This document shows positions 1 through 64,000 of a stretch of DNA of 64,000 bases, in pieces. The DNA comes from Clostridiales bacterium (GTDB taxonomy: Bacteria > Bacillota > Clostridia > Christensenellales > CAG-138), in the NCBI GenBank assembly GCA_012838425.1, contig DUPG01000011.1, positions 489 through 64,488 of the forward strand. Direction: 5' to 3'. How positions within the stretch are numbered: position 1 is the stretch's first letter; each line of letters begins with the position of its first letter. Made by a program: the position numbers and the translations under genes. Below the pieces are notes generated by a model. It was not told where the DNA came from and searched no databases. It worked only from the letters and a program-made list of their open reading frames with translations.

Positions 1-228
1 AAAAAGTGCGAATTTTCTCCGCGTTTTTTATAACTGCAAAGTGAAAGGGTAAATAATCTTTCAAGTTCTTTGACAACTGAATACACATTCATCAGATACA
101 TTCCTTGTGCTAAGGGAAACCTCAAGCCGTGACTGTAGGTGCGCCATTACCCTTCCATTTAAGAAGGTGAGCGATAAAACTTATATAGCGAAAGCCGATT
201 TGCTCTCGGTGGTGGCGATGACAGGTGC

Positions 229-454
229 AAGGGATATCATCGAGGCAATGCGCAGCGGTGTGGGGCAAAACATACGTATATTTGATACTGAAATACCGCA
301 TTCTGTCAGAGCGGCTGAGTGCAGTGGGAAGGGCGTGAGCATTTTACCCACGATGCAAACGTAAAGGTGGCGAATGCTTATCGTGCATTGACAAAGGAGG
401 CGGCGAAGCTTGGCCGAGAGATCCAAAATCGATCTGGAGATGACAGGATACGAT
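229..454 (+). pseudogene. Frameshifted 3' remnant of a ParA/Soj-family ATPase of the type found on Firmicute integrative elements
   Basis: ...NIRIFDTEIPHSVRAAECSGKGVSI, then after a 1-nt frameshift near 345 THDANVKVANAYRALTKEAAKLGREIQNRSGDDRIR*. This is a typical ParA C-terminus; no Walker A N-terminus is present. Confidence 0.65.
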
Positions 455-487
455 GAGTTATTCATGAATGACGAGGAGCGAAAAGAA
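410..487 (+). pseudogene. 5' remnant of a ParB-like gene overlapping the parA remnant
   Basis: AAGGAGG RBS, TTG start, then LAERSKIDLEMTGYDELFMNDEERKE, resembling the N-terminus of element-borne ParB proteins. Similarity stops abruptly. Confidence 0.45.
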
Positions 488-639
488 TGTACAATGTACT
501 ATGGCAGTACACACCCAGTGCAACAGGATGGCATACAGTTTTCAACTCCTCAAGTGATGTTTTTACAGTGCCACGAAGCGTAGCAAGGTGGAACTGGTTT
601 CATGGCATGCGCCTGATTTTTCAGTTCAATAGAAGCTTG

Positions 640-850
640 CTTTACACTGAATGAAGATGCCCTTCGGGCAAATGAAGACGCCTGTGGGCAAATGAAGACA
701 CGCTTGCGCCTGAATGAGGATAAACAAGCGTAGGCGCGCATTGCGCGTCCGCAATTTATGGAGAAAGTAAGCGACACCTCGCCCGAATTAAGGCACGCTG
801 CGCCCGAATGAATACGGCGACAAGCTGCCGAATGGAGAATTCGCTTGTGA
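640..850. repeat. Hairpin-linker array (AATGAAGA linker) with an embedded REP-like palindrome
   Basis: AATGAAGA-tgcccttcgggca-AATGAAGA-cgcctgtgggca-AATGAAGA...; gtaggcgcgcattgcgcgtccgc at 730-752. 781-847 is nearly identical to the reverse complement of ~16400-16468. Confidence 0.85.
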
Positions 851-1022
851 ATAATGAAATTATACGGATAAGAAATGATGGTTTTGGATTTCCCGTTTTC
901 TTTGCACATAACTAAGAAATTGGTGTTTGCATATCATTGAGGGTTAAATTTGATTTCTGTGGACAAAGAAAGAGATATATAATATAGCATAATTCAGGGT
1001 CATAATCATACAAATTTCGAAA

Positions 1023-1135
1023 GCAGACGCGCAATGCGTGCCCATGCAATATTATTTGTCGTTCGGGCGCAGTTCATCTTCATTCAACAGCTTTGCAGTT
1101 GTCGTCATTCGGCGGTAAGGCCGCTGTCTTTATGC
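1023..1135. repeat. REP-like palindrome plus degenerate TCTTCATT hairpin array
   Basis: gacgcgcaatgcgtgcccatgca, then tcttcatt-caacagctttgcagttg-tcgtcatt-cggcggtaaggccgctg. Confidence 0.7.
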
Positions 1136-1164
1136 TTTACATAATAGAAATTAAGTAATATAAT
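1136..1164 (+). promoter_or_regulatory. sigma-A type promoter of the gcv operon
   Basis: TTTACA-17 nt-TATAAT, 43 nt upstream of the gcvT ATG. Confidence 0.65.
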
Positions 1165-1207
1165 AACAAGCAGTGCTTAGGCATCAGAATTCGCTTAGGA
1201 GGGCAAA

Positions 1208-2287
1208 ATGGACTCATTGAAGAAGACTCCGCTGTATGACACTCATGTAAAATTAGGCGGAAAGATGGTTGATTTCGGCGGCTGGGCATTACCCGTTCAG
1301 TACAGCTCTATTTTAGAGGAGCACAAGGCGGTTCGCGAAAGAGCAGGGCTGTTCGACGTATCGCATATGGGCGAAATATTCGTAGAGGGCAAGGACGCGT
1401 TTTCTTTCCTGCAACACATGGTTACAAATGATTTGACAAGCATGACCGAAAACCGCTGCCGCTATTCGCCTATGTGCTATGAGAACGGCGGAACGGTTGA
1501 CGATATTCTCGTATATAAGTTCTCAGATACGCGCTACCTGCTGGTTGTAAACGCAAGCAATACGGATAAGGATTACGAGTGGCTGGTTAAGAATTCAGCC
1601 GGCTTTGATGTAAAATTAGAAAATCAATCGGCTTCATGGGCGCAGCTGGCATTGCAGGGTCCTAAGTTCATGGAAGTCTTAAATAAGTTGAATGTTGAGG
1701 GCGAAATTCCCGCTAAGAATTATACATTTAACCCCGAAATCAAGCTGAATTCGGTTCCCTGCCTGGTTTCGCGCACGGGCTACACAGGTGAGGACGGCGT
1801 AGAGATTTACTGCAAGGCCGAATACGGTGAGAGGATTCACGAAATGCTTATGGAAGCAGGCAAGGATATAGGTATGCTGCCCTGCGGACTTGGCGCAAGG
1901 GATACATTGAGATTCGAAGCCTCAATGCCGCTTTACGGGCATGAGATTACCGCGGATATTACTCCTAAGGAAGCCGGCTTGGGCTTTGCAATAAAGCTGA
2001 ATAAAGAGGAGTTCATAGGTAAGGAAGCGTTGATGGAAGAACCTAAGCGCGTTCGCATAGGCTTGAAGCTCATAGACAAGGGAATAGCAAGAGAGCATTA
2101 CGATGTATATGTTGGCGATAAGCTGGTAGGCTTTACTACATCAGGCGGCATTGCTCCCACGGTAGGCGGCAATCTCGCTATGGCGCTTGTATGCACCTGC
2201 GTAAAGGACGAGCAGATATTCGAAATAGAGGTTCGCAACAAGCGCTTGAAGGCGGAAAAGGTCGCGCTGCCTTTTTATAAGAGATAA
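1208..2287 (+). CDS. gcvT: Glycine cleavage system T protein (aminomethyltransferase)
   Basis: LKKTPLYDTH, GLFDVSHMGEI, SRTGYTGEDGVEI and GLGARDTLRFEA motifs; AGGAGG RBS. Confidence 0.97.
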   Translation: MDSLKKTPLYDTHVKLGGKMVDFGGWALPVQYSSILEEHKAVRERAGLFDVSHMGEIFVEGKDAFSFLQHMVTNDLTSMTENRCRYSPMCYENGGTVDDILVYKFSDTRYLLVVNASNTDKDYEWLVKNSAGFDVKLENQSASWAQLALQGPKFMEVLNKLNVEGEIPAKNYTFNPEIKLNSVPCLVSRTGYTGEDGVEIYCKAEYGERIHEMLMEAGKDIGMLPCGLGARDTLRFEASMPLYGHEITADITPKEAGLGFAIKLNKEEFIGKEALMEEPKRVRIGLKLIDKGIAREHYDVYVGDKLVGFTTSGGIAPTVGGNLAMALVCTCVKDEQIFEIEVRNKRLKAEKVALPFYKR

Positions 2288-2289
2288 GC

Positions 2290-2535
2290 GCGTTCGCTTT
2301 TTTTGAAAGAAAAGTAACAAAAGAACCATGCGCTATGCGCGAATGAAATATTGCTGCGCAACATGAAAACGGCAACGAGTTGCTGAATGAAAACAGCTTC
2401 ATGCTTTGCATGAAATTCAGCTACTCACGAAGTGAGCAATTTAGCTTGCCGAAGGCAGATTCGGCTGAAAGCGACAGCTTTCGATTTAGCTGTTCGCCTT
2501 GATTTTGCAGTAAGCCTTGCAAACAATTTAGCTTA
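2290..2535. repeat. Partial cap element plus ATGAAA- and ATTTAGC-linker hairpin arrays inside the gcv operon
   Basis: ttgaaagaaaagtaacaaaagaac; ATGAAAT-attgctgcgcaac; ATTCAGC-tactcacgaagtgagca-ATTTAGC-ttgccgaaggcag-ATTCGGC-tgaaagcgacagctttcg-ATTTAGC. Confidence 0.85.
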
Positions 2536-2578
2536 TATAACGCGCAAGCGTTAAATAAAAAACATGGAGGTTTATTTT

Positions 2579-2956
2579 ATGACACCTACTGACCGCAAAT
2601 ACACAAAGGAGCATGAATGGCTGCTCATCGAAGGCAATACCGTTAAAATCGGCATAACCGACCATGCTCAGGAAGCGTTGGGCGAGATAGTGTTCGTTGA
2701 GCTGCCGGGCGTTGGCGACGAGTTCGAGATTGGCGACTCCTTCGCTACGGTTGAGAGCGTAAAGGCGGCGTCAAGCATCTACACAGCCGCTAAGGGCAAG
2801 GTAATCGAGATAAACGAGAAATTAGACGCAGAACCCGAAGCAATAAACCAGGACGCTTACGCAAACTACTTGGTAGTTATGGAGTTTTCCGAAATCGACG
2901 AATCCCAGCTTATGAGTGCCGCCGAATACGACGAGTTTGTAAAGTCGGAGGAATAA
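2579..2956 (+). CDS. gcvH: Glycine cleavage system H protein (lipoyl carrier)
   Basis: YTKEHEW, IGITDHAQEALGEIVFVELP, ESVKAAS (lipoyl Lys). Start moved to the ATG after GGAGG. Confidence 0.96.
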   Translation: MTPTDRKYTKEHEWLLIEGNTVKIGITDHAQEALGEIVFVELPGVGDEFEIGDSFATVESVKAASSIYTAAKGKVIEINEKLDAEPEAINQDAYANYLVVMEFSEIDESQLMSAAEYDEFVKSEE

Positions 2957-2957
2957 A

Positions 2958-4307
2958 ATGAAAAGCTATGTTCCCCACACGGAGAACGAGCGTCGGGAAA
3001 TGCTTGAAAGCATCGGTGTTAAATCGATAGACGAGCTTTTTTCAGACGTTCCCGCTTCGCTATTGCTTAAAAGAAGGCTGAACATAGGCGAAGGCATGAG
3101 CGAGGTTGAAATCCGTAAAGCTTTCTTAGAGCTTGTAAACAAAAACAGAACAGACCTAAAGGTTTTCAGAGGCGCGGGGGCGTATAACCACTATATTCCC
3201 TCACTGGTGCTTGAGCTATCCGCGCGCAGCGAGCTATATACGGCGTACACTCCCTATCAGGCAGAGATGAGCCAAGGCATGCTGCAAGCGATATTCGAGT
3301 ATCAGACATTCATTTGCAGATTAACCGGGCTTGATGTTTCAAACGCCTCCGTATATGACGGCGCGACCGCTGCGGCGGAAGCTATGGTTATGATGCTGAA
3401 CGCCACGCGCAAGAAGAAGCTGCTTCTAAGCGCAGGCCTGCACCCCGAAGTAATCGAAACAGTAAAAACCTATGCGCACAGCATAGGAGTTGAAATAGTC
3501 GTCGTTCCGCTAAACGAAAAGGGCATGACGGATATTGCGCAATTAAAGGCGAACGCAGAGGGCTTTGCGGGGCTTATAGCGCAGAACCCCAACTTCTTCG
3601 GCGTAATAGAGGATATGAAGGCATTGGCGGACTGTGCGCATGAGTTAGGCGGCCTGTTCACAGCGTATGTGAACCCGATTGCCTTGGGAATGCTGAAGCG
3701 TCCTGCCGATTACGGCGCGGACATAGCGATAGGCGACGGACAGCCGCTTGGAGTGCCCATGTCGTTCGGAGGCCCGTACTTCGGATTCATGGCTTGCACC
3801 AACAAGCTTATACGCAACCTTCCCGGCAGAATTGCGGGGCAGACGGAGGACGCGGAGGGCAACAGAGCATTCGTTCTGACCTTGCAGGCGAGAGAACAGC
3901 ATATAAGACGCGACAAGGCGTCAAGCAATATATGCTCCAACCAAATGCTTTGCGCTATTATGGCAAGTATCTATATGGCTGTTATGGGTAAGCACGGCAT
4001 AAAAGAGGTAGCCGAGCAATGCTTGCAGAAGGCGCATTATTTGGCGGACGGCTTAACTCAAATCAAGGGCTTTAAGCTGCGCTATGCTTCACCCTTCTTC
4101 CATGAATTCGTAACAGATTGCGAATATGACGCTGAAAAGCTGAACGACGCGCTTAAAGCAAAGGGCTTTATGGGCGGCTTGCCCTTGGGCAGAGTGATAA
4201 AGGGCGAGCATGGTATGCTGTGGTGCGTTACAGAGATGAACAGCAGGCAGGATATAGACGACTTGATTTGCGCTGTTGAGTCAATAGTTAAGGAGGGATT
4301 GGCATGA
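2958..4307 (+). CDS. gcvPA: Glycine dehydrogenase (decarboxylating) subunit 1
   Basis: [46 protein letters not shown]. Confidence 0.97.
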
Positions 4308-5749
4308 GAAAAGAGTATAATCTGATATTCGAGCGTTCTATTGAGGGGCATAGGGCGTATGATTTGCCCAATATAGATGTTCCTGTGCTTGATTCGCTTA
4401 TACCCTCCGAATATTTAAGCGAAACGGATATTCCCCTGCCCGAGCTGGCGGAAATAGATGTTGTTCGCCACTACACCAACCTTTCAAGGCGTAATTTCGG
4501 CGTTGACAACGGCTTTTACCCCTTAGGCTCTTGCACAATGAAGTATAATCCCAAAATCAACGAGGAAACCGCTAAGCTGTTTAATAACATTCACCCCTAC
4601 GCAGATCAGGACTGCGTGCAGGGCGCATTGCATATTATGGCGCACACAGCCGAAATGTTAGCCGAAATAGCTGGCATGGACGCCTGCTGCTTGCAGCCTG
4701 CCGCGGGCGCGCATGGCGAGCTTACGGGAATTATGCTTATTAAGGCGTATCACGAGTCGCGCAACGACTTTGACAGGAAGATAATAATAGTTCCCGACGC
4801 GGCGCATGGCACAAACCCCGCAACTGCGGCAATGGCAGGCTATAAAATAAAGGAGATAAAGAGCGCGGCCGACGGTGGCATAGACTTAGACGCGCTCAGG
4901 GCGGCGGTAGGTCCCGACACAGCAGGCTTGATGCTTACGAATCCCTCCACTTTGGGCTTGTTCGAGAAGAACATAATAGAGGTAGCAAGGATTGTTCACG
5001 ACGCAGGCGGACTTTTATACTATGACGGCGCGAACCTGAACGCTGTCATGGGCATAGTTCGCCCCGGCGATATGGGCTTTGATGTTATGCACATTAACTT
5101 GCATAAAACCTTCTCAACACCACATGGCGGCGGCGGTCCGGGCTCCGGTCCCGTGGCTGTGAAGGAGAAGCTGATACCCTTCCTGCCCAAGCCCGTAGTA
5201 AAGCGCACCGAAAACGGTTATGTGCTGGACTATGACAGACCGCAGTCGATAGGCAGGGTTAAGAATTTCTACGGTAATTTCTCCGTAATTGTTCGCGCAT
5301 ATACATACCTGCTTTCATTAGGCGCTGACGGTATTCGCGAGGCAGCCGAGAACGCTGTGCTTAATGCTAATTACATTCGCAGCAAGCTTCGCGGCGTATA
5401 TGACATTCCGTACGACAGAATATGTATGCACGAGTTTGTCGCAACGCCTAACGAGAAGATGAGGGCGAACCATGTTACGACTATGGATGTAGCAAAGTCG
5501 CTCATAGACAGGGGCTATCATCCGCCGACAATATACTTCCCGCTTATTGTTCATGAAGCTATGATGATAGAGCCGACCGAAACAGAGAGCAAGGCGACTT
5601 TAGACGCGTTCATAGAGGTTATGAAGCAGCTTGCGCACGAGGGCGAAACCAACCCCGAAGCGCTGCATAACGCTCCCGTAACCACACCCATAGGCAGACC
5701 TGACGATGTAAAGGCAGCAAGAATGCCAATAGTCAAGTTCTGCGAGTGA
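4304..5749 (+). CDS. gcvPB: Glycine dehydrogenase (decarboxylating) subunit 2
   Basis: [37 protein letters not shown] (PLP lysine), IEPTETESK. Confidence 0.97.
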
Positions 5750-5752
5750 TAA

Positions 5753-6106
5753 GTGGGGCGCTGCCCCATACCCCGCTGCTTTTCTTTGGAAGAAAAGCAG
5801 CAAAATAACAAGCTGTTCAATAATAAATGCAGGGCGAGTTGCTTCCCCTGCATTTTGATTGTATTGGCTTTCTCTTTTAGGGCGCTACGCCATATCCCAT
5901 TACTTTTCTTGAAAAAAAAGCAGCAAAAGAACAAGCTGTTATTTACAGCGTTGCGCAGCAGCATTAAGCTATTTGCGCAGCAAATAATTTAGCTGTTCGC
6001 GCAGCGAGAAATTTAGCATTGCGTAAGCAATATTTAGCTGTTCGCGCAGCGAATAATTCAGCTGTTTAATAGCAAATGCAGGGCGAGTTGCTTCCCCTGC
6101 ATTTTG
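5753..6106. repeat. Two cap elements, an ATTTAGC hairpin array and two copies of a 31-bp palindrome
   Basis: Caps at ~5753-5818 and ~5879-5942; array at 5946-6063; aaatgcagggcgagttgcttcccctgcattt at ~5825 and ~6074. Confidence 0.85.
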
Positions 6107-6283
6107 TTTGATAACTATTTACTTCATTTACGCATTGTATATTTGTTGTTTTCCGCACAAAATCGAACGCGCAATGCGTGCCCCTGCAATAGTTCTTCAA
6201 TCGGGTTTTATAACAAGACCATTTTATGTTGCGCGTGAGGCAATATTACATTGCGCAAGCATGTATGCTGCGACACACCTAAC

Positions 6284-6676
6284 AGGATATTTCATTCACG
6301 CGCAGCGTGTCTTCATTCGCTCCGAAGGAGCGTCTTCATTCGGGCTGTGCCCGTCTTCATGTCCGTAGGACAATCAATGTCCCCATTTTGCGCGTGCAAA
6401 CACGCATGAAGACAGCGGCTTTGCCGCTGAATGAAGATGCCTGCGGCAAATGAAGACAACAGCAAAGCTGTTGAATGAAGACGCCTTCGACGAATGACAA
6501 TAACCGGAAGCTGCTACGCGTAGAAAATGCAGTTTAATAAGTCAGGTTGCGGAGCAATGGTTTATTCTCGATAGGATATTTCATTCACGCGCAGCGTGTC
6601 TTCATTCGCTCCGAAGGAGCGTCTTCATTCGGGCTGTGCCCGTCTTCATGTCCGTAGGACAATCAATGTCCCCATT
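6284..6676. repeat. TCTTCATT/AATGAAGA hairpin arrays including an identical 104-bp direct repeat
   Basis: 6284-6387 equals 6573-6676 base for base; an opposite-orientation array lies at ~6400-6498. Confidence 0.9.
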
Positions 6677-6974
6677 CCTCCGGCGCGGGTATTGACGGCA
6701 GATTGCTTAAATTATTGCTCTCCGTGCCGTCGGGCAGCGATTTTAGGTATTCCGTGCCGCGCCTTTCCGATATTCCTACGCCTGCAATATCGCCGTTCTT
6801 GGCGGCCTGTATGGCTTCGTCCTTCGTCAATATTCTGCCGTCTGAAAGCTGGTAGCCTATCACGCGGCCGTTATCCTTTACTAACGCCGTTATTGTTTTC
6901 GCGTCGTCATTCGCTATGGGAAGCTGGCTCAACGCCGCATAGGGTAAATCCTGCCTGCCTTTCTGAATGCTCAT
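6663..6974 (-). CDS. DUF3892-family protein
   Basis: ITALVKDNGRVIGYQLSDG...YLKSLPDGTESNNLSNLP; GAGGAGG RBS. Confidence 0.8.
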   Translation of the reverse strand: MSIQKGRQDLPYAALSQLPIANDDAKTITALVKDNGRVIGYQLSDGRILTKDEAIQAAKNGDIAGVGISERRGTEYLKSLPDGTESNNLSNLPSIPAPEEWGH

Positions 6975-7100
6975 ATTATTCCCTCCTCATTTTTTACTGT
7001 TAGCGTTTGCGGAAAATAAAAAAGCTATTCATGGCGTGAATATTAACCGTGCTTATTGGCGAAAGCTATAATACGCAAATTACCGAAAGGAGAGCAGAAT

Positions 7101-7952
7101 ATGACTAATACATTTCCGCCGCAGCACCAGCCGCAGCACCCGGGCAATCAGGAGCGCATGAACCCCAAGCCCGTAACATACGATGACAGCTACATAGGCA
7201 CTAATAAGCTAAAAGACATGGTAGCCATAGTTACAGGCGGCGACAGCGGCATAGGGCAGGCGATTGCCATTATATACGCAAAGGAGGGTGCTAACATTGT
7301 TGTTCCGTACTTCACAGAGTCGGGCGACGCGAATGAAACCGCCCGTATAGTTCAGCAAACGGGCAGGCGCTGCGTACTTGTTAAGTGCGATTTAAGGCAG
7401 GAGCAATCGGCGCGAGAGGTAGTTGATACGACTTTGCGCGAATTCGGCAAAATTGATATTTTGGTGAACAATATAGCTGTGCAGTATCCCCAAAACAGCA
7501 TAGAGGATATTACGGCAGAACAGCTTGACAACACGTTCAAGACCAACATTTACAGCTATTTCTTTATGACAAAGGCGGTATTGCCGCACTTGAAGGCAGG
7601 CTCGGCGATTATAAACACCACATCTGTTACGGCGTACAAGGGCAGTACGGACTTAATAGACTATTCGGCGACCAAGGGCGCGATAGTGTCATTCACAAGG
7701 TCATTGTCGCTTTCGTTGGCTCAGCGAGAGATTCGTGTGAACGCAGTAGCGCCCGGACCTGTATGGACTCCTCTGATACCTTCAAGCTTTTCACCAGAGA
7801 AGGTAGAGCAGTTCGGCAGCGATGTTCCCATGCAGAGAGCCGCACAGCCGGTTGAGATTGCCCCCGCGTATGTATATCTTGCTTCAAAGGATTCGTCATT
7901 CGTTACAGGGCAGGTAATGCACTTAAACGGAGGAGTTATAACGGAGAGCTGA
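7101..7952 (+). CDS. Short-chain dehydrogenase/reductase (YhxC/YdaD-like)
   Basis: TGGDSGIG, YSATK catalytic motif, VNAVAPGPVWTPLIP. Start moved to the ATG after AAGGAG. Confidence 0.92.
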   Translation: MTNTFPPQHQPQHPGNQERMNPKPVTYDDSYIGTNKLKDMVAIVTGGDSGIGQAIAIIYAKEGANIVVPYFTESGDANETARIVQQTGRRCVLVKCDLRQEQSAREVVDTTLREFGKIDILVNNIAVQYPQNSIEDITAEQLDNTFKTNIYSYFFMTKAVLPHLKAGSAIINTTSVTAYKGSTDLIDYSATKGAIVSFTRSLSLSLAQREIRVNAVAPGPVWTPLIPSSFSPEKVEQFGSDVPMQRAAQPVEIAPAYVYLASKDSSFVTGQVMHLNGGVITES

Positions 7953-9400
7953 TGAATAAGTCATTATGGGAAAGTGAAGTAAGTATCCCCCCGCGCGAAG
8001 CCCTGACAGGCAGCATGAAAACCGATGTCGCGATAATAGGCGCAGGGCTTTGCGGCATTCTGACGGCCTACCTGCTTCAAAAGAAGGGCATAGACTGCAT
8101 AGTGCTTGAAGCAGACAGAATCGGCAGCGGGCAGACGGGGAGAACCACCGCCAAAATCACAAGTCAGCACGGACTGCGCTATGGCAAGCTGATTAAGGCT
8201 TTCGGCGAGGAACAGGCGAAGCAGTACGCTAAGGCGAATCAGGAAGCTATTACTGCTTTCAGAAAAATAGTAAGCGACTTGAATATAGAGTGCGATTTTA
8301 CAGAATTACCTGCGTATCTCTACACCACAACCGATAAGGACGTGCTATGCGAGGAGCTGGCAGCGGCGCGCAGGCTTGGTATTGACGCGGATTTGACCGA
8401 TATTCCCGATTTGCCTATTAAAACAATCGCCGCGTTGCGTTTTTTCAATCAGGCGCAGTTTCAGCCGCTTAAATTCTTAGCCGCATTGGCTGAAAAAGTG
8501 AAAGTATTTGAAAAAACAAAGGTAATTGAGGTTAAAGAGGGAGAGGCGGCAACCGAAAAGGGCAGCGTATTCGCTAATAACATAGTTTTAGCTGTGCATT
8601 ATCCTTTTATAATCACTCCCGGCTACTATTTTTTGCGTATGCACCAAGAGCGCTCATACGCGATTGCGCTTGATAACGCCCCCAACATAAAGGGAATGTA
8701 TATAGGTATTGAGGAAAACGGGCTGTCGTACAGAAACAGCGGGCATCACCTTATAATAGCGGGCGGCAACCACAGGGCAGGCGAGAACACGGAGGGCGGA
8801 AAGTATGAGGAGTTACGCCATGCGGCGCAGCAGTATTTTCCCGAATGTACAGAAGTGGCGCATTGGTCGGCACAGGACTGTATGCCAATAGACGGTGTTC
8901 CCTACATAGGGCTTTTCTCAAAGTCAACTCCAAATTTATATGTAGGCACAGGCTTTCAGAAATGGGGAATGTCAACATCAATGGCAGCCGCACGCGTAAT
9001 TTCAGAAATGATTATAGGAAACGAGCACCCGTACCCCGTATTTTCGCCGCAAAGGTTTAAGCTGTCGCCCTCCGCAAAGGCGCTGTACGGCGAGGGAGTA
9101 CATTCGGTAAAGGGCTTGAGCAAGGGATTTTTCCATATTCCCAAGGAAACCGTCGATTCTGTAAAAAATTCCTCAGGCGCTATTGTAGAGCATAATGGCG
9201 AGAAGTACGCGGTATATAAAGACGAAAACGGCAAAGTGTATGCGGTTTCGCCGCGCTGTACGCACATGGGCTGCCAGCTTGAGTGGAATCCCGACGAGCT
9301 GAGCTGGGATTGCCCCTGCCACGGTTCGCGCTTTGATATTTACGGAAAAGTCATAGATAATCCCGCATTGAAGGATTTATCGGCATACAAATATGAGTAA
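7952..9400 (+). CDS. FAD-dependent oxidoreductase with C-terminal Rieske [2Fe-2S] domain (YhfW-like)
   Basis: GAGLCG dinucleotide motif; CTHMGC and WDCPCHGSRF Rieske motifs. Confidence 0.92.
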   Translation: MNKSLWESEVSIPPREALTGSMKTDVAIIGAGLCGILTAYLLQKKGIDCIVLEADRIGSGQTGRTTAKITSQHGLRYGKLIKAFGEEQAKQYAKANQEAITAFRKIVSDLNIECDFTELPAYLYTTTDKDVLCEELAAARRLGIDADLTDIPDLPIKTIAALRFFNQAQFQPLKFLAALAEKVKVFEKTKVIEVKEGEAATEKGSVFANNIVLAVHYPFIITPGYYFLRMHQERSYAIALDNAPNIKGMYIGIEENGLSYRNSGHHLIIAGGNHRAGENTEGGKYEELRHAAQQYFPECTEVAHWSAQDCMPIDGVPYIGLFSKSTPNLYVGTGFQKWGMSTSMAAARVISEMIIGNEHPYPVFSPQRFKLSPSAKALYGEGVHSVKGLSKGFFHIPKETVDSVKNSSGAIVEHNGEKYAVYKDENGKVYAVSPRCTHMGCQLEWNPDELSWDCPCHGSRFDIYGKVIDNPALKDLSAYKYE

Positions 9401-10262
9401 GATTCCTAAAAAGCGTTCGTATTTCTGCGGCTGGTATGTAAAGCAGCAAAACGCTTCTGATGTGGTTGCGTTTATTCCCGCATTTCATGTGAACGAAAAG
9501 GGGCAGGAGGCCGCTTCTCTTCAAGTTATTACAGAGGATTTCGCCGCGAGCTTCGATTACAGCATAAACGAGCTTAGCTTCGATAAAAAACGCTTTTTTG
9601 TACGCGTGGGCGATAATATTTTTTCGGAAAACTATTGCTCTGTGAAAATAAAAGAAAATGGCTATGATATCGAGGGCACATTGCGCTATGTACGCTTCAC
9701 AAAGCCTAATTATGATGTAATGGGCCCGTTTCGTCTGCTTCCTTTGGAGTGCAGGCATTTTGTTTTGAGCTTGACTCATCAGGTTTGGGGCGAGCTGCTT
9801 GTAAACGGCAGGAAAATTGCCTTTGAAAATTCAAGAGGCTATGTCGAGGGCGACTTGGGCAGGTCATTTCCCGAAAACTATATCTGGACGCAGGTGCTGT
9901 TTGACAATAACAGCATATTCGCGGCTGTCGCCGATGTTCCTGTGTTCAATAAAAGCATTACCGGCATAGCTGCAATAATACTTTACAGGCATAAGCAGTA
10001 TAGATTCGCAACATACTTGGGCGCAAGAATCGAGCATTTGACCTCAAAAAGCGTATATATCAGGCAGGGAAATATGTCGCTGTATATTGAGCGGCAGGAT
10101 TTCAGAGGTAAAAACCTGTTAGCGCCTAAAAACGGCAGTATGGAGCGCATTGTTCACGAATGCCCCTCCTGCACCGTGCGCTACTGCTTCGCCATAAAAG
10201 ATGAAATAGTGTTTGATATTATAAGCGAGCTGGCTTCGTATGAGTATAATTTGACAAGTTAG
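9393..10262 (+). CDS. Tocopherol-cyclase-family protein
   Basis: [15 protein letters not shown]...[28 protein letters not shown]. Confidence 0.7.
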
Positions 10263-10273
10263 GAGAAGGAAGC

Positions 10274-12289
10274 ATGGAGAGAAATATTGAATTTGAAAAC
10301 AGATTAGCCAACGAGAAATCACCGTATCTGTTGCAGCACAAAAACAACCCTGTTGACTGGTATCCGTGGGGCGATGAGGCTTTTGAGAAAGCAAGAGCAG
10401 AGGACAAGCCCATATTTTTGAGCATTGGATACTCAACTTGCCATTGGTGTCATGTTATGGAGAGGGAGTCCTTTGAGGACGAGGAGGTAGCGCAATTACT
10501 AAACAGGGGCTTTGTATCTATAAAGGTTGACAGAGAGGAGCGCCCCGACATTGATTCTGTGTATATGCAGGTGTGCCAAGCGTTGACGGGCAGCGGCGGC
10601 TGGCCATTAACAATAATTATGGATTCAGAGCAAAAGCCCTTCTTCGCAGGAACATACTTCCCCAAGCACAGCAGCTATGGAGTATTGGGGCTTATGGAGC
10701 TTCTTCCTAAAATATCAGAGCTTTGGGAGAATTCAAGAAGCGACTTGCAGGAAGGCATAGATAAGGTTATGCAGTATGTAAAGCGTTTTGAAGCACACGC
10801 CAACCCCTCGGAGCCGGAAAAGAGCATTCTTCACAACGCATACGCTTCATACAAGGATATTTACGATTCGCGCTTCGGAGGCTTTGGAATCGCGCCCAAG
10901 TTTCCTACTCCGCATAACCTGTTTTTCCTTTTGCGGTACGGCGTACTTGAAAACAGTCAGTTAGCGCTTGATATGGTAACGCATACGCTGAACTGCATGT
11001 ATAGGGGCGGCATATTCGACCATATAGGCGGGGGCTTTTCGCGCTATTCTACGGACAGGCTTTGGCTTGTGCCGCACTTTGAGAAGATGCTGTATGACAA
11101 CGCGCTTTTGCTAATTGCGTATTCCATGGCGCACAGCATTACAAACAAAGCGCATTACGCCTATGTAATAAGGCAGACAGCGGACTATTGCCTTAGAGAG
11201 CTTAGCAGTAAGGAGGGCGGCTTCTATTGCGGTGAGGACGCGGACAGCGAGGGTGTTGAAGGCAAGTTCTACGCATTTTCGCCGCACGAAATAAAGAGCG
11301 TGCTGGGAACAGAGCTTGGAAACAGGTTCAACGGGTGGTATGGCATTACCGAAAAGGGCAATTTCGAGGGCAAGAGCATTCCGAATCTCATAGATAACGA
11401 GCAATTTGCTGAAATTCCAGACGAATTAGAGCTTGCAAAAGCGAAATTGCTGGGGTATCGCAAAAAGCGCACATCGCTTCACAGAGATGAAAAGTGCTTG
11501 ACGGCGTGGAATTCACTTTTAATATGCGGGCTTGTGAACGCGCATTTGGCTTTAAGCGAGCCTCGGTATATTGAAGCGGCTGTGCAGGCGGAGAGGTTTA
11601 TTTCCGAAAAGCTATCAGATGGAAACAGGCTGTATGTGCGCTACATAGACGGCGAGCGCAAGGGCTATGGCAAGTTAGACGATTATGCGTTCTATGCTTG
11701 GGCGTTGATAGAGCTGTATCAATGCACATTCGACACGCAGTACCTGAAAAAAGCTATAAGCATTACAGAAGCTATGTGCGACGAGTTCTTCGATACTTCA
11801 AGCGGGGGCTTTTACTTATATTCGAAAAATGACGAGCAGCTTATTATTCGCCCTAAGGAGAGCTATGACGGCGCGATGCCTTCGGGAAATTCGGTCGCCG
11901 GATTTGTGCTGGATAAGCTGTATAAGCTGACAGGCGAGCTTATCTGGAAGGATAGGGCGATGCTGCAGCATAGCTTCATAAGCGCAAACGCCAAGAATTA
12001 CCCGCTTAGCACAGGCTTTGGCCTGTATGCGCTGACGCTTGCTTTATATCCCTCCGACGAGCTTGTGGCGGTTATGCCCACTCATACCGATTTAGAGATA
12101 ATAAAGGCACGCAGGCTTATGAACCCTAACCTCAGCATACTTGTAAAAACAGCGCAGAACAGAGGCGAGCTTGAAGCGTTGGCGCCATTCACAACTGCTT
12201 TCTCCATAGATAAGGACGCGGAGTTCTTTTTCTGTTCGGGGAATGAGTGCAAAAGCGTGAGGGATTCGATAAAGGAGCGCGTTTGGTAG
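10274..12289 (+). CDS. Thioredoxin-domain protein, YyaL/SPATA20 family
   Basis: [50 protein letters not shown]. Confidence 0.93.
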
Positions 12290-12314
12290 CTGAAGCTCCG
12301 TGCTTCGCGCGGAA

Positions 12315-12612
12315 ATAAAGATACACTTTGCGTGAATGAAGATGCACTAACGCGCGAATGAAAAAAGTCGCTTATGCGAATGAAATATTGCGGGGGCAAC
12401 ATAAATGCTTACGCAATGAAATATTGCGCTTACGCGCAACATGGCTTTTTATTCAGTATTTTTTGCTTGACGATATAGCTTTTCGCTATTATCATTTATC
12501 GTAGGCGTATTTATTCAGCGGCTTTGCTGTATTCATAGCATAGCCGTTTCATGTTGTGCGAAGCACAATATTTCATGTCCGCAGGATATTTCATTATTCG
12601 CATAGCGAATTA
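12315..12612. repeat. ATGAAAT/ATTTCAT hairpin arrays in both orientations between convergent genes
   Basis: ATGAAAT-attgcgcttacgcgcaac at ~12416; TTTCAT-gttgtgcgaagcacaat-ATTTCAT-gtccgcaggat-ATTTCAT-tattcgcatagcgaatt at ~12546-12611. Confidence 0.8.
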
Positions 12613-13116
12613 TTAAACAAGCCTGTAAATCTCTCCGCACGCGATTTTTTCGCCTGAACTCCCTGCCGGCTGTGATGTAAAATCGTCTTGTTGGCTATGT
12701 ATTACAACCGTTCTGCCTATTATGCTTCTAATCGTAAATCTGTTCGTCAATACTGCCATAAAAGCATAGCCATTGTTTGAAAAAAGCGGGGGCAGGTCGC
12801 CTGCGTGCTGCGGGTGCGGGCAGTCTGTCGGGTTGTAGTGTCCGCCGGTCTGGGGGAATGGCTCAACTGTGTTGCCTTCGCAGGAGCTTCCCTCGTGAAT
12901 ATGAAAGGCGAATATAGAGTTGCCGCAGGTGTCGGGTGAAACGGGCAAGCCCTCAACCTCAGCGACTATTATCACTCCCCTGTTCGATTGATAGAAAAGC
13001 GCTTTTCCTGCAATGCCTCTGTGCTTTGCGCTGCCTCTTATTTCGGCAATCGCCTGCGGCTTTGCGTTTGCTAACTCTCTGATGTATGCGGACCTGCTTG
13101 TGATGAACGGAAACAC
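12613..13116 (-). CDS. Cu/Zn superoxide dismutase-family protein
   Basis: FHIHEG, GGHYNP, PHPQHAGDLP, GRTVVIH, KIACG; GTG start after AAAGGAG. Confidence 0.88.
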   Translation of the reverse strand: MFPFITSRSAYIRELANAKPQAIAEIRGSAKHRGIAGKALFYQSNRGVIIVAEVEGLPVSPDTCGNSIFAFHIHEGSSCEGNTVEPFPQTGGHYNPTDCPHPQHAGDLPPLFSNNGYAFMAVLTNRFTIRSIIGRTVVIHSQQDDFTSQPAGSSGEKIACGEIYRLV

Positions 13117-13199
13117 GCTACACTCTCCTTTACATTGTGCTATCTAATAGTATGAAAGAGAATGTGAAAAAGTGATTTATTGAGCTTGGAGCCAGTAGC

Positions 13200-13320
13200 T
13201 GTCGCCTGCGGCGAATCAAGATGCCGCTGACGCGTCGAATGAATAAATGCGCTTACGCGAATGAAACATTGCGGGGGGTGCAACATACATACGCAATAAA
13301 ATAGTGCGCTTATGCACAAC
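13200..13320. repeat. Degenerate hairpin-linker array
   Basis: tcgcctgcggcga-ATCAAGA...gcgcttacgcga-ATGAAAC-attgcggggggtgcaac. Confidence 0.6.
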
Positions 13321-13446
13321 AGGTTTGCTCATTTTGCATTTTCTCGTTCTGTGCGGATACTCCATACTCCTAACTCCGCAATCCACACACAAGCAAAATA
13401 AAACCGGCAGATTACTCTGCCGATTTTGCTTGAAGCTCTTTGCTTG

Positions 13447-13650
13447 TTATTCGCGTCTGTTCTTGCGGTCGCCTCTCACCAGCATATAGATTCCCCATAT
13501 GCCTGCCAGACCGACAAGCGTGTAAATAATGCGCGAAATAATGCTTGACATTCCGCCGAACAGCGCGGCGACTATGTCGAACTGCGCAAGTCCTATAGCA
13601 CCCCAGTTGAGTGCGCCGATTATCATCAATATCATTGCGATTACATCCAT
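13447..13650 (-). CDS. DUF378 (YuzA-like) small membrane protein
   Basis: IIGALNWGAIGL..FDIVAALFG...SRIIYTLVGLAG; downstream hairpin at ~13400-13428. Confidence 0.88.
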   Translation of the reverse strand: MDVIAMILMIIGALNWGAIGLAQFDIVAALFGGMSSIISRIIYTLVGLAGIWGIYMLVRGDRKNRRE

Positions 13651-13844
13651 ATTCTTCTCCTTACATACCGCTTTGGGTTTATTGTTATCGTTATGATTGC
13701 CAATTTGACGCAGATTTATTCATGGGAAAAGAAAAATGGGCAGCGCAAGTACCAATATTCTGAGAACAGACGGATAGTTGACGCGGAAATGCGGGATATG
13801 ATTATTAAAACGGATATAGTATGCGCAAAAACTTCACACTAATC

Positions 13845-13867
13845 AAAAGCACCCTTTCGGGTGCTTG
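13845..13867 (-). terminator. Intrinsic terminator after rpmF
   Basis: AAGCACCC-GAAA-GGGTGCTTTT on the minus strand. Confidence 0.75.
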
Positions 13868-13917
13868 ATGCTTGTGCTTTTCTTTTTCAATTTTTCTTTT
13901 TTGTGTTCGAACTCTGA

Positions 13918-14100
13918 TTAGTCTTCTTCAACCGATAGAACCTCGCGGCCGCCGTAGTAACCGCACTTTTTGCATACTCTGTGAGCTAATTTTGCTTCAC
14001 CGCATTTTTCGCATGCCACTATTCCCGGAACTGAAATTTTCCAATTTGCTCTGCGCTTGTCGCGTCTCGCCTTTGAAGTTTTTCGTTTTGGTACTGCCAT
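13918..14100 (-). CDS. rpmF: 50S ribosomal protein L32 (Zn-ribbon type)
   Basis: [18 protein letters not shown]...CEKC...[10 protein letters not shown]. Confidence 0.97.
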
Positions 14101-14103
14101 TAG

Positions 14104-14634
14104 TTACACCTCCTCTTTCTGTTTGCGCAGCGCTTCAAGTAGCTTTGCCCCTAAGCTGTCGGGGTTTAACTCGTCGCTGCCAATGTGTTTTGCGTTATTC
14201 GCGCCTGTGCAGTTCTCGCTGCACAATGAATACAGCGGCAAATTCAATACAACAGTCGTATAAACGAAATCGTATAAATCCAAGGTATCGCCGCTATAAA
14301 TGAAGGACTCCTTATCCTCATTCGTGAAATTATGGGGATATTCATCGCCCTTGTAATCGCTGCTGAAGAATCTTTCTTCAAAATCGCAATAAAAGGGCAT
14401 TACAAATTCGTTATTGCAGCGAGCACAGTTTTCATGGAAGCTGACGGAGATGCAGCCTTTCGCATTTATGGCATCACCGTCAAAGCTATAATCGAGCTCA
14501 ACCTTAACTGGCGAGGCAGGCACAAGCGTTCTGCCGCAAATTTCAATACTCGTAATTTCAAATTCAAGCGCTTTATGAACCCATGTTCCAAAGGCTTTCT
14601 TGGCTTCTGCAATTTTTATTACGGAATTACCCAT
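14104..14634 (-). CDS. YceD/DUF177-family protein
   Basis: CARC and LCSENCTG motifs; conserved position immediately upstream of rpmF. Confidence 0.85.
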   Translation of the reverse strand: MGNSVIKIAEAKKAFGTWVHKALEFEITSIEICGRTLVPASPVKVELDYSFDGDAINAKGCISVSFHENCARCNNEFVMPFYCDFEERFFSSDYKGDEYPHNFTNEDKESFIYSGDTLDLYDFVYTTVVLNLPLYSLCSENCTGANNAKHIGSDELNPDSLGAKLLEALRKQKEEV

Positions 14635-14782
14635 AAAATCACCTCATATATTCTACATATGCGCTTTTTAATTGTCAAACAGTTTTTTAGGCACTATATT
14701 ATTATGCTCAGGCTTTTGATATAAGAGCCAATGCATTTTGCAAAAAATATTACCCTCCCGACACGAGAGGGCAATTTGCTTG

Positions 14783-14968
14783 CTATTCTTCTTTTTTAGA
14801 ATGGTTATCAATATCTGTATCTATTTTTCTTCGCTTTTTAACACATTCTGAAAGCAGGTACTCTATCTGACCGTTTAGCGAGCGAAAATCGTCCTTTGCC
14901 CATGCGGCAAGCTGTTCGTATAGCTTTGAAGATATCCTTAATGGAATTTGCTTTTTTGTATCACTCAT
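14783..14968 (-). CDS. Arc/ribbon-helix-helix family small DNA-binding protein
   Basis: KKQIPLRIS...WAKDDFRSLNGQIEYLL; translationally coupled to the SPFH gene. Confidence 0.82.
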   Translation of the reverse strand: MSDTKKQIPLRISSKLYEQLAAWAKDDFRSLNGQIEYLLSECVKKRRKIDTDIDNHSKKEE

Positions 14969-15957
14969 CAGTACAAGCTGCCGCTATTAACTATCGGTTG
15001 TGCATCTCTGTTGCCACAAAGCACAACTAACAGATTAGAAACCATAGCCGCCTTGCGCTCCTCATCAAGCTTTACAATATCCTTTTCGTTCAACTTCTCC
15101 AAAGCCATCTCAACCATACCAACCGCACCATCAACAATCATAGTTCTGGCAGCTATAATGGCGCTTGCTTGCTGCCTTTGCAACATAGCTGCTGCAATTT
15201 CCGGAGCGTATGCAAGGTAGGTAATTCGTGCTTCTATAATCTCAATGCCTGCGTTTTCTACCTTTTCTTGAATCTCATTGCGAATACGCTCTGCCACCAC
15301 AGAGCTTGAGCCGCGCAAGCTGCCCTCATCGGGCTTGCCATCGCCTGTTGTGTCGATTCCGGGGCTAACATCATAAGGATAAATTCTAACTATATTTCTA
15401 ACCGCACTATCGCATTGAAGAGACAGATACTCTTTGAAGTTGTCAACATTGAACACAGCCTTTGCAGTGTCAACAACCCGCCACATTACAGCAATTCCAA
15501 TCTCAACCGGATTTCCTAAAACATCGTTTACCTTTTGCTTGTAGTTGTTTAAGGTCATTACTTTTAGTGAAATTTTCTTGCTTGCTGCCTGCGCTTGAGC
15601 ATTACCGCTTCCACTAACATCACTGCTTTGACCTAATTGAGTTTTGTATGCGGGATTGATTGCCGACGAGAACGGATTTACATAGAAAAACCCTGCTTCT
15701 TTAAGAGTGCCTATGTATTTGCCGAATAGTGTTAGCACAAGCGCTTCCTGCGGTTGAATTAGTTTCAACCCACAGAACGGGATAATGCCCAGAATAGACC
15801 ATAAAAGCCCAACTACAAAAGGAATTGCTCCCCAATCGCTTGAGCTGTCTAACAGAATTGCACCCAATATTATCAACCCAACCGCCACAAGATATAGCGC
15901 AATAAACAATATAAGCATGGGAATACCGGGTTTAGCCTTTAGAATCTTTTCGTTCAT
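14968..15957 (-). CDS. SPFH/band-7 domain membrane protein
   Basis: Two N-terminal TM helices; KVNDVLGNPVEI; LAYAPEIAAAMLQRQQASAII; MVSNLLVVLCG. Confidence 0.92.
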   Translation of the reverse strand: MNEKILKAKPGIPMLILFIALYLVAVGLIILGAILLDSSSDWGAIPFVVGLLWSILGIIPFCGLKLIQPQEALVLTLFGKYIGTLKEAGFFYVNPFSSAINPAYKTQLGQSSDVSGSGNAQAQAASKKISLKVMTLNNYKQKVNDVLGNPVEIGIAVMWRVVDTAKAVFNVDNFKEYLSLQCDSAVRNIVRIYPYDVSPGIDTTGDGKPDEGSLRGSSSVVAERIRNEIQEKVENAGIEIIEARITYLAYAPEIAAAMLQRQQASAIIAARTMIVDGAVGMVEMALEKLNEKDIVKLDEERKAAMVSNLLVVLCGNRDAQPIVNSGSLY

Positions 15958-16084
15958 AATTACCCCCCTATTATTTGATATAATTATGATATCATACAGA
16001 TATTAGTAACGCAAGGATTATTTGCGAAAGATGAGGCAATTCTTTTTAATAGCTTGAAAAATGCATATTTGCAAAATTCTTTAC

Positions 16085-16113
16085 TTGCAATGGCCGTTGC
16101 TATAGGGTATAAT
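16085..16113 (+). promoter_or_regulatory. sigma-A promoter of tRNA-Ser
   Basis: TTGCAA-17 nt-TATAAT. Confidence 0.7.
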
Positions 16114-16131
16114 GCTTTGGCAATGTTATGT

Positions 16132-16220
16132 GGAGAGGTATCGAAGCGGTCATAACGGGGCTGACTCGAAATCAGTTTGTGGGAAACCACACGTGGGTTC
16201 GAATCCCACCCTCTCCGCCA
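16132..16220 (+). tRNA. tRNA-Ser (anticodon CGA)
   Basis: GGAGAGG...CCTCTCC-G-CCA acceptor stem, anticodon loop CTCGAAA, long variable arm (gtgggaaaccac), GTTCGAATC T-loop. Confidence 0.96.
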
Positions 16221-16399
16221 AAAGTCCAGTAACCATGCGGGTTTCTGGGCTTTTTCTTTTTTCGTAAAACCCAACTTTTCGCTGATTTTTATCGTTTTTC
16301 GCGTTAGAACTGCTTATTTCTACACAAATTAAGGGTTCGAAACCGCTTCTTCGCCTTCATCCGTCTCCGTAATCTCGCTCCATCGGCGTTCGAAATTCC

Positions 16400-16505
16400 A
16401 AGCGAATTCCTCATTCGGCAGCTTGTTGCCGTATTCATTCGGGCGCAGCGTGTCTTAATTCGGGCGAAGGGCATCTTCATTCAGTGCAAAGCGCTGTCTG
16501 CATTT
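16400..16505. repeat. TCTTCATT-type hairpin array between tRNA-Ser and recF
   Basis: tcatt-cggcagcttgttgccg-tattcatt-cgggcgcagcgtg-tcttaatt-cgggcgaagggca-tcttcatt-cagtgcaaagcgctg. Confidence 0.8.
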
Positions 16506-16554
16506 CCGCGCCTTGCGTGGAGCTAACAACTTCTTTCTTAATATTAAATAGCAC

Positions 16555-16584
16555 TTGCCAAAACAGCATAAAATATGTTATAAT
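16555..16584 (+). promoter_or_regulatory. sigma-A promoter (extended -10) of recF-gyrB-gyrA
   Basis: TTGCCA-18 nt-TATAAT with TG-n immediately before the -10. Confidence 0.7.
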
Positions 16585-16610
16585 TCAAAGGTTGAGGAGG
16601 CTTTTTCAAT

Positions 16611-19677
<3,067 letters not shown>

Positions 19678-19689
19678 CGGAGGAAGAGT

Positions 19690-22257
19690 ATGTCAGACAT
19701 TATAGAAAGCAACATAACGCAGGACAATCATGGCGGCACGATAATTCCGCTTGACTTGGAAACCGAGGTAAAGCGATCATTCATGGCGTATTCAATGGCG
19801 GTTATCATAAACCGCGCGCTGCCCGATGTGCGTGATGGGCTTAAGCCCGTTCACAGAAGAATACTTTACGGAATGGACGAGCTTAGCCTGCAGCCCGACA
19901 AGCCCACGCGTAAGAGTGCGCGTATAGTTGGCGATGTTATGGGTAAGTACCACCCGCACGGCGATTCATCTATATATGACGCTATGGTGCGCTTGGCGCA
20001 GGACTTCAATATGCGCTATCCCTTGGTGCAGGGGCAGGGCAATTTCGGAAGCATAGACGGCGACGCGGCGGCCGCAAACCGTTACACAGAAGCAAGGCTT
20101 GATAAGCTGGCAGTAGAAATGCTGAGAGATATTGACAAGAACACGGTTGACTTCATGCCCAACTTCGACGAAACGCTTATGGAGCCCAAGGTATTGCCGA
20201 GCAGGTTCCCGAATCTCCTGGTCAACGGCTCAAACGGCATAGCGGTTGGCATGGCGACAAATATTCCACCGCATAATTTAGGCGAGGTTATAGACGCGTA
20301 TGTTGCGCTTATAGACAACCCCGATATCACAATAGAAGAGATTATGACGCATATACAAGCGCCCGACTTCCCCACAGGCGGAATAATAATGGGCACAAGC
20401 GGAGTGCGTCAGGCATACCGCACGGGCAGGGGCAAGGTAGTGGTAAGAGGCAAGGCGGAAATTGAGGATATGGCAGGCAACCGCCAGCGCATTATAGTTA
20501 CCGAGATTCCCTATCAGGTGAATAAGGCGACCTTGGTTGAAAGCATATCCAACCTTGTGCAGTCAAAGGTCATAGAGGGCATATCCGACCTGCGCGACGA
20601 GTCCAACCGCGAGGGCATACGCATAGTCATAGAGCTGAAGCGCGATGTAAACGCGAATGTAGTATTGAATCAGCTATACAAGCATACGCGCTTGCAGGAT
20701 ACCTTCGGAATAATAATGTTAGCGCTTGTTGACAACGAGCCGAAGGTTCTGAACCTAAAGGATATGCTGAGGCACTACTTGGCGTTCCAGGAGGAAGTCG
20801 TTACGCGCAGAACGCAGTACGACCTTGAAAAAGCGCAGGAGAGATTGCACATATTAGAGGGCTTATTGCGTGCGCTTGACATGATTGACGAAATTATTGA
20901 GTTCATAAAGTCATCACGCAACGCTCAGGAAGCAAAGGAGGGCCTGATTGAGAGGTTCGGCTTCTCCGAAAAGCAGGCGCAGGCGATATTGGATATGCGC
21001 TTGCAGAGATTGACGGGCTTAGAGCGCGAGAAACTGCAGGATGAGCACGACGAGCTGAAAAAGCAGGTTGAATACTACATTGCAGTTCTTAACGACAGAG
21101 CATTGCTTTTAGGCATAATAAAGGACGAGATTTTAGAGGTTAAGCGCAGGTTCGCAGACAAGCGCAGAACAGAAATAGAGTATGTGTTCGACTCCGCCGA
21201 CATTGATTTAGACGACATCATACAGGAAGAGGATATGGTGGTTACCGCTACCCATATGGGCTATATAAAGCGCATAAGCGTTGACGAGTATAAATTACAG
21301 CGCAGGGGCGGCGTAGGCGTGCGCGGTCAGACGACTAAGGACGACGACTTCGTGGCGCGCATATTCGTAACCTCAACCCACAACGAAATAATGTTCTTCA
21401 CGAATACGGGCAGAGCGTTCAAAATGAAGTGCTATCTTATTCCCGAAGCCGGCAGAACAGCTAAGGGCACTCCCATAGTAAACCTTTTGCAGCTGCAGCC
21501 CGGCGAGTCCATAACTGCGGCGTTCCCCGTTACGAGCAACGAGGGCTACCTAATGCTTGCCACAAGGCAGGGCATTATAAAGAAAACGCCCATGAGCGAG
21601 TTCGACAACATTCGCAAGGGCGGCATAATAGCGCAGAAGCTGTATGAGGGCGATTCGGTCGTGAATGTGCTATTATCAAGCGGCAATGATGAAATCATAA
21701 TAGGAACTAAGTTCGGAAAAGCGATTCGCTTCAACGAAAGCGACGTGCGCCCCATGGGCAGAACAGCCGCCGGCGTGCGCTCTGTAAAATTGGCGGAGGG
21801 CGACGAGATTATAGATATGCAGCTTGTGCAGCCCGACCACTATGTGCTGTGCGTAACCGAAAACGGTATGGGCAAGCGCACGATAGAGTCGCAGTACCGT
21901 ATGCAGAAGCGCGGCGGCAAGGGCATTATGGCTATGCAGATAACCGAGAAAACCGGCTATCTAAGCTGTATGCGCGTAGTTCAGGGTGATGAAGAGCTTA
22001 TGCTCATATCCACAGACGGAACTGTTATTCGCGTGGAAATCGAGCATATAAGCGCAATATCACGCGCAACCCAAGGTGTGAGAATAATGCGCTTGAACGA
22101 GGGCGCTAAGGTGGCTTCCGTAGCGGTTGTAGAAAGCAACACCAATGAGGACGCCGAGCTTGAGGAGCCCGAGGTATTAGACCCGGCGGACTTAGAGGCG
22201 GCGAGCGCCGAGGCGGACGAGGATATAGCCGAGGACACCGACGAGAGCGAAGAATAA
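19690..22257 (+). CDS. gyrA: DNA gyrase subunit A
   Basis: [27 protein letters not shown] catalytic Tyr, GyrA-box QRRGGVG, acidic tail. Confidence 0.98.
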
Positions 22258-22265
22258 TAGATAAG

Positions 22266-22289
22266 AAAAAAGGGCGAAAGCCCTTTTTT
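22266..22289. terminator. Bidirectional intrinsic terminator after gyrA
   Basis: AAAAAAGGGC-GAAA-GCCCTTTTTT. Confidence 0.85.
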
Positions 22290-22317
22290 GTCAGGCTACG
22301 CGAAACGCGAAATTATC

Positions 22318-22372
22318 GGAGAGCGCCCCCGTACCCCGCTTCTTTTCTTTGAAAAAAGAAGCAAAAGGACAT
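22318..22372. repeat. Cap element copy
   Basis: gcgccccgtaccccgcttcttttctttgaaaaaagaagcaaaaggaca. Confidence 0.75.
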
Positions 22373-22428
22373 ATAAAATCTTATAACTGTTTAATTCCGG
22401 TCGGGAAATTCCATGCACGCTTTGCAAT

Positions 22429-23154
22429 TTAACTCCGCATTTCGCACTCCCTCAATAGCGCGTTTATTTCTTCCTCCGTCAAAAAACGCCACTCACCGGC
22501 ACGCAAATTGTTCAGTCGTAGGCTGCCTATTGCTACTCGGCGCAGGCGTAAAACCTTGTGCCCCACAGCCTCGAACATTCGGCGCACCTGCCTGTTTCTG
22601 CCCTCGCTGATTGAAAGCAGTACGGTTGTGTTCTCAATATCAAGCCTTGCGCTGCCTACGCTGTGAATCTTGGCTTTTGCCTTTCTGCCATCATCTATTT
22701 GCACGCCTTCTTTCAGTTTTTCTATGGCTTGCGGGCTTAATTTGCCCTCAACAAGTGCGCGGTAGGTCTTATCAATATTATGTCGGGGGTGCGTAAGGCG
22801 ATTTGCCAGCTCGCCGTCATTCGTGAAAAGCAATAATCCCTCTGAATCTATATCAAGTCTGCCTATGTTGAACACTCTGAAGCCCAAGTCCCTAAAATAT
22901 TCCTGCGTGGTGCGCCTGCCTTGCGGATCCGAAGCGGTTGAAACCACTCCGCGCGGCTTGTTAAGCATTATTACTACGCGCGGCTGGCTTATTGTGAGCT
23001 TTTTACCGTTTAATCTTATGTCGTCATCAGGCTCCACGCTCATGCCAAGCTCGGCTACCTTGCCGTTTACGGTTACTTCGCCTTTTAGTATCATTTCTTC
23101 GCATTTTCTACGCGAAGCCACGCCCGCTTCCGCCATGAATTTTTGTAAACGCAT
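22429..23154 (-). CDS. rRNA pseudouridine synthase, RluB/RsuA family
   Basis: S4 domain MRLQKFMAEAGVASRR, GRLD catalytic motif, EGRNRQVRRM. Confidence 0.93.
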   Translation of the reverse strand: MRLQKFMAEAGVASRRKCEEMILKGEVTVNGKVAELGMSVEPDDDIRLNGKKLTISQPRVVIMLNKPRGVVSTASDPQGRRTTQEYFRDLGFRVFNIGRLDIDSEGLLLFTNDGELANRLTHPRHNIDKTYRALVEGKLSPQAIEKLKEGVQIDDGRKAKAKIHSVGSARLDIENTTVLLSISEGRNRQVRRMFEAVGHKVLRLRRVAIGSLRLNNLRAGEWRFLTEEEINALLRECEMRS

Positions 23155-23249
23155 ACGCACCTGCTTTTTGTGAGTTATGGGAGTATTATATGCTAATGTG
23201 AAAGGAAGAACAAGCTTTCAAAGTGTGGAATATGAAAACACAAAAAACG

Positions 23250-23556
23250 ATAAACAATCGCAGAGGGCGCATTGCGCGTCCGCTTTTAGTGCTATCGCAA
23301 TGAAGACACGCTACGCGTGAATGAAGATGCCCTGCGGGCAAATGAAGACGGGCACAGCCCGAATGAAGACAATGCTTCGCATTGAATGAAGCCAGCGACG
23401 ATGTCGAATAATGCGCAGGGTGCGCATTGCGCGTCCGTTTTATATTGCAACAGCCACACCACGCACCGTACAATATCCCATGTTCCGCTATTCCCACAGC
23501 GACATATAGCTGTTCGCCAGCAACATTAAGCTGTTCGCGTCAGCGAACAATTTAGC
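23250..23556. repeat. Clearest AATGAAGA hairpin array, two REP-like palindromes and a short TTTAGC array
   Basis: AATGAAGA-cacgctacgcgtg-AATGAAGA-tgccctgcgggca-AATGAAGA-cgggcacagcccg-AATGAAGA-caatgcttcgcattg-AATGAAG at 23299-23391; gcgcattgcgcgtccg at ~23267 and ~23422. Confidence 0.9.
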
Positions 23557-25325
23557 TATTCCCTCGGCGAATCCTCTATCTCCCTAATCCACTCGGCGCA
23601 TTTTGCCTCGCTTGGCATAAACAGCCCTTTCCTTGGCGACAAGGACAGCACCGTCGCTTGAGGACCGTCGGGCGAGCAGGAGCGCTTGAACTGACTTGCG
23701 AAAAATCGCTTATAGAACGATTTGAGCCACTTTTTAATCTCGTCGGGCGAATAATCGTCCGCAAAGGCATCTAATGCCAATTCGTAAACCGATTTCGGGG
23801 ATAAATTCTTATATAGCGCGTGAAAAATGAAAAAGTCGTTCAGCTCATACGAACCGATAAGCTTTTGCGTGAACTGCACTATATTGCCGTTATCGCCGGG
23901 CAGAAGCTCAGGGCTTATGGGGGTTTCCAATATGTCGCAAAGCGCTTCGCGAAGCTCTAAGGAGGAATCGTCGGCAATCGCCTTAATAATCGCCTGCATA
24001 AGCGTTTTCGGAATTGAGCCGTTCACGCCATACATGCTCATATGGTCGCCGTTATATGTGCAGAAGCCAAGCGCCGACTCCGACAAATCGCCCGTTCCCA
24101 CAACCAAGCCGCCTTCACCGTTTGCAATATCCATAAGCACAAGCGTACGCATTCTCGCCTGCGCATTCTCAAATACAACATTTTTATTGCTTATGTCATG
24201 GCGAATTTCTTTAAGGTGCTGAGTAACGGATTCCGTCAAATCTATTGTTTCAAAGCGAACCCCTGTCGCCGCGCACAGCTTTTTTGTGTTCTCACGCGTG
24301 CGGTTTGAGGTCCCAAAGCAGGGCATTGACAGCGCATGCACGAATTCAGCGTTCTTGCCCATAATTTTTGCCGCTTCTAAGGATACTATTAGCGCCAAGG
24401 TCGAATCCAAGCCGCCCGAAACGCCCAGCACGAACGATTGCGCGTTAATTTCAGCCGCCCTGTGCGCCAATCCGTGCGCTAATATCTGAATAATCTCTTT
24501 TGCCTGTGTAATCGAAAAGGCTTCGGGAATAAACGGCCTTTTCTTCATGCCACGATACTCTGTTTCGCAGCTTGCCGGCTCTGAATTTTCAAGGGTTTCG
24601 CTAACTTGTGCAATCGCCATAGTGTTTTCAAAGGGCTTGCACTCCGCAGCTAATTCTCCGTTATCAAATATAAGGCAATGCCCGGAATAAACAAAGTCGG
24701 TAGTGGATTCGCCCAAGCCCGAATTAGCGTAAAGAATAGTCTTTTTCTTGGCGCGCAGCTTTTCACGGCGCGCGTTGGCGCTTCCCAATATCTCAATAGA
24801 AGAATCAAGCCTGCACTCTATCGACGGAAAAGGCAGGTTCATATCGCTTTCCGCTCCGAATGTGACGGCAAAAGCAATAATGCCACAGCCTATTGAGCTT
24901 ACAACAGGAACTCTGCCTATGCCCTGAATTGAAATAGCCTCAGGCGCAGTATTTGAAAAATATCGCGGGTTTGCGGCTGTGTTGGGTACAACTCCAAAAA
25001 TTTCGCCGTTCCGTATCACCACCGCGCAATCGTACAGCGAGGAACCGCTCATTATAGGCATTCCGAATACCGTTATGACGCTGCAGTCAGCTGTTTCACG
25101 CATAATCCTTTGAAGCGCTGAAGCTGATGCGTTTATCAGAGTCGGCTGAAAAAACAAATCGTCGCAGGTGCAGCCCGTAAGTATGAGCTCGGGCAAGCAA
25201 AGCAGGTCAAGCCCTGCATCGTCGGCCTTCCTGATAGCCGAAATTATCGCGTCTGCGTTATTGGTCGGGGCGGCAACCTGAATCTTAGGTGCAAAAGCCC
25301 CCGCTTTAATTGTGTTAACGTTCAT
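23556..25325 (-). CDS. nadE: NAD+ synthetase with a degenerate N-terminal glutaminase (nitrilase-fold) domain
   Basis: Synthetase motifs SGGLDSTL, ENAQARMR, GTGDLSE, SPELLP and SQFKRSC are intact; the N-domain has PEL.LTG.TC.DLF. Confidence 0.92.
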   Translation of the reverse strand: MNVNTIKAGAFAPKIQVAAPTNNADAIISAIRKADDAGLDLLCLPELILTGCTCDDLFFQPTLINASASALQRIMRETADCSVITVFGMPIMSGSSLYDCAVVIRNGEIFGVVPNTAANPRYFSNTAPEAISIQGIGRVPVVSSIGCGIIAFAVTFGAESDMNLPFPSIECRLDSSIEILGSANARREKLRAKKKTILYANSGLGESTTDFVYSGHCLIFDNGELAAECKPFENTMAIAQVSETLENSEPASCETEYRGMKKRPFIPEAFSITQAKEIIQILAHGLAHRAAEINAQSFVLGVSGGLDSTLALIVSLEAAKIMGKNAEFVHALSMPCFGTSNRTRENTKKLCAATGVRFETIDLTESVTQHLKEIRHDISNKNVVFENAQARMRTLVLMDIANGEGGLVVGTGDLSESALGFCTYNGDHMSMYGVNGSIPKTLMQAIIKAIADDSSLELREALCDILETPISPELLPGDNGNIVQFTQKLIGSYELNDFFIFHALYKNLSPKSVYELALDAFADDYSPDEIKKWLKSFYKRFFASQFKRSCSPDGPQATVLSLSPRKGLFMPSEAKCAEWIREIEDSPRE

Positions 25326-25390
25326 AATAACCCCTATCGATTTAGTATGAAAATTATATTACTAAGCGGCTGAAATGGCAAATATTTCGC

Positions 25391-25420
25391 GCACAAATAA
25401 TATGCCGTCTTCATAGAATA
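25391..25420 (+). promoter_or_regulatory. sigma-K-like sporulation promoter
   Basis: GCACA-16 nt-CATAGAATA, matching the CACA-n16-CATAnnnTA consensus. Confidence 0.55.
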
Positions 25421-25445
25421 CAGTATCAACATAAGGAGGAAAAGC

Positions 25446-25919
25446 ATGAAGGTAGGAAACGAGCCTCCGCAATATAATAACAGAGGTCAAAACCCACAGC
25501 AGACTCAGCAGGGGGGCTACCATAATGCTCCGCAGGGCTATCAGCAGGGCGCACAGGGCTATCAGCAGCCTATGCAGAACCGTATGCAAAACACACAAGG
25601 CTTTCAGCAGGAATCGCCCGCGATGGTGCTGACTCGCAGAATAAAAAGCGAACAGGGCAGTATGTACGCGGGATATTTTCTGAACGCGATTCGTCCGTAT
25701 ATAGCCCCGGCGGAGATATTGATGATAGAGCGCACGCTTAATATTCAAGCGCAGCCCGACCCGCGCTACTATGCTCAGCCCGAACACAATCAGCAGAAGG
25801 GAAGCGATATGTCGTCTATGCTTCCGTTGCTTATGAGCATGATGAATAAGGGCTCGGGCGAGGGCGGCTCAGGCATTGACCCTATGACGCTTATGAAAAT
25901 GATGGGTAAAAAAGACTGA
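25446..25919 (+). CDS. Hypothetical Gln/Gly-rich protein, possibly a spore protein
   Basis: AAGGAGG RBS; QGYQQ repeats; C-terminal MLPLLMSMM...DPMTLMKMM. Confidence 0.8.
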   Translation: MKVGNEPPQYNNRGQNPQQTQQGGYHNAPQGYQQGAQGYQQPMQNRMQNTQGFQQESPAMVLTRRIKSEQGSMYAGYFLNAIRPYIAPAEILMIERTLNIQAQPDPRYYAQPEHNQQKGSDMSSMLPLLMSMMNKGSGEGGSGIDPMTLMKMMGKKD

Positions 25920-25995
25920 AACCTTCCTCTCTTTTTTACGTTGGGCAAGTGCCGGCCACGCTTGCCCAAAACTATTTATGATAATTCTTTGTATA

Positions 25996-26095
25996 TGGGG
26001 TTGCCCCGCACCCCGCTGCCTTTTCCTGAAAGAAAAGCAGGAAAAGAACAAGCTGTTATTTGCTTTTTGCGCTGCGAAGCGACATTTAGCCGTTC
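25996..26095. repeat. Cap element plus one ATTTAGC module
   Basis: ggggttgccccgcaccccgctgccttttcctgaaagaaaagcaggaaaagaacaagctgtt...gcgctgcgaagcgacatttagc. Confidence 0.8.
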
Positions 26096-26137
26096 GATAA
26101 TCTTTATAAATAAAATCAGACGCGATACGCGCCCCCG

Positions 26138-26692
26138 CTATTTATCACCAAGTACTTCAAAATACTCATCTCTTGTTATCGAGTAAACGCATTCGTCAAG
26201 CACTTTGCCGTCAAATCTCACGAACTTTTTGCGTATTGTGCCTTCGTATTTGAATCCGCACTTCTCTATTACACGCCCTGAACGGCTATTGTCAACAAAA
26301 TGCGCGACGGACAGTAATTCCATTCCCATTTCCTCAAACAGATAGCGCATAACCTCTTTTACGGCTTCGGTCATTATGCCCTTGCCCCAGTAATCCTTGT
26401 TAAGCACATAGCCTATGTTTTTTACATTGAGAACCTTGGGGCGCATAGTGTCGGGATGAATGCCAAGACTGCCTATAACCTTGTTGTTCTCTTTATACAC
26501 TACCGCGTAAATCTCTCTGCTTTGCGCGAATATATCAAGTATATAGCATGATTCCTGCAAGGATTCGTGAGGCTTCCAGCCGGCGTTTGTGCCTACCTCG
26601 GGCACTTTCGCCATTTCGTAAAAGTCGTACAGGTCGTTATGGTCAAAGCGGCGCAACAATAGCCTATCAGTTTCAAGCGTTTTTCGATTCAT
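26138..26692 (-). CDS. GNAT acetyltransferase, RimJ/RimL family
   Basis: LETDRLLLRRF, IGYVLNKDYWGKGIMTEA, NSRSGRVIEKCGFKYEG. The true start follows GAGGA; the longer ORF extension is non-coding. Confidence 0.9.
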   Translation of the reverse strand: MNRKTLETDRLLLRRFDHNDLYDFYEMAKVPEVGTNAGWKPHESLQESCYILDIFAQSREIYAVVYKENNKVIGSLGIHPDTMRPKVLNVKNIGYVLNKDYWGKGIMTEAVKEVMRYLFEEMGMELLSVAHFVDNSRSGRVIEKCGFKYEGTIRKKFVRFDGKVLDECVYSITRDEYFEVLGDK

Positions 26693-26749
26693 ATTTATTC
26701 CTCGTATGAGTTTTCCTATATAATACCCGTATTTCCGGAAAAAGCAAGC

Positions 26750-26880
26750 AGGTTGCTTCGCAACGCAAGTATTCGCTACGCAAATAGCTGAATGTTGCTT
26801 CGCAACGCTGAAAATAATAGTGTGTTCTTTTGCTACTTTTCTTTCAAGAAAAGAATCGGGGTTTGGGGTGGCGCCCCAAA
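26750..26880. repeat. TTCAGC array plus cap element
   Basis: tattcgctacgcaaata-gctgaat-gttgcttcgcaac-gctgaaa...tgttcttttgctactttctttcaagaaaag..ggggtttggggtggcgcccca. Confidence 0.85.
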
Positions 26881-26887
26881 AACACGC

Positions 26888-26916
26888 TTGACAACAAAAA
26901 ATATTCTGCATATAAT
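26888..26916 (+). promoter_or_regulatory. Consensus sigma-A promoter of the valS leader
   Basis: TTGACA-17 nt-TATAAT. Confidence 0.85.
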
Positions 26917-26944
26917 GCAATGACATAAAGAATTGAATATGGAT

Positions 26945-27220
26945 TTTAGCGTTGAAGAAGAGGAGTACAGAGCATGCGGCATGAAAGAGAGCGGTTCCGT
27001 TGGGCTGAAAGAACCGTATGCAAGGCACTCTGGAAGGTCGCTTCGGAGCTATCTTTGTGAACGCGTCGGGAAATGACAGTAGCAAAGACGGTATGCCCCC
27101 GTTACGGGCGTTAAGAGCGGATTGAAAGAAACTGTTATTGTAGCTTTCAATCAACAAAGGTGGTACCGCGAGAAATATTTTGCCTTCCTCGTCCTTTGAA
27201 GGACCGGGAGGGCTTTTTTC
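26945..27220 (+). ncRNA. T-box riboswitch upstream of valS
   Basis: AGAGA/GCTGAAA stem-I apex, AGTAG motif, T-box AAAGGTGGTACCGCG at 27156-27170, terminator ending in TTTTTT; candidate GTC (Val) specifier near 27037. Confidence 0.9.
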
Positions 27221-27234
27221 ATAGGGAGGTTTAT

Positions 27235-29886
27235 ATGAACGACAAACAGGAAATGCCAAAGAGCTATAGCCATTCTACCGTTGAGAGCAGAATCTATGAA
27301 TGGTGGGAGAATTCGGGCTTTTTCGGTGCAAATCCGAATGAGAGCAAAGCACCGTTCTGTATTGTGATGCCCCCGCCCAATATCACGGGGCAATTACATA
27401 TGGGGCACGCGCTTGACAACACGCTGCAAGATGTCATTATCCGCTACAAGCGCATGAGCGGCTTTGAAACGCTGTGGCTGCCGGGAACGGACCACGCGTC
27501 AATAGCAACCGAGGTTAAGATAGTAGAGGAGATGGCAGGCGAGGGCTTAACCAAGGAGCAAATAGGCAGAGAAGCCTTTTTAGAGCGCGCATGGAATTGG
27601 CGTAACACATACGGCACACGAATTGTTGCACAGCTCAGAAAGTTAGGTTCGTCATGCGACTGGTCAAGAGAGCGTTTCACGATGGACGAGGGCTGTTCTA
27701 AGGCGGTTAATCAGGTATTCGTTTCGCTTTACGAAAAAGGGCTGATATATCGCGGAAACAGAATAGTAAACTGGTGTACGGACTGCCAGACGGCAATTTC
27801 CGACGCAGAGGTAGAGTTCGAGGAGCAGGAGTCTAATCTGTGGCATGTAAGATACGACGCTCCCGACAAATCGTATTCGATTATATGCGCCACAACACGC
27901 CCCGAAACAATATTGGGCGATACGGGCATTGCGGTTAACCCGAATGACGACAGATACAAGCACTTGGTAGGCAAAACCGTATTGGTTCCCGTAATAAACA
28001 GGGAAATACCGATAGTTGCCGACGAGTATGTTGAAATAGAGTTCGGAACGGGCGCAGTTAAAATCACGCCCTCGCATGACCCGAACGACTTTGAGGTAGG
28101 CATACGCACCGGCCTGCCCCAGCTATGCGTATTCACCCCCGACGGCTTCGTAAACGAGCAGGGCGGAAAATATAAGGGCATAAGCATCAAAGAGTGCAGA
28201 AAGGTTTTCGTAAAAGACTTGGAAGCCGCCGGCGCGTTAGTAAAAATCGAGCCCTACAAGCACAATGTAGGCACCTGCTATCGCTGCGGCACAACCATAG
28301 AGCCTTTGGTTTCAAAGCAATGGTTCATCGATATAAAGCCGTTGGCGAAGCGCGCCATTGAAGCGGTTGAAAGCGGCGAAATCAGATTCGTTCCCGAGAG
28401 ATACGCAAAAACCTACTTCAACTGGATGAACAACATACGCGACTGGTGCATATCCCGTCAGCTATGGTGGGGGCACAGGATTCCCGCATGGCATTGCGAG
28501 GACTGCGGCGAAATCACAGTCAGCGCGACTACCCCAAGCAAATGTAAGCATTGCGGCAGCGAACGCATAAAGCAGGACCCCGATGTATTGGATACATGGT
28601 TCTCGTCGGGCATGTGGCCTTTCTCGACTCTGGGCTGGCCGGAAAACACCGCCGATTTGCGCTGTTTCTACCCTACTAACACGCTTGTAACGGGCTACGA
28701 CATAATTTTCTTCTGGATAGCGCGCATGATTATGTTCGGCTACTATGTAATGGGCGAAAAACCCTTCGATACGGTTTACGTTCATGGCATAGTACGCGAC
28801 GAATTAGGCAGAAAGATGTCAAAGTCATTGGGCAACGGCATTGACCCGTTAGAAGTAATTGAGAAATACGGAGCCGACGCGCTGAGGTTCTCGCTTATCA
28901 CGGGCAACTCCGCCGGCAACGATATGCGCTTTTACGATGAAAAGGTAAACGCCGCAAGCAACTTCTGCAACAAGGTTTATAACGCTACAAGGTTCGTGCT
29001 TATGAACCTGGGCGACGAAAAAATTGAGGAAATCGACCTCAATAAGCTTGATATTGCGGATAAATGGATACTGCACAGGCTGAATGAGGTTATAAGAGAT
29101 GTAACAAATCATCTTGACTCATACGACCTTAACTTAGCCGCAGAGCGCATATACGACTTTATATGGTCAGAATTCTGCGACTGGTATATCGAGATGGCAA
29201 AGCCGCGCCTGTATGGCGAAAACGCGGAGGGCAAGGCGACTGCGAAGTCGGTTCTGGTATATGTGCTTGACAAGTCGTTCAAGCTTTTGCACCCGTTCAT
29301 GCCGTTCATTACGGAGGAGCTGTATCAGCACCTGCCCAATAGCGAAGAAACCATAATGCGTTCAGAATTCCCGAAAGCAAGGGCTGAGTTCGACTTCCCG
29401 AATGAAGCAAATGCTTTCAATGCGATAATGGACTTGGTACGCAGTATAAGAAATGTTCGCAAGGAAACCAACTGCCCGCCCGCTAAGCGAATTTCAATAG
29501 ACTTGGTTTATTTCGATAAGAAGGACGAAGAATATCTGAAGCAGGCGTCGGCATACTTCACAAAGCTTGCGGGTGCTGAAAATGTATGGCTGTTTGCGGA
29601 CAAAAGCCAAATCCCCGAAAATGCCGTATCCGCTATTTCAAGCATTGCGGAGGCGTTTATACCCATGGGCGAGCTTGTTGATGCTGAAAAGGAAACAGAG
29701 CGCGTAAGCAAGGAGCTTGAGAAGATTCAAGCCGAAATAAACCGCTTCGAATCCAAGCTCAACAATCCGGGCTTCGTAAGCAAGGCACCCAAGGCGGTTG
29801 TTGACGAGGAAAGGGCAAAGCTGCAATCGGCAAAGAATATAGAAAGTAAGCTGTTAGAACGCTTAGAGCAGCTGAAAAAGCTATGA
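27235..29886 (+). CDS. valS: Valine--tRNA ligase
   Basis: PPPNITGQLHMGH, DWCISRQLWWGH, KMSKS, C-terminal coiled coil. Start at the ATG after GGAGG. Confidence 0.98.
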   Translation: MNDKQEMPKSYSHSTVESRIYEWWENSGFFGANPNESKAPFCIVMPPPNITGQLHMGHALDNTLQDVIIRYKRMSGFETLWLPGTDHASIATEVKIVEEMAGEGLTKEQIGREAFLERAWNWRNTYGTRIVAQLRKLGSSCDWSRERFTMDEGCSKAVNQVFVSLYEKGLIYRGNRIVNWCTDCQTAISDAEVEFEEQESNLWHVRYDAPDKSYSIICATTRPETILGDTGIAVNPNDDRYKHLVGKTVLVPVINREIPIVADEYVEIEFGTGAVKITPSHDPNDFEVGIRTGLPQLCVFTPDGFVNEQGGKYKGISIKECRKVFVKDLEAAGALVKIEPYKHNVGTCYRCGTTIEPLVSKQWFIDIKPLAKRAIEAVESGEIRFVPERYAKTYFNWMNNIRDWCISRQLWWGHRIPAWHCEDCGEITVSATTPSKCKHCGSERIKQDPDVLDTWFSSGMWPFSTLGWPENTADLRCFYPTNTLVTGYDIIFFWIARMIMFGYYVMGEKPFDTVYVHGIVRDELGRKMSKSLGNGIDPLEVIEKYGADALRFSLITGNSAGNDMRFYDEKVNAASNFCNKVYNATRFVLMNLGDEKIEEIDLNKLDIADKWILHRLNEVIRDVTNHLDSYDLNLAAERIYDFIWSEFCDWYIEMAKPRLYGENAEGKATAKSVLVYVLDKSFKLLHPFMPFITEELYQHLPNSEETIMRSEFPKARAEFDFPNEANAFNAIMDLVRSIRNVRKETNCPPAKRISIDLVYFDKKDEEYLKQASAYFTKLAGAENVWLFADKSQIPENAVSAISSIAEAFIPMGELVDAEKETERVSKELEKIQAEINRFESKLNNPGFVSKAPKAVVDEERAKLQSAKNIESKLLERLEQLKKL

Positions 29887-31151
29887 CGAGGTTTTACACA
29901 CTACCGGCAGAGAACAGAAGCTATGAGGAGGCAAGGCAGTTTATTGAAACGGTGTTTCGCCTGCTTCCTCATAATACGCCCCTGAAAAAGATTCAGATAG
30001 CCGGCACCAACGGCAAGGGCTCAACAGCGGCAATGCTTGCGAGCATATTAAGGGCTTCTGGGTATAAAACGGGGCTTAACATATCGCCTTCGCTCATTTA
30101 TGTAAACGAGCGCATAAGCATTGACGGCGAGTATATTTCTGACGACGATTTATTGCGTTATCAGCCTATTATAGAAGAAGCCGAGAGGATATGCGGCAGG
30201 ACCTTCGGCGGGTTCGAGCACATCACAGCCGCCGCGGCGATGTTCTTTTCCGAACAAGCTGTGGATTTCGCCGTAATGGAAACGGGCTTGGGCGGCAGGT
30301 TTGATACGGTTTCTGCGGTTGAAAAGCTGATTTTATCGTCTATCACAAGCATTGGCTTTGACCATATGCATATGCTGGGCAATTCGTTAGAGCAAATAGC
30401 CTATGAAAAGTGCGGAATAATGAGAACTGGCGTTCCCTGCGTTATACACCCTCAAAGCAACGGCGCATATTCGGCTATATTTTCTTCGGCGGATTCGCTG
30501 AACTGCAAGCTAATAGATGTTCGCACCTGCACGGTTACGGATAATCAGGTTAATAACACAAGACAAAGCATGAATATACATGTGCGCGGCGAGGATTATT
30601 TCGTGGATATCCCCCTTTTGGGCGAGCATCAGCACGCGAACGCCTCAAACGCGCTGTTGTGCGCCTTGGCATTGCGCGATATGGGCTATACGAACATCAC
30701 GAAAGCCACAATAGAGCGCGGATTCTGTGAAACCAGCTGGCACGGGCGCTTGGAAACTGTGAAGCTTCCTATTGTTGACTGCCCCATTATAATTGACGGT
30801 GCGCACAATGTTTCCGCAATGAACGCTTTGGCGAAAACGCTTAATGTGCTGTATCCGAATAAAACCCATGTTGTACTTCTATCCATAATGGCAGACAAGG
30901 ATATTCCCGCTATTTTGAACCAAATGTTAGGCTTTGCGAGTAAAATTGTATGCGTGAAGGTGAATTCAAGAGCTATTGACGCGGACAAGCTGTGCGAATT
31001 AGCCAAAGCACACTACTTCGAAGCCTATTGCGCCGATTCGGTGGAGGAAGGCGTAAGATTAGCCGCAAGGCTATCAAACGGGCAGGGCTTCTTGGCGGCA
31101 GGGTCGCTGTACTTGGCTGGGAAGATACTGTCGCTCCAAAGCAGCGTATGA
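29883..31151 (+). CDS. folC: Folylpolyglutamate synthase/dihydrofolate synthase
   Basis: IAGTNGKGST, ETGLGGRFD, WHGRLE, DGAHN, GSLYLAG; conserved valS-folC coupling. Confidence 0.93.
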   Translation: MTRFYTLPAENRSYEEARQFIETVFRLLPHNTPLKKIQIAGTNGKGSTAAMLASILRASGYKTGLNISPSLIYVNERISIDGEYISDDDLLRYQPIIEEAERICGRTFGGFEHITAAAAMFFSEQAVDFAVMETGLGGRFDTVSAVEKLILSSITSIGFDHMHMLGNSLEQIAYEKCGIMRTGVPCVIHPQSNGAYSAIFSSADSLNCKLIDVRTCTVTDNQVNNTRQSMNIHVRGEDYFVDIPLLGEHQHANASNALLCALALRDMGYTNITKATIERGFCETSWHGRLETVKLPIVDCPIIIDGAHNVSAMNALAKTLNVLYPNKTHVVLLSIMADKDIPAILNQMLGFASKIVCVKVNSRAIDADKLCELAKAHYFEAYCADSVEEGVRLAARLSNGQGFLAAGSLYLAGKILSLQSSV

Positions 31152-31322
31152 GCACACCCTGCGGGTGAATGAAGACGCGCCTGTGGCATCTTCATTCACG
31201 CAAAGCGTGTCTTCATTGCGATATCACTAAAAGCGGACGCGCAATGCGCGCCCCTGCAATTGTTTATCTTCATTCGGGCGCAAGCCCGTCTTATTTCAGC
31301 GACTGCGTCGCTGGCTTCATGG
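31152..31322. repeat. Hairpin-linker array with REP-like palindrome between convergent folC and ileS
   Basis: caccctgcgggtg-AATGAAGA; TCTTCATT-cacgcaaagcgtg-TCTTCATT; cggacgcgcaatgcgcgcccctgca at 31234-31258. It is a near-inverted copy of ~23250-23330. Confidence 0.85.
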
Positions 31323-31334
31323 CTCTTTCAGAGC

Positions 31335-34300
31335 TTATTCGTTCACCTTAACCCCAAGCGTTACCGTTTCGCCGTTAACGTCCCATTCCTTCGTATATCC
31401 GCCCATTACGCCGGTTATTATTGTATCGGCTAATGTATCGGCGCATATTTCCTTGCCGAAGCGGTCAAATATATCGGCTATCCTCTCGTTGCCCATATGG
31501 TATATAACTATGCGGTCGGTAACATTGAAGTCGGCCTCCTTGCGCATTGTCTGCACCTTCGATACCAGCTCGCGCACAAAGCCCTCGTCTATAAGCTCCT
31601 GAGTAAGAGTCGTTGCAAGCACTACCGTAAAGCCGTTATCGCTTGCGGAGGCATAGCCCTCCTTGCGCTCGGTTTCAACTAACACATCTACGGGAGCAAG
31701 CACTATATGCTCACCTTCTAAATCGAACTCATAATTCCTGCCCTCTGCGTGCGTCTTAACTATTTCATTGCTGTTTTCAAGCAGGTGCGCCGATATGCTC
31801 TTTAACAGCTTGCCATAGCGCGGCCCAAGTGTTTTGAGCTGCGGCTTCACTCTATATGAGATATACTCCGAAGCGTCTGAAACGAACCGCACATTATGCA
31901 CATTCAGCTCTTCCGCCAATATGTTCACATACATTTTAGGAAGCTGTGCGCCCTGAACAAGTATTTCCGACAACGGCTGGCGATTCTTTATATTCGCCTG
32001 ATTGCGCGCCGCCCTGCCCAATGCGCAGAGAGCAAGCACATTGTCCATATTCTCCTCCGCCTGCTCGTCTATGCGGCTTTGATCGTATGCCGGGAAGTCC
32101 AAAAGATGCACCGACACAGGCGCGTTCTTGTCGCAGGTGCGTACTATATTCTGATATATCATCTCCGCCAGGAAAGGCGTGAAAGGCGCTGTAAGGCGTG
32201 CCATGGTTTCAAGCACAGTGTATAGCGTCATATATGCCGCCTCCTTATCGGGAGTCATGCCGCTGCCCCAGAAGCGTTCGCGACATCTGCGCACGTACCA
32301 GTTAGACAGGTCATCTGAGAATCTCAGCATTTCCCTTGCCGCCTCGGTTATCTTGTATTCCTCCAAGCAGCTGTCAACCGTCTTTATAAGCGTATTCAAG
32401 CGCGAAAGCACCCACTTATCCATTACGGTTATGTTTTCCTCACGCAATACATGCTTTGTGGGGTCGAACTCGTCTATATCCGCGTACAGCACATAGAAGG
32501 CGTAGGTGTTCCAAAGAGTGCCTATGAACTTGCGCTGCGCCTCGCTTACCGCCTCATGTGAATATCTGTTAGGCAGCCACGGGCTCGAATTTATGTAGTA
32601 GTACCAGCGCACAGCGTCGGCGCCCTGCCTTTTCAGCGCTTCCTCGGGAGCTATTACGTTGCCCTTGTGCTTGCTCATCTTGATACCGTGCTTATCCTGT
32701 ACGTGCCCTAACACAAGGCAGTTTCTGAAAGGCGGTTCGTCAAACAGGCAGACCGATATAGCCATAAGCGTATAGAACCAGCCGCGAGTCTGGTCAACCG
32801 CTTCGGATATGTAGTCCGCGGGATAGCGGCGCATGAACTCATCTCTGTTCTCAAAGGGATAGTGCCATTGCGCGAATGGCATTGAGCCCGAATCGAACCA
32901 GCAGTCCAGCACCGAGGGCTCGCGCTTCATCGTAGAGCCGCACTTTAAGCAATCGAATGTAACCTCATCTATATAGGGCTTATGAAGCTCTATGCCCTCA
33001 TATTCCTTGCCGGCGCGCTCAACAAGCTGTGCTCTGCTTCCCACAACCTCTATTTCGCCGCACTTCTCGCATACCCATACGGGCAGGGGCGTACCCCAGT
33101 AACGCTCACGCGATACTCCCCAATCTATTATGTTCTCCAAGAAATTGCCCATTCTGCCGTCGCGTATGTATTCGGGTATCCAGTTTATTGACTTGTTGAA
33201 AGCTAAAAGCTTGTCCTTCAGCTGTGTCATCTTTATAAACCAGCTCTCGCGGGCGTAGTATAAAAGCGGAGTGTCGCAGCGCCAGCAGAAAGGATAGTCA
33301 TGCTCGAATTCCGCTGTTTTGAACAGCCTGCCGTTCGCCTTTATGTCGGATATTATCTGCTTGTCGGCTGTTTTTACGAACATACCTGCCCATGGGGTTG
33401 TGTCTGTCAGCTGTCCCCTGTCGTTTACAAGCTGTATGAAGGGCAAATCGTAGTTTCGGCCCACTCGCGCGTCGTCCTCACCGAATGCGGGGGCTATATG
33501 CACTATGCCCGAACCGTCGGTAAGCGTTACATAATCGTCCTCCACTATTCTGTACGGCTTCGCGTCGGGCATGAAGTCAACAAGCTTGAAAAGCGGCTCA
33601 TACTCCAAGCCCACAAGCTCGGCACCTGTGTAGGTTTCCAATATTTCGGGCTTATCCTCGCCGAAAACGCTATCAATGAGGCCCTTTGCAAGCAAAAGCT
33701 TTTCGCCGTTATAAAGCACCTTCGCGTATTCGAACTTAGCGTTTACGCATAAGCCCACATTTGAGGGCAATGTCCATGGAGTAGTTGTCCACACCAGCGC
33801 GCTGCAATCGAAATTCTTTATGGGGAATGTAACGAATATAGATGTTTCCTTAACCGTTTTATAGCCCTGCGCGGTTTCGTGCGAGGAAAGCGCTGTGCCG
33901 CAGCGGGGGCAGTACGGAACAATCTTGTAGCCTTTATATAACAGTCCCTTGTCGGCTATCGTCTTTATAGCCCACCATACAGATTCTATGTAATTGTTGT
34001 CATAAGTGATATATGGATTCTCCATATCCGCCCAGTAGCCTACGCTGTCGGACATATTCTCCCATGCGCCCTTGTACTTCCATACGGATTCCTTGCACTT
34101 CTTTATAAAGGGCTCAACGCCGTATTTCTCTATCTGCGGCTTACCGTCTAAGCCCAGCTCCTTTTCTACCTCAAGCTCTACGGGCAGGCCGTGCGTGTCC
34201 CAGCCCGCCTTCCTTAAAACATTAAAGCCCTTCATAGTGCGGTAGCGGGGGATTATATCCTTCATGGCACGGGTCAATATATGCCCCATATGCGGCTTGC

Positions 34301-34454
34301 CGTTTGCGGTGGGCGGACCGTCATAAAAAGTGTACGCGGGCGCACCCTCTCTCAGCTCTATTGTTTTTTCAAATACCTTGTTCGCTTTCCAGAACTCAAG
34401 AATTTCCTTTTCGCGTTCAACGAAGTTCAGCGAAGTATCAACCTTCTTATACAT
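31335..34454 (-). CDS. ileS: Isoleucine--tRNA ligase (type 2, eukaryote/archaea-like)
   Basis: FYDGPPTANGKPHMGH, GWDTHGLPVE, DWGVSRERYWGTPLP, KMSKH; long IleRS2-type C-terminus (GFVRELVSKVQTMRKEADFNVTDRI). Confidence 0.96.
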   Translation of the reverse strand: MYKKVDTSLNFVEREKEILEFWKANKVFEKTIELREGAPAYTFYDGPPTANGKPHMGHILTRAMKDIIPRYRTMKGFNVLRKAGWDTHGLPVELEVEKELGLDGKPQIEKYGVEPFIKKCKESVWKYKGAWENMSDSVGYWADMENPYITYDNNYIESVWWAIKTIADKGLLYKGYKIVPYCPRCGTALSSHETAQGYKTVKETSIFVTFPIKNFDCSALVWTTTPWTLPSNVGLCVNAKFEYAKVLYNGEKLLLAKGLIDSVFGEDKPEILETYTGAELVGLEYEPLFKLVDFMPDAKPYRIVEDDYVTLTDGSGIVHIAPAFGEDDARVGRNYDLPFIQLVNDRGQLTDTTPWAGMFVKTADKQIISDIKANGRLFKTAEFEHDYPFCWRCDTPLLYYARESWFIKMTQLKDKLLAFNKSINWIPEYIRDGRMGNFLENIIDWGVSRERYWGTPLPVWVCEKCGEIEVVGSRAQLVERAGKEYEGIELHKPYIDEVTFDCLKCGSTMKREPSVLDCWFDSGSMPFAQWHYPFENRDEFMRRYPADYISEAVDQTRGWFYTLMAISVCLFDEPPFRNCLVLGHVQDKHGIKMSKHKGNVIAPEEALKRQGADAVRWYYYINSSPWLPNRYSHEAVSEAQRKFIGTLWNTYAFYVLYADIDEFDPTKHVLREENITVMDKWVLSRLNTLIKTVDSCLEEYKITEAAREMLRFSDDLSNWYVRRCRERFWGSGMTPDKEAAYMTLYTVLETMARLTAPFTPFLAEMIYQNIVRTCDKNAPVSVHLLDFPAYDQSRIDEQAEENMDNVLALCALGRAARNQANIKNRQPLSEILVQGAQLPKMYVNILAEELNVHNVRFVSDASEYISYRVKPQLKTLGPRYGKLLKSISAHLLENSNEIVKTHAEGRNYEFDLEGEHIVLAPVDVLVETERKEGYASASDNGFTVVLATTLTQELIDEGFVRELVSKVQTMRKEADFNVTDRIVIYHMGNERIADIFDRFGKEICADTLADTIITGVMGGYTKEWDVNGETVTLGVKVNE

Positions 34455-34474
34455 TGCTCCTCCTCTTTTCTATA

Positions 34475-34740
34475 TAAAAATACGCCCTGCTCCACAACGG
34501 GACGCAGAGGCGCGCGTTACCACCCGAATTGAAGAAAGCTGCTTCTATTATTTCTATTTCGCTTTTCTCCCACTCAAAACCCTTAACGCAGGTATGCGGC
34601 ACCGGCTAATTATATTCCAAATATGTTCACCGATGCGCTCACAGAGGATACCATACTGTCAGCAGCATACTGCCTTTCACCATACGCAGCTCGCTGAATG
34701 TGCTCAAACCAGCAGGCGTGTTCTGCTCAACGCTTTATTT
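34475..34740 (-). ncRNA. T-box riboswitch upstream of ileS
   Basis: Minus strand AGCGAG/GGTGAAA apex, ATC (Ile) specifier at 34647-34649, T-box AATTCGGGTGGTAACGCG at 34513-34530, terminator with T-tract. Confidence 0.88.
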
Positions 34741-34775
34741 ATTAACTTTTTGGCTTTTTCAGCCTTGTCCGTTAG

Positions 34776-34804
34776 ATTATATTTGAAATATACTTAGCTG
34801 TCAA
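34776..34804 (-). promoter_or_regulatory. Consensus sigma-A promoter of the ileS leader
   Basis: TTGACA-17 nt-TATAAT on the minus strand. Confidence 0.85.
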
Positions 34805-34824
34805 GCCGATATTTTCGACTATGT

Positions 34825-34853
34825 TTGACATGGTTTAGCCCCAAGGGTATAAT
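34825..34853 (+). promoter_or_regulatory. Consensus sigma-A promoter of the acyltransferase gene (divergent from ileS)
   Basis: TTGACA-17 nt-TATAAT. Confidence 0.85.
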
Positions 34854-34881
34854 ATGAAAATTGATGTTTAAGGAGTAAGCT

Positions 34882-36021
34882 ATGGAAAATGGCGTTTTAG
34901 GCACTAAGCAGCGCGACACATACTTGGATATTGCCAAGGCTATCGGTATTCTTATGGTAATATACGCGCATGTATCTTTGAGCGGCATTTTATACACAAC
35001 CTTTTACGCTTTTCATATTCCTTTGTTCTTCGTAGTCGCGGGAATGACATTCAACAATAAAAAGCACACCTCCTTTAAGACCTTCGCTGCTAATAAAGCC
35101 AAGCGCTTGCTTTTGCCCTACCTTATTTATTCGTTAGCGACATTCGCGTGGTGGGCTTGGGTTGAGGTTCCTATTAGCGGCACATTGGGCGGCGCAGGCA
35201 AGACCATATTCGACTCATTCATTCAGATATTTTTGGCGCAAGGCTCATTGGGCTATATGACGCATAACTTGGCCTTATGGTTCGTGCCCTGCTTATTTAT
35301 TGCCGAAATAATTTACTACTTCGTAAACAAGCTGTCCAAAGCCACTAAAATTACTATTTGCGTGGCGTTTGCTTTGCTGGGCTGGGGAATAAACATACTG
35401 GGTCAGACTCATTCATGGCTTATTAACCTGCCTTGGAGCCTTGAGGTAGCTTTTTCGGCACAGCTTTTTATTCTGATAGGCGACCTTATGGGCAGCAATG
35501 GCGGCAGGCAGAGGATTAGAGAGCATGTTACGAAGTTTAAGATTCCGTACCTGATTGCTATTCCTTTCGCATGTGTGGCGCTTTACTGCATAGCAGAGCT
35601 TAACATAAACACCTCTGCGCTTATTGACCCGTTTGCTTTCGCTGAAATGCGTGTTTCAATGGGCTCTAACGCGCTGGGAAATCCGCTTTTATTCTACTTC
35701 AACGCTATGTTAGGCGTATGGATTGTGCTGATTATATCCGTTCTGCTTGAAAGGTTAGTTATGAAGCGCGCGGAGTACGGCAATTCTGTTCTGCTTTGGC
35801 TGGGCGTAAATTCTTACGGGCTTATGTGCGTGCATTTCCCCGTAAAGCGCAGGGCTATTGCTTTTATCGCTGATTTGTTCCGCGTTTCGTCAAGCTATGC
35901 AAGCTATGACCTGCTGTATAGCTTCCTTGCGTTTATCGTAACCATGCTGTTCTCTGTGATTATAGTTGTGGTGTCAGACGCCTTCAAGCAGGCTATATCT
36001 ATAAAAGAATTCCGAGAATAG
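34882..36021 (+). CDS. Acyltransferase family 3 (membrane O-acyltransferase)
   Basis: RDTYLDIAKAIGILMVIYAH, FHIPLFF, RLLLPY, LWFVPCLF; about 10 hydrophobic segments. Confidence 0.9.
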   Translation: MENGVLGTKQRDTYLDIAKAIGILMVIYAHVSLSGILYTTFYAFHIPLFFVVAGMTFNNKKHTSFKTFAANKAKRLLLPYLIYSLATFAWWAWVEVPISGTLGGAGKTIFDSFIQIFLAQGSLGYMTHNLALWFVPCLFIAEIIYYFVNKLSKATKITICVAFALLGWGINILGQTHSWLINLPWSLEVAFSAQLFILIGDLMGSNGGRQRIREHVTKFKIPYLIAIPFACVALYCIAELNINTSALIDPFAFAEMRVSMGSNALGNPLLFYFNAMLGVWIVLIISVLLERLVMKRAEYGNSVLLWLGVNSYGLMCVHFPVKRRAIAFIADLFRVSSSYASYDLLYSFLAFIVTMLFSVIIVVVSDAFKQAISIKEFRE

Positions 36022-36230
36022 CTGCCCTGCGGAGCGAATGAATACAGCGATAAACAGCTGAATAAAGACGCCTTATGGGCAAATGAAACATCAAGTTATA
36101 GCGCATGCAAGGTGCGCTTTTTCATTTTGACACTTTATCTGACAACGCAATATCCTTTTTCATTCTCCACAGGCATATATATTCAGTGCGCAAGCATTGT
36201 CTTCATTCGGGCATAGCCCGCCCTTCCCCG
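36022..36230. repeat. Degenerate hairpin-linker arrays
   Basis: gaatgaata-cagcgataaacagctg-aataaaga; attcagtgcgcaagcattg-tcttcatt-cgggcatagcccg. Confidence 0.65.
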
Positions 36231-36331
36231 CAACTATTGGTTGCACGACGCGCAACTATGGCGCAAACGAAATTTCCTTCAAAACTAAACGCGTGTATTG
36301 TATAATGATAAAAAAGCGAAGGGAGAAGTAT

Positions 36332-37045
36332 ATGACATTAGAAGTAGCTAACAAATTGACCGAATTGCGAAAGAACGCGGGACTTTCGCAGGAGGATGTT
36401 GCCGCAAAGCTTGGTGTTAGCCGACAGGCAGTATCGAAATGGGAATGCGGAGAGGCTTCGCCTGATATGGATAATCTGATTGCGCTGTCGCAGCTATATG
36501 ATGTATCGGTTGACGAAATACTGTGCATAAAGCGCGAGGACGACGACAAGAAGAATCGTCGCAGAGTGAAGGTTGACCTTCCTTTTATTCATGTAGATAT
36601 TAACGAGGATCCTTCTGACGAGGAGAAGGAGCGCGTAAAGGTTGATATGCCTTTCATTCATGTTGACACGACTGACGATGACGACTCCGTAGAGGTTGAA
36701 TACGATTGCGACGAGGAGGGAGATAGGCATACTGTGCATATTCGTCATAAGTCGCGCTGGCTGAGCTTTCCCTACCCCGTTTTAGTTGTCGCTGCATACC
36801 TGTTTTTAGGCTTTCAGTATCATTGGTGGCATCCGGGCTGGGTATTGTTCTTATCAATTCCGCTGTATTACTGGTTAGTCTCGTGCATTGTTAACAAGAG
36901 CTTAAAATCCTTTCCCGTTGCAGTAGTTATTGCGCTTGTGTACCTGTACTTGGGCTTCTTTCATCAGCTGTGGCATCCGTATTGGATTCTGTTCATACTG
37001 ATTCCGGTGTTTGACTTTTTGTTAAAGCCAAGAAGGAAGAAATAA
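36332..37045 (+). CDS. XRE-family HTH regulator fused to a C-terminal membrane domain
   Basis: LRKNAGLSQEDVAAKLGVSRQAVSKWECG..PD; duplicated YLFLGF..H.WHP.W TM hairpins. Start moved to ATG 36332. Confidence 0.88.
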   Translation: MTLEVANKLTELRKNAGLSQEDVAAKLGVSRQAVSKWECGEASPDMDNLIALSQLYDVSVDEILCIKREDDDKKNRRRVKVDLPFIHVDINEDPSDEEKERVKVDMPFIHVDTTDDDDSVEVEYDCDEEGDRHTVHIRHKSRWLSFPYPVLVVAAYLFLGFQYHWWHPGWVLFLSIPLYYWLVSCIVNKSLKSFPVAVVIALVYLYLGFFHQLWHPYWILFILIPVFDFLLKPRRKK

Positions 37046-37061
37046 GCGCATAGCTGCGTAT

Positions 37062-37081
37062 GCCCCGAAAGGGGCTTTTTT
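37062..37081 (+). terminator. Intrinsic terminator
   Basis: GCCCC-GAAA-GGGGC-TTTTTT. Confidence 0.8.
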
Positions 37082-37195
37082 CATATGAATACACACTACG
37101 CGTGAACGAATATAGCTGCAGGCGGTTGAACAGCTGTACGGTTATCCCAAATAATTCCATATAACCGCTGCTCATAATTTACCCGGCGGATTATT

Positions 37196-37528
37196 TCATT
37201 CCTTCTTCCGTTTTGTTCCATGTGGAACAGTCAGCTTAATTGCGATTCTTTTCAACAGCCTATGCTCAGTCATGCCGTAAATAAGGCCCCCTGCCGATAT
37301 GCCTAAAAGCATAAAAAACCACAGCTCGCCGTCGCAAAGCAGTATAAGCGCAAGCTCAACAACAACCATTACGCATAGCAGGAATAGCGCGTCTAACGCA
37401 TAAATACACCAGCGAAATTTGCGCAGCAGGTATCGGAATATGCCGAACACGCTGTAAAGCACGCCAATAACAAAGCCCGCGTATAGCGCGCCCAACAGCT
37501 GATACGGCTGCAAAAGCGTTGTGCTCAT
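37196..37528 (-). CDS. yabQ: Spore cortex biosynthesis protein YabQ
   Basis: Hydrophobic; G..IG..Y..F..FR, D.LF, DGELWFF..LG...G..IY; coupled to yabP. Confidence 0.8.
   Translation of the reverse strand: MSTTLLQPYQLLGALYAGFVIGVLYSVFGIFRYLLRKFRWCIYALDALFLLCVMVVVELALILLCDGELWFFMLLGISAGGLIYGMTEHRLLKRIAIKLTVPHGTKRKKE
37214..37229. promoter_or_regulatory. parS site (inside the yabQ 3' end)
   Basis: TGTTCCATGTGGAACA versus the parS consensus TGTTNCACGTGAAACA. Confidence 0.8.
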
Positions 37529-37821
37529 TTGAACATTCGTGAGAAGAATGAGCCCTGCTTATGCTCCTGCACCTCAAGGTATTGCAAGCCTATTATTTCG
37601 CCCTCGACTATTACCTGTCCGTCGTCAAGGTCGAATTTCGTTATGTTCAGGTCGCTGCCTTCTATGTGCAGCTCTCCGCAGTCCGTTATAAGCAATACTT
37701 CGCCTTCGTTAAATGAGTCTATCGCCTTTACGCCGGTTATGCTTATTGTTTCTCTGTTCTCAATATGCACAACATGAGTGCGCAGGCGCTTTGATGACGG
37801 GTCGGGCAGTTTGCGTTCCAT
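37525..37821 (-). CDS. yabP: Sporulation protein YabP
   Basis: HVVHIENRETISITGVKAIDSFNE...G.LHIEGSDLNITKFDLDDG.V.VEG.I..L.Y, FFSRMFK. Confidence 0.92.
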   Translation of the reverse strand: MERKLPDPSSKRLRTHVVHIENRETISITGVKAIDSFNEGEVLLITDCGELHIEGSDLNITKFDLDDGQVIVEGEIIGLQYLEVQEHKQGSFFSRMFK

Positions 37822-37840
37822 AGCTACCTCCTTTTGTTAG

Positions 37841-37870
37841 ATAGTATGCTATATAAGACAAACATATGAC
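37841..37870 (-). promoter_or_regulatory. sigma-E promoter of yabPQ
   Basis: Minus strand GTCATA-16 nt-CATACTAT; yabPQ is sigma-E controlled in B. subtilis. Confidence 0.7.
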
Positions 37871-38194
37871 TTGGGCATACAAGCATGCATGAGATAATGT
37901 TACGCATTGAATGAAGGCGCCTTAAAGCACGAAAAGATAACATTTGCCGGTATAAATAAAAGTGATGCGGAGAGCTTAGAACGCAAAGCAAGCGGTCGTT
38001 ACTATTATGATAATTAACTGCTTTGTGATGATAGAAATATTGCTGAGTGGGTTGATATGTGTTGATTGGAGATGTAGATATATAATATAGCATATTTCGA
38101 TTGTGTCCACTCCTTTATTAAGAATTCAAGTATTTCAGACTTCATCTTTTCCCTTCTCCCCTCTGTAAATACGCTTTATTTGCCTACCGCTTAC

Positions 38195-38257
38195 TTCCAT
38201 TCACGCGCAAGCGTGTATTCATTCAGCGGCAAAGCACTGTCTTCATGTCCTACGGGC
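38195..38257. repeat. TCTTCATT-type hairpin array upstream of parA
   Basis: catt-cacgcgcaagcgtg-tattcatt-cagcggcaaagcactg-tcttcat-gtcctacgggc. Confidence 0.75.
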
Positions 38258-38263
38258 GACCTT

Positions 38264-38279
38264 TGTTCCACGTGGAACA
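38264..38279. promoter_or_regulatory. parS site (perfect palindrome)
   Basis: TGTTCCACGTGGAACA. Confidence 0.9.
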
Positions 38280-38287
38280 AAACATTA

Positions 38288-38316
38288 TTGCACGCTTCTA
38301 CACAATCGTTTATAAT
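38288..38316 (+). promoter_or_regulatory. sigma-A promoter of parAB
   Basis: TTGCAC-17 nt-TATAAT. Confidence 0.7.
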
Positions 38317-38341
38317 AACCAAAGAAATGCGAGGTGTTTAG

Positions 38342-39112
38342 ATGTCAAAAATAATAGCAATAGCCAACCAAAAAGGCGGAGTTGGCAAAACAACAACGGC
38401 AGTAAACCTATCGTCCTGCATGGCAGAGCTTGGAGTGCGCGTATTGGCTGTTGACATTGACCCGCAAGGCAATATGACAAGCGGTTTAGGCGCGAAAGAC
38501 AAGTCTGACAAGAGTATTTATGATGTAATCATCAACTCTGTTCCAGCACAAGAAGCCATAATCAACACAGTTGTAAAGGGGCTTGACATTATACCGTCTG
38601 AAATCAACCTGTCAGGCGCCGAGGTCGAGCTTGTCAATGTAATGGCGCGCGAACAGGTGCTGAAACGCGCATTAGCCGATGTAAAAAACAGTTATGACTA
38701 TATCATAATTGACTGCCCGCCATCATTAGGACTCTTAACTCTCAACGCACTCACAGCCGCCGACACGCTGTTGGTTCCCATTCAATGCGAATACTATGCT
38801 TTAGAGGGCTTGGTGCAGCTTATGAACACAGTATCGCTTGTGCGCAAGCACCTCAACGCCGCAATAGCTGTCGAAGGCGTTGTAATGACAATGTATGATG
38901 TTCGCACAAACCTTTCGGCACAGGTAGTAAACGAGGTTAAGAAGCTGTTTAAGAACAAGGTGTATGATACGATAATCCCCCGCTCAGTAAAATTAGGCGA
39001 AGCGCCCAGCTTCGGACTGCCAATAAACATGTACGACCCCAAGTGCGCCGGCGCAAGAGCCTATACGGATTTAGCAAAAGAATTGATAGAGAAGGACGGT
39101 ACGAATAGATGA
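38342..39112 (+). CDS. soj: Chromosome partitioning ATPase Soj/ParA
   Basis: NQKGGVGKTTT, DIDPQGN, IDCPPSLG, QCEYYALEG, IPRSVKLGEAPSFG. Confidence 0.96.
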   Translation: MSKIIAIANQKGGVGKTTTAVNLSSCMAELGVRVLAVDIDPQGNMTSGLGAKDKSDKSIYDVIINSVPAQEAIINTVVKGLDIIPSEINLSGAEVELVNVMAREQVLKRALADVKNSYDYIIIDCPPSLGLLTLNALTAADTLLVPIQCEYYALEGLVQLMNTVSLVRKHLNAAIAVEGVVMTMYDVRTNLSAQVVNEVKKLFKNKVYDTIIPRSVKLGEAPSFGLPINMYDPKCAGARAYTDLAKELIEKDGTNR

Positions 39113-39972
39113 CCAACAAGAAGCAGGTATTAGGCAGAGGATTAGACGCCCTTTTTTCCGATTACGAAGCCCCGCAGGACAACACAGGCGTATTGGAGGT
39201 AGATATTCGCCTGATTGACAACAACCCCGCTCAGCCCCGTCAAGACTTTGACGAGGAGAAGCTCCAAGAGCTTTCGGAATCTATAAAAAGACATGGCATA
39301 GTTCAGCCCATAATAGTTACTAAGAATAAGGACCGCTACACCATAGTAGCAGGCGAAAGGCGTTTCCGCGCGGCACGCTTGGCAGGCTTGTCAACCGTTC
39401 CCGTATTGGTTAAGCCGTTTTTAGATGAGCAGCTGTTCGAAATTGCGCTTATAGAGAACATTCAGCGCGAAAATCTAAACCCCATAGAAGAAGCAAAAGC
39501 AATCAGCTTCTTAATACAGCAGCACGACCTCACGCAAGACGAAGCCGCGCAACGCTTAGGCAAAAGCCGTTCGGCAGTAGCAAACTCTTTACGCCTGCTC
39601 AACCTGTCAGAAATCATTCAGAAAATGCTTAAAACAGGCTCAATCAACACAGGCCACGCAAAGGTGCTGCTTGGAGTAAAAAACGAGCAAAAGCGCGAGG
39701 AGCTGGCTATAATGGTATCAACGCAGGGGCTGTCCGTTCGCGAGCTTGAAAGGATTATTCAGGCAGGCGAAAGAAAACGCGAAATCGGCAAGCTGCGCAG
39801 CAAGCAGAAGAATTCTCCCGAAGTAAAAGCGATTGTTGGCAGAATGCAAAAGGCATTGGCGACCAAGGTTGAGCTTATAGGCGATTTGGATAAAGGCAGG
39901 TTGGTTATCGAATACTATTCGCAAGCCGATTTAGAAGCGCTTTATAACCTGATCTGCGGCAATGAGGAGTAA
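39109..39972 (+). CDS. spo0J: Chromosome partitioning protein ParB/Spo0J
   Basis: LGRGLDALF, NPAQPR, AGERRFRA, ENIQRENLNPIEEA, GKSRSAVANSLRLL. Confidence 0.96.
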   Translation: MTNKKQVLGRGLDALFSDYEAPQDNTGVLEVDIRLIDNNPAQPRQDFDEEKLQELSESIKRHGIVQPIIVTKNKDRYTIVAGERRFRAARLAGLSTVPVLVKPFLDEQLFEIALIENIQRENLNPIEEAKAISFLIQQHDLTQDEAAQRLGKSRSAVANSLRLLNLSEIIQKMLKTGSINTGHAKVLLGVKNEQKREELAIMVSTQGLSVRELERIIQAGERKREIGKLRSKQKNSPEVKAIVGRMQKALATKVELIGDLDKGRLVIEYYSQADLEALYNLICGNEE

Positions 39973-40075
39973 TTAATATAAAACATATTAAAAAGTATAT
40001 TTACTTTACAACCTTGTATATATATGTAAAAGGTGTTAGAATCGAATTACAATAATACTTTGACAGGAGGAAATT

Positions 40076-41011
40076 ATGGCAATCGTAACGAGCACCGAGA
40101 TGTTCAAGAAAGCATACGCGGGCAAGTACGCAATTGGAGCTTTCAATGTGAACAACATGGAAATCATTCAAGGCATCACAGAAGCGGCGAAGGAAGAAAA
40201 TGCTCCCCTAATCCTTCAAGTATCAGCAGGCGCGCGCAAATACGCAAACCACACATATCTTATGAAGCTAATTGAAGCGGCAGTTATCGAAACTGATTTG
40301 CCTATTTGCGTTCACTTAGACCATGGCGATTCGTTCGAGCTATGCAAAAGCTGTATAGACGGCGGCTTCACCTCCGTTATGATTGACGGTTCGCACCTTC
40401 CTTTTGAAGACAATATCGCGCTCACACGCAAGGTTGTAGAATACGCTCACGACCATGGCGTAGTAGTCGAAGGCGAATTAGGCAGGCTGGAAGGCATAGA
40501 AGACGATGTGAATGTGTCAGCGAAGGACGCAAGCTACACAGACCCCGACCAAGTAGAAGAGTTCGTTTCCCGCACGGGTGTTGACTCCTTGGCGATAGCA
40601 ATAGGCACAAGCCACGGCGCATACAAATTCAAGCCCGGCACAAAGCCCCAGTTGAGATTCGACATTTTAGAGGAAATCGAAAAGCGCTTGCCCGGATTCC
40701 CCATAGTATTGCATGGCGCAAGCTCAGTTGTTCCGGAATTCGTAAAAATGATAAACGAGTACGGCGGAAATATGCCCGACGCGATAGGCGTTCCCGAGGA
40801 TATGCTAAGGCAGGCCGCGTCAATGGCTGTATGCAAAATCAATATCGACAGCGATTTGCGCTTAGCTATGACCGCAACTATTAGAAAGTATTTCGCCGAA
40901 AATCCCTCGCACTTTGACCCCAGACAATACCTTAAGCCCGCACGCGCAGCCATAAAAGAAATGGTTCGCCACAAAATACGCAATGTATTGGGCTGCAACG
41001 GTAAAGCATAA
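40076..41011 (+). CDS. fba: Class II fructose-1,6-bisphosphate aldolase
   Basis: AFNVNNME, VHLDHG, SVMIDGS, EGELG, IGTSHGAYK, VLHGAS, KINIDSD. Confidence 0.96.
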   Translation: MAIVTSTEMFKKAYAGKYAIGAFNVNNMEIIQGITEAAKEENAPLILQVSAGARKYANHTYLMKLIEAAVIETDLPICVHLDHGDSFELCKSCIDGGFTSVMIDGSHLPFEDNIALTRKVVEYAHDHGVVVEGELGRLEGIEDDVNVSAKDASYTDPDQVEEFVSRTGVDSLAIAIGTSHGAYKFKPGTKPQLRFDILEEIEKRLPGFPIVLHGASSVVPEFVKMINEYGGNMPDAIGVPEDMLRQAASMAVCKINIDSDLRLAMTATIRKYFAENPSHFDPRQYLKPARAAIKEMVRHKIRNVLGCNGKA

Positions 41012-41248
41012 GTCGGAGCTTTGCCGAATGAATAAAACGGCAACGCTGTTGAATACGGGTTTTACCCGAATATAATCTTAGGTAGGGCGCAAATTGCGCC
41101 CGCTTTCGAAAAATATTTAGCGAGGTGCGAATAATCGCTTATAGCTATAAAAAATGCGCTGTGTCCAACAGAATACCCTTTGAGTATGGCAGGCAAGCGG
41201 AAAAGAGCTCACTCCACACTCCTAACTCCACACTATTAAGAGGACTAT

Positions 41249-41491
41249 ATGCAAAACGAACCTGAATTCATAATACTTGAAGACGCCGACGGAATAGAAG
41301 CGCATTACGAGGTAGTTTCTCGCGTGCAGTATAGCGGAAATGAGTATGTCGTGCTGCTTCCGGCTACCGAGAAGGCCGACGAATACATAATTTTGCGCAA
41401 GCGAAGCGACGACGAATACGAGGGAATATCCGATGAGAACGAGCTGACGGCCGTTTTCAAGAAATTCTTAGAAGAAAATGACCAGGAATAA
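41249..41491 (+). CDS. DUF1292-family small acidic protein
   Basis: IILEDADG.E..YEV......GNEYVVLLP...I.DENEL..V...F. Confidence 0.75.
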   Translation: MQNEPEFIILEDADGIEAHYEVVSRVQYSGNEYVVLLPATEKADEYIILRKRSDDEYEGISDENELTAVFKKFLEENDQE

Positions 41492-42365
41492 GCAAAAAGA
41501 TAAAAAGCGTAAACGAAAAGCCTTGCTAATACTATTAGGAATCACAATTGTATTCTTAGCGCTTTGGGCATATAGCAACTTTGCAATCAATGTTAGCAGG
41601 TTCGCACAAACGAGTCCTAAAATTGAAAACGAAACCGTCAAATTGGTTCTCCTATCCGACCTGCACGACCACCAATTCGGCAAAAACAACTCGCAGCTTG
41701 TTGCGCTTATAAAAAAAGAAAAACCCGACATAGTGCTTTTCTGCGGCGACATGGTGAATTCCGACACGAAAAACATATCACGCTTTATTGAATTCTCAAA
41801 AGCAATTACGGCGAATTTCGATACATACATGGTTTTAGGAAATCACGAGGCAATGATGCCCGAGCCCATACTTGCCGAACTGAAATCCACGCTGATTGAT
41901 ATTGGCGTTAAGCTGCTGAACAACGAAAGCGTTTCTCTAACCATAAAGGATACGCAAGTCAAGCTTTACGGCGCAACATTGCCCCTCTACACATACAGCG
42001 GAGTAGAAAAAAGCGGCGAGCCTGTGTATCCCATGACCGCCGAGAAATTGGATGCAGCCTTAGGCACTCCCAACCCTGATGAGTATAATATTCTGCTTGC
42101 GCATAACCCGTTGTTCTTCCCCGAATATGCAAAATGGGGAGCTGACTTAACGCTTTGCGGGCATATTCACGGGGGACTTGTGAGAATTCCATTCGTAGGC
42201 GGCGTGCTTTCCCCTAACGGCGAGCTTTTCCCTAAATACGATGCCGGCAAATTTGAAATCGGAAGCGCGACCATGATTCTTTCACGCGGCTTAGCGGAGC
42301 ATATAGCACCGCTTAGAATGTTCAATCCGCCGGAGATATGCGTTATAGAGATAGGCGCAGATTGA
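41478..42365 (+). CDS. Membrane-anchored metallophosphoesterase (YkuE/YaeI-like)
   Basis: LSDLH, GD, GNHE, LLAHNP, CGHIHGG, SRGL. Confidence 0.9.
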   Translation: MTRNKQKDKKRKRKALLILLGITIVFLALWAYSNFAINVSRFAQTSPKIENETVKLVLLSDLHDHQFGKNNSQLVALIKKEKPDIVLFCGDMVNSDTKNISRFIEFSKAITANFDTYMVLGNHEAMMPEPILAELKSTLIDIGVKLLNNESVSLTIKDTQVKLYGATLPLYTYSGVEKSGEPVYPMTAEKLDAALGTPNPDEYNILLAHNPLFFPEYAKWGADLTLCGHIHGGLVRIPFVGGVLSPNGELFPKYDAGKFEIGSATMILSRGLAEHIAPLRMFNPPEICVIEIGAD

Positions 42366-42377
42366 TGAAACGGAAAA

Positions 42378-42393
42378 TGTTCCATGTGGAACA
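42378..42393. promoter_or_regulatory. parS site
   Basis: TGTTCCATGTGGAACA. Confidence 0.82.
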
Positions 42394-42498
42394 ATGTAGG
42401 GCTTTTACTCTATCCGCTCAATATTTCAGGGAATAACCCCCTGCCATCAGCTTTGACTCTTTTTTTCCATAATGCTAAAATCAGCATGAGAGGGCAAT

Positions 42499-43122
42499 AT
42501 GTTCAATAGCTTTTACATCAAATCAGTTATCAAACGCATGAAGTATGTGCTCATATTTATAGGAGCATACATAGTTCTTTTCATTCTCTCACGCGGCGAC
42601 GCGGCTAACTGGTACGATATTGTAACGGCATACCCGCCCTTCACACTCATTCTTACATCATTCCTGCACTTTGGATTAGACCACCTCATATCAAATATGC
42701 AAAGCATGCTAATATTCGGCTGGGTACTGTGCAGCAATATTTCATATAAAAAGGCAAATGGCGCGACGCTGCCGCTTCTACTGACAATCTCAAGCATTGT
42801 TACATCAATACTTCCCTACTACCTGCAGCCCGAAGCCTACACAGCAGGCGCAAGCGGAGCGGCATACGCATTAGAAGCATATGTATTCACCATGGCGTTT
42901 TTAGGAAAGGACGACCCCCTGTCAATCCGCCTGAGAAAATACAGCACTTGGCTAACCATTAGCGCGATATTAGCTTTTCTCTGGTTTTTCAACACAGAGG
43001 TATCGTTTATAGGGCATTTCAGCGGCGCGGTAGTCGGCGTAATTATTGGTCTGTTCGATATTAAAAACCGACAGCGAATAAAACGAATAAATGATATGAG
43101 AAGGCTTGGGCTGAAAAATTAG
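42499..43122 (+). CDS. Rhomboid-family intramembrane serine protease
   Basis: FLHFGLDHLISNM, GASG (catalytic Ser), GHFSGAVVG (catalytic His). Confidence 0.88.
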   Translation: MFNSFYIKSVIKRMKYVLIFIGAYIVLFILSRGDAANWYDIVTAYPPFTLILTSFLHFGLDHLISNMQSMLIFGWVLCSNISYKKANGATLPLLLTISSIVTSILPYYLQPEAYTAGASGAAYALEAYVFTMAFLGKDDPLSIRLRKYSTWLTISAILAFLWFFNTEVSFIGHFSGAVVGVIIGLFDIKNRQRIKRINDMRRLGLKN

Positions 43123-43278
43123 ATTACACGCTTGTTACCCACGCAAAACTAAATACAACGCACACTGCACAGCCCTGCTCCCAGCCTGACTTCACACTCT
43201 ATATGCAAACCTCTCTCATGGTTTACATATAACCGCATTTGTAATATAATAAACTGAATAATTTTTTCGAGGTAGGCG

Positions 43279-44355
43279 TTGGATACGAAAAAAATAGTAT
43301 TGACTGGCGGAGGCTCCGCAGGGCATGTGTCGCCTAATATGGCGTTAATTCCATACTTAAATGAGCTTGGATACGAAATCCACTACTTTGGCACAAACGG
43401 AATAGAGCATTCGCTTATTACACAAAACTTTGACTATGTGCATTATCATACCATTAAAGCAGGCAAGCTGCGCAGATATTTTTCGCTTCAGAACTTCACA
43501 GACCCATTCCGCGTGCTGTCGGGCATAGCTTCGGCGCGTAGAAAAATGCGAAGAATAAAGCCCGATGTGGTTTTCTCAAAAGGCGGCTTCGTTTCAGTTC
43601 CCGTAATAATAGCTGCTAACAAAATTGCGCCTATTATAGCGCACGAATCCGACTTCTCACCCGGTATCGCCACGAAGATTAGCGCGAAATTCGCCACGCG
43701 CGTATGCACTTCATTTGAGGAAACAGCAAAGCTTTTCGGAAAGAAGGGCGTACACACCGGCTCACCCATTCGCGCAGAGCTTTTTATGGGTTCAGCCGAA
43801 AAAGGCAAGGAATTCTTGGGCTTCGAAAGGGATTTGCCCATACTGCTCATAATTGGCGGCAGCTTAGGCGCACAAGCCATAAACGAGAATATCCGCGCGA
43901 TATTACCCGCGCTGCTCAACGAATTCAACATAGCGCATATATGCGGCAAAGGTAAAATTGATTCAAAATTCGAGGATTTAGAGGGCTACAAGCAGTTTGA
44001 ATACCTGTCCGAGCCTCTCAAACATGTATTCGCCGCTTCCGACATAATAGTTTCGCGCGCAGGCGCAAATGCTGTGTTTGAATTCATCGCGCTGAGAAAG
44101 CCCGCACTGTTGATTCCCCTGCCCTCAAAAAGCAGCCGCGGCGACCAGCTTCAAAACGCCATGTACTTTACGAAAAAAGGGTATTTTGAAACATTAGAGC
44201 AGGAAAACATAACAAGAGTAACGCTGTTTGACGCGATAATGTCGCTTTATCAGAACAGGGAACGCTACATTGAAAGCATGAAGAAGGACAATACATTAGC
44301 GAACGGAACTCAGAATGTGCTCAATGTGATACTTGAAGCGGCAAAAAGGAATTGA
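43279..44355 (+). CDS. murG: Undecaprenyldiphospho-muramoylpentapeptide GlcNAc transferase
   Basis: TGGGSAGHV, KGGFVSVP, HESD, GGSLGA, SRAGA, RGDQ..NA; TTG start. Confidence 0.95.
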   Translation: MDTKKIVLTGGGSAGHVSPNMALIPYLNELGYEIHYFGTNGIEHSLITQNFDYVHYHTIKAGKLRRYFSLQNFTDPFRVLSGIASARRKMRRIKPDVVFSKGGFVSVPVIIAANKIAPIIAHESDFSPGIATKISAKFATRVCTSFEETAKLFGKKGVHTGSPIRAELFMGSAEKGKEFLGFERDLPILLIIGGSLGAQAINENIRAILPALLNEFNIAHICGKGKIDSKFEDLEGYKQFEYLSEPLKHVFAASDIIVSRAGANAVFEFIALRKPALLIPLPSKSSRGDQLQNAMYFTKKGYFETLEQENITRVTLFDAIMSLYQNRERYIESMKKDNTLANGTQNVLNVILEAAKRN

Positions 44356-44357
44356 AA

Positions 44358-44373
44358 TGTTCCATGTGGAACA
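44358..44373. promoter_or_regulatory. parS site
   Basis: TGTTCCATGTGGAACA. Confidence 0.82.
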
Positions 44374-44447
44374 AATAAGCTGTAATCGCGGCAATATGCG
44401 AAATTGTCCGATTATTACGCAAAACAATATAGAAGCAGGTAAATGAA

Positions 44448-46028
44448 TTGACTAACAGTAAGGTTTACAATCTGTTGAAGAATCAAAGCGGCTCAGAGCA
44501 GCTGTTATTAGATTCACCCGACGACATAATTCACGAAATCATAGAGTTTTACATAAATGAGGACAGCCCCTTGCGCGTACAAGCCTGTTCCTTCCTATGC
44601 CGCGCAGTCAAAAAGAAACGCTATTTTGAGATAATCAACTCACAAGTCAACCGAAATGTGCTGTATCGCGCGCTTAAATCCGATATAAAAAAGCTAAGAA
44701 AGAACACCGCCATACTATTAGGAAGGCTCATAAAGCACGATAAATCACACATAACAAGCGATGTATTCAACCTTATAGAAGCGCTTGAAAACGAAGAAGT
44801 ACTGCTTGTTGTTCCCTCAATAATTCTTGCCCTCGGCGTATGCAAAAATGAAGCCGCATATCGCGCTATTGACGAATATAAAATCCCGCCAAGCTGCATA
44901 AAGAAGCACGAAAACGAAATCCGCCAAGCTATTGTAAAAGCGAAAGAAAACTATTCCGAAAACGCCATGCACGAATTCATAGGACTTGGCAAGCCCTACG
45001 AATTCGAAATCCGAACCGCAATGAACATGGCATTTGCTTTGCACACCGAGCTTACAGACAACCTATTCTTTACAAAAGAACACACACCCTCATCAGTAAT
45101 AGTTACGACAGACGATTACGAAAGGCTTTTCACAATACGCTCATTCCGCGAAATACTGCTGCCAATAGGCGAAAAAATAGAGCTCACCGCCGAAAAAATC
45201 GCAAAAGCATTTGTCGAAAAAGGAATCCCCTTTATAATAGACGCGCATACGATGTCAGCAAACGACGAATATTCGCCATTCAGATACAGAATTGAATTGA
45301 AATGCACCAAAAAGCTGCGTCGCAACGAGTTTATATCAGAAATTGTTTCAGAAATACACAGGCTTAATCCACGCTGCGTCGAAAACTCTGTTTCAAATTA
45401 CGAGGTCGAGCTGCGTATCGAGCAAACCAAGCAAGCCACCTGCAATCTATACATAAAGCTGTTCACAGTACCCGACACACGCTATGAATACAGGCTATTA
45501 ACTCTGCCGGCGTCAATAGCTCCGGCGAACGCCGCCGTATTAGTTCGTTCAGGACATATGAAGCGGGACGCCCGGGTGCTTGATTTCTGCTGCGGAAGCG
45601 GAACTCTGCTCATAGAAAGACACAAGGTATTCGAATTCCCCGTAAAAGAAATAGTCGGCGTGGATATTTCCTCACAAGCAATATCTATTGCAAAAAAGAA
45701 TCTCACAGCCGCAGGTATTAAAAACTTCACACTCATAAACTGCGATTGTCGAAGCTACCACCCGCAAGAAACCTTTGACGAGATTTACGCAAACCTCCCC
45801 TTCGGCAACCGCGTAGGCTCACACAGCGAGAACTTAGACCTTTATAAATCGATATTAGACATACTCCCCCACTGGCTCAACGACGAAGGCACGGCCGTTC
45901 TATACTCAATGGAAGGCGAATTGCTAAAAAGCCTCCTTAAATCAAACAAGCACCTTCGCTTAATCAATACAATAAAAACCGATGCCGGCGGTCTTATACC
46001 CATAGTATTTTTTATCAGTAAACGATAG
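44448..46028 (+). CDS. SAM-dependent (putative RNA) methyltransferase with a helical N-terminal extension
   Basis: VLDFCCGSGTLLIE, GVDI, ANLPFG (NPPY-like); N-terminal K.RKN.A.LLG.L helical repeat. Confidence 0.8.
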   Translation: MTNSKVYNLLKNQSGSEQLLLDSPDDIIHEIIEFYINEDSPLRVQACSFLCRAVKKKRYFEIINSQVNRNVLYRALKSDIKKLRKNTAILLGRLIKHDKSHITSDVFNLIEALENEEVLLVVPSIILALGVCKNEAAYRAIDEYKIPPSCIKKHENEIRQAIVKAKENYSENAMHEFIGLGKPYEFEIRTAMNMAFALHTELTDNLFFTKEHTPSSVIVTTDDYERLFTIRSFREILLPIGEKIELTAEKIAKAFVEKGIPFIIDAHTMSANDEYSPFRYRIELKCTKKLRRNEFISEIVSEIHRLNPRCVENSVSNYEVELRIEQTKQATCNLYIKLFTVPDTRYEYRLLTLPASIAPANAAVLVRSGHMKRDARVLDFCCGSGTLLIERHKVFEFPVKEIVGVDISSQAISIAKKNLTAAGIKNFTLINCDCRSYHPQETFDEIYANLPFGNRVGSHSENLDLYKSILDILPHWLNDEGTAVLYSMEGELLKSLLKSNKHLRLINTIKTDAGGLIPIVFFISKR

Positions 46029-46045
46029 ACAAGGGCTTTGCCACT

Positions 46046-46690
46046 ACACCCCACCAAGCACCACAGACACACAGGCACAGCCCCTTTGAATCCGCCTAAT
46101 TACTATTAAAGAATTACAAGATCAATAACTCAATACATCTTAATATACTATATTATATACTTACATCTTCCACATACCACCCTCATCTTCTCTATATTCA
46201 CACACTTTTCACACCCTCATACCAAACCCATGTTACAAATCAATATTTTCATACCCGAAGAAATCTCATATTACAATCGCATAATATTTCATACCGAAGC
46301 TATCTCATTCCCGTAACAACATTCAAATACTTTCCCCCACACCCCACCAAGCACCACAGGCACACAGGCACTGCCCTTTTGAATCCGCCTAAATACTATT
46401 AAAGAATTACAAGTTCTAATAGCCCAATGCATCTTAATATACTATATTATATACTTATTCAACCACGACCAATCCCTGTTTTCTATACTTACCCTGCCCA
46501 TTGACAGCCACATATAAGACTTATATTACGAAGCAATATTTCATTCCCGCAATAAATCTCATATTACAATCGCACAATGTTTCTTACCGAAGCTATCTCA
46601 TTCCCGTAACAACATTCAAATACTTTCCCCCACACCCCACCAAGCACCACAGACACACAGGCACAGCCCTTTTGAATCCCAGCTCTTTAT
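46046..46690. repeat. Tandem repeat with a 293-bp period (about 2.2 copies)
   Basis: caccccaccaagcaccacag starts at 46047, 46340 and 46633; long conserved blocks flank a divergent ~75-bp middle. Confidence 0.9.
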
Positions 46691-46815
46691 AATAATATTA
46701 AGACTAATTGCTTATCACTCAACTTGATATGTAACATTTTTTACACACGCTAACTCCGACAACGATTACTCATTTTCATTCAGTAACGCAGTCGCTGTCC
46801 TCATGGCGAAGCCTC

Positions 46816-47136
46816 TCAAGTGCGCGGCGCATCCTCCCCAAAATGCTCCTCTAACTCCTCTATCAGCTGCTTCAACTCATCATCGCTCACTAATATTTCA
46901 AATGGCTTATAATAGCGCATATACCTACCGTCGGGCAGCTCTACCATGCAATAATGGTTACATTCAGAGAATATGCCCGCCTTATTCAGTAGCTTTAAAT
47001 AGCTCTTAACTTGCGAATAACTCAATCCAAGCTCTTTTTGAAATACATTTATCTTTGTATTTCGCCCATTCAGTATCAGCTTCAATATTCCAATTATTGC
47101 GCTGCTTTTGCAATTTTCAATTATAATACTCTTCAT
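46816..47136 (-). CDS. Hypothetical small protein, probable winged helix-turn-helix
   Basis: KINVFQKELGLSYSQVKSYLKLLNKAGIF; AGGAAGG RBS before ATG 47136; AT-rich; upstream TTGACA promoter. Confidence 0.6.
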   Translation of the reverse strand: MKSIIIENCKSSAIIGILKLILNGRNTKINVFQKELGLSYSQVKSYLKLLNKAGIFSECNHYCMVELPDGRYMRYYKPFEILVSDDELKQLIEELEEHFGEDAPRT

Positions 47137-47343
47137 TTCATTCCTTCCTAAACAAAATGAGTCCATTATTTAATACATGAATAATATTTACATTATGTAT
47201 ATCATTTTATTTTAGCTATGTCAAATACAATTTTAGCTTTTTGTAACTTTTTTATATTTTTGTATTTTGCTTAGATATTTATAAAAGAATAATAAAAAAT
47301 TCCAAGCCGCATATATATTACAAAACAATCCTTGGGGGTTAAT

Positions 47344-47667
47344 ATGCAGGTAAAGCAGGCGGCTAAAAAAGAGTATTTCATACCTCAGCAAGCGGCAAAT
47401 GATTCATTGGAATATTCGCACCACATAACCGAGCGCGTACTACTTATAGCGCGCTACATAATTGACCACAAAGCGACTGTTAGAGCGACTGCGTTTCAAT
47501 TCTCCATATCAAAATCAACGGTTCATAAGGATGTAACCGAGCGATTGCCAAACATAAATCCCATGTTAGCAAAGGAAGTAAAGAAAATTCTTCAGATCAA
47601 CAAAGAAGAACGCCATATCCGCGGAGGAATGGCGACCAAAAACAAGTATCTATCAAAGCGAAGGTAA
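47344..47667 (+). CDS. spoIIID: Stage III sporulation transcription factor SpoIIID
   Basis: ERVL.IA.YII..KATVR.TA..F..SKSTVHKDVTERL...NKEERHIRGGMATK.KY. Confidence 0.94.
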   Translation: MQVKQAAKKEYFIPQQAANDSLEYSHHITERVLLIARYIIDHKATVRATAFQFSISKSTVHKDVTERLPNINPMLAKEVKKILQINKEERHIRGGMATKNKYLSKRR

Positions 47668-48783
47668 TTACCTGTCCACAGGAACGGTCAAGTAAAAGAA
47701 GCTATCACCGCTAACCGGCTTAATTGCGCATGGGCCAAGCTTCTTTGAAAACTCAAAGCACATCTCTTCTTCATCTATAACCTTAACTATGTCTAACAAA
47801 TAACGCGCATTAAACTGTATAGTAATAGGCTCACCCGAAAGCAATATGGGCATTTCATCTGAAAAGCTGCCTATCTCGCTGTTAACCGAAACATACAGGT
47901 AATTATCCGTATATGAAAACTTAACTATGCTGCGCTTATCCTCCTGCGCCACCAAGTATGCACGGTCAATTATAGAATAGAACTCCTTGCGGTTGAGTAT
48001 AACGCGTGTATCATATTCCTTAGGAATAATAGACTGGTACGCTATATAATTGCCTTCCATTCGTCTGATTATTGTTGTAACGTGCTCAGCTTTTATGATT
48101 AGATTCTGTTTTGAGAAGGCTATCTCGACTTCATCTTCCGAATCATGCAGTATTCCGGCCGCACTCTCTAACAAATTTGCGGAAACCAAAATTTCAGCGT
48201 TCTTTTCGCCCTCAACATTTACTACCTTTTCTATTCTCTGCGCGAACTTGAGATTATCAAGCGCTACCAGCTCCAATGTATCATCATAGTATTTAATGAA
48301 TGCACCCTTTAATACGGGGCGCGTATCGTCCTTCAACGCAAATGGGGCAGTCTGCTTAACCATCTTCTTGAATACGCCCTGCTGCAGCTTGATTTTCGCG
48401 TCATAATCAGGCGAAGTAAGCCCTACGAACTCATCAGGGTCAATTGTTTGAAGCGTAATGCTCATAGCGCCTGATGTGATTCTAACAGCGTTCTGCTCCT
48501 GCTCAAAAACAGCTTCGTCGGCAGGCAGCTTCTTAGCGATTTCAGACAGCATTTTTCCGGGAACAAGCATTTCGCCCATGTATGCGCTGTCAGTAGATAC
48601 GGGGATAGTGGTTTCAATCTGCATAACTAAATTGAAGCAGGTTAGAGTCATCCTGCTGCTTCCTATAAGTACATGAATGAATTCGTATGCTCGCGTATAG
48701 GACGATTCTGCCCTTGAAGCAAGTGCCGGATAAACAATAGCTATTGCGTTATTCAATTCCTGTGTGTTTACGCGTATTTTCAT
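47668..48783 (-). CDS. dnaN: DNA polymerase III beta sliding clamp
   Basis: 371 aa; A.KDDTRPVLKG, IRRMEGNYIAYQSIIP, IQFNARYLLD; positioned next to oriC. Confidence 0.9.
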   Translation of the reverse strand: MKIRVNTQELNNAIAIVYPALASRAESSYTRAYEFIHVLIGSSRMTLTCFNLVMQIETTIPVSTDSAYMGEMLVPGKMLSEIAKKLPADEAVFEQEQNAVRITSGAMSITLQTIDPDEFVGLTSPDYDAKIKLQQGVFKKMVKQTAPFALKDDTRPVLKGAFIKYYDDTLELVALDNLKFAQRIEKVVNVEGEKNAEILVSANLLESAAGILHDSEDEVEIAFSKQNLIIKAEHVTTIIRRMEGNYIAYQSIIPKEYDTRVILNRKEFYSIIDRAYLVAQEDKRSIVKFSYTDNYLYVSVNSEIGSFSDEMPILLSGEPITIQFNARYLLDIVKVIDEEEMCFEFSKKLGPCAIKPVSGDSFFYLTVPVDR

Positions 48784-48834
48784 AATTACTCCTGTTATAT
48801 GATTTCATTTCGCTCATTCAAAATAAGCGATTCT

Positions 48835-49225
48835 TTTATAATATTATCGTAGTCCTCTTAGTAGGGGGTGTGGAAAGTATGGAAAACTCCCGTAACCCTT
48901 GAAATTCAGGGAAAAACCCGTGTGGATAACCATATGGAAAACTAAGCATTTTATCCGTACGCAATCCACATTTTCCACATATCCACATTTTCCATAAGCT
49001 TTCCTAAAATTATCCTATGAATAATGTGGATAAATCAGAGCAATTTTCTCCTAAATTTATCCAATAATTTTGGTTATCCACAGTTTCCACAGTGTTTCCT
49101 AAAATAATTCTATGAATAATATGGATAACTATTATCGGTATTTATTTGATTATACATTATTGATAGAGAAATGTAAAATAGAAATTATATAGGCGTGCTA
49201 TTCAAAAAGCTAAATTATCCACCTC
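48835..49225. other. Chromosomal replication origin oriC
   Basis: Perfect DnaA boxes at 48921-29, 49025-33 and 49074-82, plus about 10 imperfect ones. Toward dnaN the minus strand reads TTTTCCATA-CTTTCCACA-CCCC-TACTAAGAGGACTACGATAATAT-TATAAAA: two boxes, GC spacer, DnaA-trio-like run, AT-rich tract. Confidence 0.88.
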
Positions 49226-49265
49226 GTGAAAAACTAAATGTAGTTATGCGACGCTATAAAATCAG

Positions 49266-49325
49266 AGTGTTCTTTTACTGGTTTTCTTTCAAGAAAAGCA
49301 GTGGGGTACAGGGGCAAGGCCCCTG
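49266..49325. repeat. Cap element copy bordering oriC
   Basis: tgttcttttactggttttctttcaagaaaagcagtggggtacaggggcaaggcccctg. Confidence 0.85.
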
Positions 49326-49409
49326 CCTAATCGTTAAAAATTGATATGCGGCATGGGGTAAAGCCCTAAAAAGCTCTACATTTTAGATAAAAGATGATAT
49401 AATAAAGCC

Positions 49410-50747
49410 ATGCTTAACACTGTTCGCGCGACTATTATAAATAACAAGCTGCTTGACGCCGGCGATGTGGTGCTGATTGGCCTTAGCGGCGGGGCGGATT
49501 CGGTAGCGCTTTTGCATATACTGAACAGGCTAAAGGCTGAGCTTAATTTTTCGCTTTTAGCGGCGCACTTCAACCATATGCTTAGGGGAAGGGAAGCCGA
49601 CAGCGACGAGCAGTTCTGCATAGACTTGTGCAAAAGCTGGGGTATTGAAATCCACACAGGCAGAGCAAATGTAGCTGAATTTGCTAAAAAAGAAGGGCTT
49701 ACCATTGAAACCGCAGCGCGTATATTGCGCTATGAGTTTCTGAACAGCTTAGCACATACTAAAATAGCAGTCGCACATCATAAAAACGACCAAGCCGAAA
49801 CCGTATTGGCTCACCTAATTCGTGGAAGCGGTCTAAAAGGGCTATGCGGAATGCGTTATATGAATAACAACATAATCCGTCCGCTGTTAGATGTTACGCG
49901 TTGTGAAATTGAAAGCTATGTCCGCGAAAACAAACTTGATTTCTGCACAGACGCGACCAACTTTTTAGAGGATACAACACGCAACAAGCTGCGCATTAGT
50001 GTGATTCCCTATATTGAGCGTGAAATAAACCCGAAATTCATTGATTCTTTAAGCATTTTAGCTGATAACCTGCAATCCGATGAGGACTTCTTGCAAAGGC
50101 TGGCGGAAGACGCCTATAAAAAATGCAGAACAGAGCGCGGATTGAATAGAATTAAGCTGCAAAGGCTTGCAGACCCCGTATTCATTCGCGTATTGCGGCT
50201 GGCGTTCGCTGACGAGGGAATTTATGCAGATATAGAGTACAAGCACTATAAAGCAATAAAGGAAATAATCACAAAAAACACTAATCTTTCACTCGATTTG
50301 CCCAGCATTCGCGTATATACCGCGTATGATGAGCTGATTTTCGACCGTTCCGGTGAAAAGCTGCCTATGGAATTCGATTACGAATTCCTAATTGGCAAAG
50401 AATATAAGTTTGACGCCTTTGCTTTATATAGTAAAATTGTTGAAGGCAATGAATATAAGAATTTTCCCGATTCGGTGTGCTTGGATATTGACAAGCTGCC
50501 GTCTGATTTGCGAATTCGCACCCGCAGGGCCGGCGATTACATACACCCATTAGGCGTAAACGGGAAAAAAAGCCTGAAAGAATTTTTGATTGACAAGAAG
50601 ATAGAGAGAGCAAAAAGAGATATGCCGCTTTTGTGTTCTGATAATGAGGTGTTAGCTGTGTTTTCTGACAAGAACTACATTTCAGAAAAGCTGAAAGCAA
50701 CACAAAGCACAAGAAGAATGCTCGTATTTTTCAGGAGGAATGTATGA
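49410..50747 (+). CDS. tilS: tRNA(Ile)-lysidine synthetase
   Basis: SGGADS PP-loop, HFNH.LRG, AAR.LRY, AHHKNDQAET, IRPLL, RNKLR. Confidence 0.95.
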   Translation: MLNTVRATIINNKLLDAGDVVLIGLSGGADSVALLHILNRLKAELNFSLLAAHFNHMLRGREADSDEQFCIDLCKSWGIEIHTGRANVAEFAKKEGLTIETAARILRYEFLNSLAHTKIAVAHHKNDQAETVLAHLIRGSGLKGLCGMRYMNNNIIRPLLDVTRCEIESYVRENKLDFCTDATNFLEDTTRNKLRISVIPYIEREINPKFIDSLSILADNLQSDEDFLQRLAEDAYKKCRTERGLNRIKLQRLADPVFIRVLRLAFADEGIYADIEYKHYKAIKEIITKNTNLSLDLPSIRVYTAYDELIFDRSGEKLPMEFDYEFLIGKEYKFDAFALYSKIVEGNEYKNFPDSVCLDIDKLPSDLRIRTRRAGDYIHPLGVNGKKSLKEFLIDKKIERAKRDMPLLCSDNEVLAVFSDKNYISEKLKATQSTRRMLVFFRRNV

Positions 50748-51289
50748 CTAAGGATTTTCTGAAGGTTTTGCTGGCAGAAAACGAAATTTCAGCGCGCGTA
50801 GAACAGCTTGCCGCAGAGATTTCAAAGGATTATACTGATAAAGAGATAATTGCTGTATGTATTTTGAAGGGAGCAACGCTTTTTTACAGCGATTTGATTC
50901 GCAGGCTGAATATTCCCGTAAAATTAGACTTTATGGCAATATCAAGCTATGGTTACGGAACCGAATCCACAGGCGAAATCCGCATAAAGAAGGACATGGA
51001 AAACGACATATGCAACGCGCATGTGCTCATAGTTGAGGACATCATAGATACAGGCTGTACGCTTTCTAACCTTATAGAAATGCTGAAGCAGAGAAGACCC
51101 GCGTCAATCAAGACAGTGTGCCTATTAGACAAGCCGGAGCGTCGCAAGGCAAGCATAAAGCCTGACTATTGCGGATTCGTTATAGAGGATAATTTCGTAG
51201 TTGGTTATGGGCTTGACTATGCGGAAAAATACCGCAACCTGCCCTATATAGCCATATTAGAGCCTAAAATCTACGAAAAAACGATGTAA
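50744..51289 (+). CDS. hpt: Hypoxanthine phosphoribosyltransferase
   Basis: ILKGA, VLIVEDIIDTG.TL, FVVGYGLDYAEKYRNLPYI. Confidence 0.96.
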   Translation: MTKDFLKVLLAENEISARVEQLAAEISKDYTDKEIIAVCILKGATLFYSDLIRRLNIPVKLDFMAISSYGYGTESTGEIRIKKDMENDICNAHVLIVEDIIDTGCTLSNLIEMLKQRRPASIKTVCLLDKPERRKASIKPDYCGFVIEDNFVVGYGLDYAEKYRNLPYIAILEPKIYEKTM

Positions 51290-51339
51290 TATATAAGGGA
51301 TAAGGCGCTATCGCCCTACCCTATAAAGAAGAAAAGGAG

Positions 51340-52362
51340 ATGGAAAAAATGAAGTTATTGCTTACAGGCGGAGCGGGCTACATAGGCTCGCACACAGCGG
51401 TTGAGCTTCTTAATAAGGGCTATGAAATAGTAATCGCCGACAATTATTCGAACAGCGACCCCAAGGTATTAGACCGCATACGCAAAATCACAAACAAGGA
51501 TTTTGCGCACTATAATTGCGATGTAGCTAATTATTCCGAATTCGAAAGGGTATTCAAGGAGCATAAAATAGATGTAGTAATTCACTTTGCAGGCTACAAG
51601 GCTGTGGGCGAATCGGTAAAAATTCCTCTTGAATACTATGAGAACAACTTAAACGCCACAATTACGCTTTTGAAGCTGATGAACAAATACGGTGTGGAAA
51701 ACTGCATATTCAGCTCGTCGGCCGCCGTATATGATTCCACGAAAAACAGGCGTTTAACCGAGGATTCGCCTCTTTCCTGCACAAATACATACGGCTATAC
51801 AAAGCTTATGAGCGAACAGATTTTCAAGGACGCGGCAAGGGCTAATCCGAAGCTGTCTATTGCTCTGCTCAGATATTTCAATCCCATAGGCTCTCACGAA
51901 TCGGGGCTTATAGGCGACAACCCGAACGGAATTCCCAACAACCTGCTTCCTTATATTACGCGTGTGGCTGTGGGCAAGCTTGATAAGCTGTATATATTCG
52001 GAAACGATTACGACACGCGCGACGGTACAGGCGTTAGAGATTACATTCATGTAGTTGACTTGGCGTTAGGGCATATTGCCGCTATTGACTATTGCTTGAA
52101 TAATAAGGGCGCTATCGCAATAAATCTCGGCACAGGCAAGGGGTATAGCGTATTGGAGGTAGTGCACGCGTTTGAAAAAGCAAGCGGCGTGAAAATTCCT
52201 TACGAGTTCACAGGCAGGCGCGAGGGCGATACAGCCGAATACTATGCCTCCCCCGAATTAGCGAAGAAGCTGTTGGGCTGGGAAGCAAGGCTTGATTTAG
52301 AGCAGATGTGCGCTTCCGCTTGGAAATGGCAGAAAATGAACCCGAACGGCTATGAGGAATAA
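51340..52362 (+). CDS. galE: UDP-glucose 4-epimerase
   Basis: TGGAGYIGSHT, HFAGYKAVGES, YGYTK, LRYFNP.G, RDYIHV.DLA. Confidence 0.96.
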   Translation: MEKMKLLLTGGAGYIGSHTAVELLNKGYEIVIADNYSNSDPKVLDRIRKITNKDFAHYNCDVANYSEFERVFKEHKIDVVIHFAGYKAVGESVKIPLEYYENNLNATITLLKLMNKYGVENCIFSSSAAVYDSTKNRRLTEDSPLSCTNTYGYTKLMSEQIFKDAARANPKLSIALLRYFNPIGSHESGLIGDNPNGIPNNLLPYITRVAVGKLDKLYIFGNDYDTRDGTGVRDYIHVVDLALGHIAAIDYCLNNKGAIAINLGTGKGYSVLEVVHAFEKASGVKIPYEFTGRREGDTAEYYASPELAKKLLGWEARLDLEQMCASAWKWQKMNPNGYEE

Positions 52363-52456
52363 AGCAGCACATAACGCGAATGAAAATGCCCTGCGGGCAA
52401 ATTGAATAATTGCTGTAAAGCAAGAGCTTGTAGTAATTATTGTAGCCTGTTAAATG

Positions 52457-52493
52457 AAAAGCAATGCTTTTTTGAGGAGCATTGCTTTTTTTA
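52457..52493. terminator. Bidirectional intrinsic terminator after galE
   Basis: AAAAGCAATGCT...AGCATTGCTTTTTT. Confidence 0.75.
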
Positions 52494-52556
52494 TTTGTGA
52501 CTGTGCCATCATTCAGCGGCATAGTCGCTGTATTCATTCAATATGCAGCATTGTCT

Positions 52557-53255
52557 TCATTTTATAACTAAATGCAATAGATACAGCACCACCAAGTGCG
52601 CAGGATAAAACGCGTAGAAAACGAACTTCATGCTTTTGAATAGGCGCATATTGTATGCGGGCTTTCCGTTATATAAAAGCAGAATGATAAGCGCTATTGC
52701 ATATCCCAAGTAATGCAAGCCGCGGTCTAATGAGAAGGAATACATATAAAGCACCATAAACGCGAACACGCTTGCGAAAGACAGCGCGTATATCGAAGCG
52801 TCGCCGCCTGCGTTCTTATATTCAGTCAGCACATACATAAATAATATGAGAAGCACGCCCCAAGCTCCGTAATCCGTGTAAAAAATATCGCCCAGCAACG
52901 CAATTATCAGACTAAGCGCAATTCCTAACAGCCTTGGTTGTACCTTGTCGTAAACCATAATCGCTGATAATCCCAGTATCAGCGTAACAAATATGTTCAG
53001 CCGAAAGCCTGCCCCTGCCATTTTCATTAAAAGCATAAAAGGCAGCTGTGAAACCACAGCGAATATTACCAATCGTATAAAATACCTTTTCAGGCTGCGT
53101 GTATGAATATACCCCTGCGCGATAGAAAATGCGAATATGGGAAACGCTATGCGCCCTATTGCGTTCAATAAAACAACCCTTTGCGGCAGAGCATAGCTCA
53201 AATGGTCGCAGAACATAGCGATTATAGCGATTATCTTTAACAGCAGGCTCGTCAT
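52557..53255 (-). CDS. TraX-family membrane protein (acyltransferase-like)
   Basis: LKIIAIIAMFCDH, GRIAFPIFAF...GY.HT, SQLPF, DYG, YNG, FY.FYP.HL. Confidence 0.85.
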   Translation of the reverse strand: MTSLLLKIIAIIAMFCDHLSYALPQRVVLLNAIGRIAFPIFAFSIAQGYIHTRSLKRYFIRLVIFAVVSQLPFMLLMKMAGAGFRLNIFVTLILGLSAIMVYDKVQPRLLGIALSLIIALLGDIFYTDYGAWGVLLILFMYVLTEYKNAGGDASIYALSFASVFAFMVLYMYSFSLDRGLHYLGYAIALIILLLYNGKPAYNMRLFKSMKFVFYAFYPAHLVVLYLLHLVIK

Positions 53256-53304
53256 ACGGATTATTTTATCATAGAAAACGAGTAAGGTTCAATGAAGTGA
53301 TGAG

Positions 53305-53555
53305 AATTATTTGCTTACGCAAATAGCTGAATGTTGCTTCGCAATGTTAAATTTTTCGCTTTGCGAAAAGCTGAATTGAAAGCTGCGCTTTCAGCTAAAT
53401 TTGCCTTCGGCAAGCCAAATTACTCGCTTCGTGAACAGCTAAATTATTCACTACGCAAATAGCTGAATGTTGCTCACGCAATGCTGTAAATAATAGCTTG
53501 TTCTTTTGCTTCATTCGCTCCAAAGGAAGCGTCTTTATCGCTGTCTTCATGTACG
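53305..53555. repeat. Longest GCTAAAT/GCTGAAT hairpin array (about 8 modules) plus partial cap and TCTTCAT modules
   Basis: tatttgcttacgcaaata-gctgaat-gttgcttcgcaat-gttaaat-ttttcgctttgcgaaaa-gctgaat-tgaaagctgcgctttca-gctaaat-ttgccttcggcaa-... Confidence 0.9.
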
Positions 53556-53574
53556 CACAGCGCGCCGACTCCGC

Positions 53575-54504
53575 ACTCAAACAAATAACGTTGGCTTTTC
53601 GATAGCGTCTGGGCTTTTGAAAACGAAAGATTTTTTAACCGATATGCTTGGCTGGGTAGATACCAACTGGCTATTCCGTGAAACTGATTTTCCGCTTCTG
53701 CTTGCGCACATATTCACGGTAACATTTGTTGACGGCTTGACAGATGATGTTATACATACAGCAAGCGTGCACCGCGGAGACGATGTTGAGATGCCCGCAG
53801 CACCCGAGCATGAGGGCTATACCTTCACAGGCTGGGACAAAAACGGCAACAGAATTATGAAGGATACCGTAATTACAGCGCAGTACAGTATCAATTTTTA
53901 TACCGTAACCTACAAGGACTGGGACGGGAAAACGCTGAAAAAGCAAACAGTAGCGCACGGCGCGGACGCAACACCACCCGCCGACCCCGTCAGAGAGGGT
54001 TATACCTTTACGGGCTGGGACCACGACGGTAAGAACATAACCCAAAACACAATAATAACAGCACAGTACAGTATAAAAACATATACGGTGCAGTTCGTTG
54101 ACTGGAACGGCACTGTCCTCAAAATCGAACAGGTAGAGCACGGTAAAGACGCAACACCACCCGCCGACCCCGTCAGAGAGGGTTATACGTTCACAGGCTG
54201 GGACCACGACGGAAAGAATATCACGCAAGATACGACCATTAGCGCACTATATGTGGAGAATTTCTTAATGGGCGATGTTAACAGCGACGGCAAGGTCAAC
54301 ACGGGCGACGCAGTAATGCTGCTTAAACATGTTGCGGGCACGGCTAAACTGAACGAACAGCAATTAGCTGTCGCGGATTTCAACGGGGACAACAAGGTTA
54401 ATACGGGCGACGCTACGGCAATATTGCTTTATATCGTTAAGCAACACAAAAAAGGGGCGGGGTCCACTTTTTGTGCTATTGCAATTAAGGAACGCTTCGC
54501 GTGA
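53575..54504 (+). pseudogene. 5'-truncated secreted protein: three InlB-B/Listeria-Bacteroides repeats plus a C-terminal type I dockerin
   Basis: Three TV.F.D.DG...P.REGYTFTGWD repeats; dockerin GDVNSDGKVNTGDA...ADFNGDNKVNTGDA. No RBS, start codon or signal peptide; the open frame begins inside the repeat array. Confidence 0.75.
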
Positions 54505-54680
54505 ATGAAGACGGGCTTTAACCCGAATGAAGACAGCGACAAGTCGCTGTATGACGATAAAGCAGAAACGGGAATATGCAAAAATGCAGGGGTAATGTTT
54601 TCCCTGCATTTATTATTAAATGGCTTGTTCCTTTGCTTCTTTTCTTTCAAGAAAAGTAGCAGGGGCGGGGCGGCGCCCCA
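54490..54680. repeat. AATGAAGA array, aaatgcaggg...ccctgcattt palindrome and cap element
   Basis: AATGAAGA-cgggctttaacccg-AATGAAGA-cagcgacaagtcgctg; palindrome at ~54582-54611; cap at ~54622-54681. Confidence 0.85.
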
Positions 54681-54690
54681 TAACGCTAAC

Positions 54691-56031
54691 TCATTGATCT
54701 GAATTTCTGTTTCTCAGTATCAGCCTTATAGGTGTTGCGTCTAAGCCGAAATACTTCCTAAAAAAGTTCTCCAAATAACGCTGATATGAAAAGTGCATGG
54801 CGTCTTTATCGTTCACGAAGAGCACAAATGTAGGCGGGGCTGCGGCTACCTGTGTGGCGTAATAAATTTTCAGTCGGCGGCCCTTGTCTGACGGCGGTTC
54901 TTTGACCATAACCGCTTCGCTTATGCAGTCGTTCAATACGCCTGTTGTAACGCGGCGCGTGGTCTGCTCGTACACCCTGTTCACCTCGTCGAATAGCTTA
55001 TTAAGGCGCTGCTTGGTTTTTGCCGACACAAAAAGCATGGGAACATAGCTCATAAACGCAAGCTCTGCTTTAAGCCGCCTCTTAAATTCGTTCATTGTGT
55101 GCGTGTCTTTCTCTATCAGGTCCCATTTATTCACTACCAATATGCTCGCCTTGCCTTCCTCGTGCGCGTAGCCTGCGATTTTCACATCCTGCTCGCTCAA
55201 CTCTTCGGAAGCGTCAACCACAATCAGCACAACATCTGCCCTGCGCACAGCGGCAAGCGAACGAATCACGCTGTAACGCTCTATGGTTTTATCCTCAATG
55301 GCACGCTTGCGGCGCAGGCCTGCCGTATCTATTATGCAGTAGTCCTGACCGTTTTTCGTGAAGTATGTATCTATGGAATCGCGCGTAGTGCCGGGAATGC
55401 TGCTGACTATTGAGCGCTCTATTCCCAATATGGCGTTTACAATGCTCGACTTGCCTACATTGGGCTTTCCGACAACAGCGATGTGTATGATTTTGTTCTC
55501 TTGCTCTTCCGATTCGAAGTCCTCAAGCGGCGGAAAATGCGACACGACCCTGTCCATCAGATCGCCAAGCCCTAATCTCTGCGAAGCGGAAATCGTAACA
55601 GGCTCGCCTAATCCCAGCGTGAAGAAATCGTACGCGTTGTCCTCGAATTTTGGAGCGTCAATCTTGTTCACGGCAAGTACAATGGGCTTATTGGATTTTC
55701 TGAGCATGTGCGCGACTTCCTCGTCTGCCGCGGTTATGCCCTCTCTGCCGTCTGTCATAAACACTATTACATCGGCGGTTTCTATTGCCAGCTCCGCCTG
55801 CCTGCGCATCTGAAGGGCGATTATGTCCTCACTGTCAGGCTCTATACCGCCCGTATCTATTATTGTGAACTCGCGATTCAGCCAAGTTATGTCGGTGTAA
55901 ATCCTGTCGCGCGTTACGCCGGGGGTATCGTCAACTATCGCTATACGCTTTCCCGCCAATGTATTAAAAAGCGTGGACTTGCCCACATTCGGTCTGCCTA
56001 CTATCGCTACTAACTGTTTCCTGTTCGCCAT
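54691..56031 (-). CDS. der: Ribosome biogenesis GTPase Der (EngA)
   Basis: Two G domains ([16 protein letters not shown] and [16 protein letters not shown]) and KH-like C-terminus. Confidence 0.97.
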
Positions 56032-56114
56032 ATATTTCCCTCTCTCTATGTTGAGCAGTATTATATCTTTTTATCAAATATTAAGCAAGCTGTCGCCGCG
56101 ACGACCTCCGCGGC

Positions 56115-56410
56115 AGGAAATTCTCTTACGGGAATGAAATAATTCGCTTCTCGAATAATGAAATATACTGCGGATATGAAATATTGCGCTTTCGCGCAGC
56201 ATTATGAGGTTCGCTTGCGTGAACAGCTAAATTATTCGATACGCGAAAAGCTAAATTTGCCTTCGGCAAGCTAAATTCTCACTTCGTGAGCAGCTAAATT
56301 ATTTGCTTACGCAAATAGCTGAATGTTGTTGCGCAACGCTGTAAATGATTGCTTGTTCTTTCGCTGCTTTTCTTTCAAGAAAAGCAGTGGGGTTTGGGGC
56401 AAAACCCCAA
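56115..56410. repeat. ATGAAAT array, GCTAAAT array and cap element
   Basis: ATGAAAT modules at ~56133-56200; six GCTAAAT/GCTGAAT modules at ~56209-56340; cap at ~56350-56410. Confidence 0.9.
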
Positions 56411-56426
56411 ATATCGCCGAAGCGAC

Positions 56427-58382
56427 TCATTCAATCATTTTCAAGAACTCCGCCTCGTCAATAACCCTTATCCCCAGCGCCTGCGCCTTGGTCAGCTTGC
56501 TGCCCGCGTCTGTGCCGCATACTACAAGGTCGGTTTTCTTTGAAACGCTTGATGTGGCTGCGCCGCCAAGCTCCGCTATCTTCTCTTCGGCCTCGGTGCG
56601 TGTCATGCTATCAAGCTTGCCCGTAACAACCACCGTCATTCCGTTGAATACGCCGCCTACGGCCTTCGCCGCTTCTTCGCGCGGGGAAACGCCTAACTCA
56701 AGCAGCCTGTCAATATCTCTTGATATGCGTTCGTCGGCGAAAAAGTCCACAATGCTGTTTGCGACTATTTCGCCTATATCCTCAATTCTTATAAGCTGCT
56801 CGACTGTGGCTTTGCGCACATTTTCGAATGTTCTGAACTCACGCGCCAAGTCTTTGGCTGTTTTTATGCCGACATTGGGAATTCCTAAGCCGTATATGAA
56901 GCTTGCCAATGAGCAGTCCTTGCTGCTTTCGATTGCGCGAATCAAGTTCGCCGCCTTCTTCTTTCCGAAAAGCGGCAAGCCTATCAGCTGTTCTTCTTTC
57001 AGCTCGTACAGCTCCGGAATAGATGATATGTTCAGCTGCTCAATCAGCATTCCCGCGGTTTTATCGGAGAACATTTCAATATCCATTGCGTTGCGTGAGG
57101 CGTAATGCGTCAGTCGATACACTATCTGCGCCTTGCATGAAAGCGAATTGGTGCAGAATATGTGCACACCTCGCTGCTCTAAATGGGAATGGCATACGGG
57201 ACATTCGCGGGGCATTATTTCGGTTGATACAGCGTTCTCGTCTATGTTGCCCAATATTTCGGGAATAACATCGTTGCTTCTGCGAACTATTACCTGGCTT
57301 TTCCTGCTTACACGCTTTCTCTGAATGTCGTCAAAGTTATTAAGTGTCGCGCGGCTTATTGTGGCGCCCGCAAGGTTTACGGGGGAAAGTATAGCTATGG
57401 GCGTGAGCTTGCCCGTTCTGCCGACCTGCCATACTATATCCTCAACCGTTGTTGCCGCCTGCTCTGCCGGGAACTTATACGCTATTGCCCAGCGGGGAAA
57501 TCTGTCGGTATAGCCCAGTGCTTCACGCGCCTTGAAGTCGCTTACCTTTATTACCATACCATCTATGAGAATATCTAAAGCACTTCTGTCTATCTGTTCT
57601 ATCTCGTTTATAAGCGCGTCAACATCTTTGAAGAATTTTATATACGAATCAGTCGGCAGGTTATTTTGTTTCAGAAAGTCAAGCATCTGCCTTTGGTTCT
57701 CGAACTCCGTTCCCTCTATATAGCCTATGTTGTAGCAGTATAAATCCAAATTGCGCTTGGCTGTAACCTTGGGGTCTAAGTTTCTCAAGGCGCCCGCCGC
57801 GGCATTTCGCGCGTTTTTGAGAGCTTCGCCGCCGCTTTGGTTCAGTTTTTCCAGTACGGACAGCCGCATATGCCCCTCGCCCTGCACCTCTAATTTCTGC
57901 GTGTAGGGAATGCTTAACGGAACGCTTTTTATAGTCATTACCTGCGCTAAAATCTGCTCGCCTATAATGCCGTTCCCGCGCGTGGCTGCGGAAATCAGCT
58001 TTCCGTTATCGTATGTGAGGTTTACCGTTAAGCCGTCTAACTTATGCTCAAGCGAAAACTCAATATCAGGGAACTGCGATAATATCTTATTGCACCAGCT
58101 TCTTAATTCTTCTAACGAATTGACCTTGTCTAAGCTGTATAATCTTCTAATATGCGCGTGCTGCTCGAACTGCTTTATTGGCTCGGCGCCGACCCGACGG
58201 GTAGGGGAATCGGGTAATACCTCGCCTAACTCATTTTCAAGCATTACCAGCTCGTCGTACAGCATATCGTATTCCGCGTCTGACACAAGCGGCTCGTCTG
58301 ACATATAGTATGCCGCCGCAAGCTCGTTCAACAGCGCGACTAACTCCTGCATTCTCTCGCGTTTAGGTTGAAATAAGTCCAT
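56427..58382 (-). CDS. ligA: NAD-dependent DNA ligase
   Basis: EHKLDG adenylation motif, TRGNG, NARNAAAG, QVGRTG, Zn finger, BRCT (SVSKKTD). Confidence 0.97.
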   Translation of the reverse strand: MDLFQPKRERMQELVALLNELAAAYYMSDEPLVSDAEYDMLYDELVMLENELGEVLPDSPTRRVGAEPIKQFEQHAHIRRLYSLDKVNSLEELRSWCNKILSQFPDIEFSLEHKLDGLTVNLTYDNGKLISAATRGNGIIGEQILAQVMTIKSVPLSIPYTQKLEVQGEGHMRLSVLEKLNQSGGEALKNARNAAAGALRNLDPKVTAKRNLDLYCYNIGYIEGTEFENQRQMLDFLKQNNLPTDSYIKFFKDVDALINEIEQIDRSALDILIDGMVIKVSDFKAREALGYTDRFPRWAIAYKFPAEQAATTVEDIVWQVGRTGKLTPIAILSPVNLAGATISRATLNNFDDIQRKRVSRKSQVIVRRSNDVIPEILGNIDENAVSTEIMPRECPVCHSHLEQRGVHIFCTNSLSCKAQIVYRLTHYASRNAMDIEMFSDKTAGMLIEQLNISSIPELYELKEEQLIGLPLFGKKKAANLIRAIESSKDCSLASFIYGLGIPNVGIKTAKDLAREFRTFENVRKATVEQLIRIEDIGEIVANSIVDFFADERISRDIDRLLELGVSPREEAAKAVGGVFNGMTVVVTGKLDSMTRTEAEEKIAELGGAATSSVSKKTDLVVCGTDAGSKLTKAQALGIRVIDEAEFLKMIE

Positions 58383-58392
58383 ACGCCCTCCG

Positions 58393-59058
58393 TTATGAAG
58401 CTGTATTTTGTGTGAAAACCAACTCGATTACGCCGTCAACTAAGCAGCATTGTACAGTATCGCTTCCGCGATTGGCAACTATGTATGTGATTCTGCCCTG
58501 CTTGTTTATATCAGGGTTGAGCCCGTATCCGCGCGACTCTTCCAATATGCTTTCAAGCTCTGTTTCGCTTACTTTTATAGCTTCTTTAATGGAATTATTT
58601 TTTTCGTCAAGCACAATGGTTAAATCACCGGCTTGAAACTCATAGCCCAAAGTGTTCAGCTTATCGGCAATGAATTGAATGTCTATCTGAGTGAAAAGCA
58701 GCTCTATTTCGCCGTCAATCAAGTAGCAGGCGACTATTATCGCGTTTTCGCGCGCAAGTATTAGAGTAACTCCGCCACGCTTGTTTATATCCGAATTGAA
58801 TCCGTATTCTTTTGATTCCGCTATTATGTCCTTTAGCGACGCTTCGTCTTTATCAAGCGCTTCTGAAATCGTCGTGTCCGCGTCGTCATACGCTATGAGC
58901 AAATCGTCTGAAATGAAGTGATATCCTAACTCGTTTATCCTATCCGCAATCGCGCCAAGCTCGCTGTGCGCGCCGCGCGTTAATGCCCATATTAGCGCCA
59001 GCGCAAGCACAATGCCTGCGGCAATCAGTATTATGGTTTGCGGCTTTTTTTCATTCAT
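58393..59058 (-). CDS. Hypothetical membrane-anchored protein with a tandemly duplicated ~90-aa domain
   Basis: N-terminal TM helix; IADRINELGY...IDGEIELLFTQ and IADKLNTLGY...VDGVIELVFTQ. Confidence 0.8.
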   Translation of the reverse strand: MNEKKPQTIILIAAGIVLALALIWALTRGAHSELGAIADRINELGYHFISDDLLIAYDDADTTISEALDKDEASLKDIIAESKEYGFNSDINKRGGVTLILARENAIIVACYLIDGEIELLFTQIDIQFIADKLNTLGYEFQAGDLTIVLDEKNNSIKEAIKVSETELESILEESRGYGLNPDINKQGRITYIVANRGSDTVQCCLVDGVIELVFTQNTAS

Positions 59059-59852
59059 CAGCTTATCAGTATTATTCCCACACAGAACACTACCATTACA
59101 AGCCCCGCGTAAATATCTATGCGCGAATACTTCATAATCTTCATGCGCGTTCTGCCTATGCCGCCATGATAGCAGCGCGAATCCATAGCGTACGCCAATT
59201 CGTCTGCGCGCTTGAACGCCGAAACAAAAAGCGGTATCAGTATGGGTATCATAGCCTTGGCGCGTTTTATCAGGCCGCCGGTTTCAAAATCCGCGCCGCG
59301 CGCTAACTGCGCTTTCATTATCCTGTCCGTTTCGTCAAGCAGGGTAGGTATGAACCTAAGCGCTATTGTCATCATCATAGCAAGCTCGTGTACGGGGAAT
59401 TTCACAAGCTTCAAGGGCTTCATAAGCGATTCTATAGCGTCGGTAAGCGCGATGGGTGTTGTGGTTAATGTCATAAGCGATGTTCCCGCAATCAGCAGCA
59501 CAAGCCTTGCTATTATGAACAGCGCACGAAGTATTGACTCGTCTGTTATATAGAAAATCCACCAGTCAACAAGCGGTCTGCCTGTTTTTATCATGAAAAT
59601 ATTAAGCACGAACATTATTATAAGTATCCAGCGCAGGGGGCGTAGAGAGTGCAGTATATAGCGAATGGGAATCTGCGCCGCCAAGGTCGCCAAGTACATA
59701 AATACGGCAATAAGCGCGAACACCCATAGCTCGTCAACCAAGAAAAGAATTACCATGTATGCTATTGTTATAAGGAGCTTCGTGCGCGGGTCTAACCTAT
59801 GCACCACCGAATCTCCGGGGAAGTACCTTCCCAAAGTAATGTCCTTTAACAT
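59058..59852 (-). CDS. ecfT: ECF transporter transmembrane T component
   Basis: G.YFPGDS.VHRLDPRTK, IALRFIP, AQLARG, AMDSRCY. Confidence 0.95.
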   Translation of the reverse strand: MLKDITLGRYFPGDSVVHRLDPRTKLLITIAYMVILFLVDELWVFALIAVFMYLATLAAQIPIRYILHSLRPLRWILIIMFVLNIFMIKTGRPLVDWWIFYITDESILRALFIIARLVLLIAGTSLMTLTTTPIALTDAIESLMKPLKLVKFPVHELAMMMTIALRFIPTLLDETDRIMKAQLARGADFETGGLIKRAKAMIPILIPLFVSAFKRADELAYAMDSRCYHGGIGRTRMKIMKYSRIDIYAGLVMVVFCVGIILIS

Positions 59853-59871
59853 ATATCCCACCTGTTCGTCT

Positions 59872-59938
59872 TATTTCCCGGGAAATACTGATTTTTCACC
59901 ATTTTATTTCCACTTTGAGCAATATTTCCCGGGAAATA
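59872..59938. promoter_or_regulatory. Two Noc-binding sequences (NBS)
   Basis: Perfect palindrome TATTTCCCGGGAAATA at 59872-59887 and 59923-59938, matching the B. subtilis NBS consensus. Confidence 0.8.
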
Positions 59939-59949
59939 CTTTTCAATAT

Positions 59950-60804
59950 TCAATTTGCCAAGCCCAGCTGCCTGCTGATGAACTCAAAAAGCTCGTCCAT
60001 CATAAATACATCCTTTTTTACCTCAATGCCGCGCTTCCTAAGCTCGTCGGCTAATATCATTCCCTGCGGCAAGCCTAAGTTTATCTCCAACAGCTTTTCC
60101 GCGTTCATGAATATTTCCTTAGGAGTGCCGTCCATAACTATTCTGCCTTTGTTCATTACTATAATGCGCGTTGACGCCTTCAACACATCGTCCATTGAAT
60201 GCGAAACCATTATTACTGCACAGCCCAGCGCCTGCTTTAATTTCATAATGGTATCTAATATGACTTTTCTGCCCAATGGGTCTAAGCCCGCCATGGGCTC
60301 GTCTAACACCAAGTATTTAGGGCGCATGGCTATTATGCCCGCTAACGCCGCTCTGCGCTTCTCGCCGCCTGACAGCTCGAATGGCGATTTCTCCGCGAAC
60401 TTTTCATAGTCAAGCCCTACAAGCGAAAACGCTTCCCGCACACGCTCGTCTATCTCTTCTTCCGGCAAGCCCATGTTTCTCACGCCGAAGGCAACATCCT
60501 TGGCGACTGTTTCTTCAAATAGCTGATGCTCGGGGTACTGAAACACCAAGCCGACCTTTGCTCTGCCTTCCTTGCGGCTGCGCTTGTCGCTCATGTCTAT
60601 TCCGTCAACTATAACCTTGCCGCTGAGTGGCTGCAATATGCCGTTCATGTGAGTTACAAGCGTGCTTTTGCCCGAACCCGTATGACCAATTATGCCCACG
60701 AACTCGTTTTCGCGAATGGTGAGGCTGACATCGCGCAGCGCCTCATGCTCGAACGCCGTACCCTCCATGTATGTATAGTTGACATCCATTAGCTCAATCG
60801 CCAT
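59950..60804 (-). CDS. ecfA2: ECF transporter ATPase EcfA2
   Basis: GHTGSGKST, FQYPEHQLFEETV, SPFELSGGEKRR, LDEP. Start moved to the ATG after GGAGG. Confidence 0.93.
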   Translation of the reverse strand: MAIELMDVNYTYMEGTAFEHEALRDVSLTIRENEFVGIIGHTGSGKSTLVTHMNGILQPLSGKVIVDGIDMSDKRSRKEGRAKVGLVFQYPEHQLFEETVAKDVAFGVRNMGLPEEEIDERVREAFSLVGLDYEKFAEKSPFELSGGEKRRAALAGIIAMRPKYLVLDEPMAGLDPLGRKVILDTIMKLKQALGCAVIMVSHSMDDVLKASTRIIVMNKGRIVMDGTPKEIFMNAEKLLEINLGLPQGMILADELRKRGIEVKKDVFMMDELFEFISRQLGLAN

Positions 60805-60817
60805 TTTTCCTCCCTCT

Positions 60818-61125
60818 TGGGGCTTTACCCCTCGCCCCGCTTCTTTTCTTGAAAGAAAAGAAGCAAAAGAACACTTTATTTTTTCAGCGTTGCGTAGCAA
60901 CATTTAGCTATTTGCGCAAGCAAATAATTTAGCTATTCACAAGGTGAATAATTTAGCTGTTCGCATATGCGAACCCCGCCCCACTTCTTTTCTTGAAAGA
61001 AAATCAGCAAAAGAACAAGCTGTTTTTCTCTATAATTCATTTGCCCGCAGGTCATCTTCATTCAGTGCGAAGCACTGTCTTCATTCACGCGCAGCGTGTC
61101 TTCTTTCAGCGACCCTGTCTCTGTC
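60818..61125. repeat. Two cap elements, an ATTTAGC array and a TCTTCATT array (overlapping the ecfA1 3' end)
   Basis: Caps at ~60818-60875 and ~60973-61024; array at 60885-60974; tcttcatt-cagtgcgaagcactg-tcttcatt-cacgcgcagcgtg at ~61055-61098. Confidence 0.88.
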
Positions 61126-61955
61126 TTTATTATTTTCGCAATATGCTCCGCCAGCTCCTCCGCCGTAAGCGCGTGAGTAGGCAGCATGCCACGCGCAATA
61201 AGCCTGTTGCGCAAATCCACCACAGCGGGAACGTCTAACCTCAACGAACGCAATGCCGACGCCTGCGCGAACACCTGCTTTGGCGTGCCTTCAAGAGCTA
61301 TTGAGCCTTGCGACATAACAACAACTCTGTCGGCTATTATGGCTTCCTCCATATACTGAGTTATCATAACTATTGTGATGCCCTCGCTGTTAAGCCTTTG
61401 AATTATTTTTATTACCTCAGCCTTGCCGGCAGGGTCTAACATTGAAGTCGCTTCGTCTAAAACAAGCACCTCGGGCTGCATTGCCAATAAGCCTGCAATT
61501 GCTACGCGCTGCTTTTGCCCGCCTGACAGCATATGCGGAGCGGCTGTGGCGTAGCTTTCCATTCCCACAGCTTTTAGCGCCATATTAACGCGTGTGCGTA
61601 TTTCCTTCGGGTCTATACCCAAATTCTCGGGCGCAAACGCTACATCGTCCTCAACTATTGTGGTTACTATCTGATTATCGGGATTCTGAAAGCACAGGCC
61701 GACAGTCTTTCTTATGTCTAACGCGCGCTTTTCGTCCTTCGTGTCCATTCCCTTTACAAGCACTGTGCCTGATGTCGGTAATAAAAGCCCGTTTAAGAGC
61801 TTTGCCAACGTGCTTTTGCCCGAACCGTTATGCCCGACAATGCACAAAAATTCCCCCGGCTGTATTGAAAGGGACACATTATTCAAAGCAAAGAAAGCTG
61901 TTTCCTTGCCTGTGTTGTATTCGTAGCTGACCGAGTTTAACTCAATAATGCCCAT
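61062..61955 (-). CDS. ecfA1: ECF transporter ATPase EcfA1
   Basis: GHNGSGKST, FQNPDNQ, LSGGQKQR, LDEATSMLDP. Confidence 0.93.
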   Translation of the reverse strand: MGIIELNSVSYEYNTGKETAFFALNNVSLSIQPGEFLCIVGHNGSGKSTLAKLLNGLLLPTSGTVLVKGMDTKDEKRALDIRKTVGLCFQNPDNQIVTTIVEDDVAFAPENLGIDPKEIRTRVNMALKAVGMESYATAAPHMLSGGQKQRVAIAGLLAMQPEVLVLDEATSMLDPAGKAEVIKIIQRLNSEGITIVMITQYMEEAIIADRVVVMSQGSIALEGTPKQVFAQASALRSLRLDVPAVVDLRNRLIARGMLPTHALTAEELAEHIAKIIKTETGSLKEDTLRVNEDSASH

Positions 61956-62047
61956 GTATTATCCTTTTTTTGCTGCATAGTGCCGAATACGGCTGTATTA
62001 GTTTACCACAGTTTTGGTGGAATGCAAAATGAAAATGTGGCGCTTAT

Positions 62048-62160
62048 CGGGGCTTTGTCCCACACCCTGCTGCTTCTCTTTGAAAGAAAAGAGGCAAAAG
62101 AACAAGCTGTTTTCCTTGTAATCCTTTGCCCGAAGGGCATCTTCGTTCGCGCCTTGCGGG
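62048..62160. repeat. Cap element plus short hairpin array
   Basis: ggggctttgtcccacaccctgctgcttctctttgaaagaaaagaggcaaaagaacaagctgtt; tgcccgaagggca-tcttcgtt. Confidence 0.78.
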
Positions 62161-62211
62161 ACCTTGAATATTTCCTTTCAAACCACAAAAACTAATTCTG
62201 AGGTGAACTGT

Positions 62212-63519
62212 ATGCGAAAAATCAAGTTACTAATCCTATGCGCGATAATATTATGTGCGCTTTTGCTTGCTAACGCGTGCGGAATGGGCGCAAGCCGCGT
62301 AAAAAGCGGCACGAAAATTGACGGTATTGACATATCAAGCCTGACCGAAGCCGAAGCAAAGGCAAAGCTAAGCGAACACTATAACACCATGCTAAAAGAA
62401 AGCATAATCACTATTCAGGCCGACAGAACGCACAGATACAGCGCGCAGGAGCTTGGATTTTATGTTGATTTTTCGAATGCGCTGAATTCCGCATTGAATC
62501 AGGGCCGGTTCACAAGGTCGCATGAGTACGCTTCCGAAATCGTACTCAACCATGACGCCGCACGCGAAAAGCTTGAATCCATAGCCAACAGGGTGAACGC
62601 TGAGCCGAAAGCGCCTTCCGCCGAATATATAAATGGCGAAATCGTGTTCACAGGCGGCGAAAACGGAAAAAGGCTCGATATAAGCAATATTTTGGAACAG
62701 CTTGAAGCGGCGAAGGGCTCTGTTCTTAAAAGCGGCGCCACAATACAAGCAAGATTAGACGAAATCACATACAGCGCAGGCGTTGATATAGAAAATCTCA
62801 AAGCGAATTACACTCTGCTTGGCGAATTCAAAACCTCGTTTTCAGAATCGCCGCTGAATGGCGAAAACAGGGTAAAAAACATAATCAAGGCAGCGCAAAT
62901 GATTGACGGAGCTGTTATAAAGCCCGACGAAGAATTCAACACGAACGAAATATTAGGCGACAGGAACAAGGAAAACGGCTGGTACAAGGCGCCTGCTATT
63001 TGGAACGGAAAGTACAGGCTTGAATACGGCGGCGGTGTGTGTCAGGTTTCCTCTACTTTATATAATGCGGTGCTGCTTGCCAATTTGGAGGTTGTTGAGC
63101 GCAGACCTCATTCATGGCCTATGAGCTATGTTCCAATAGGGCGCGACGCGACAATTTCGACAGGCGGCGCGAATTTTCGCTTCAGAAACAGCACTTCAAG
63201 CGACATAATAATAGGCGCAATAGTGGATAAACGCGCAGAAACCATTACAGTACGCATTTTCGGAAAGCATGAGGGTAATTACGCGAGGGTCGAGATACTT
63301 TCTAAAGAAGTCGATACGATAGAGGCGCCCGAGCCTGAATATATTGAGGATACCACATTAAGCGCAGGCGAACAGCGTGTAGAGCGAAAAGAGCGAACGG
63401 GCAGAAAATCCGTTACTATTAGAATTTTTTACGACGAAAGCGGAAAGGAAATCGCCCGCGAAACAGTATCGGAGGATACTTATAGGGCGATTAGGGCAAG
63501 GATTAGGGTTGGAGTTTAG
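62212..63519 (+). CDS. VanW-family (YoaR-like) exported protein with PG-binding and G5 domains
   Basis: Lipoprotein-like N-terminus (LLANAC), R..NI..AA..IDG, GGGVCQVSSTLYNA, ERRPHS, GRDAT, G5-like C-terminus. Confidence 0.88.
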   Translation: MRKIKLLILCAIILCALLLANACGMGASRVKSGTKIDGIDISSLTEAEAKAKLSEHYNTMLKESIITIQADRTHRYSAQELGFYVDFSNALNSALNQGRFTRSHEYASEIVLNHDAAREKLESIANRVNAEPKAPSAEYINGEIVFTGGENGKRLDISNILEQLEAAKGSVLKSGATIQARLDEITYSAGVDIENLKANYTLLGEFKTSFSESPLNGENRVKNIIKAAQMIDGAVIKPDEEFNTNEILGDRNKENGWYKAPAIWNGKYRLEYGGGVCQVSSTLYNAVLLANLEVVERRPHSWPMSYVPIGRDATISTGGANFRFRNSTSSDIIIGAIVDKRAETITVRIFGKHEGNYARVEILSKEVDTIEAPEPEYIEDTTLSAGEQRVERKERTGRKSVTIRIFYDESGKEIARETVSEDTYRAIRARIRVGV

Positions 63520-63534
63520 CAAGAGCTAAGCTCC

Positions 63535-63612
63535 AAATGAAGACGGGCTTGCGCCCGAATGAAGACAGCGGTTTTACCGCTGAACGAAGACGGCAACAGG
63601 TTGCCGAATGAA
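63535..63612. repeat. AATGAAGA hairpin array
   Basis: AATGAAGA-cgggcttgcgcccg-AATGAAGA-cagcggttttaccgctg-AACGAAGA-cggcaacaggttgccg-AATGAATA. Confidence 0.88.
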
Positions 63613-63806
63613 TATATCAAGTGCAAGTAAAAAGCAAAGCAGCCTACGCATTGTCAATAAAAACACTTATATCAACAGAGAAATCCAAGCAGACAGGAAA
63701 CTTTTTATATATACAAGGGTAATTATAAAATAAACGACTTACCGTTGTCTTCATTCATGCGAATGCGTGTCTTATCTGCTCGCGGGGCGAAAAAAAGGGG
63801 GACTTA

Positions 63807-64000
63807 GGAGCGGTCAGATAGGGATTATTAATTCCTGAAAAATTCGGCATAGTCGTTGATATTCGGCTATGCCGTTTTTTCGTTTAGTTTGGTAAGTCGA
63901 TAGCGCCAATGCAGTTATAGAAAATTTGAATCCGCTGGGTTCTGCGGCCATCTACTTTTTCAGCCTTAAATACTATAATTTTGTCAATGAACTCTCGGAT
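63807..64000 (-). mobile_element. Probable end of an integrated element carrying a TnpX/TndX-type recombinase
   Basis: Recombinase 3' end, downstream inverted repeat cggcatagtcg...cggctatgccg, then a candidate GG crossover dinucleotide at ~63807-63808. Confidence 0.55.
63884..64000 (-). CDS. C-terminus (partial) of a large serine recombinase, DUF4368-type tail
   Basis: Manual translation IREFIDKIIVFKAEKVDGRRTQRIQIFYNCIGAIDLPN*; runs off the window edge. Confidence 0.75.
   Translation of the reverse strand: MREFIDKIIVFKAEKVDGRRTQRIQIFYNCIGAIDLPN

Follow-up and report, generated by a model that had tools for sequence, protein, structure and literature searches.

In E. coli, REPs can halt 3'-to-5' decay and read-through, serving as barriers or end-points, and BIMEs are bound by gyrase and IHF; a Y1 (RAYT) transposase gene accompanies such repeats in the genome, typically with REPs on its flanks. 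The BOX element of Streptococcus pneumoniae has conserved end modules that enclose middle modules able to form hairpins and varying in number; its modules are 45-59 nt long and nearly identical to one another. A CRISPR locus has cas genes and direct repeats, each roughly 23-47 nt, that alternate with unique spacers. As summarized in PMC3733652, REP palindromes are imperfect, 20-40 nt in length, and tagged with GTAG or CGTC at the foot. The described motif closest to the arrays reported here is Gut-1 (Rfam RF01706), whose consensus has three variable hairpins in the order hairpin-GUGAAAU-hairpin-GUGAAAU-hairpin, with the first linker written aUGAAAU, and which the listing in Weinberg et al. 2010 (PMC2864571) gives as RNA "Y," cis-reg "n," and "Human gut only."

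The arrays of our window, the whole 64,000-nt stretch of DNA that was analyzed (genome G000, 1.48 Mb), look like the architecture already described as Gut-1 and not like a new kind of system. We read them as a diverged, amplified Gut-1-like dispersed repeat acting as an mRNA 3' tail, and we put the chances of this complete reading at even. Its firmer part, drawn from sequence, is that the arrays are probably a Gut-1-like dispersed, REP/BIME-like intergenic repeat of one Clostridia family; the 3'-tail function, argued by analogy, is possible but tentative.

Structure and modular order of the repeat units

Each unit appears to join a GC-clamped hairpin to a short linker that is A-rich, single-stranded, and built around TGAA or TAAA. 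In the hairpin, a stem of 4-7 bp is closed by a C-G pair under a loop of the U-N-C type. The linkers would read AAUGAAGA, AUGAAAU, or GCUAAAU in G000 and GUGAAAU in relatives. The loci in the window are listed below.

650..720, plus strand: AATGAAGA array of 3-4 units, then a GTAG-tagged palindrome at ~735-765
1077..1109, minus: AATGAAGA-type units (at most one linker mismatch)
2400..2563, minus: GCTAAAT-type array (ATTTAGC on the plus strand)
5963..6066, minus: GCTAAAT-type array (ATTTAGC on the plus strand), joined to a CTTTTCTT-hairpin / AAAAGAACAAGC module
6310..6361, minus: AATGAAGA array of 3 units; left copy of a local ~100-nt direct duplication
6405..6481, plus: AATGAAGA array with 4 linkers
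6599..6650, minus: AATGAAGA array; right copy of the ~100-nt duplication (left copy 6310..6361)
12314..12364, plus: AATGAAGA-type array ~25 nt past the stop of ORF 10274..12289
12541..12620, minus: ATGAAAT-linker array; Gut-1 30.5 bits, E 0.061, below threshold
16408..16504, minus: AATGAAGA-type array with 5 linkers, in the spacer that separates a tRNA gene from the ORF after it
23299..23392, plus: AATGAAGA array with 5 linkers and 4 perfect hairpins; a GCGCATTGCGCGTCCG palindrome on either side
23497..23561, minus: GCTAAAT-type array (ATTTAGC on the plus strand), adjoining the stop of ORF 23556..25325
26752..26812, plus: GCTGAAT-linker units, then a CTTTTCTT-hairpin module
31168..31285, mixed: one plus unit, then minus units around the palindrome 31229-31262; starts 17 nt past the stop of 29883..31151
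36037..36068, plus: units linked by AATGAATA/AATAAAGA, downstream of ORF 34882..36021
38216..38247, minus: AATGAAGA-type units
52531..52561, minus: AATGAAGA-type units at the stop of ORF 52557..53255
53305..53505, plus: GCTAAAT/GCTGAAT array
54504..54549, plus: AATGAAGA array; its first A is the last letter of the TGA stop of 53506..54504
56132..56340, plus: ATGAAAT array (Gut-1 28.7 bits), then GCTAAAT array (Gut-1 21.8 bits)
60904..60975, minus: GCTAAAT-type array (ATTTAGC on the plus strand)
61055..61131, minus: AATGAAGA array overlapping the 3' end of ORF 61062..61955
63536..63614, plus: AATGAAGA array with 4 linkers, 17 nt past the stop of 62164..63519

Metagenome assemblies break at arrays. 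The AATGAAGA word occurs 31 times in the window, against 2.39 copies expected (maximum of 10 in 100 shuffles), and 188 times in the genome. Genome-wide, 39 of the 46 spacers between two exact AATGAAGA linkers are end-closed perfect hairpins with a stem of at least 4, compared with a mean of 0.37 and a maximum of 4 in 1,000 shuffles; the remaining seven are one-mismatch variants, and 37 of the 46 are distinct in sequence. In the set of 34 different spacers of 13 nt, Watson-Crick pairs fill 129 of 170 cells, whereas column shuffling gives a mean of 84 and a maximum of 98 (500 shuffles), with several pair types at each of stem positions 2-4; the stem covariation on which the earlier note's argument depended thus lies above shuffled controls. 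Complete linker-hairpin-linker units with exact linker cores number 83 genome-wide and one in a shuffled genome. The arrays occupy about 60 loci of 1-8 units each. The AATGAAGA arrays are real, structure-constrained, and multi-copy, far beyond chance.

The hairpins are 9-19 nt long and the whole units 19-25 nt, with 21 nt the most frequent period (12 of 46 units). About a dozen stem types recur between loci, and loops differ within one stem type. C-G closes the stem in 67 of 81 units, and the commonest loops are TTT, TGC, and TTC. On the linker strand the loops are T..C in G000 and in its relatives G001 and G003, so that the opposite strand presents C-G-closed GNA/GNRA loops, a very stable type of DNA mini-hairpin. 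Single non-Watson-Crick pairs comprise 12 G-T and 19 A-C; the sense strand has no excess of G.U, and there is no wobble bias.

At 23299-23391, AATGAAGA separates cacgc-tac-gcgtg, tgccc-tgc-gggca, cgggc-aca-gcccg, and caatgc-ttc-gcattg exactly as the earlier note had read it. As the note also stated, neighboring hairpins differ: among 43 adjacent units, none has the stem type of its neighbor. The note's count of more than 20 array-bearing spacers was too high: a complete unit lies in 11 of 34 contig spacers with exact linker cores (30 units), or in about 17 by hand tally when one linker mismatch is allowed.

Arrays run head to tail for 2-8 hairpins in mixed order, with a single orientation for all units within one array and both array orientations intermixed within the 64 kb. 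Among the 23 arrays that passed the filter for unit-order analysis (which excluded the 8-unit array on contig C23), both orders were seen for three of the four type pairs that occur at least three times, so order is not colinear between loci, and the proposed limited vocabulary of modules in varying order is borne out. Three loci share a cagcgac-aag-gtcgctg tail and the sequence downstream of it and have different hairpins ahead of the tail; loci with a common conserved flank differ by whole units, in agreement with the view that the arrays are modular, unlike a plain tandem repeat or a BIME made of two REPs. Unit numbers vary, and local duplications are present. A single colinear element behind all loci, which the note had named as a refuting outcome, is contradicted in G000 and obtained in G003, whose element is a colinear composite of ~190 nt (fold -80.9 kcal/mol vs. 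-58.0 +/- 4.7 for shuffles, z -4.86). We propose that arrays gain, lose, and swap units through slippage or ectopic recombination at identical linkers, and that stems drift through paired changes while identical neighbors tend to be lost.

Relation to Gut-1 and exchange of linker words

The earlier note did not recognize the arrays as a described family; however, loci of G003 and of IMG/VR contigs match Gut-1 with 85, 77.5, 71.4, 71.1, 66.8, and 62.6 bits, against a curated gathering score of 50 bits, and a hit to a catalogued Rfam family is an outcome that the note had itself named as refuting its view. The match applies to these relatives' arrays. In the window itself the top scores, 30.5, 28.7, and 21.8 bits, come from ATGAAAT/GCTAAAT arrays and do not reach the gathering score, so its arrays appear to be a divergent form of the motif in which no fewer than three linkers are used: AATGAAGA, GCTAAAT, and ATGAAAT. 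The AATGAAGA arrays have no match to the Gut-1 model even at E <= 10, and their homology therefore rests on design, shared flanks, and intermediate linkers. In the whole G000 genome there are at least four Gut-1 matches at E <= 0.001 (best E 3.0e-5). At the same threshold, and with 41 candidates scored per genome, Gut-1 is found in multiple copies in at least 35 of 101 genomes of the family, at least 25 of which pass the cut-off, and in at least 19 of its 50 genera; G001 holds at least 36 copies, G003 at least 25, and G267 at least 24.

The Gut-1 layout of consecutive hairpins recurs in G000 (2-8 hairpins head to tail), where the linker word is not GUGAAAU, so that agreement on this feature is partial. 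Variable but paired stems, the C-G closing pair, and UUC-type loops are present in G000. Both the same-genus genome G001 and G003 have the same array design with the linker GTGAAAT: GTGAAAT pairs number 0 in G000, 37 in G001, and 43 in G003, and AATGAAGA pairs 46 in G000 and 0 in G001. The GCGCAATGCGCG palindrome adjoins GTGAAAT arrays in G001 and flanks AATGAAGA arrays in G000, and a palindrome tagged G(T/C)AG, separate from the units, is shared by G000 and G001 and adjoins many arrays. Linker words are species-specific. Although the stems have turned over, at least three genomes from two genera retain the design together with its TGAA-type linker, C-G closing pair, and T..C loops. Inverted doublets, a plus match followed 14-47 nt on by a minus match, occur in G003, G134, G234, and G338; G000 has this build at some loci only.

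Placement at gene ends and competing readings

Thirty-four of 47 judgeable arrays face a gene 3' end, 27 of these 34 in sense orientation, and 13 of 47 face a 5' end; orientation tracks the neighboring gene and not the replication arm. For the 30 arrays with a co-oriented upstream gene, the median stop-to-array distance is 45.5 nt, with a strict terminator between stop and array in only 4. Arrays also lie in convergent spacers, and some run into ORF ends. G003 shows no orientation preference (7 vs. 7), and some arrays are outside any obvious transcript, either beyond a strong terminator or in the interval that separates a terminator from the promoter of the following gene (contigs C18 and C4). 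Contigs from RNA libraries of two studies cover 23311-23336 at depth 4-36, summed over copies and with DNA carry-over possible, a weak hint of array transcription. We propose that the arrays may be transcribed as mRNA 3' tails, whose stacked hairpins would form barriers or end-points for 3'-to-5' decay and read-through.

The units could instead be REP-type single-stranded DNA substrates copied or moved in trans by a Y1 HUH transposase (RAYT) that recognizes the hairpin with a fixed flanking word, arrays building up because each inserted unit recreates the target; we consider this unlikely. It draws on a 159-aa RAYT-like gene next to radA in G001 (PF01797 27.9 bits; HxH and Y motifs), with hairpins linked by TGATATT in its upstream flank and homologs in 27 of 301 genomes of the order, some flanked by hairpins with the GTAG word (loci L184, L168, and L171). 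The G(T/C)AG-tagged palindrome beside arrays in G000 and G001 points the same way, and the C-G-closed GNA/GNRA loops of the non-linker strand and the absent wobble bias fit a single-stranded DNA role as well. An assembling enzyme encoded outside the window, as the earlier note had supposed, did not emerge: PF01797, PF00078, and PF07282 (Y1/RAYT, RT, and TnpB) have no match in the 94.8% complete G000 genome, and tblastn of the G001 and G003 proteins against it gave E values no better than 0.07. The syntenic site in G000 falls in an assembly gap between contig ends C10 and C5 (radA ends ~120 nt from the C10 end, and a pilin gene runs off the C5 end), so absence of the RAYT-like gene there is provisional. 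In G003, too, no RAYT-like gene was found, the only such transposase being an IS200-type TnpA at the end of a contig. Arrays of this kind are missing from the 428 kb of sequence surrounding 110 RAYT-like loci. PF01797 is present in 32 of 81 family genomes, 12 of 25 with and 20 of 56 without Gut-1 (a hand tally that assumes the 81 sit within the 101), which makes Y1 transposases too common for a specific link to the arrays, and array orientation following the neighboring gene also argues against the RAYT reading. In a bolder version, to which we give very little credence, each 19-25 nt unit would be a mobile or copyable module inserted at an existing linker by an HUH-type or other structure-reading enzyme. 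If so, this would be the smallest known such module, with arrays assembled unit by unit and linker words switching together with enzyme specificity, and Gut-1 would be the footprint of a new copy-and-insert system and not an RNA gene.

That the arrays are a functionless, minisatellite-like by-product, spreading by slippage and template switching at palindromes and tolerated where harmless, would agree with species-specific linkers, variable unit numbers and local duplications, arrays running into ORF ends, the assembly breaks, and the missing wobble bias. We nevertheless find it quite unlikely, given a design kept in at least three genomes of two genera while stems turned over, the 27 of 34 3'-end arrays in sense orientation, the absence of identical neighbors (0 of 43), and retention of Gut-1 in at least 19 of 50 genera. 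Stand-alone small RNA genes, the class to which Gut-1 was assigned when first described (RNA "Y," cis-reg "n" in the PMC2864571 listing), are very unlikely: one reading direction of the G003 composite does end at a hairpin with a T-run, but there are dozens of copies per genome, starting at stop codons or right after a terminator and in both orientations, as inverted pairs. More doubtful again is a double-stranded DNA platform at gene ends, with linkers about two helical turns apart, for a nucleoid protein or topoisomerase. The frequent 21-nt period, the arrays at gene ends and in convergent spacers, and those outside transcripts are compatible with it; however, unit length varies over 19-25 nt, so helical phase is not kept, and perfect pairing of variable stems would be useless in duplex DNA unless the hairpins extrude.

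Significance and comparison with known systems

On our preferred reading of a diverged Gut-1-like repeat, an Rfam motif that has been an orphan since 2010, listed as a human-gut-only noncoding RNA, now falls in named bins of one Clostridia family. There it is a high-copy modular intergenic repeat, often built as inverted doublets beside terminators and tRNA genes, and its linker word can be exchanged completely from one species to another within a genus without loss of the hairpin design. Its function thereby becomes testable, as mRNA 3'-end protection, read-through control, or a DNA-level role. In practice, such repeats interrupt short-read assemblies and make predicted ORFs end too late or too early.

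Constant and variable parts alternate regularly, as in CRISPR, from which the arrays differ in that the constant part here is 8 nt and unstructured and the variable part is a palindrome of about a dozen types recurring between ~60 loci. BOX is, by description, likewise a modular intergenic repeat in a Firmicute; the present modules are 19-25 nt and differ from their neighbors. With Gut-1 the arrays share at least three short GC-clamped hairpins, variable covarying stems, CUUCG/UUC-type loops, and a constant 7-8 nt purine-rich linker containing UGAAA, and among the relatives of G000, both in its genus and in its family, there are true members of Gut-1. They depart from it in the linker AAUGAAGA (also GCUAAAU and AUGAAAU) in place of GUGAAAU, with which the Rfam model's two extra linker-end A-U / G.U pairs cannot form, and in reaching 8 units in mixed order with scores under the gathering score; the PMC2864571 listing has Gut-1 as a "Human gut only" noncoding RNA, whereas in this case the repeat is high-copy and its genome occurs in digester metagenomes.

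Unlike REPs, which are imperfect palindromes of 20-40 nt, the units are 11-17 nt hairpins without a GTAG or CGTC tag in the words that flank them; conservation falls on the linker instead of the stem, and no RAYT was found in G000, where the syntenic site lies at two contig ends; unlike BIMEs, they run head to tail in one orientation per array and do not alternate. As with the REP/BIME elements of Enterobacteria and the REPIN doublets of Pseudomonas, in the accounts given in PMC3333891 and PMC3116915, they are short, high-copy palindromes outside genes, grouped in clusters with short linkers between them, species-specific and mostly at gene 3' ends, and the repeated unit of G003 is, like a REPIN, an inverted doublet. 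The arrays may thus represent a Firmicute counterpart to REP/BIME biology.

Architecture of the linker-hairpin arrays

The array at 23299-23391 was confirmed letter by letter in the window, and the repeat that it exemplifies, in which a constant 8-letter linker, AATGAAGA, alternates with short variable hairpins in intergenic spacers, is true and striking. The linker occurs 31 times in the window, where 2.39 occurrences would be expected, and 188 times in the genome that holds it (G000; 35 contigs, 1.48 Mb), where the window is C29:489-64488. Between two exact linkers, 39 of the 46 spacers of the whole genome form perfect end-closed hairpins (stem 4 or longer), compared with a mean of 0.37 and a maximum of 4 in 1,000 trials of per-spacer shuffling, and the remaining seven are one-mismatch hairpin variants. 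When one linker mismatch is allowed, the genome yields 151 linker-plus-hairpin units vs. 42 in its reversed sequence; about 118 units are confident, spread over 61 loci with 1-6 units per locus, and chains extend to 8 linkers at most. Shuffles, not reversed sequence, served as the control in the de novo array search, since hairpins survive reversal (58 vs. 56). An earlier note, made from the sequence alone, had counted more than 20 array-bearing spacers in the window; that number is somewhat high: of 34 spacers, 11 qualify when linker cores must be exact, and a hand tally that tolerates one mismatch gives about 17.

The limited vocabulary of modules described in that note is evident (stems CACGC, CGGGC, CAATGC, CGCC, TGCC(C), CGCTCC, CAGCGAC, CGGCAAC, and a few others), and the same stem type carries differing loops. 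The stems also covary: in the set of 34 different spacers of 13 nt, pairing holds in 129 of 170 cells vs. 84 (maximum 98) after column shuffling, with several pair types at each of stem positions 2-4. Small ORFs starting from the ATG within the linker were ruled out, as the units, at 19-25 nt, vary in length and would not preserve a reading frame.

Partner modules and position relative to genes

A second linker family, ATTTAGC, contributes 21 pairs in G000; its loops GAA, GTAA, and GCA are the complement of TTC, TTAC, and TGC in the AATGAAGA family, and its proper orientation is therefore GCTAAAT. A third, ATGAAAT, is present in the window. The regular partner of the GCTAAAT arrays is a composite module that is conserved across genera of the family, occurring also in the same-genus genome G001 (L135), in G003 of a different genus (L141), and in the relative G005 (L150), and that has no Rfam match. 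The frequent partner of the AATGAAGA arrays is a palindrome, GGGCGCGCATTGCGCGTCCG, with about 20 copies in G000 and seven places in G001; at least two linker words lie within 150 nt at 21 of its 54 core matches (both strands counted). This palindrome resembles both a REP and a terminator. Because the arrays are regularly or often joined to these modules, the spacers are mosaics of a few module types.

Features of the window
5754-5834, 26835-26880, 49266-49313, 54635-54680, 56360-56401, 60978-61024, 62075-62111: composite of GGGGC hairpin, CCCC, CTTTTCTT hairpin, and AAAAGAACAAGC
about 735-765, 23262-23295, 23418-23450, 31229-31262: G(T/C)AG-GGGCGCGCATTGCGCGTCCG palindrome, with GTAG or GCAG before it and a T-run after it
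26943-27199, + strand: T-box above threshold, before a 908-aa ORF

A second T-box-like leader, at 34495-34739 on the minus strand, scores 87.9 bits, just below the gathering score of 93, and lies upstream of a 1039-aa ORF (31335..34454, minus strand). Separately, a 293-bp tandem repeat (46046-46679; 2.2 copies, 85% matches) lies inside a low-GC stretch at 44-52 kb (GC 0.41, strong negative GC skew). Elsewhere in the 1.48 Mb of G000, 25 places on at least 15 contigs match the N-terminus of a G001 protein that resembles type IV pilins, which points to a large family of pilin-like paralogues.

Of 53 arrays placed in G000, 47 could be judged. Thirty-four face the 3' end of a gene, 27 of them in the sense orientation; the other 13 face a 5' end, with 8 pointing away and 5 toward it. 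For the 30 arrays with a co-oriented upstream gene, the median distance from stop to array is 45.5 nt, 15 lying within 37 nt, and a strict terminator stands between stop and array in 4 and after the array in 7. Several arrays overlap the stop or final codons, and some are found past a strong terminator or ahead of the next gene's promoter. Sense vs. opposite arrays at 3' ends number 7 vs. 1 in G001, like G000, and 7 vs. 7 in G003. A general rule that arrays are directed away from their nearest gene, on either strand (35 of 47), was rejected: the 27 vs. 7 at 3' ends carries most of it, with 8 vs. 5 at 5' ends, and it fails in G003.

Y1 genes and competing explanations

The best-supported reading of the arrays is a REP/BIME-like hairpin repeat on gene 3' tails, remodelled in whole units at the linker. 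A trans-acting Y1 enzyme behind the arrays remains as a rival, and a candidate gene is present in the same genus:

L161 (G001:C50), 2401-2880: RAYT-like Y1 gene, 159 aa, convergent with radA

TGATATT-linked hairpins lie upstream of this gene. Among 301 genomes of the order, 27 have homologues, and GTAG-tagged hairpins flank some RAYT-like loci (L184, L168, L171). Searches of G000 for PF01797 (Y1/RAYT), PF00078 (RT), and PF07282 (TnpB) gave no match; its counterpart of the radA-side site lies where contigs C10 and C5 end, so that for a RAYT-like gene this negative covers the assembled sequence only. In a metagenome scan, the best matches to the G001 protein reached at most 60% identity over part of its length, none being a close relative, and the C10/C5 gap was left unfilled. 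In G003, an IS200-type TnpA lies at the end of a contig, and no RAYT-like gene was found. Y1 genes are widespread in the family, occurring in 32 of 81 genomes, and the association with such enzymes envisaged in the earlier note does not emerge: by hand tally they are not commoner in genomes with Gut-1, the catalogued RNA motif of variable hairpins joined by GUGAAAU (Rfam RF01706), than in those without it (12 of 25 vs. 20 of 56). Around 110 RAYT-like loci elsewhere, 428 kb of sequence held no such arrays.

Neutral slippage also remains as a rival to the best-supported reading. Module order is variable, as the earlier note had held, both orders being seen for three of the four type pairs frequent enough to judge, and adjacent units of the same stem type were seen in 0 of 43 cases, where roughly 4 would be expected on our own estimate from type frequencies; these counts come from 23 arrays, with the 8-unit array filtered out. 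DNA contigs from independent runs stop at the arrays, so unit-level differences are unreadable in them. Two further rivals are stand-alone sRNA genes and a DNA-binding platform. As to RNA or DNA, single mispairs on the linker strand comprise 12 G-T and 19 A-C, with no G-T excess and no strand signal, and the opposite-strand loops are GNA/GNRA closed by C-G, a very stable type of DNA mini-hairpin; neither observation decides between the two. The organism is present in digester and biogas metagenomes, where 14 DNA runs contain 96% or more of the sampled words, and in two RNA libraries contigs, which carry neither ends nor strand, cover neighbouring genes and array words at low summed depth; stretches that they leave uncovered carry no weight here.

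Relation to Gut-1

At gathering thresholds, the window itself matches only a T-box and a tRNA in Rfam, and the link to Gut-1 came via loci of relatives. G000 has 46 AATGAAGA pairs and G001 (86% complete) has none; among 39 other relatives, two have one match each, neither with a hairpin spacer. GTGAAAT pairs of the same hairpin-linker design number 37 in G001, 43 in G003, and 0 in G000; the stems in G001 and G003 differ from those in G000, and the C-G closing pair and T..C loops are common to all three. Loci of G003 and of IMG/VR contigs score 85, 77.5, 71.4, 71.1, 66.8, and 62.6 bits against RF01706 (gathering score 50). The remark in the earlier note that the arrays were not recognised as a described family is thus not borne out, the same-design arrays of relatives lying above the gathering score and those of the window below it. 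The best scores in the window, 30.5, 28.7, and 21.8 bits, belong to arrays with the linkers ATGAAAT and GCTAAAT, and its AATGAAGA arrays give no match at E <= 10. We infer that the window arrays, which stay below the membership threshold, are a local variant of Gut-1, because the design is identical, because the first Gut-1 linker, aUGAAAU, is two letters off AAUGAAGA, and AATGAAAT often terminates G000 arrays, because each same-genus species has one linker or the other and never both, and because the GCGCAATGCGCG palindrome adjoins arrays in both G000 and G001. These two genomes are too diverged and fragmented for orthologous spacers to be compared: their coding identity is 72-79%, synteny is broken beside the array, and G001 is in 360 contigs.

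Gut-1 is found at E <= 0.001 in 35 of 101 family genomes (above the cut-off in 25; 19 of 50 genera) and is usually multi-copy, with 36 copies in G001, 25 in G003, 24 in G267, and 18 in G379 from 41 candidates scored per genome. In samples of 15-40 kb per genome from eight other members of the family, a de novo chain finder detected arrays in G003 only, the samples being too small to establish absence. Among the matches listed for three AATGAAGA words in other genomes, most are unrelated 7-nt and 21-nt repeats, and the linker lies beside GC hairpins only in L038 and L103 (rumen Clostridia bins) and L083 and L109 (Prevotellaceae). In Prevotellaceae, AATGAAG heptamer runs occur next to GC-rich hairpins. 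The listed matches L011-L130 include many unrelated phyla (cyanobacteria, Bacteroidota, Proteobacteria) with AATGAAGA at a 21-nt period plus a variable 13-mer of no hairpin potential.

On viral contigs, the single AATGAAGAC match is a plain tandem repeat and was set aside. GTGAAAT triples there have two hairpin spacers in 10 of 190 cases (8 loci); these are Gut-1 elements beside tRNA genes and therefore probably sit on host flanks. Gut-1 doublets immediately follow a tRNA-gene terminator in L317, L341, L390, L396, L400, L403, and L413 (IMG/VR contigs called viral), and may mark provirus borders or merely reflect how such contigs are picked.

The repeated unit of G003 is a colinear composite of ~190 nt, with a Gut-1 half, a centre (GAAATAAATCC...), and an inverted, lower-scoring second half; it usually lies against a two-way terminator and, on IMG/VR contigs, against a tRNA gene as well. 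Plus-then-minus Gut-1 doublets occur also in the relatives G134, G234, and G338. One G003-type copy folds as RNA at -80.9 kcal/mol vs. -58.0 +/- 4.7 for shuffled sequence, the predicted fold being a long-range helix that closes over three small hairpins; both sides of this helix change between copy types. The G000 arrays are looser, some loci running from plus arrays through terminator-like hairpins to minus arrays and others having a single array.

We read the arrays as a variant of a family that Rfam already lists. What is new for Gut-1 is that it is high-copy and modular, that it forms inverted doublets, and that its linker is swappable between sister species. The paper that described the motif (PMC2864571) lists it as an RNA ("Y") that is "Human gut only," not cis-regulatory, and seen in environmental sequence alone; literature searches on the motif and on Clostridia repeats turned up no account of such arrays. 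The Gut-1 consensus reads CAaUGAAAU-hairpin-GUGAAAU-hairpin-GUGAAAU-hairpin-GUGAAAU. The design of that consensus is exactly that of the G000 arrays, a constant linker plus a variable paired module.
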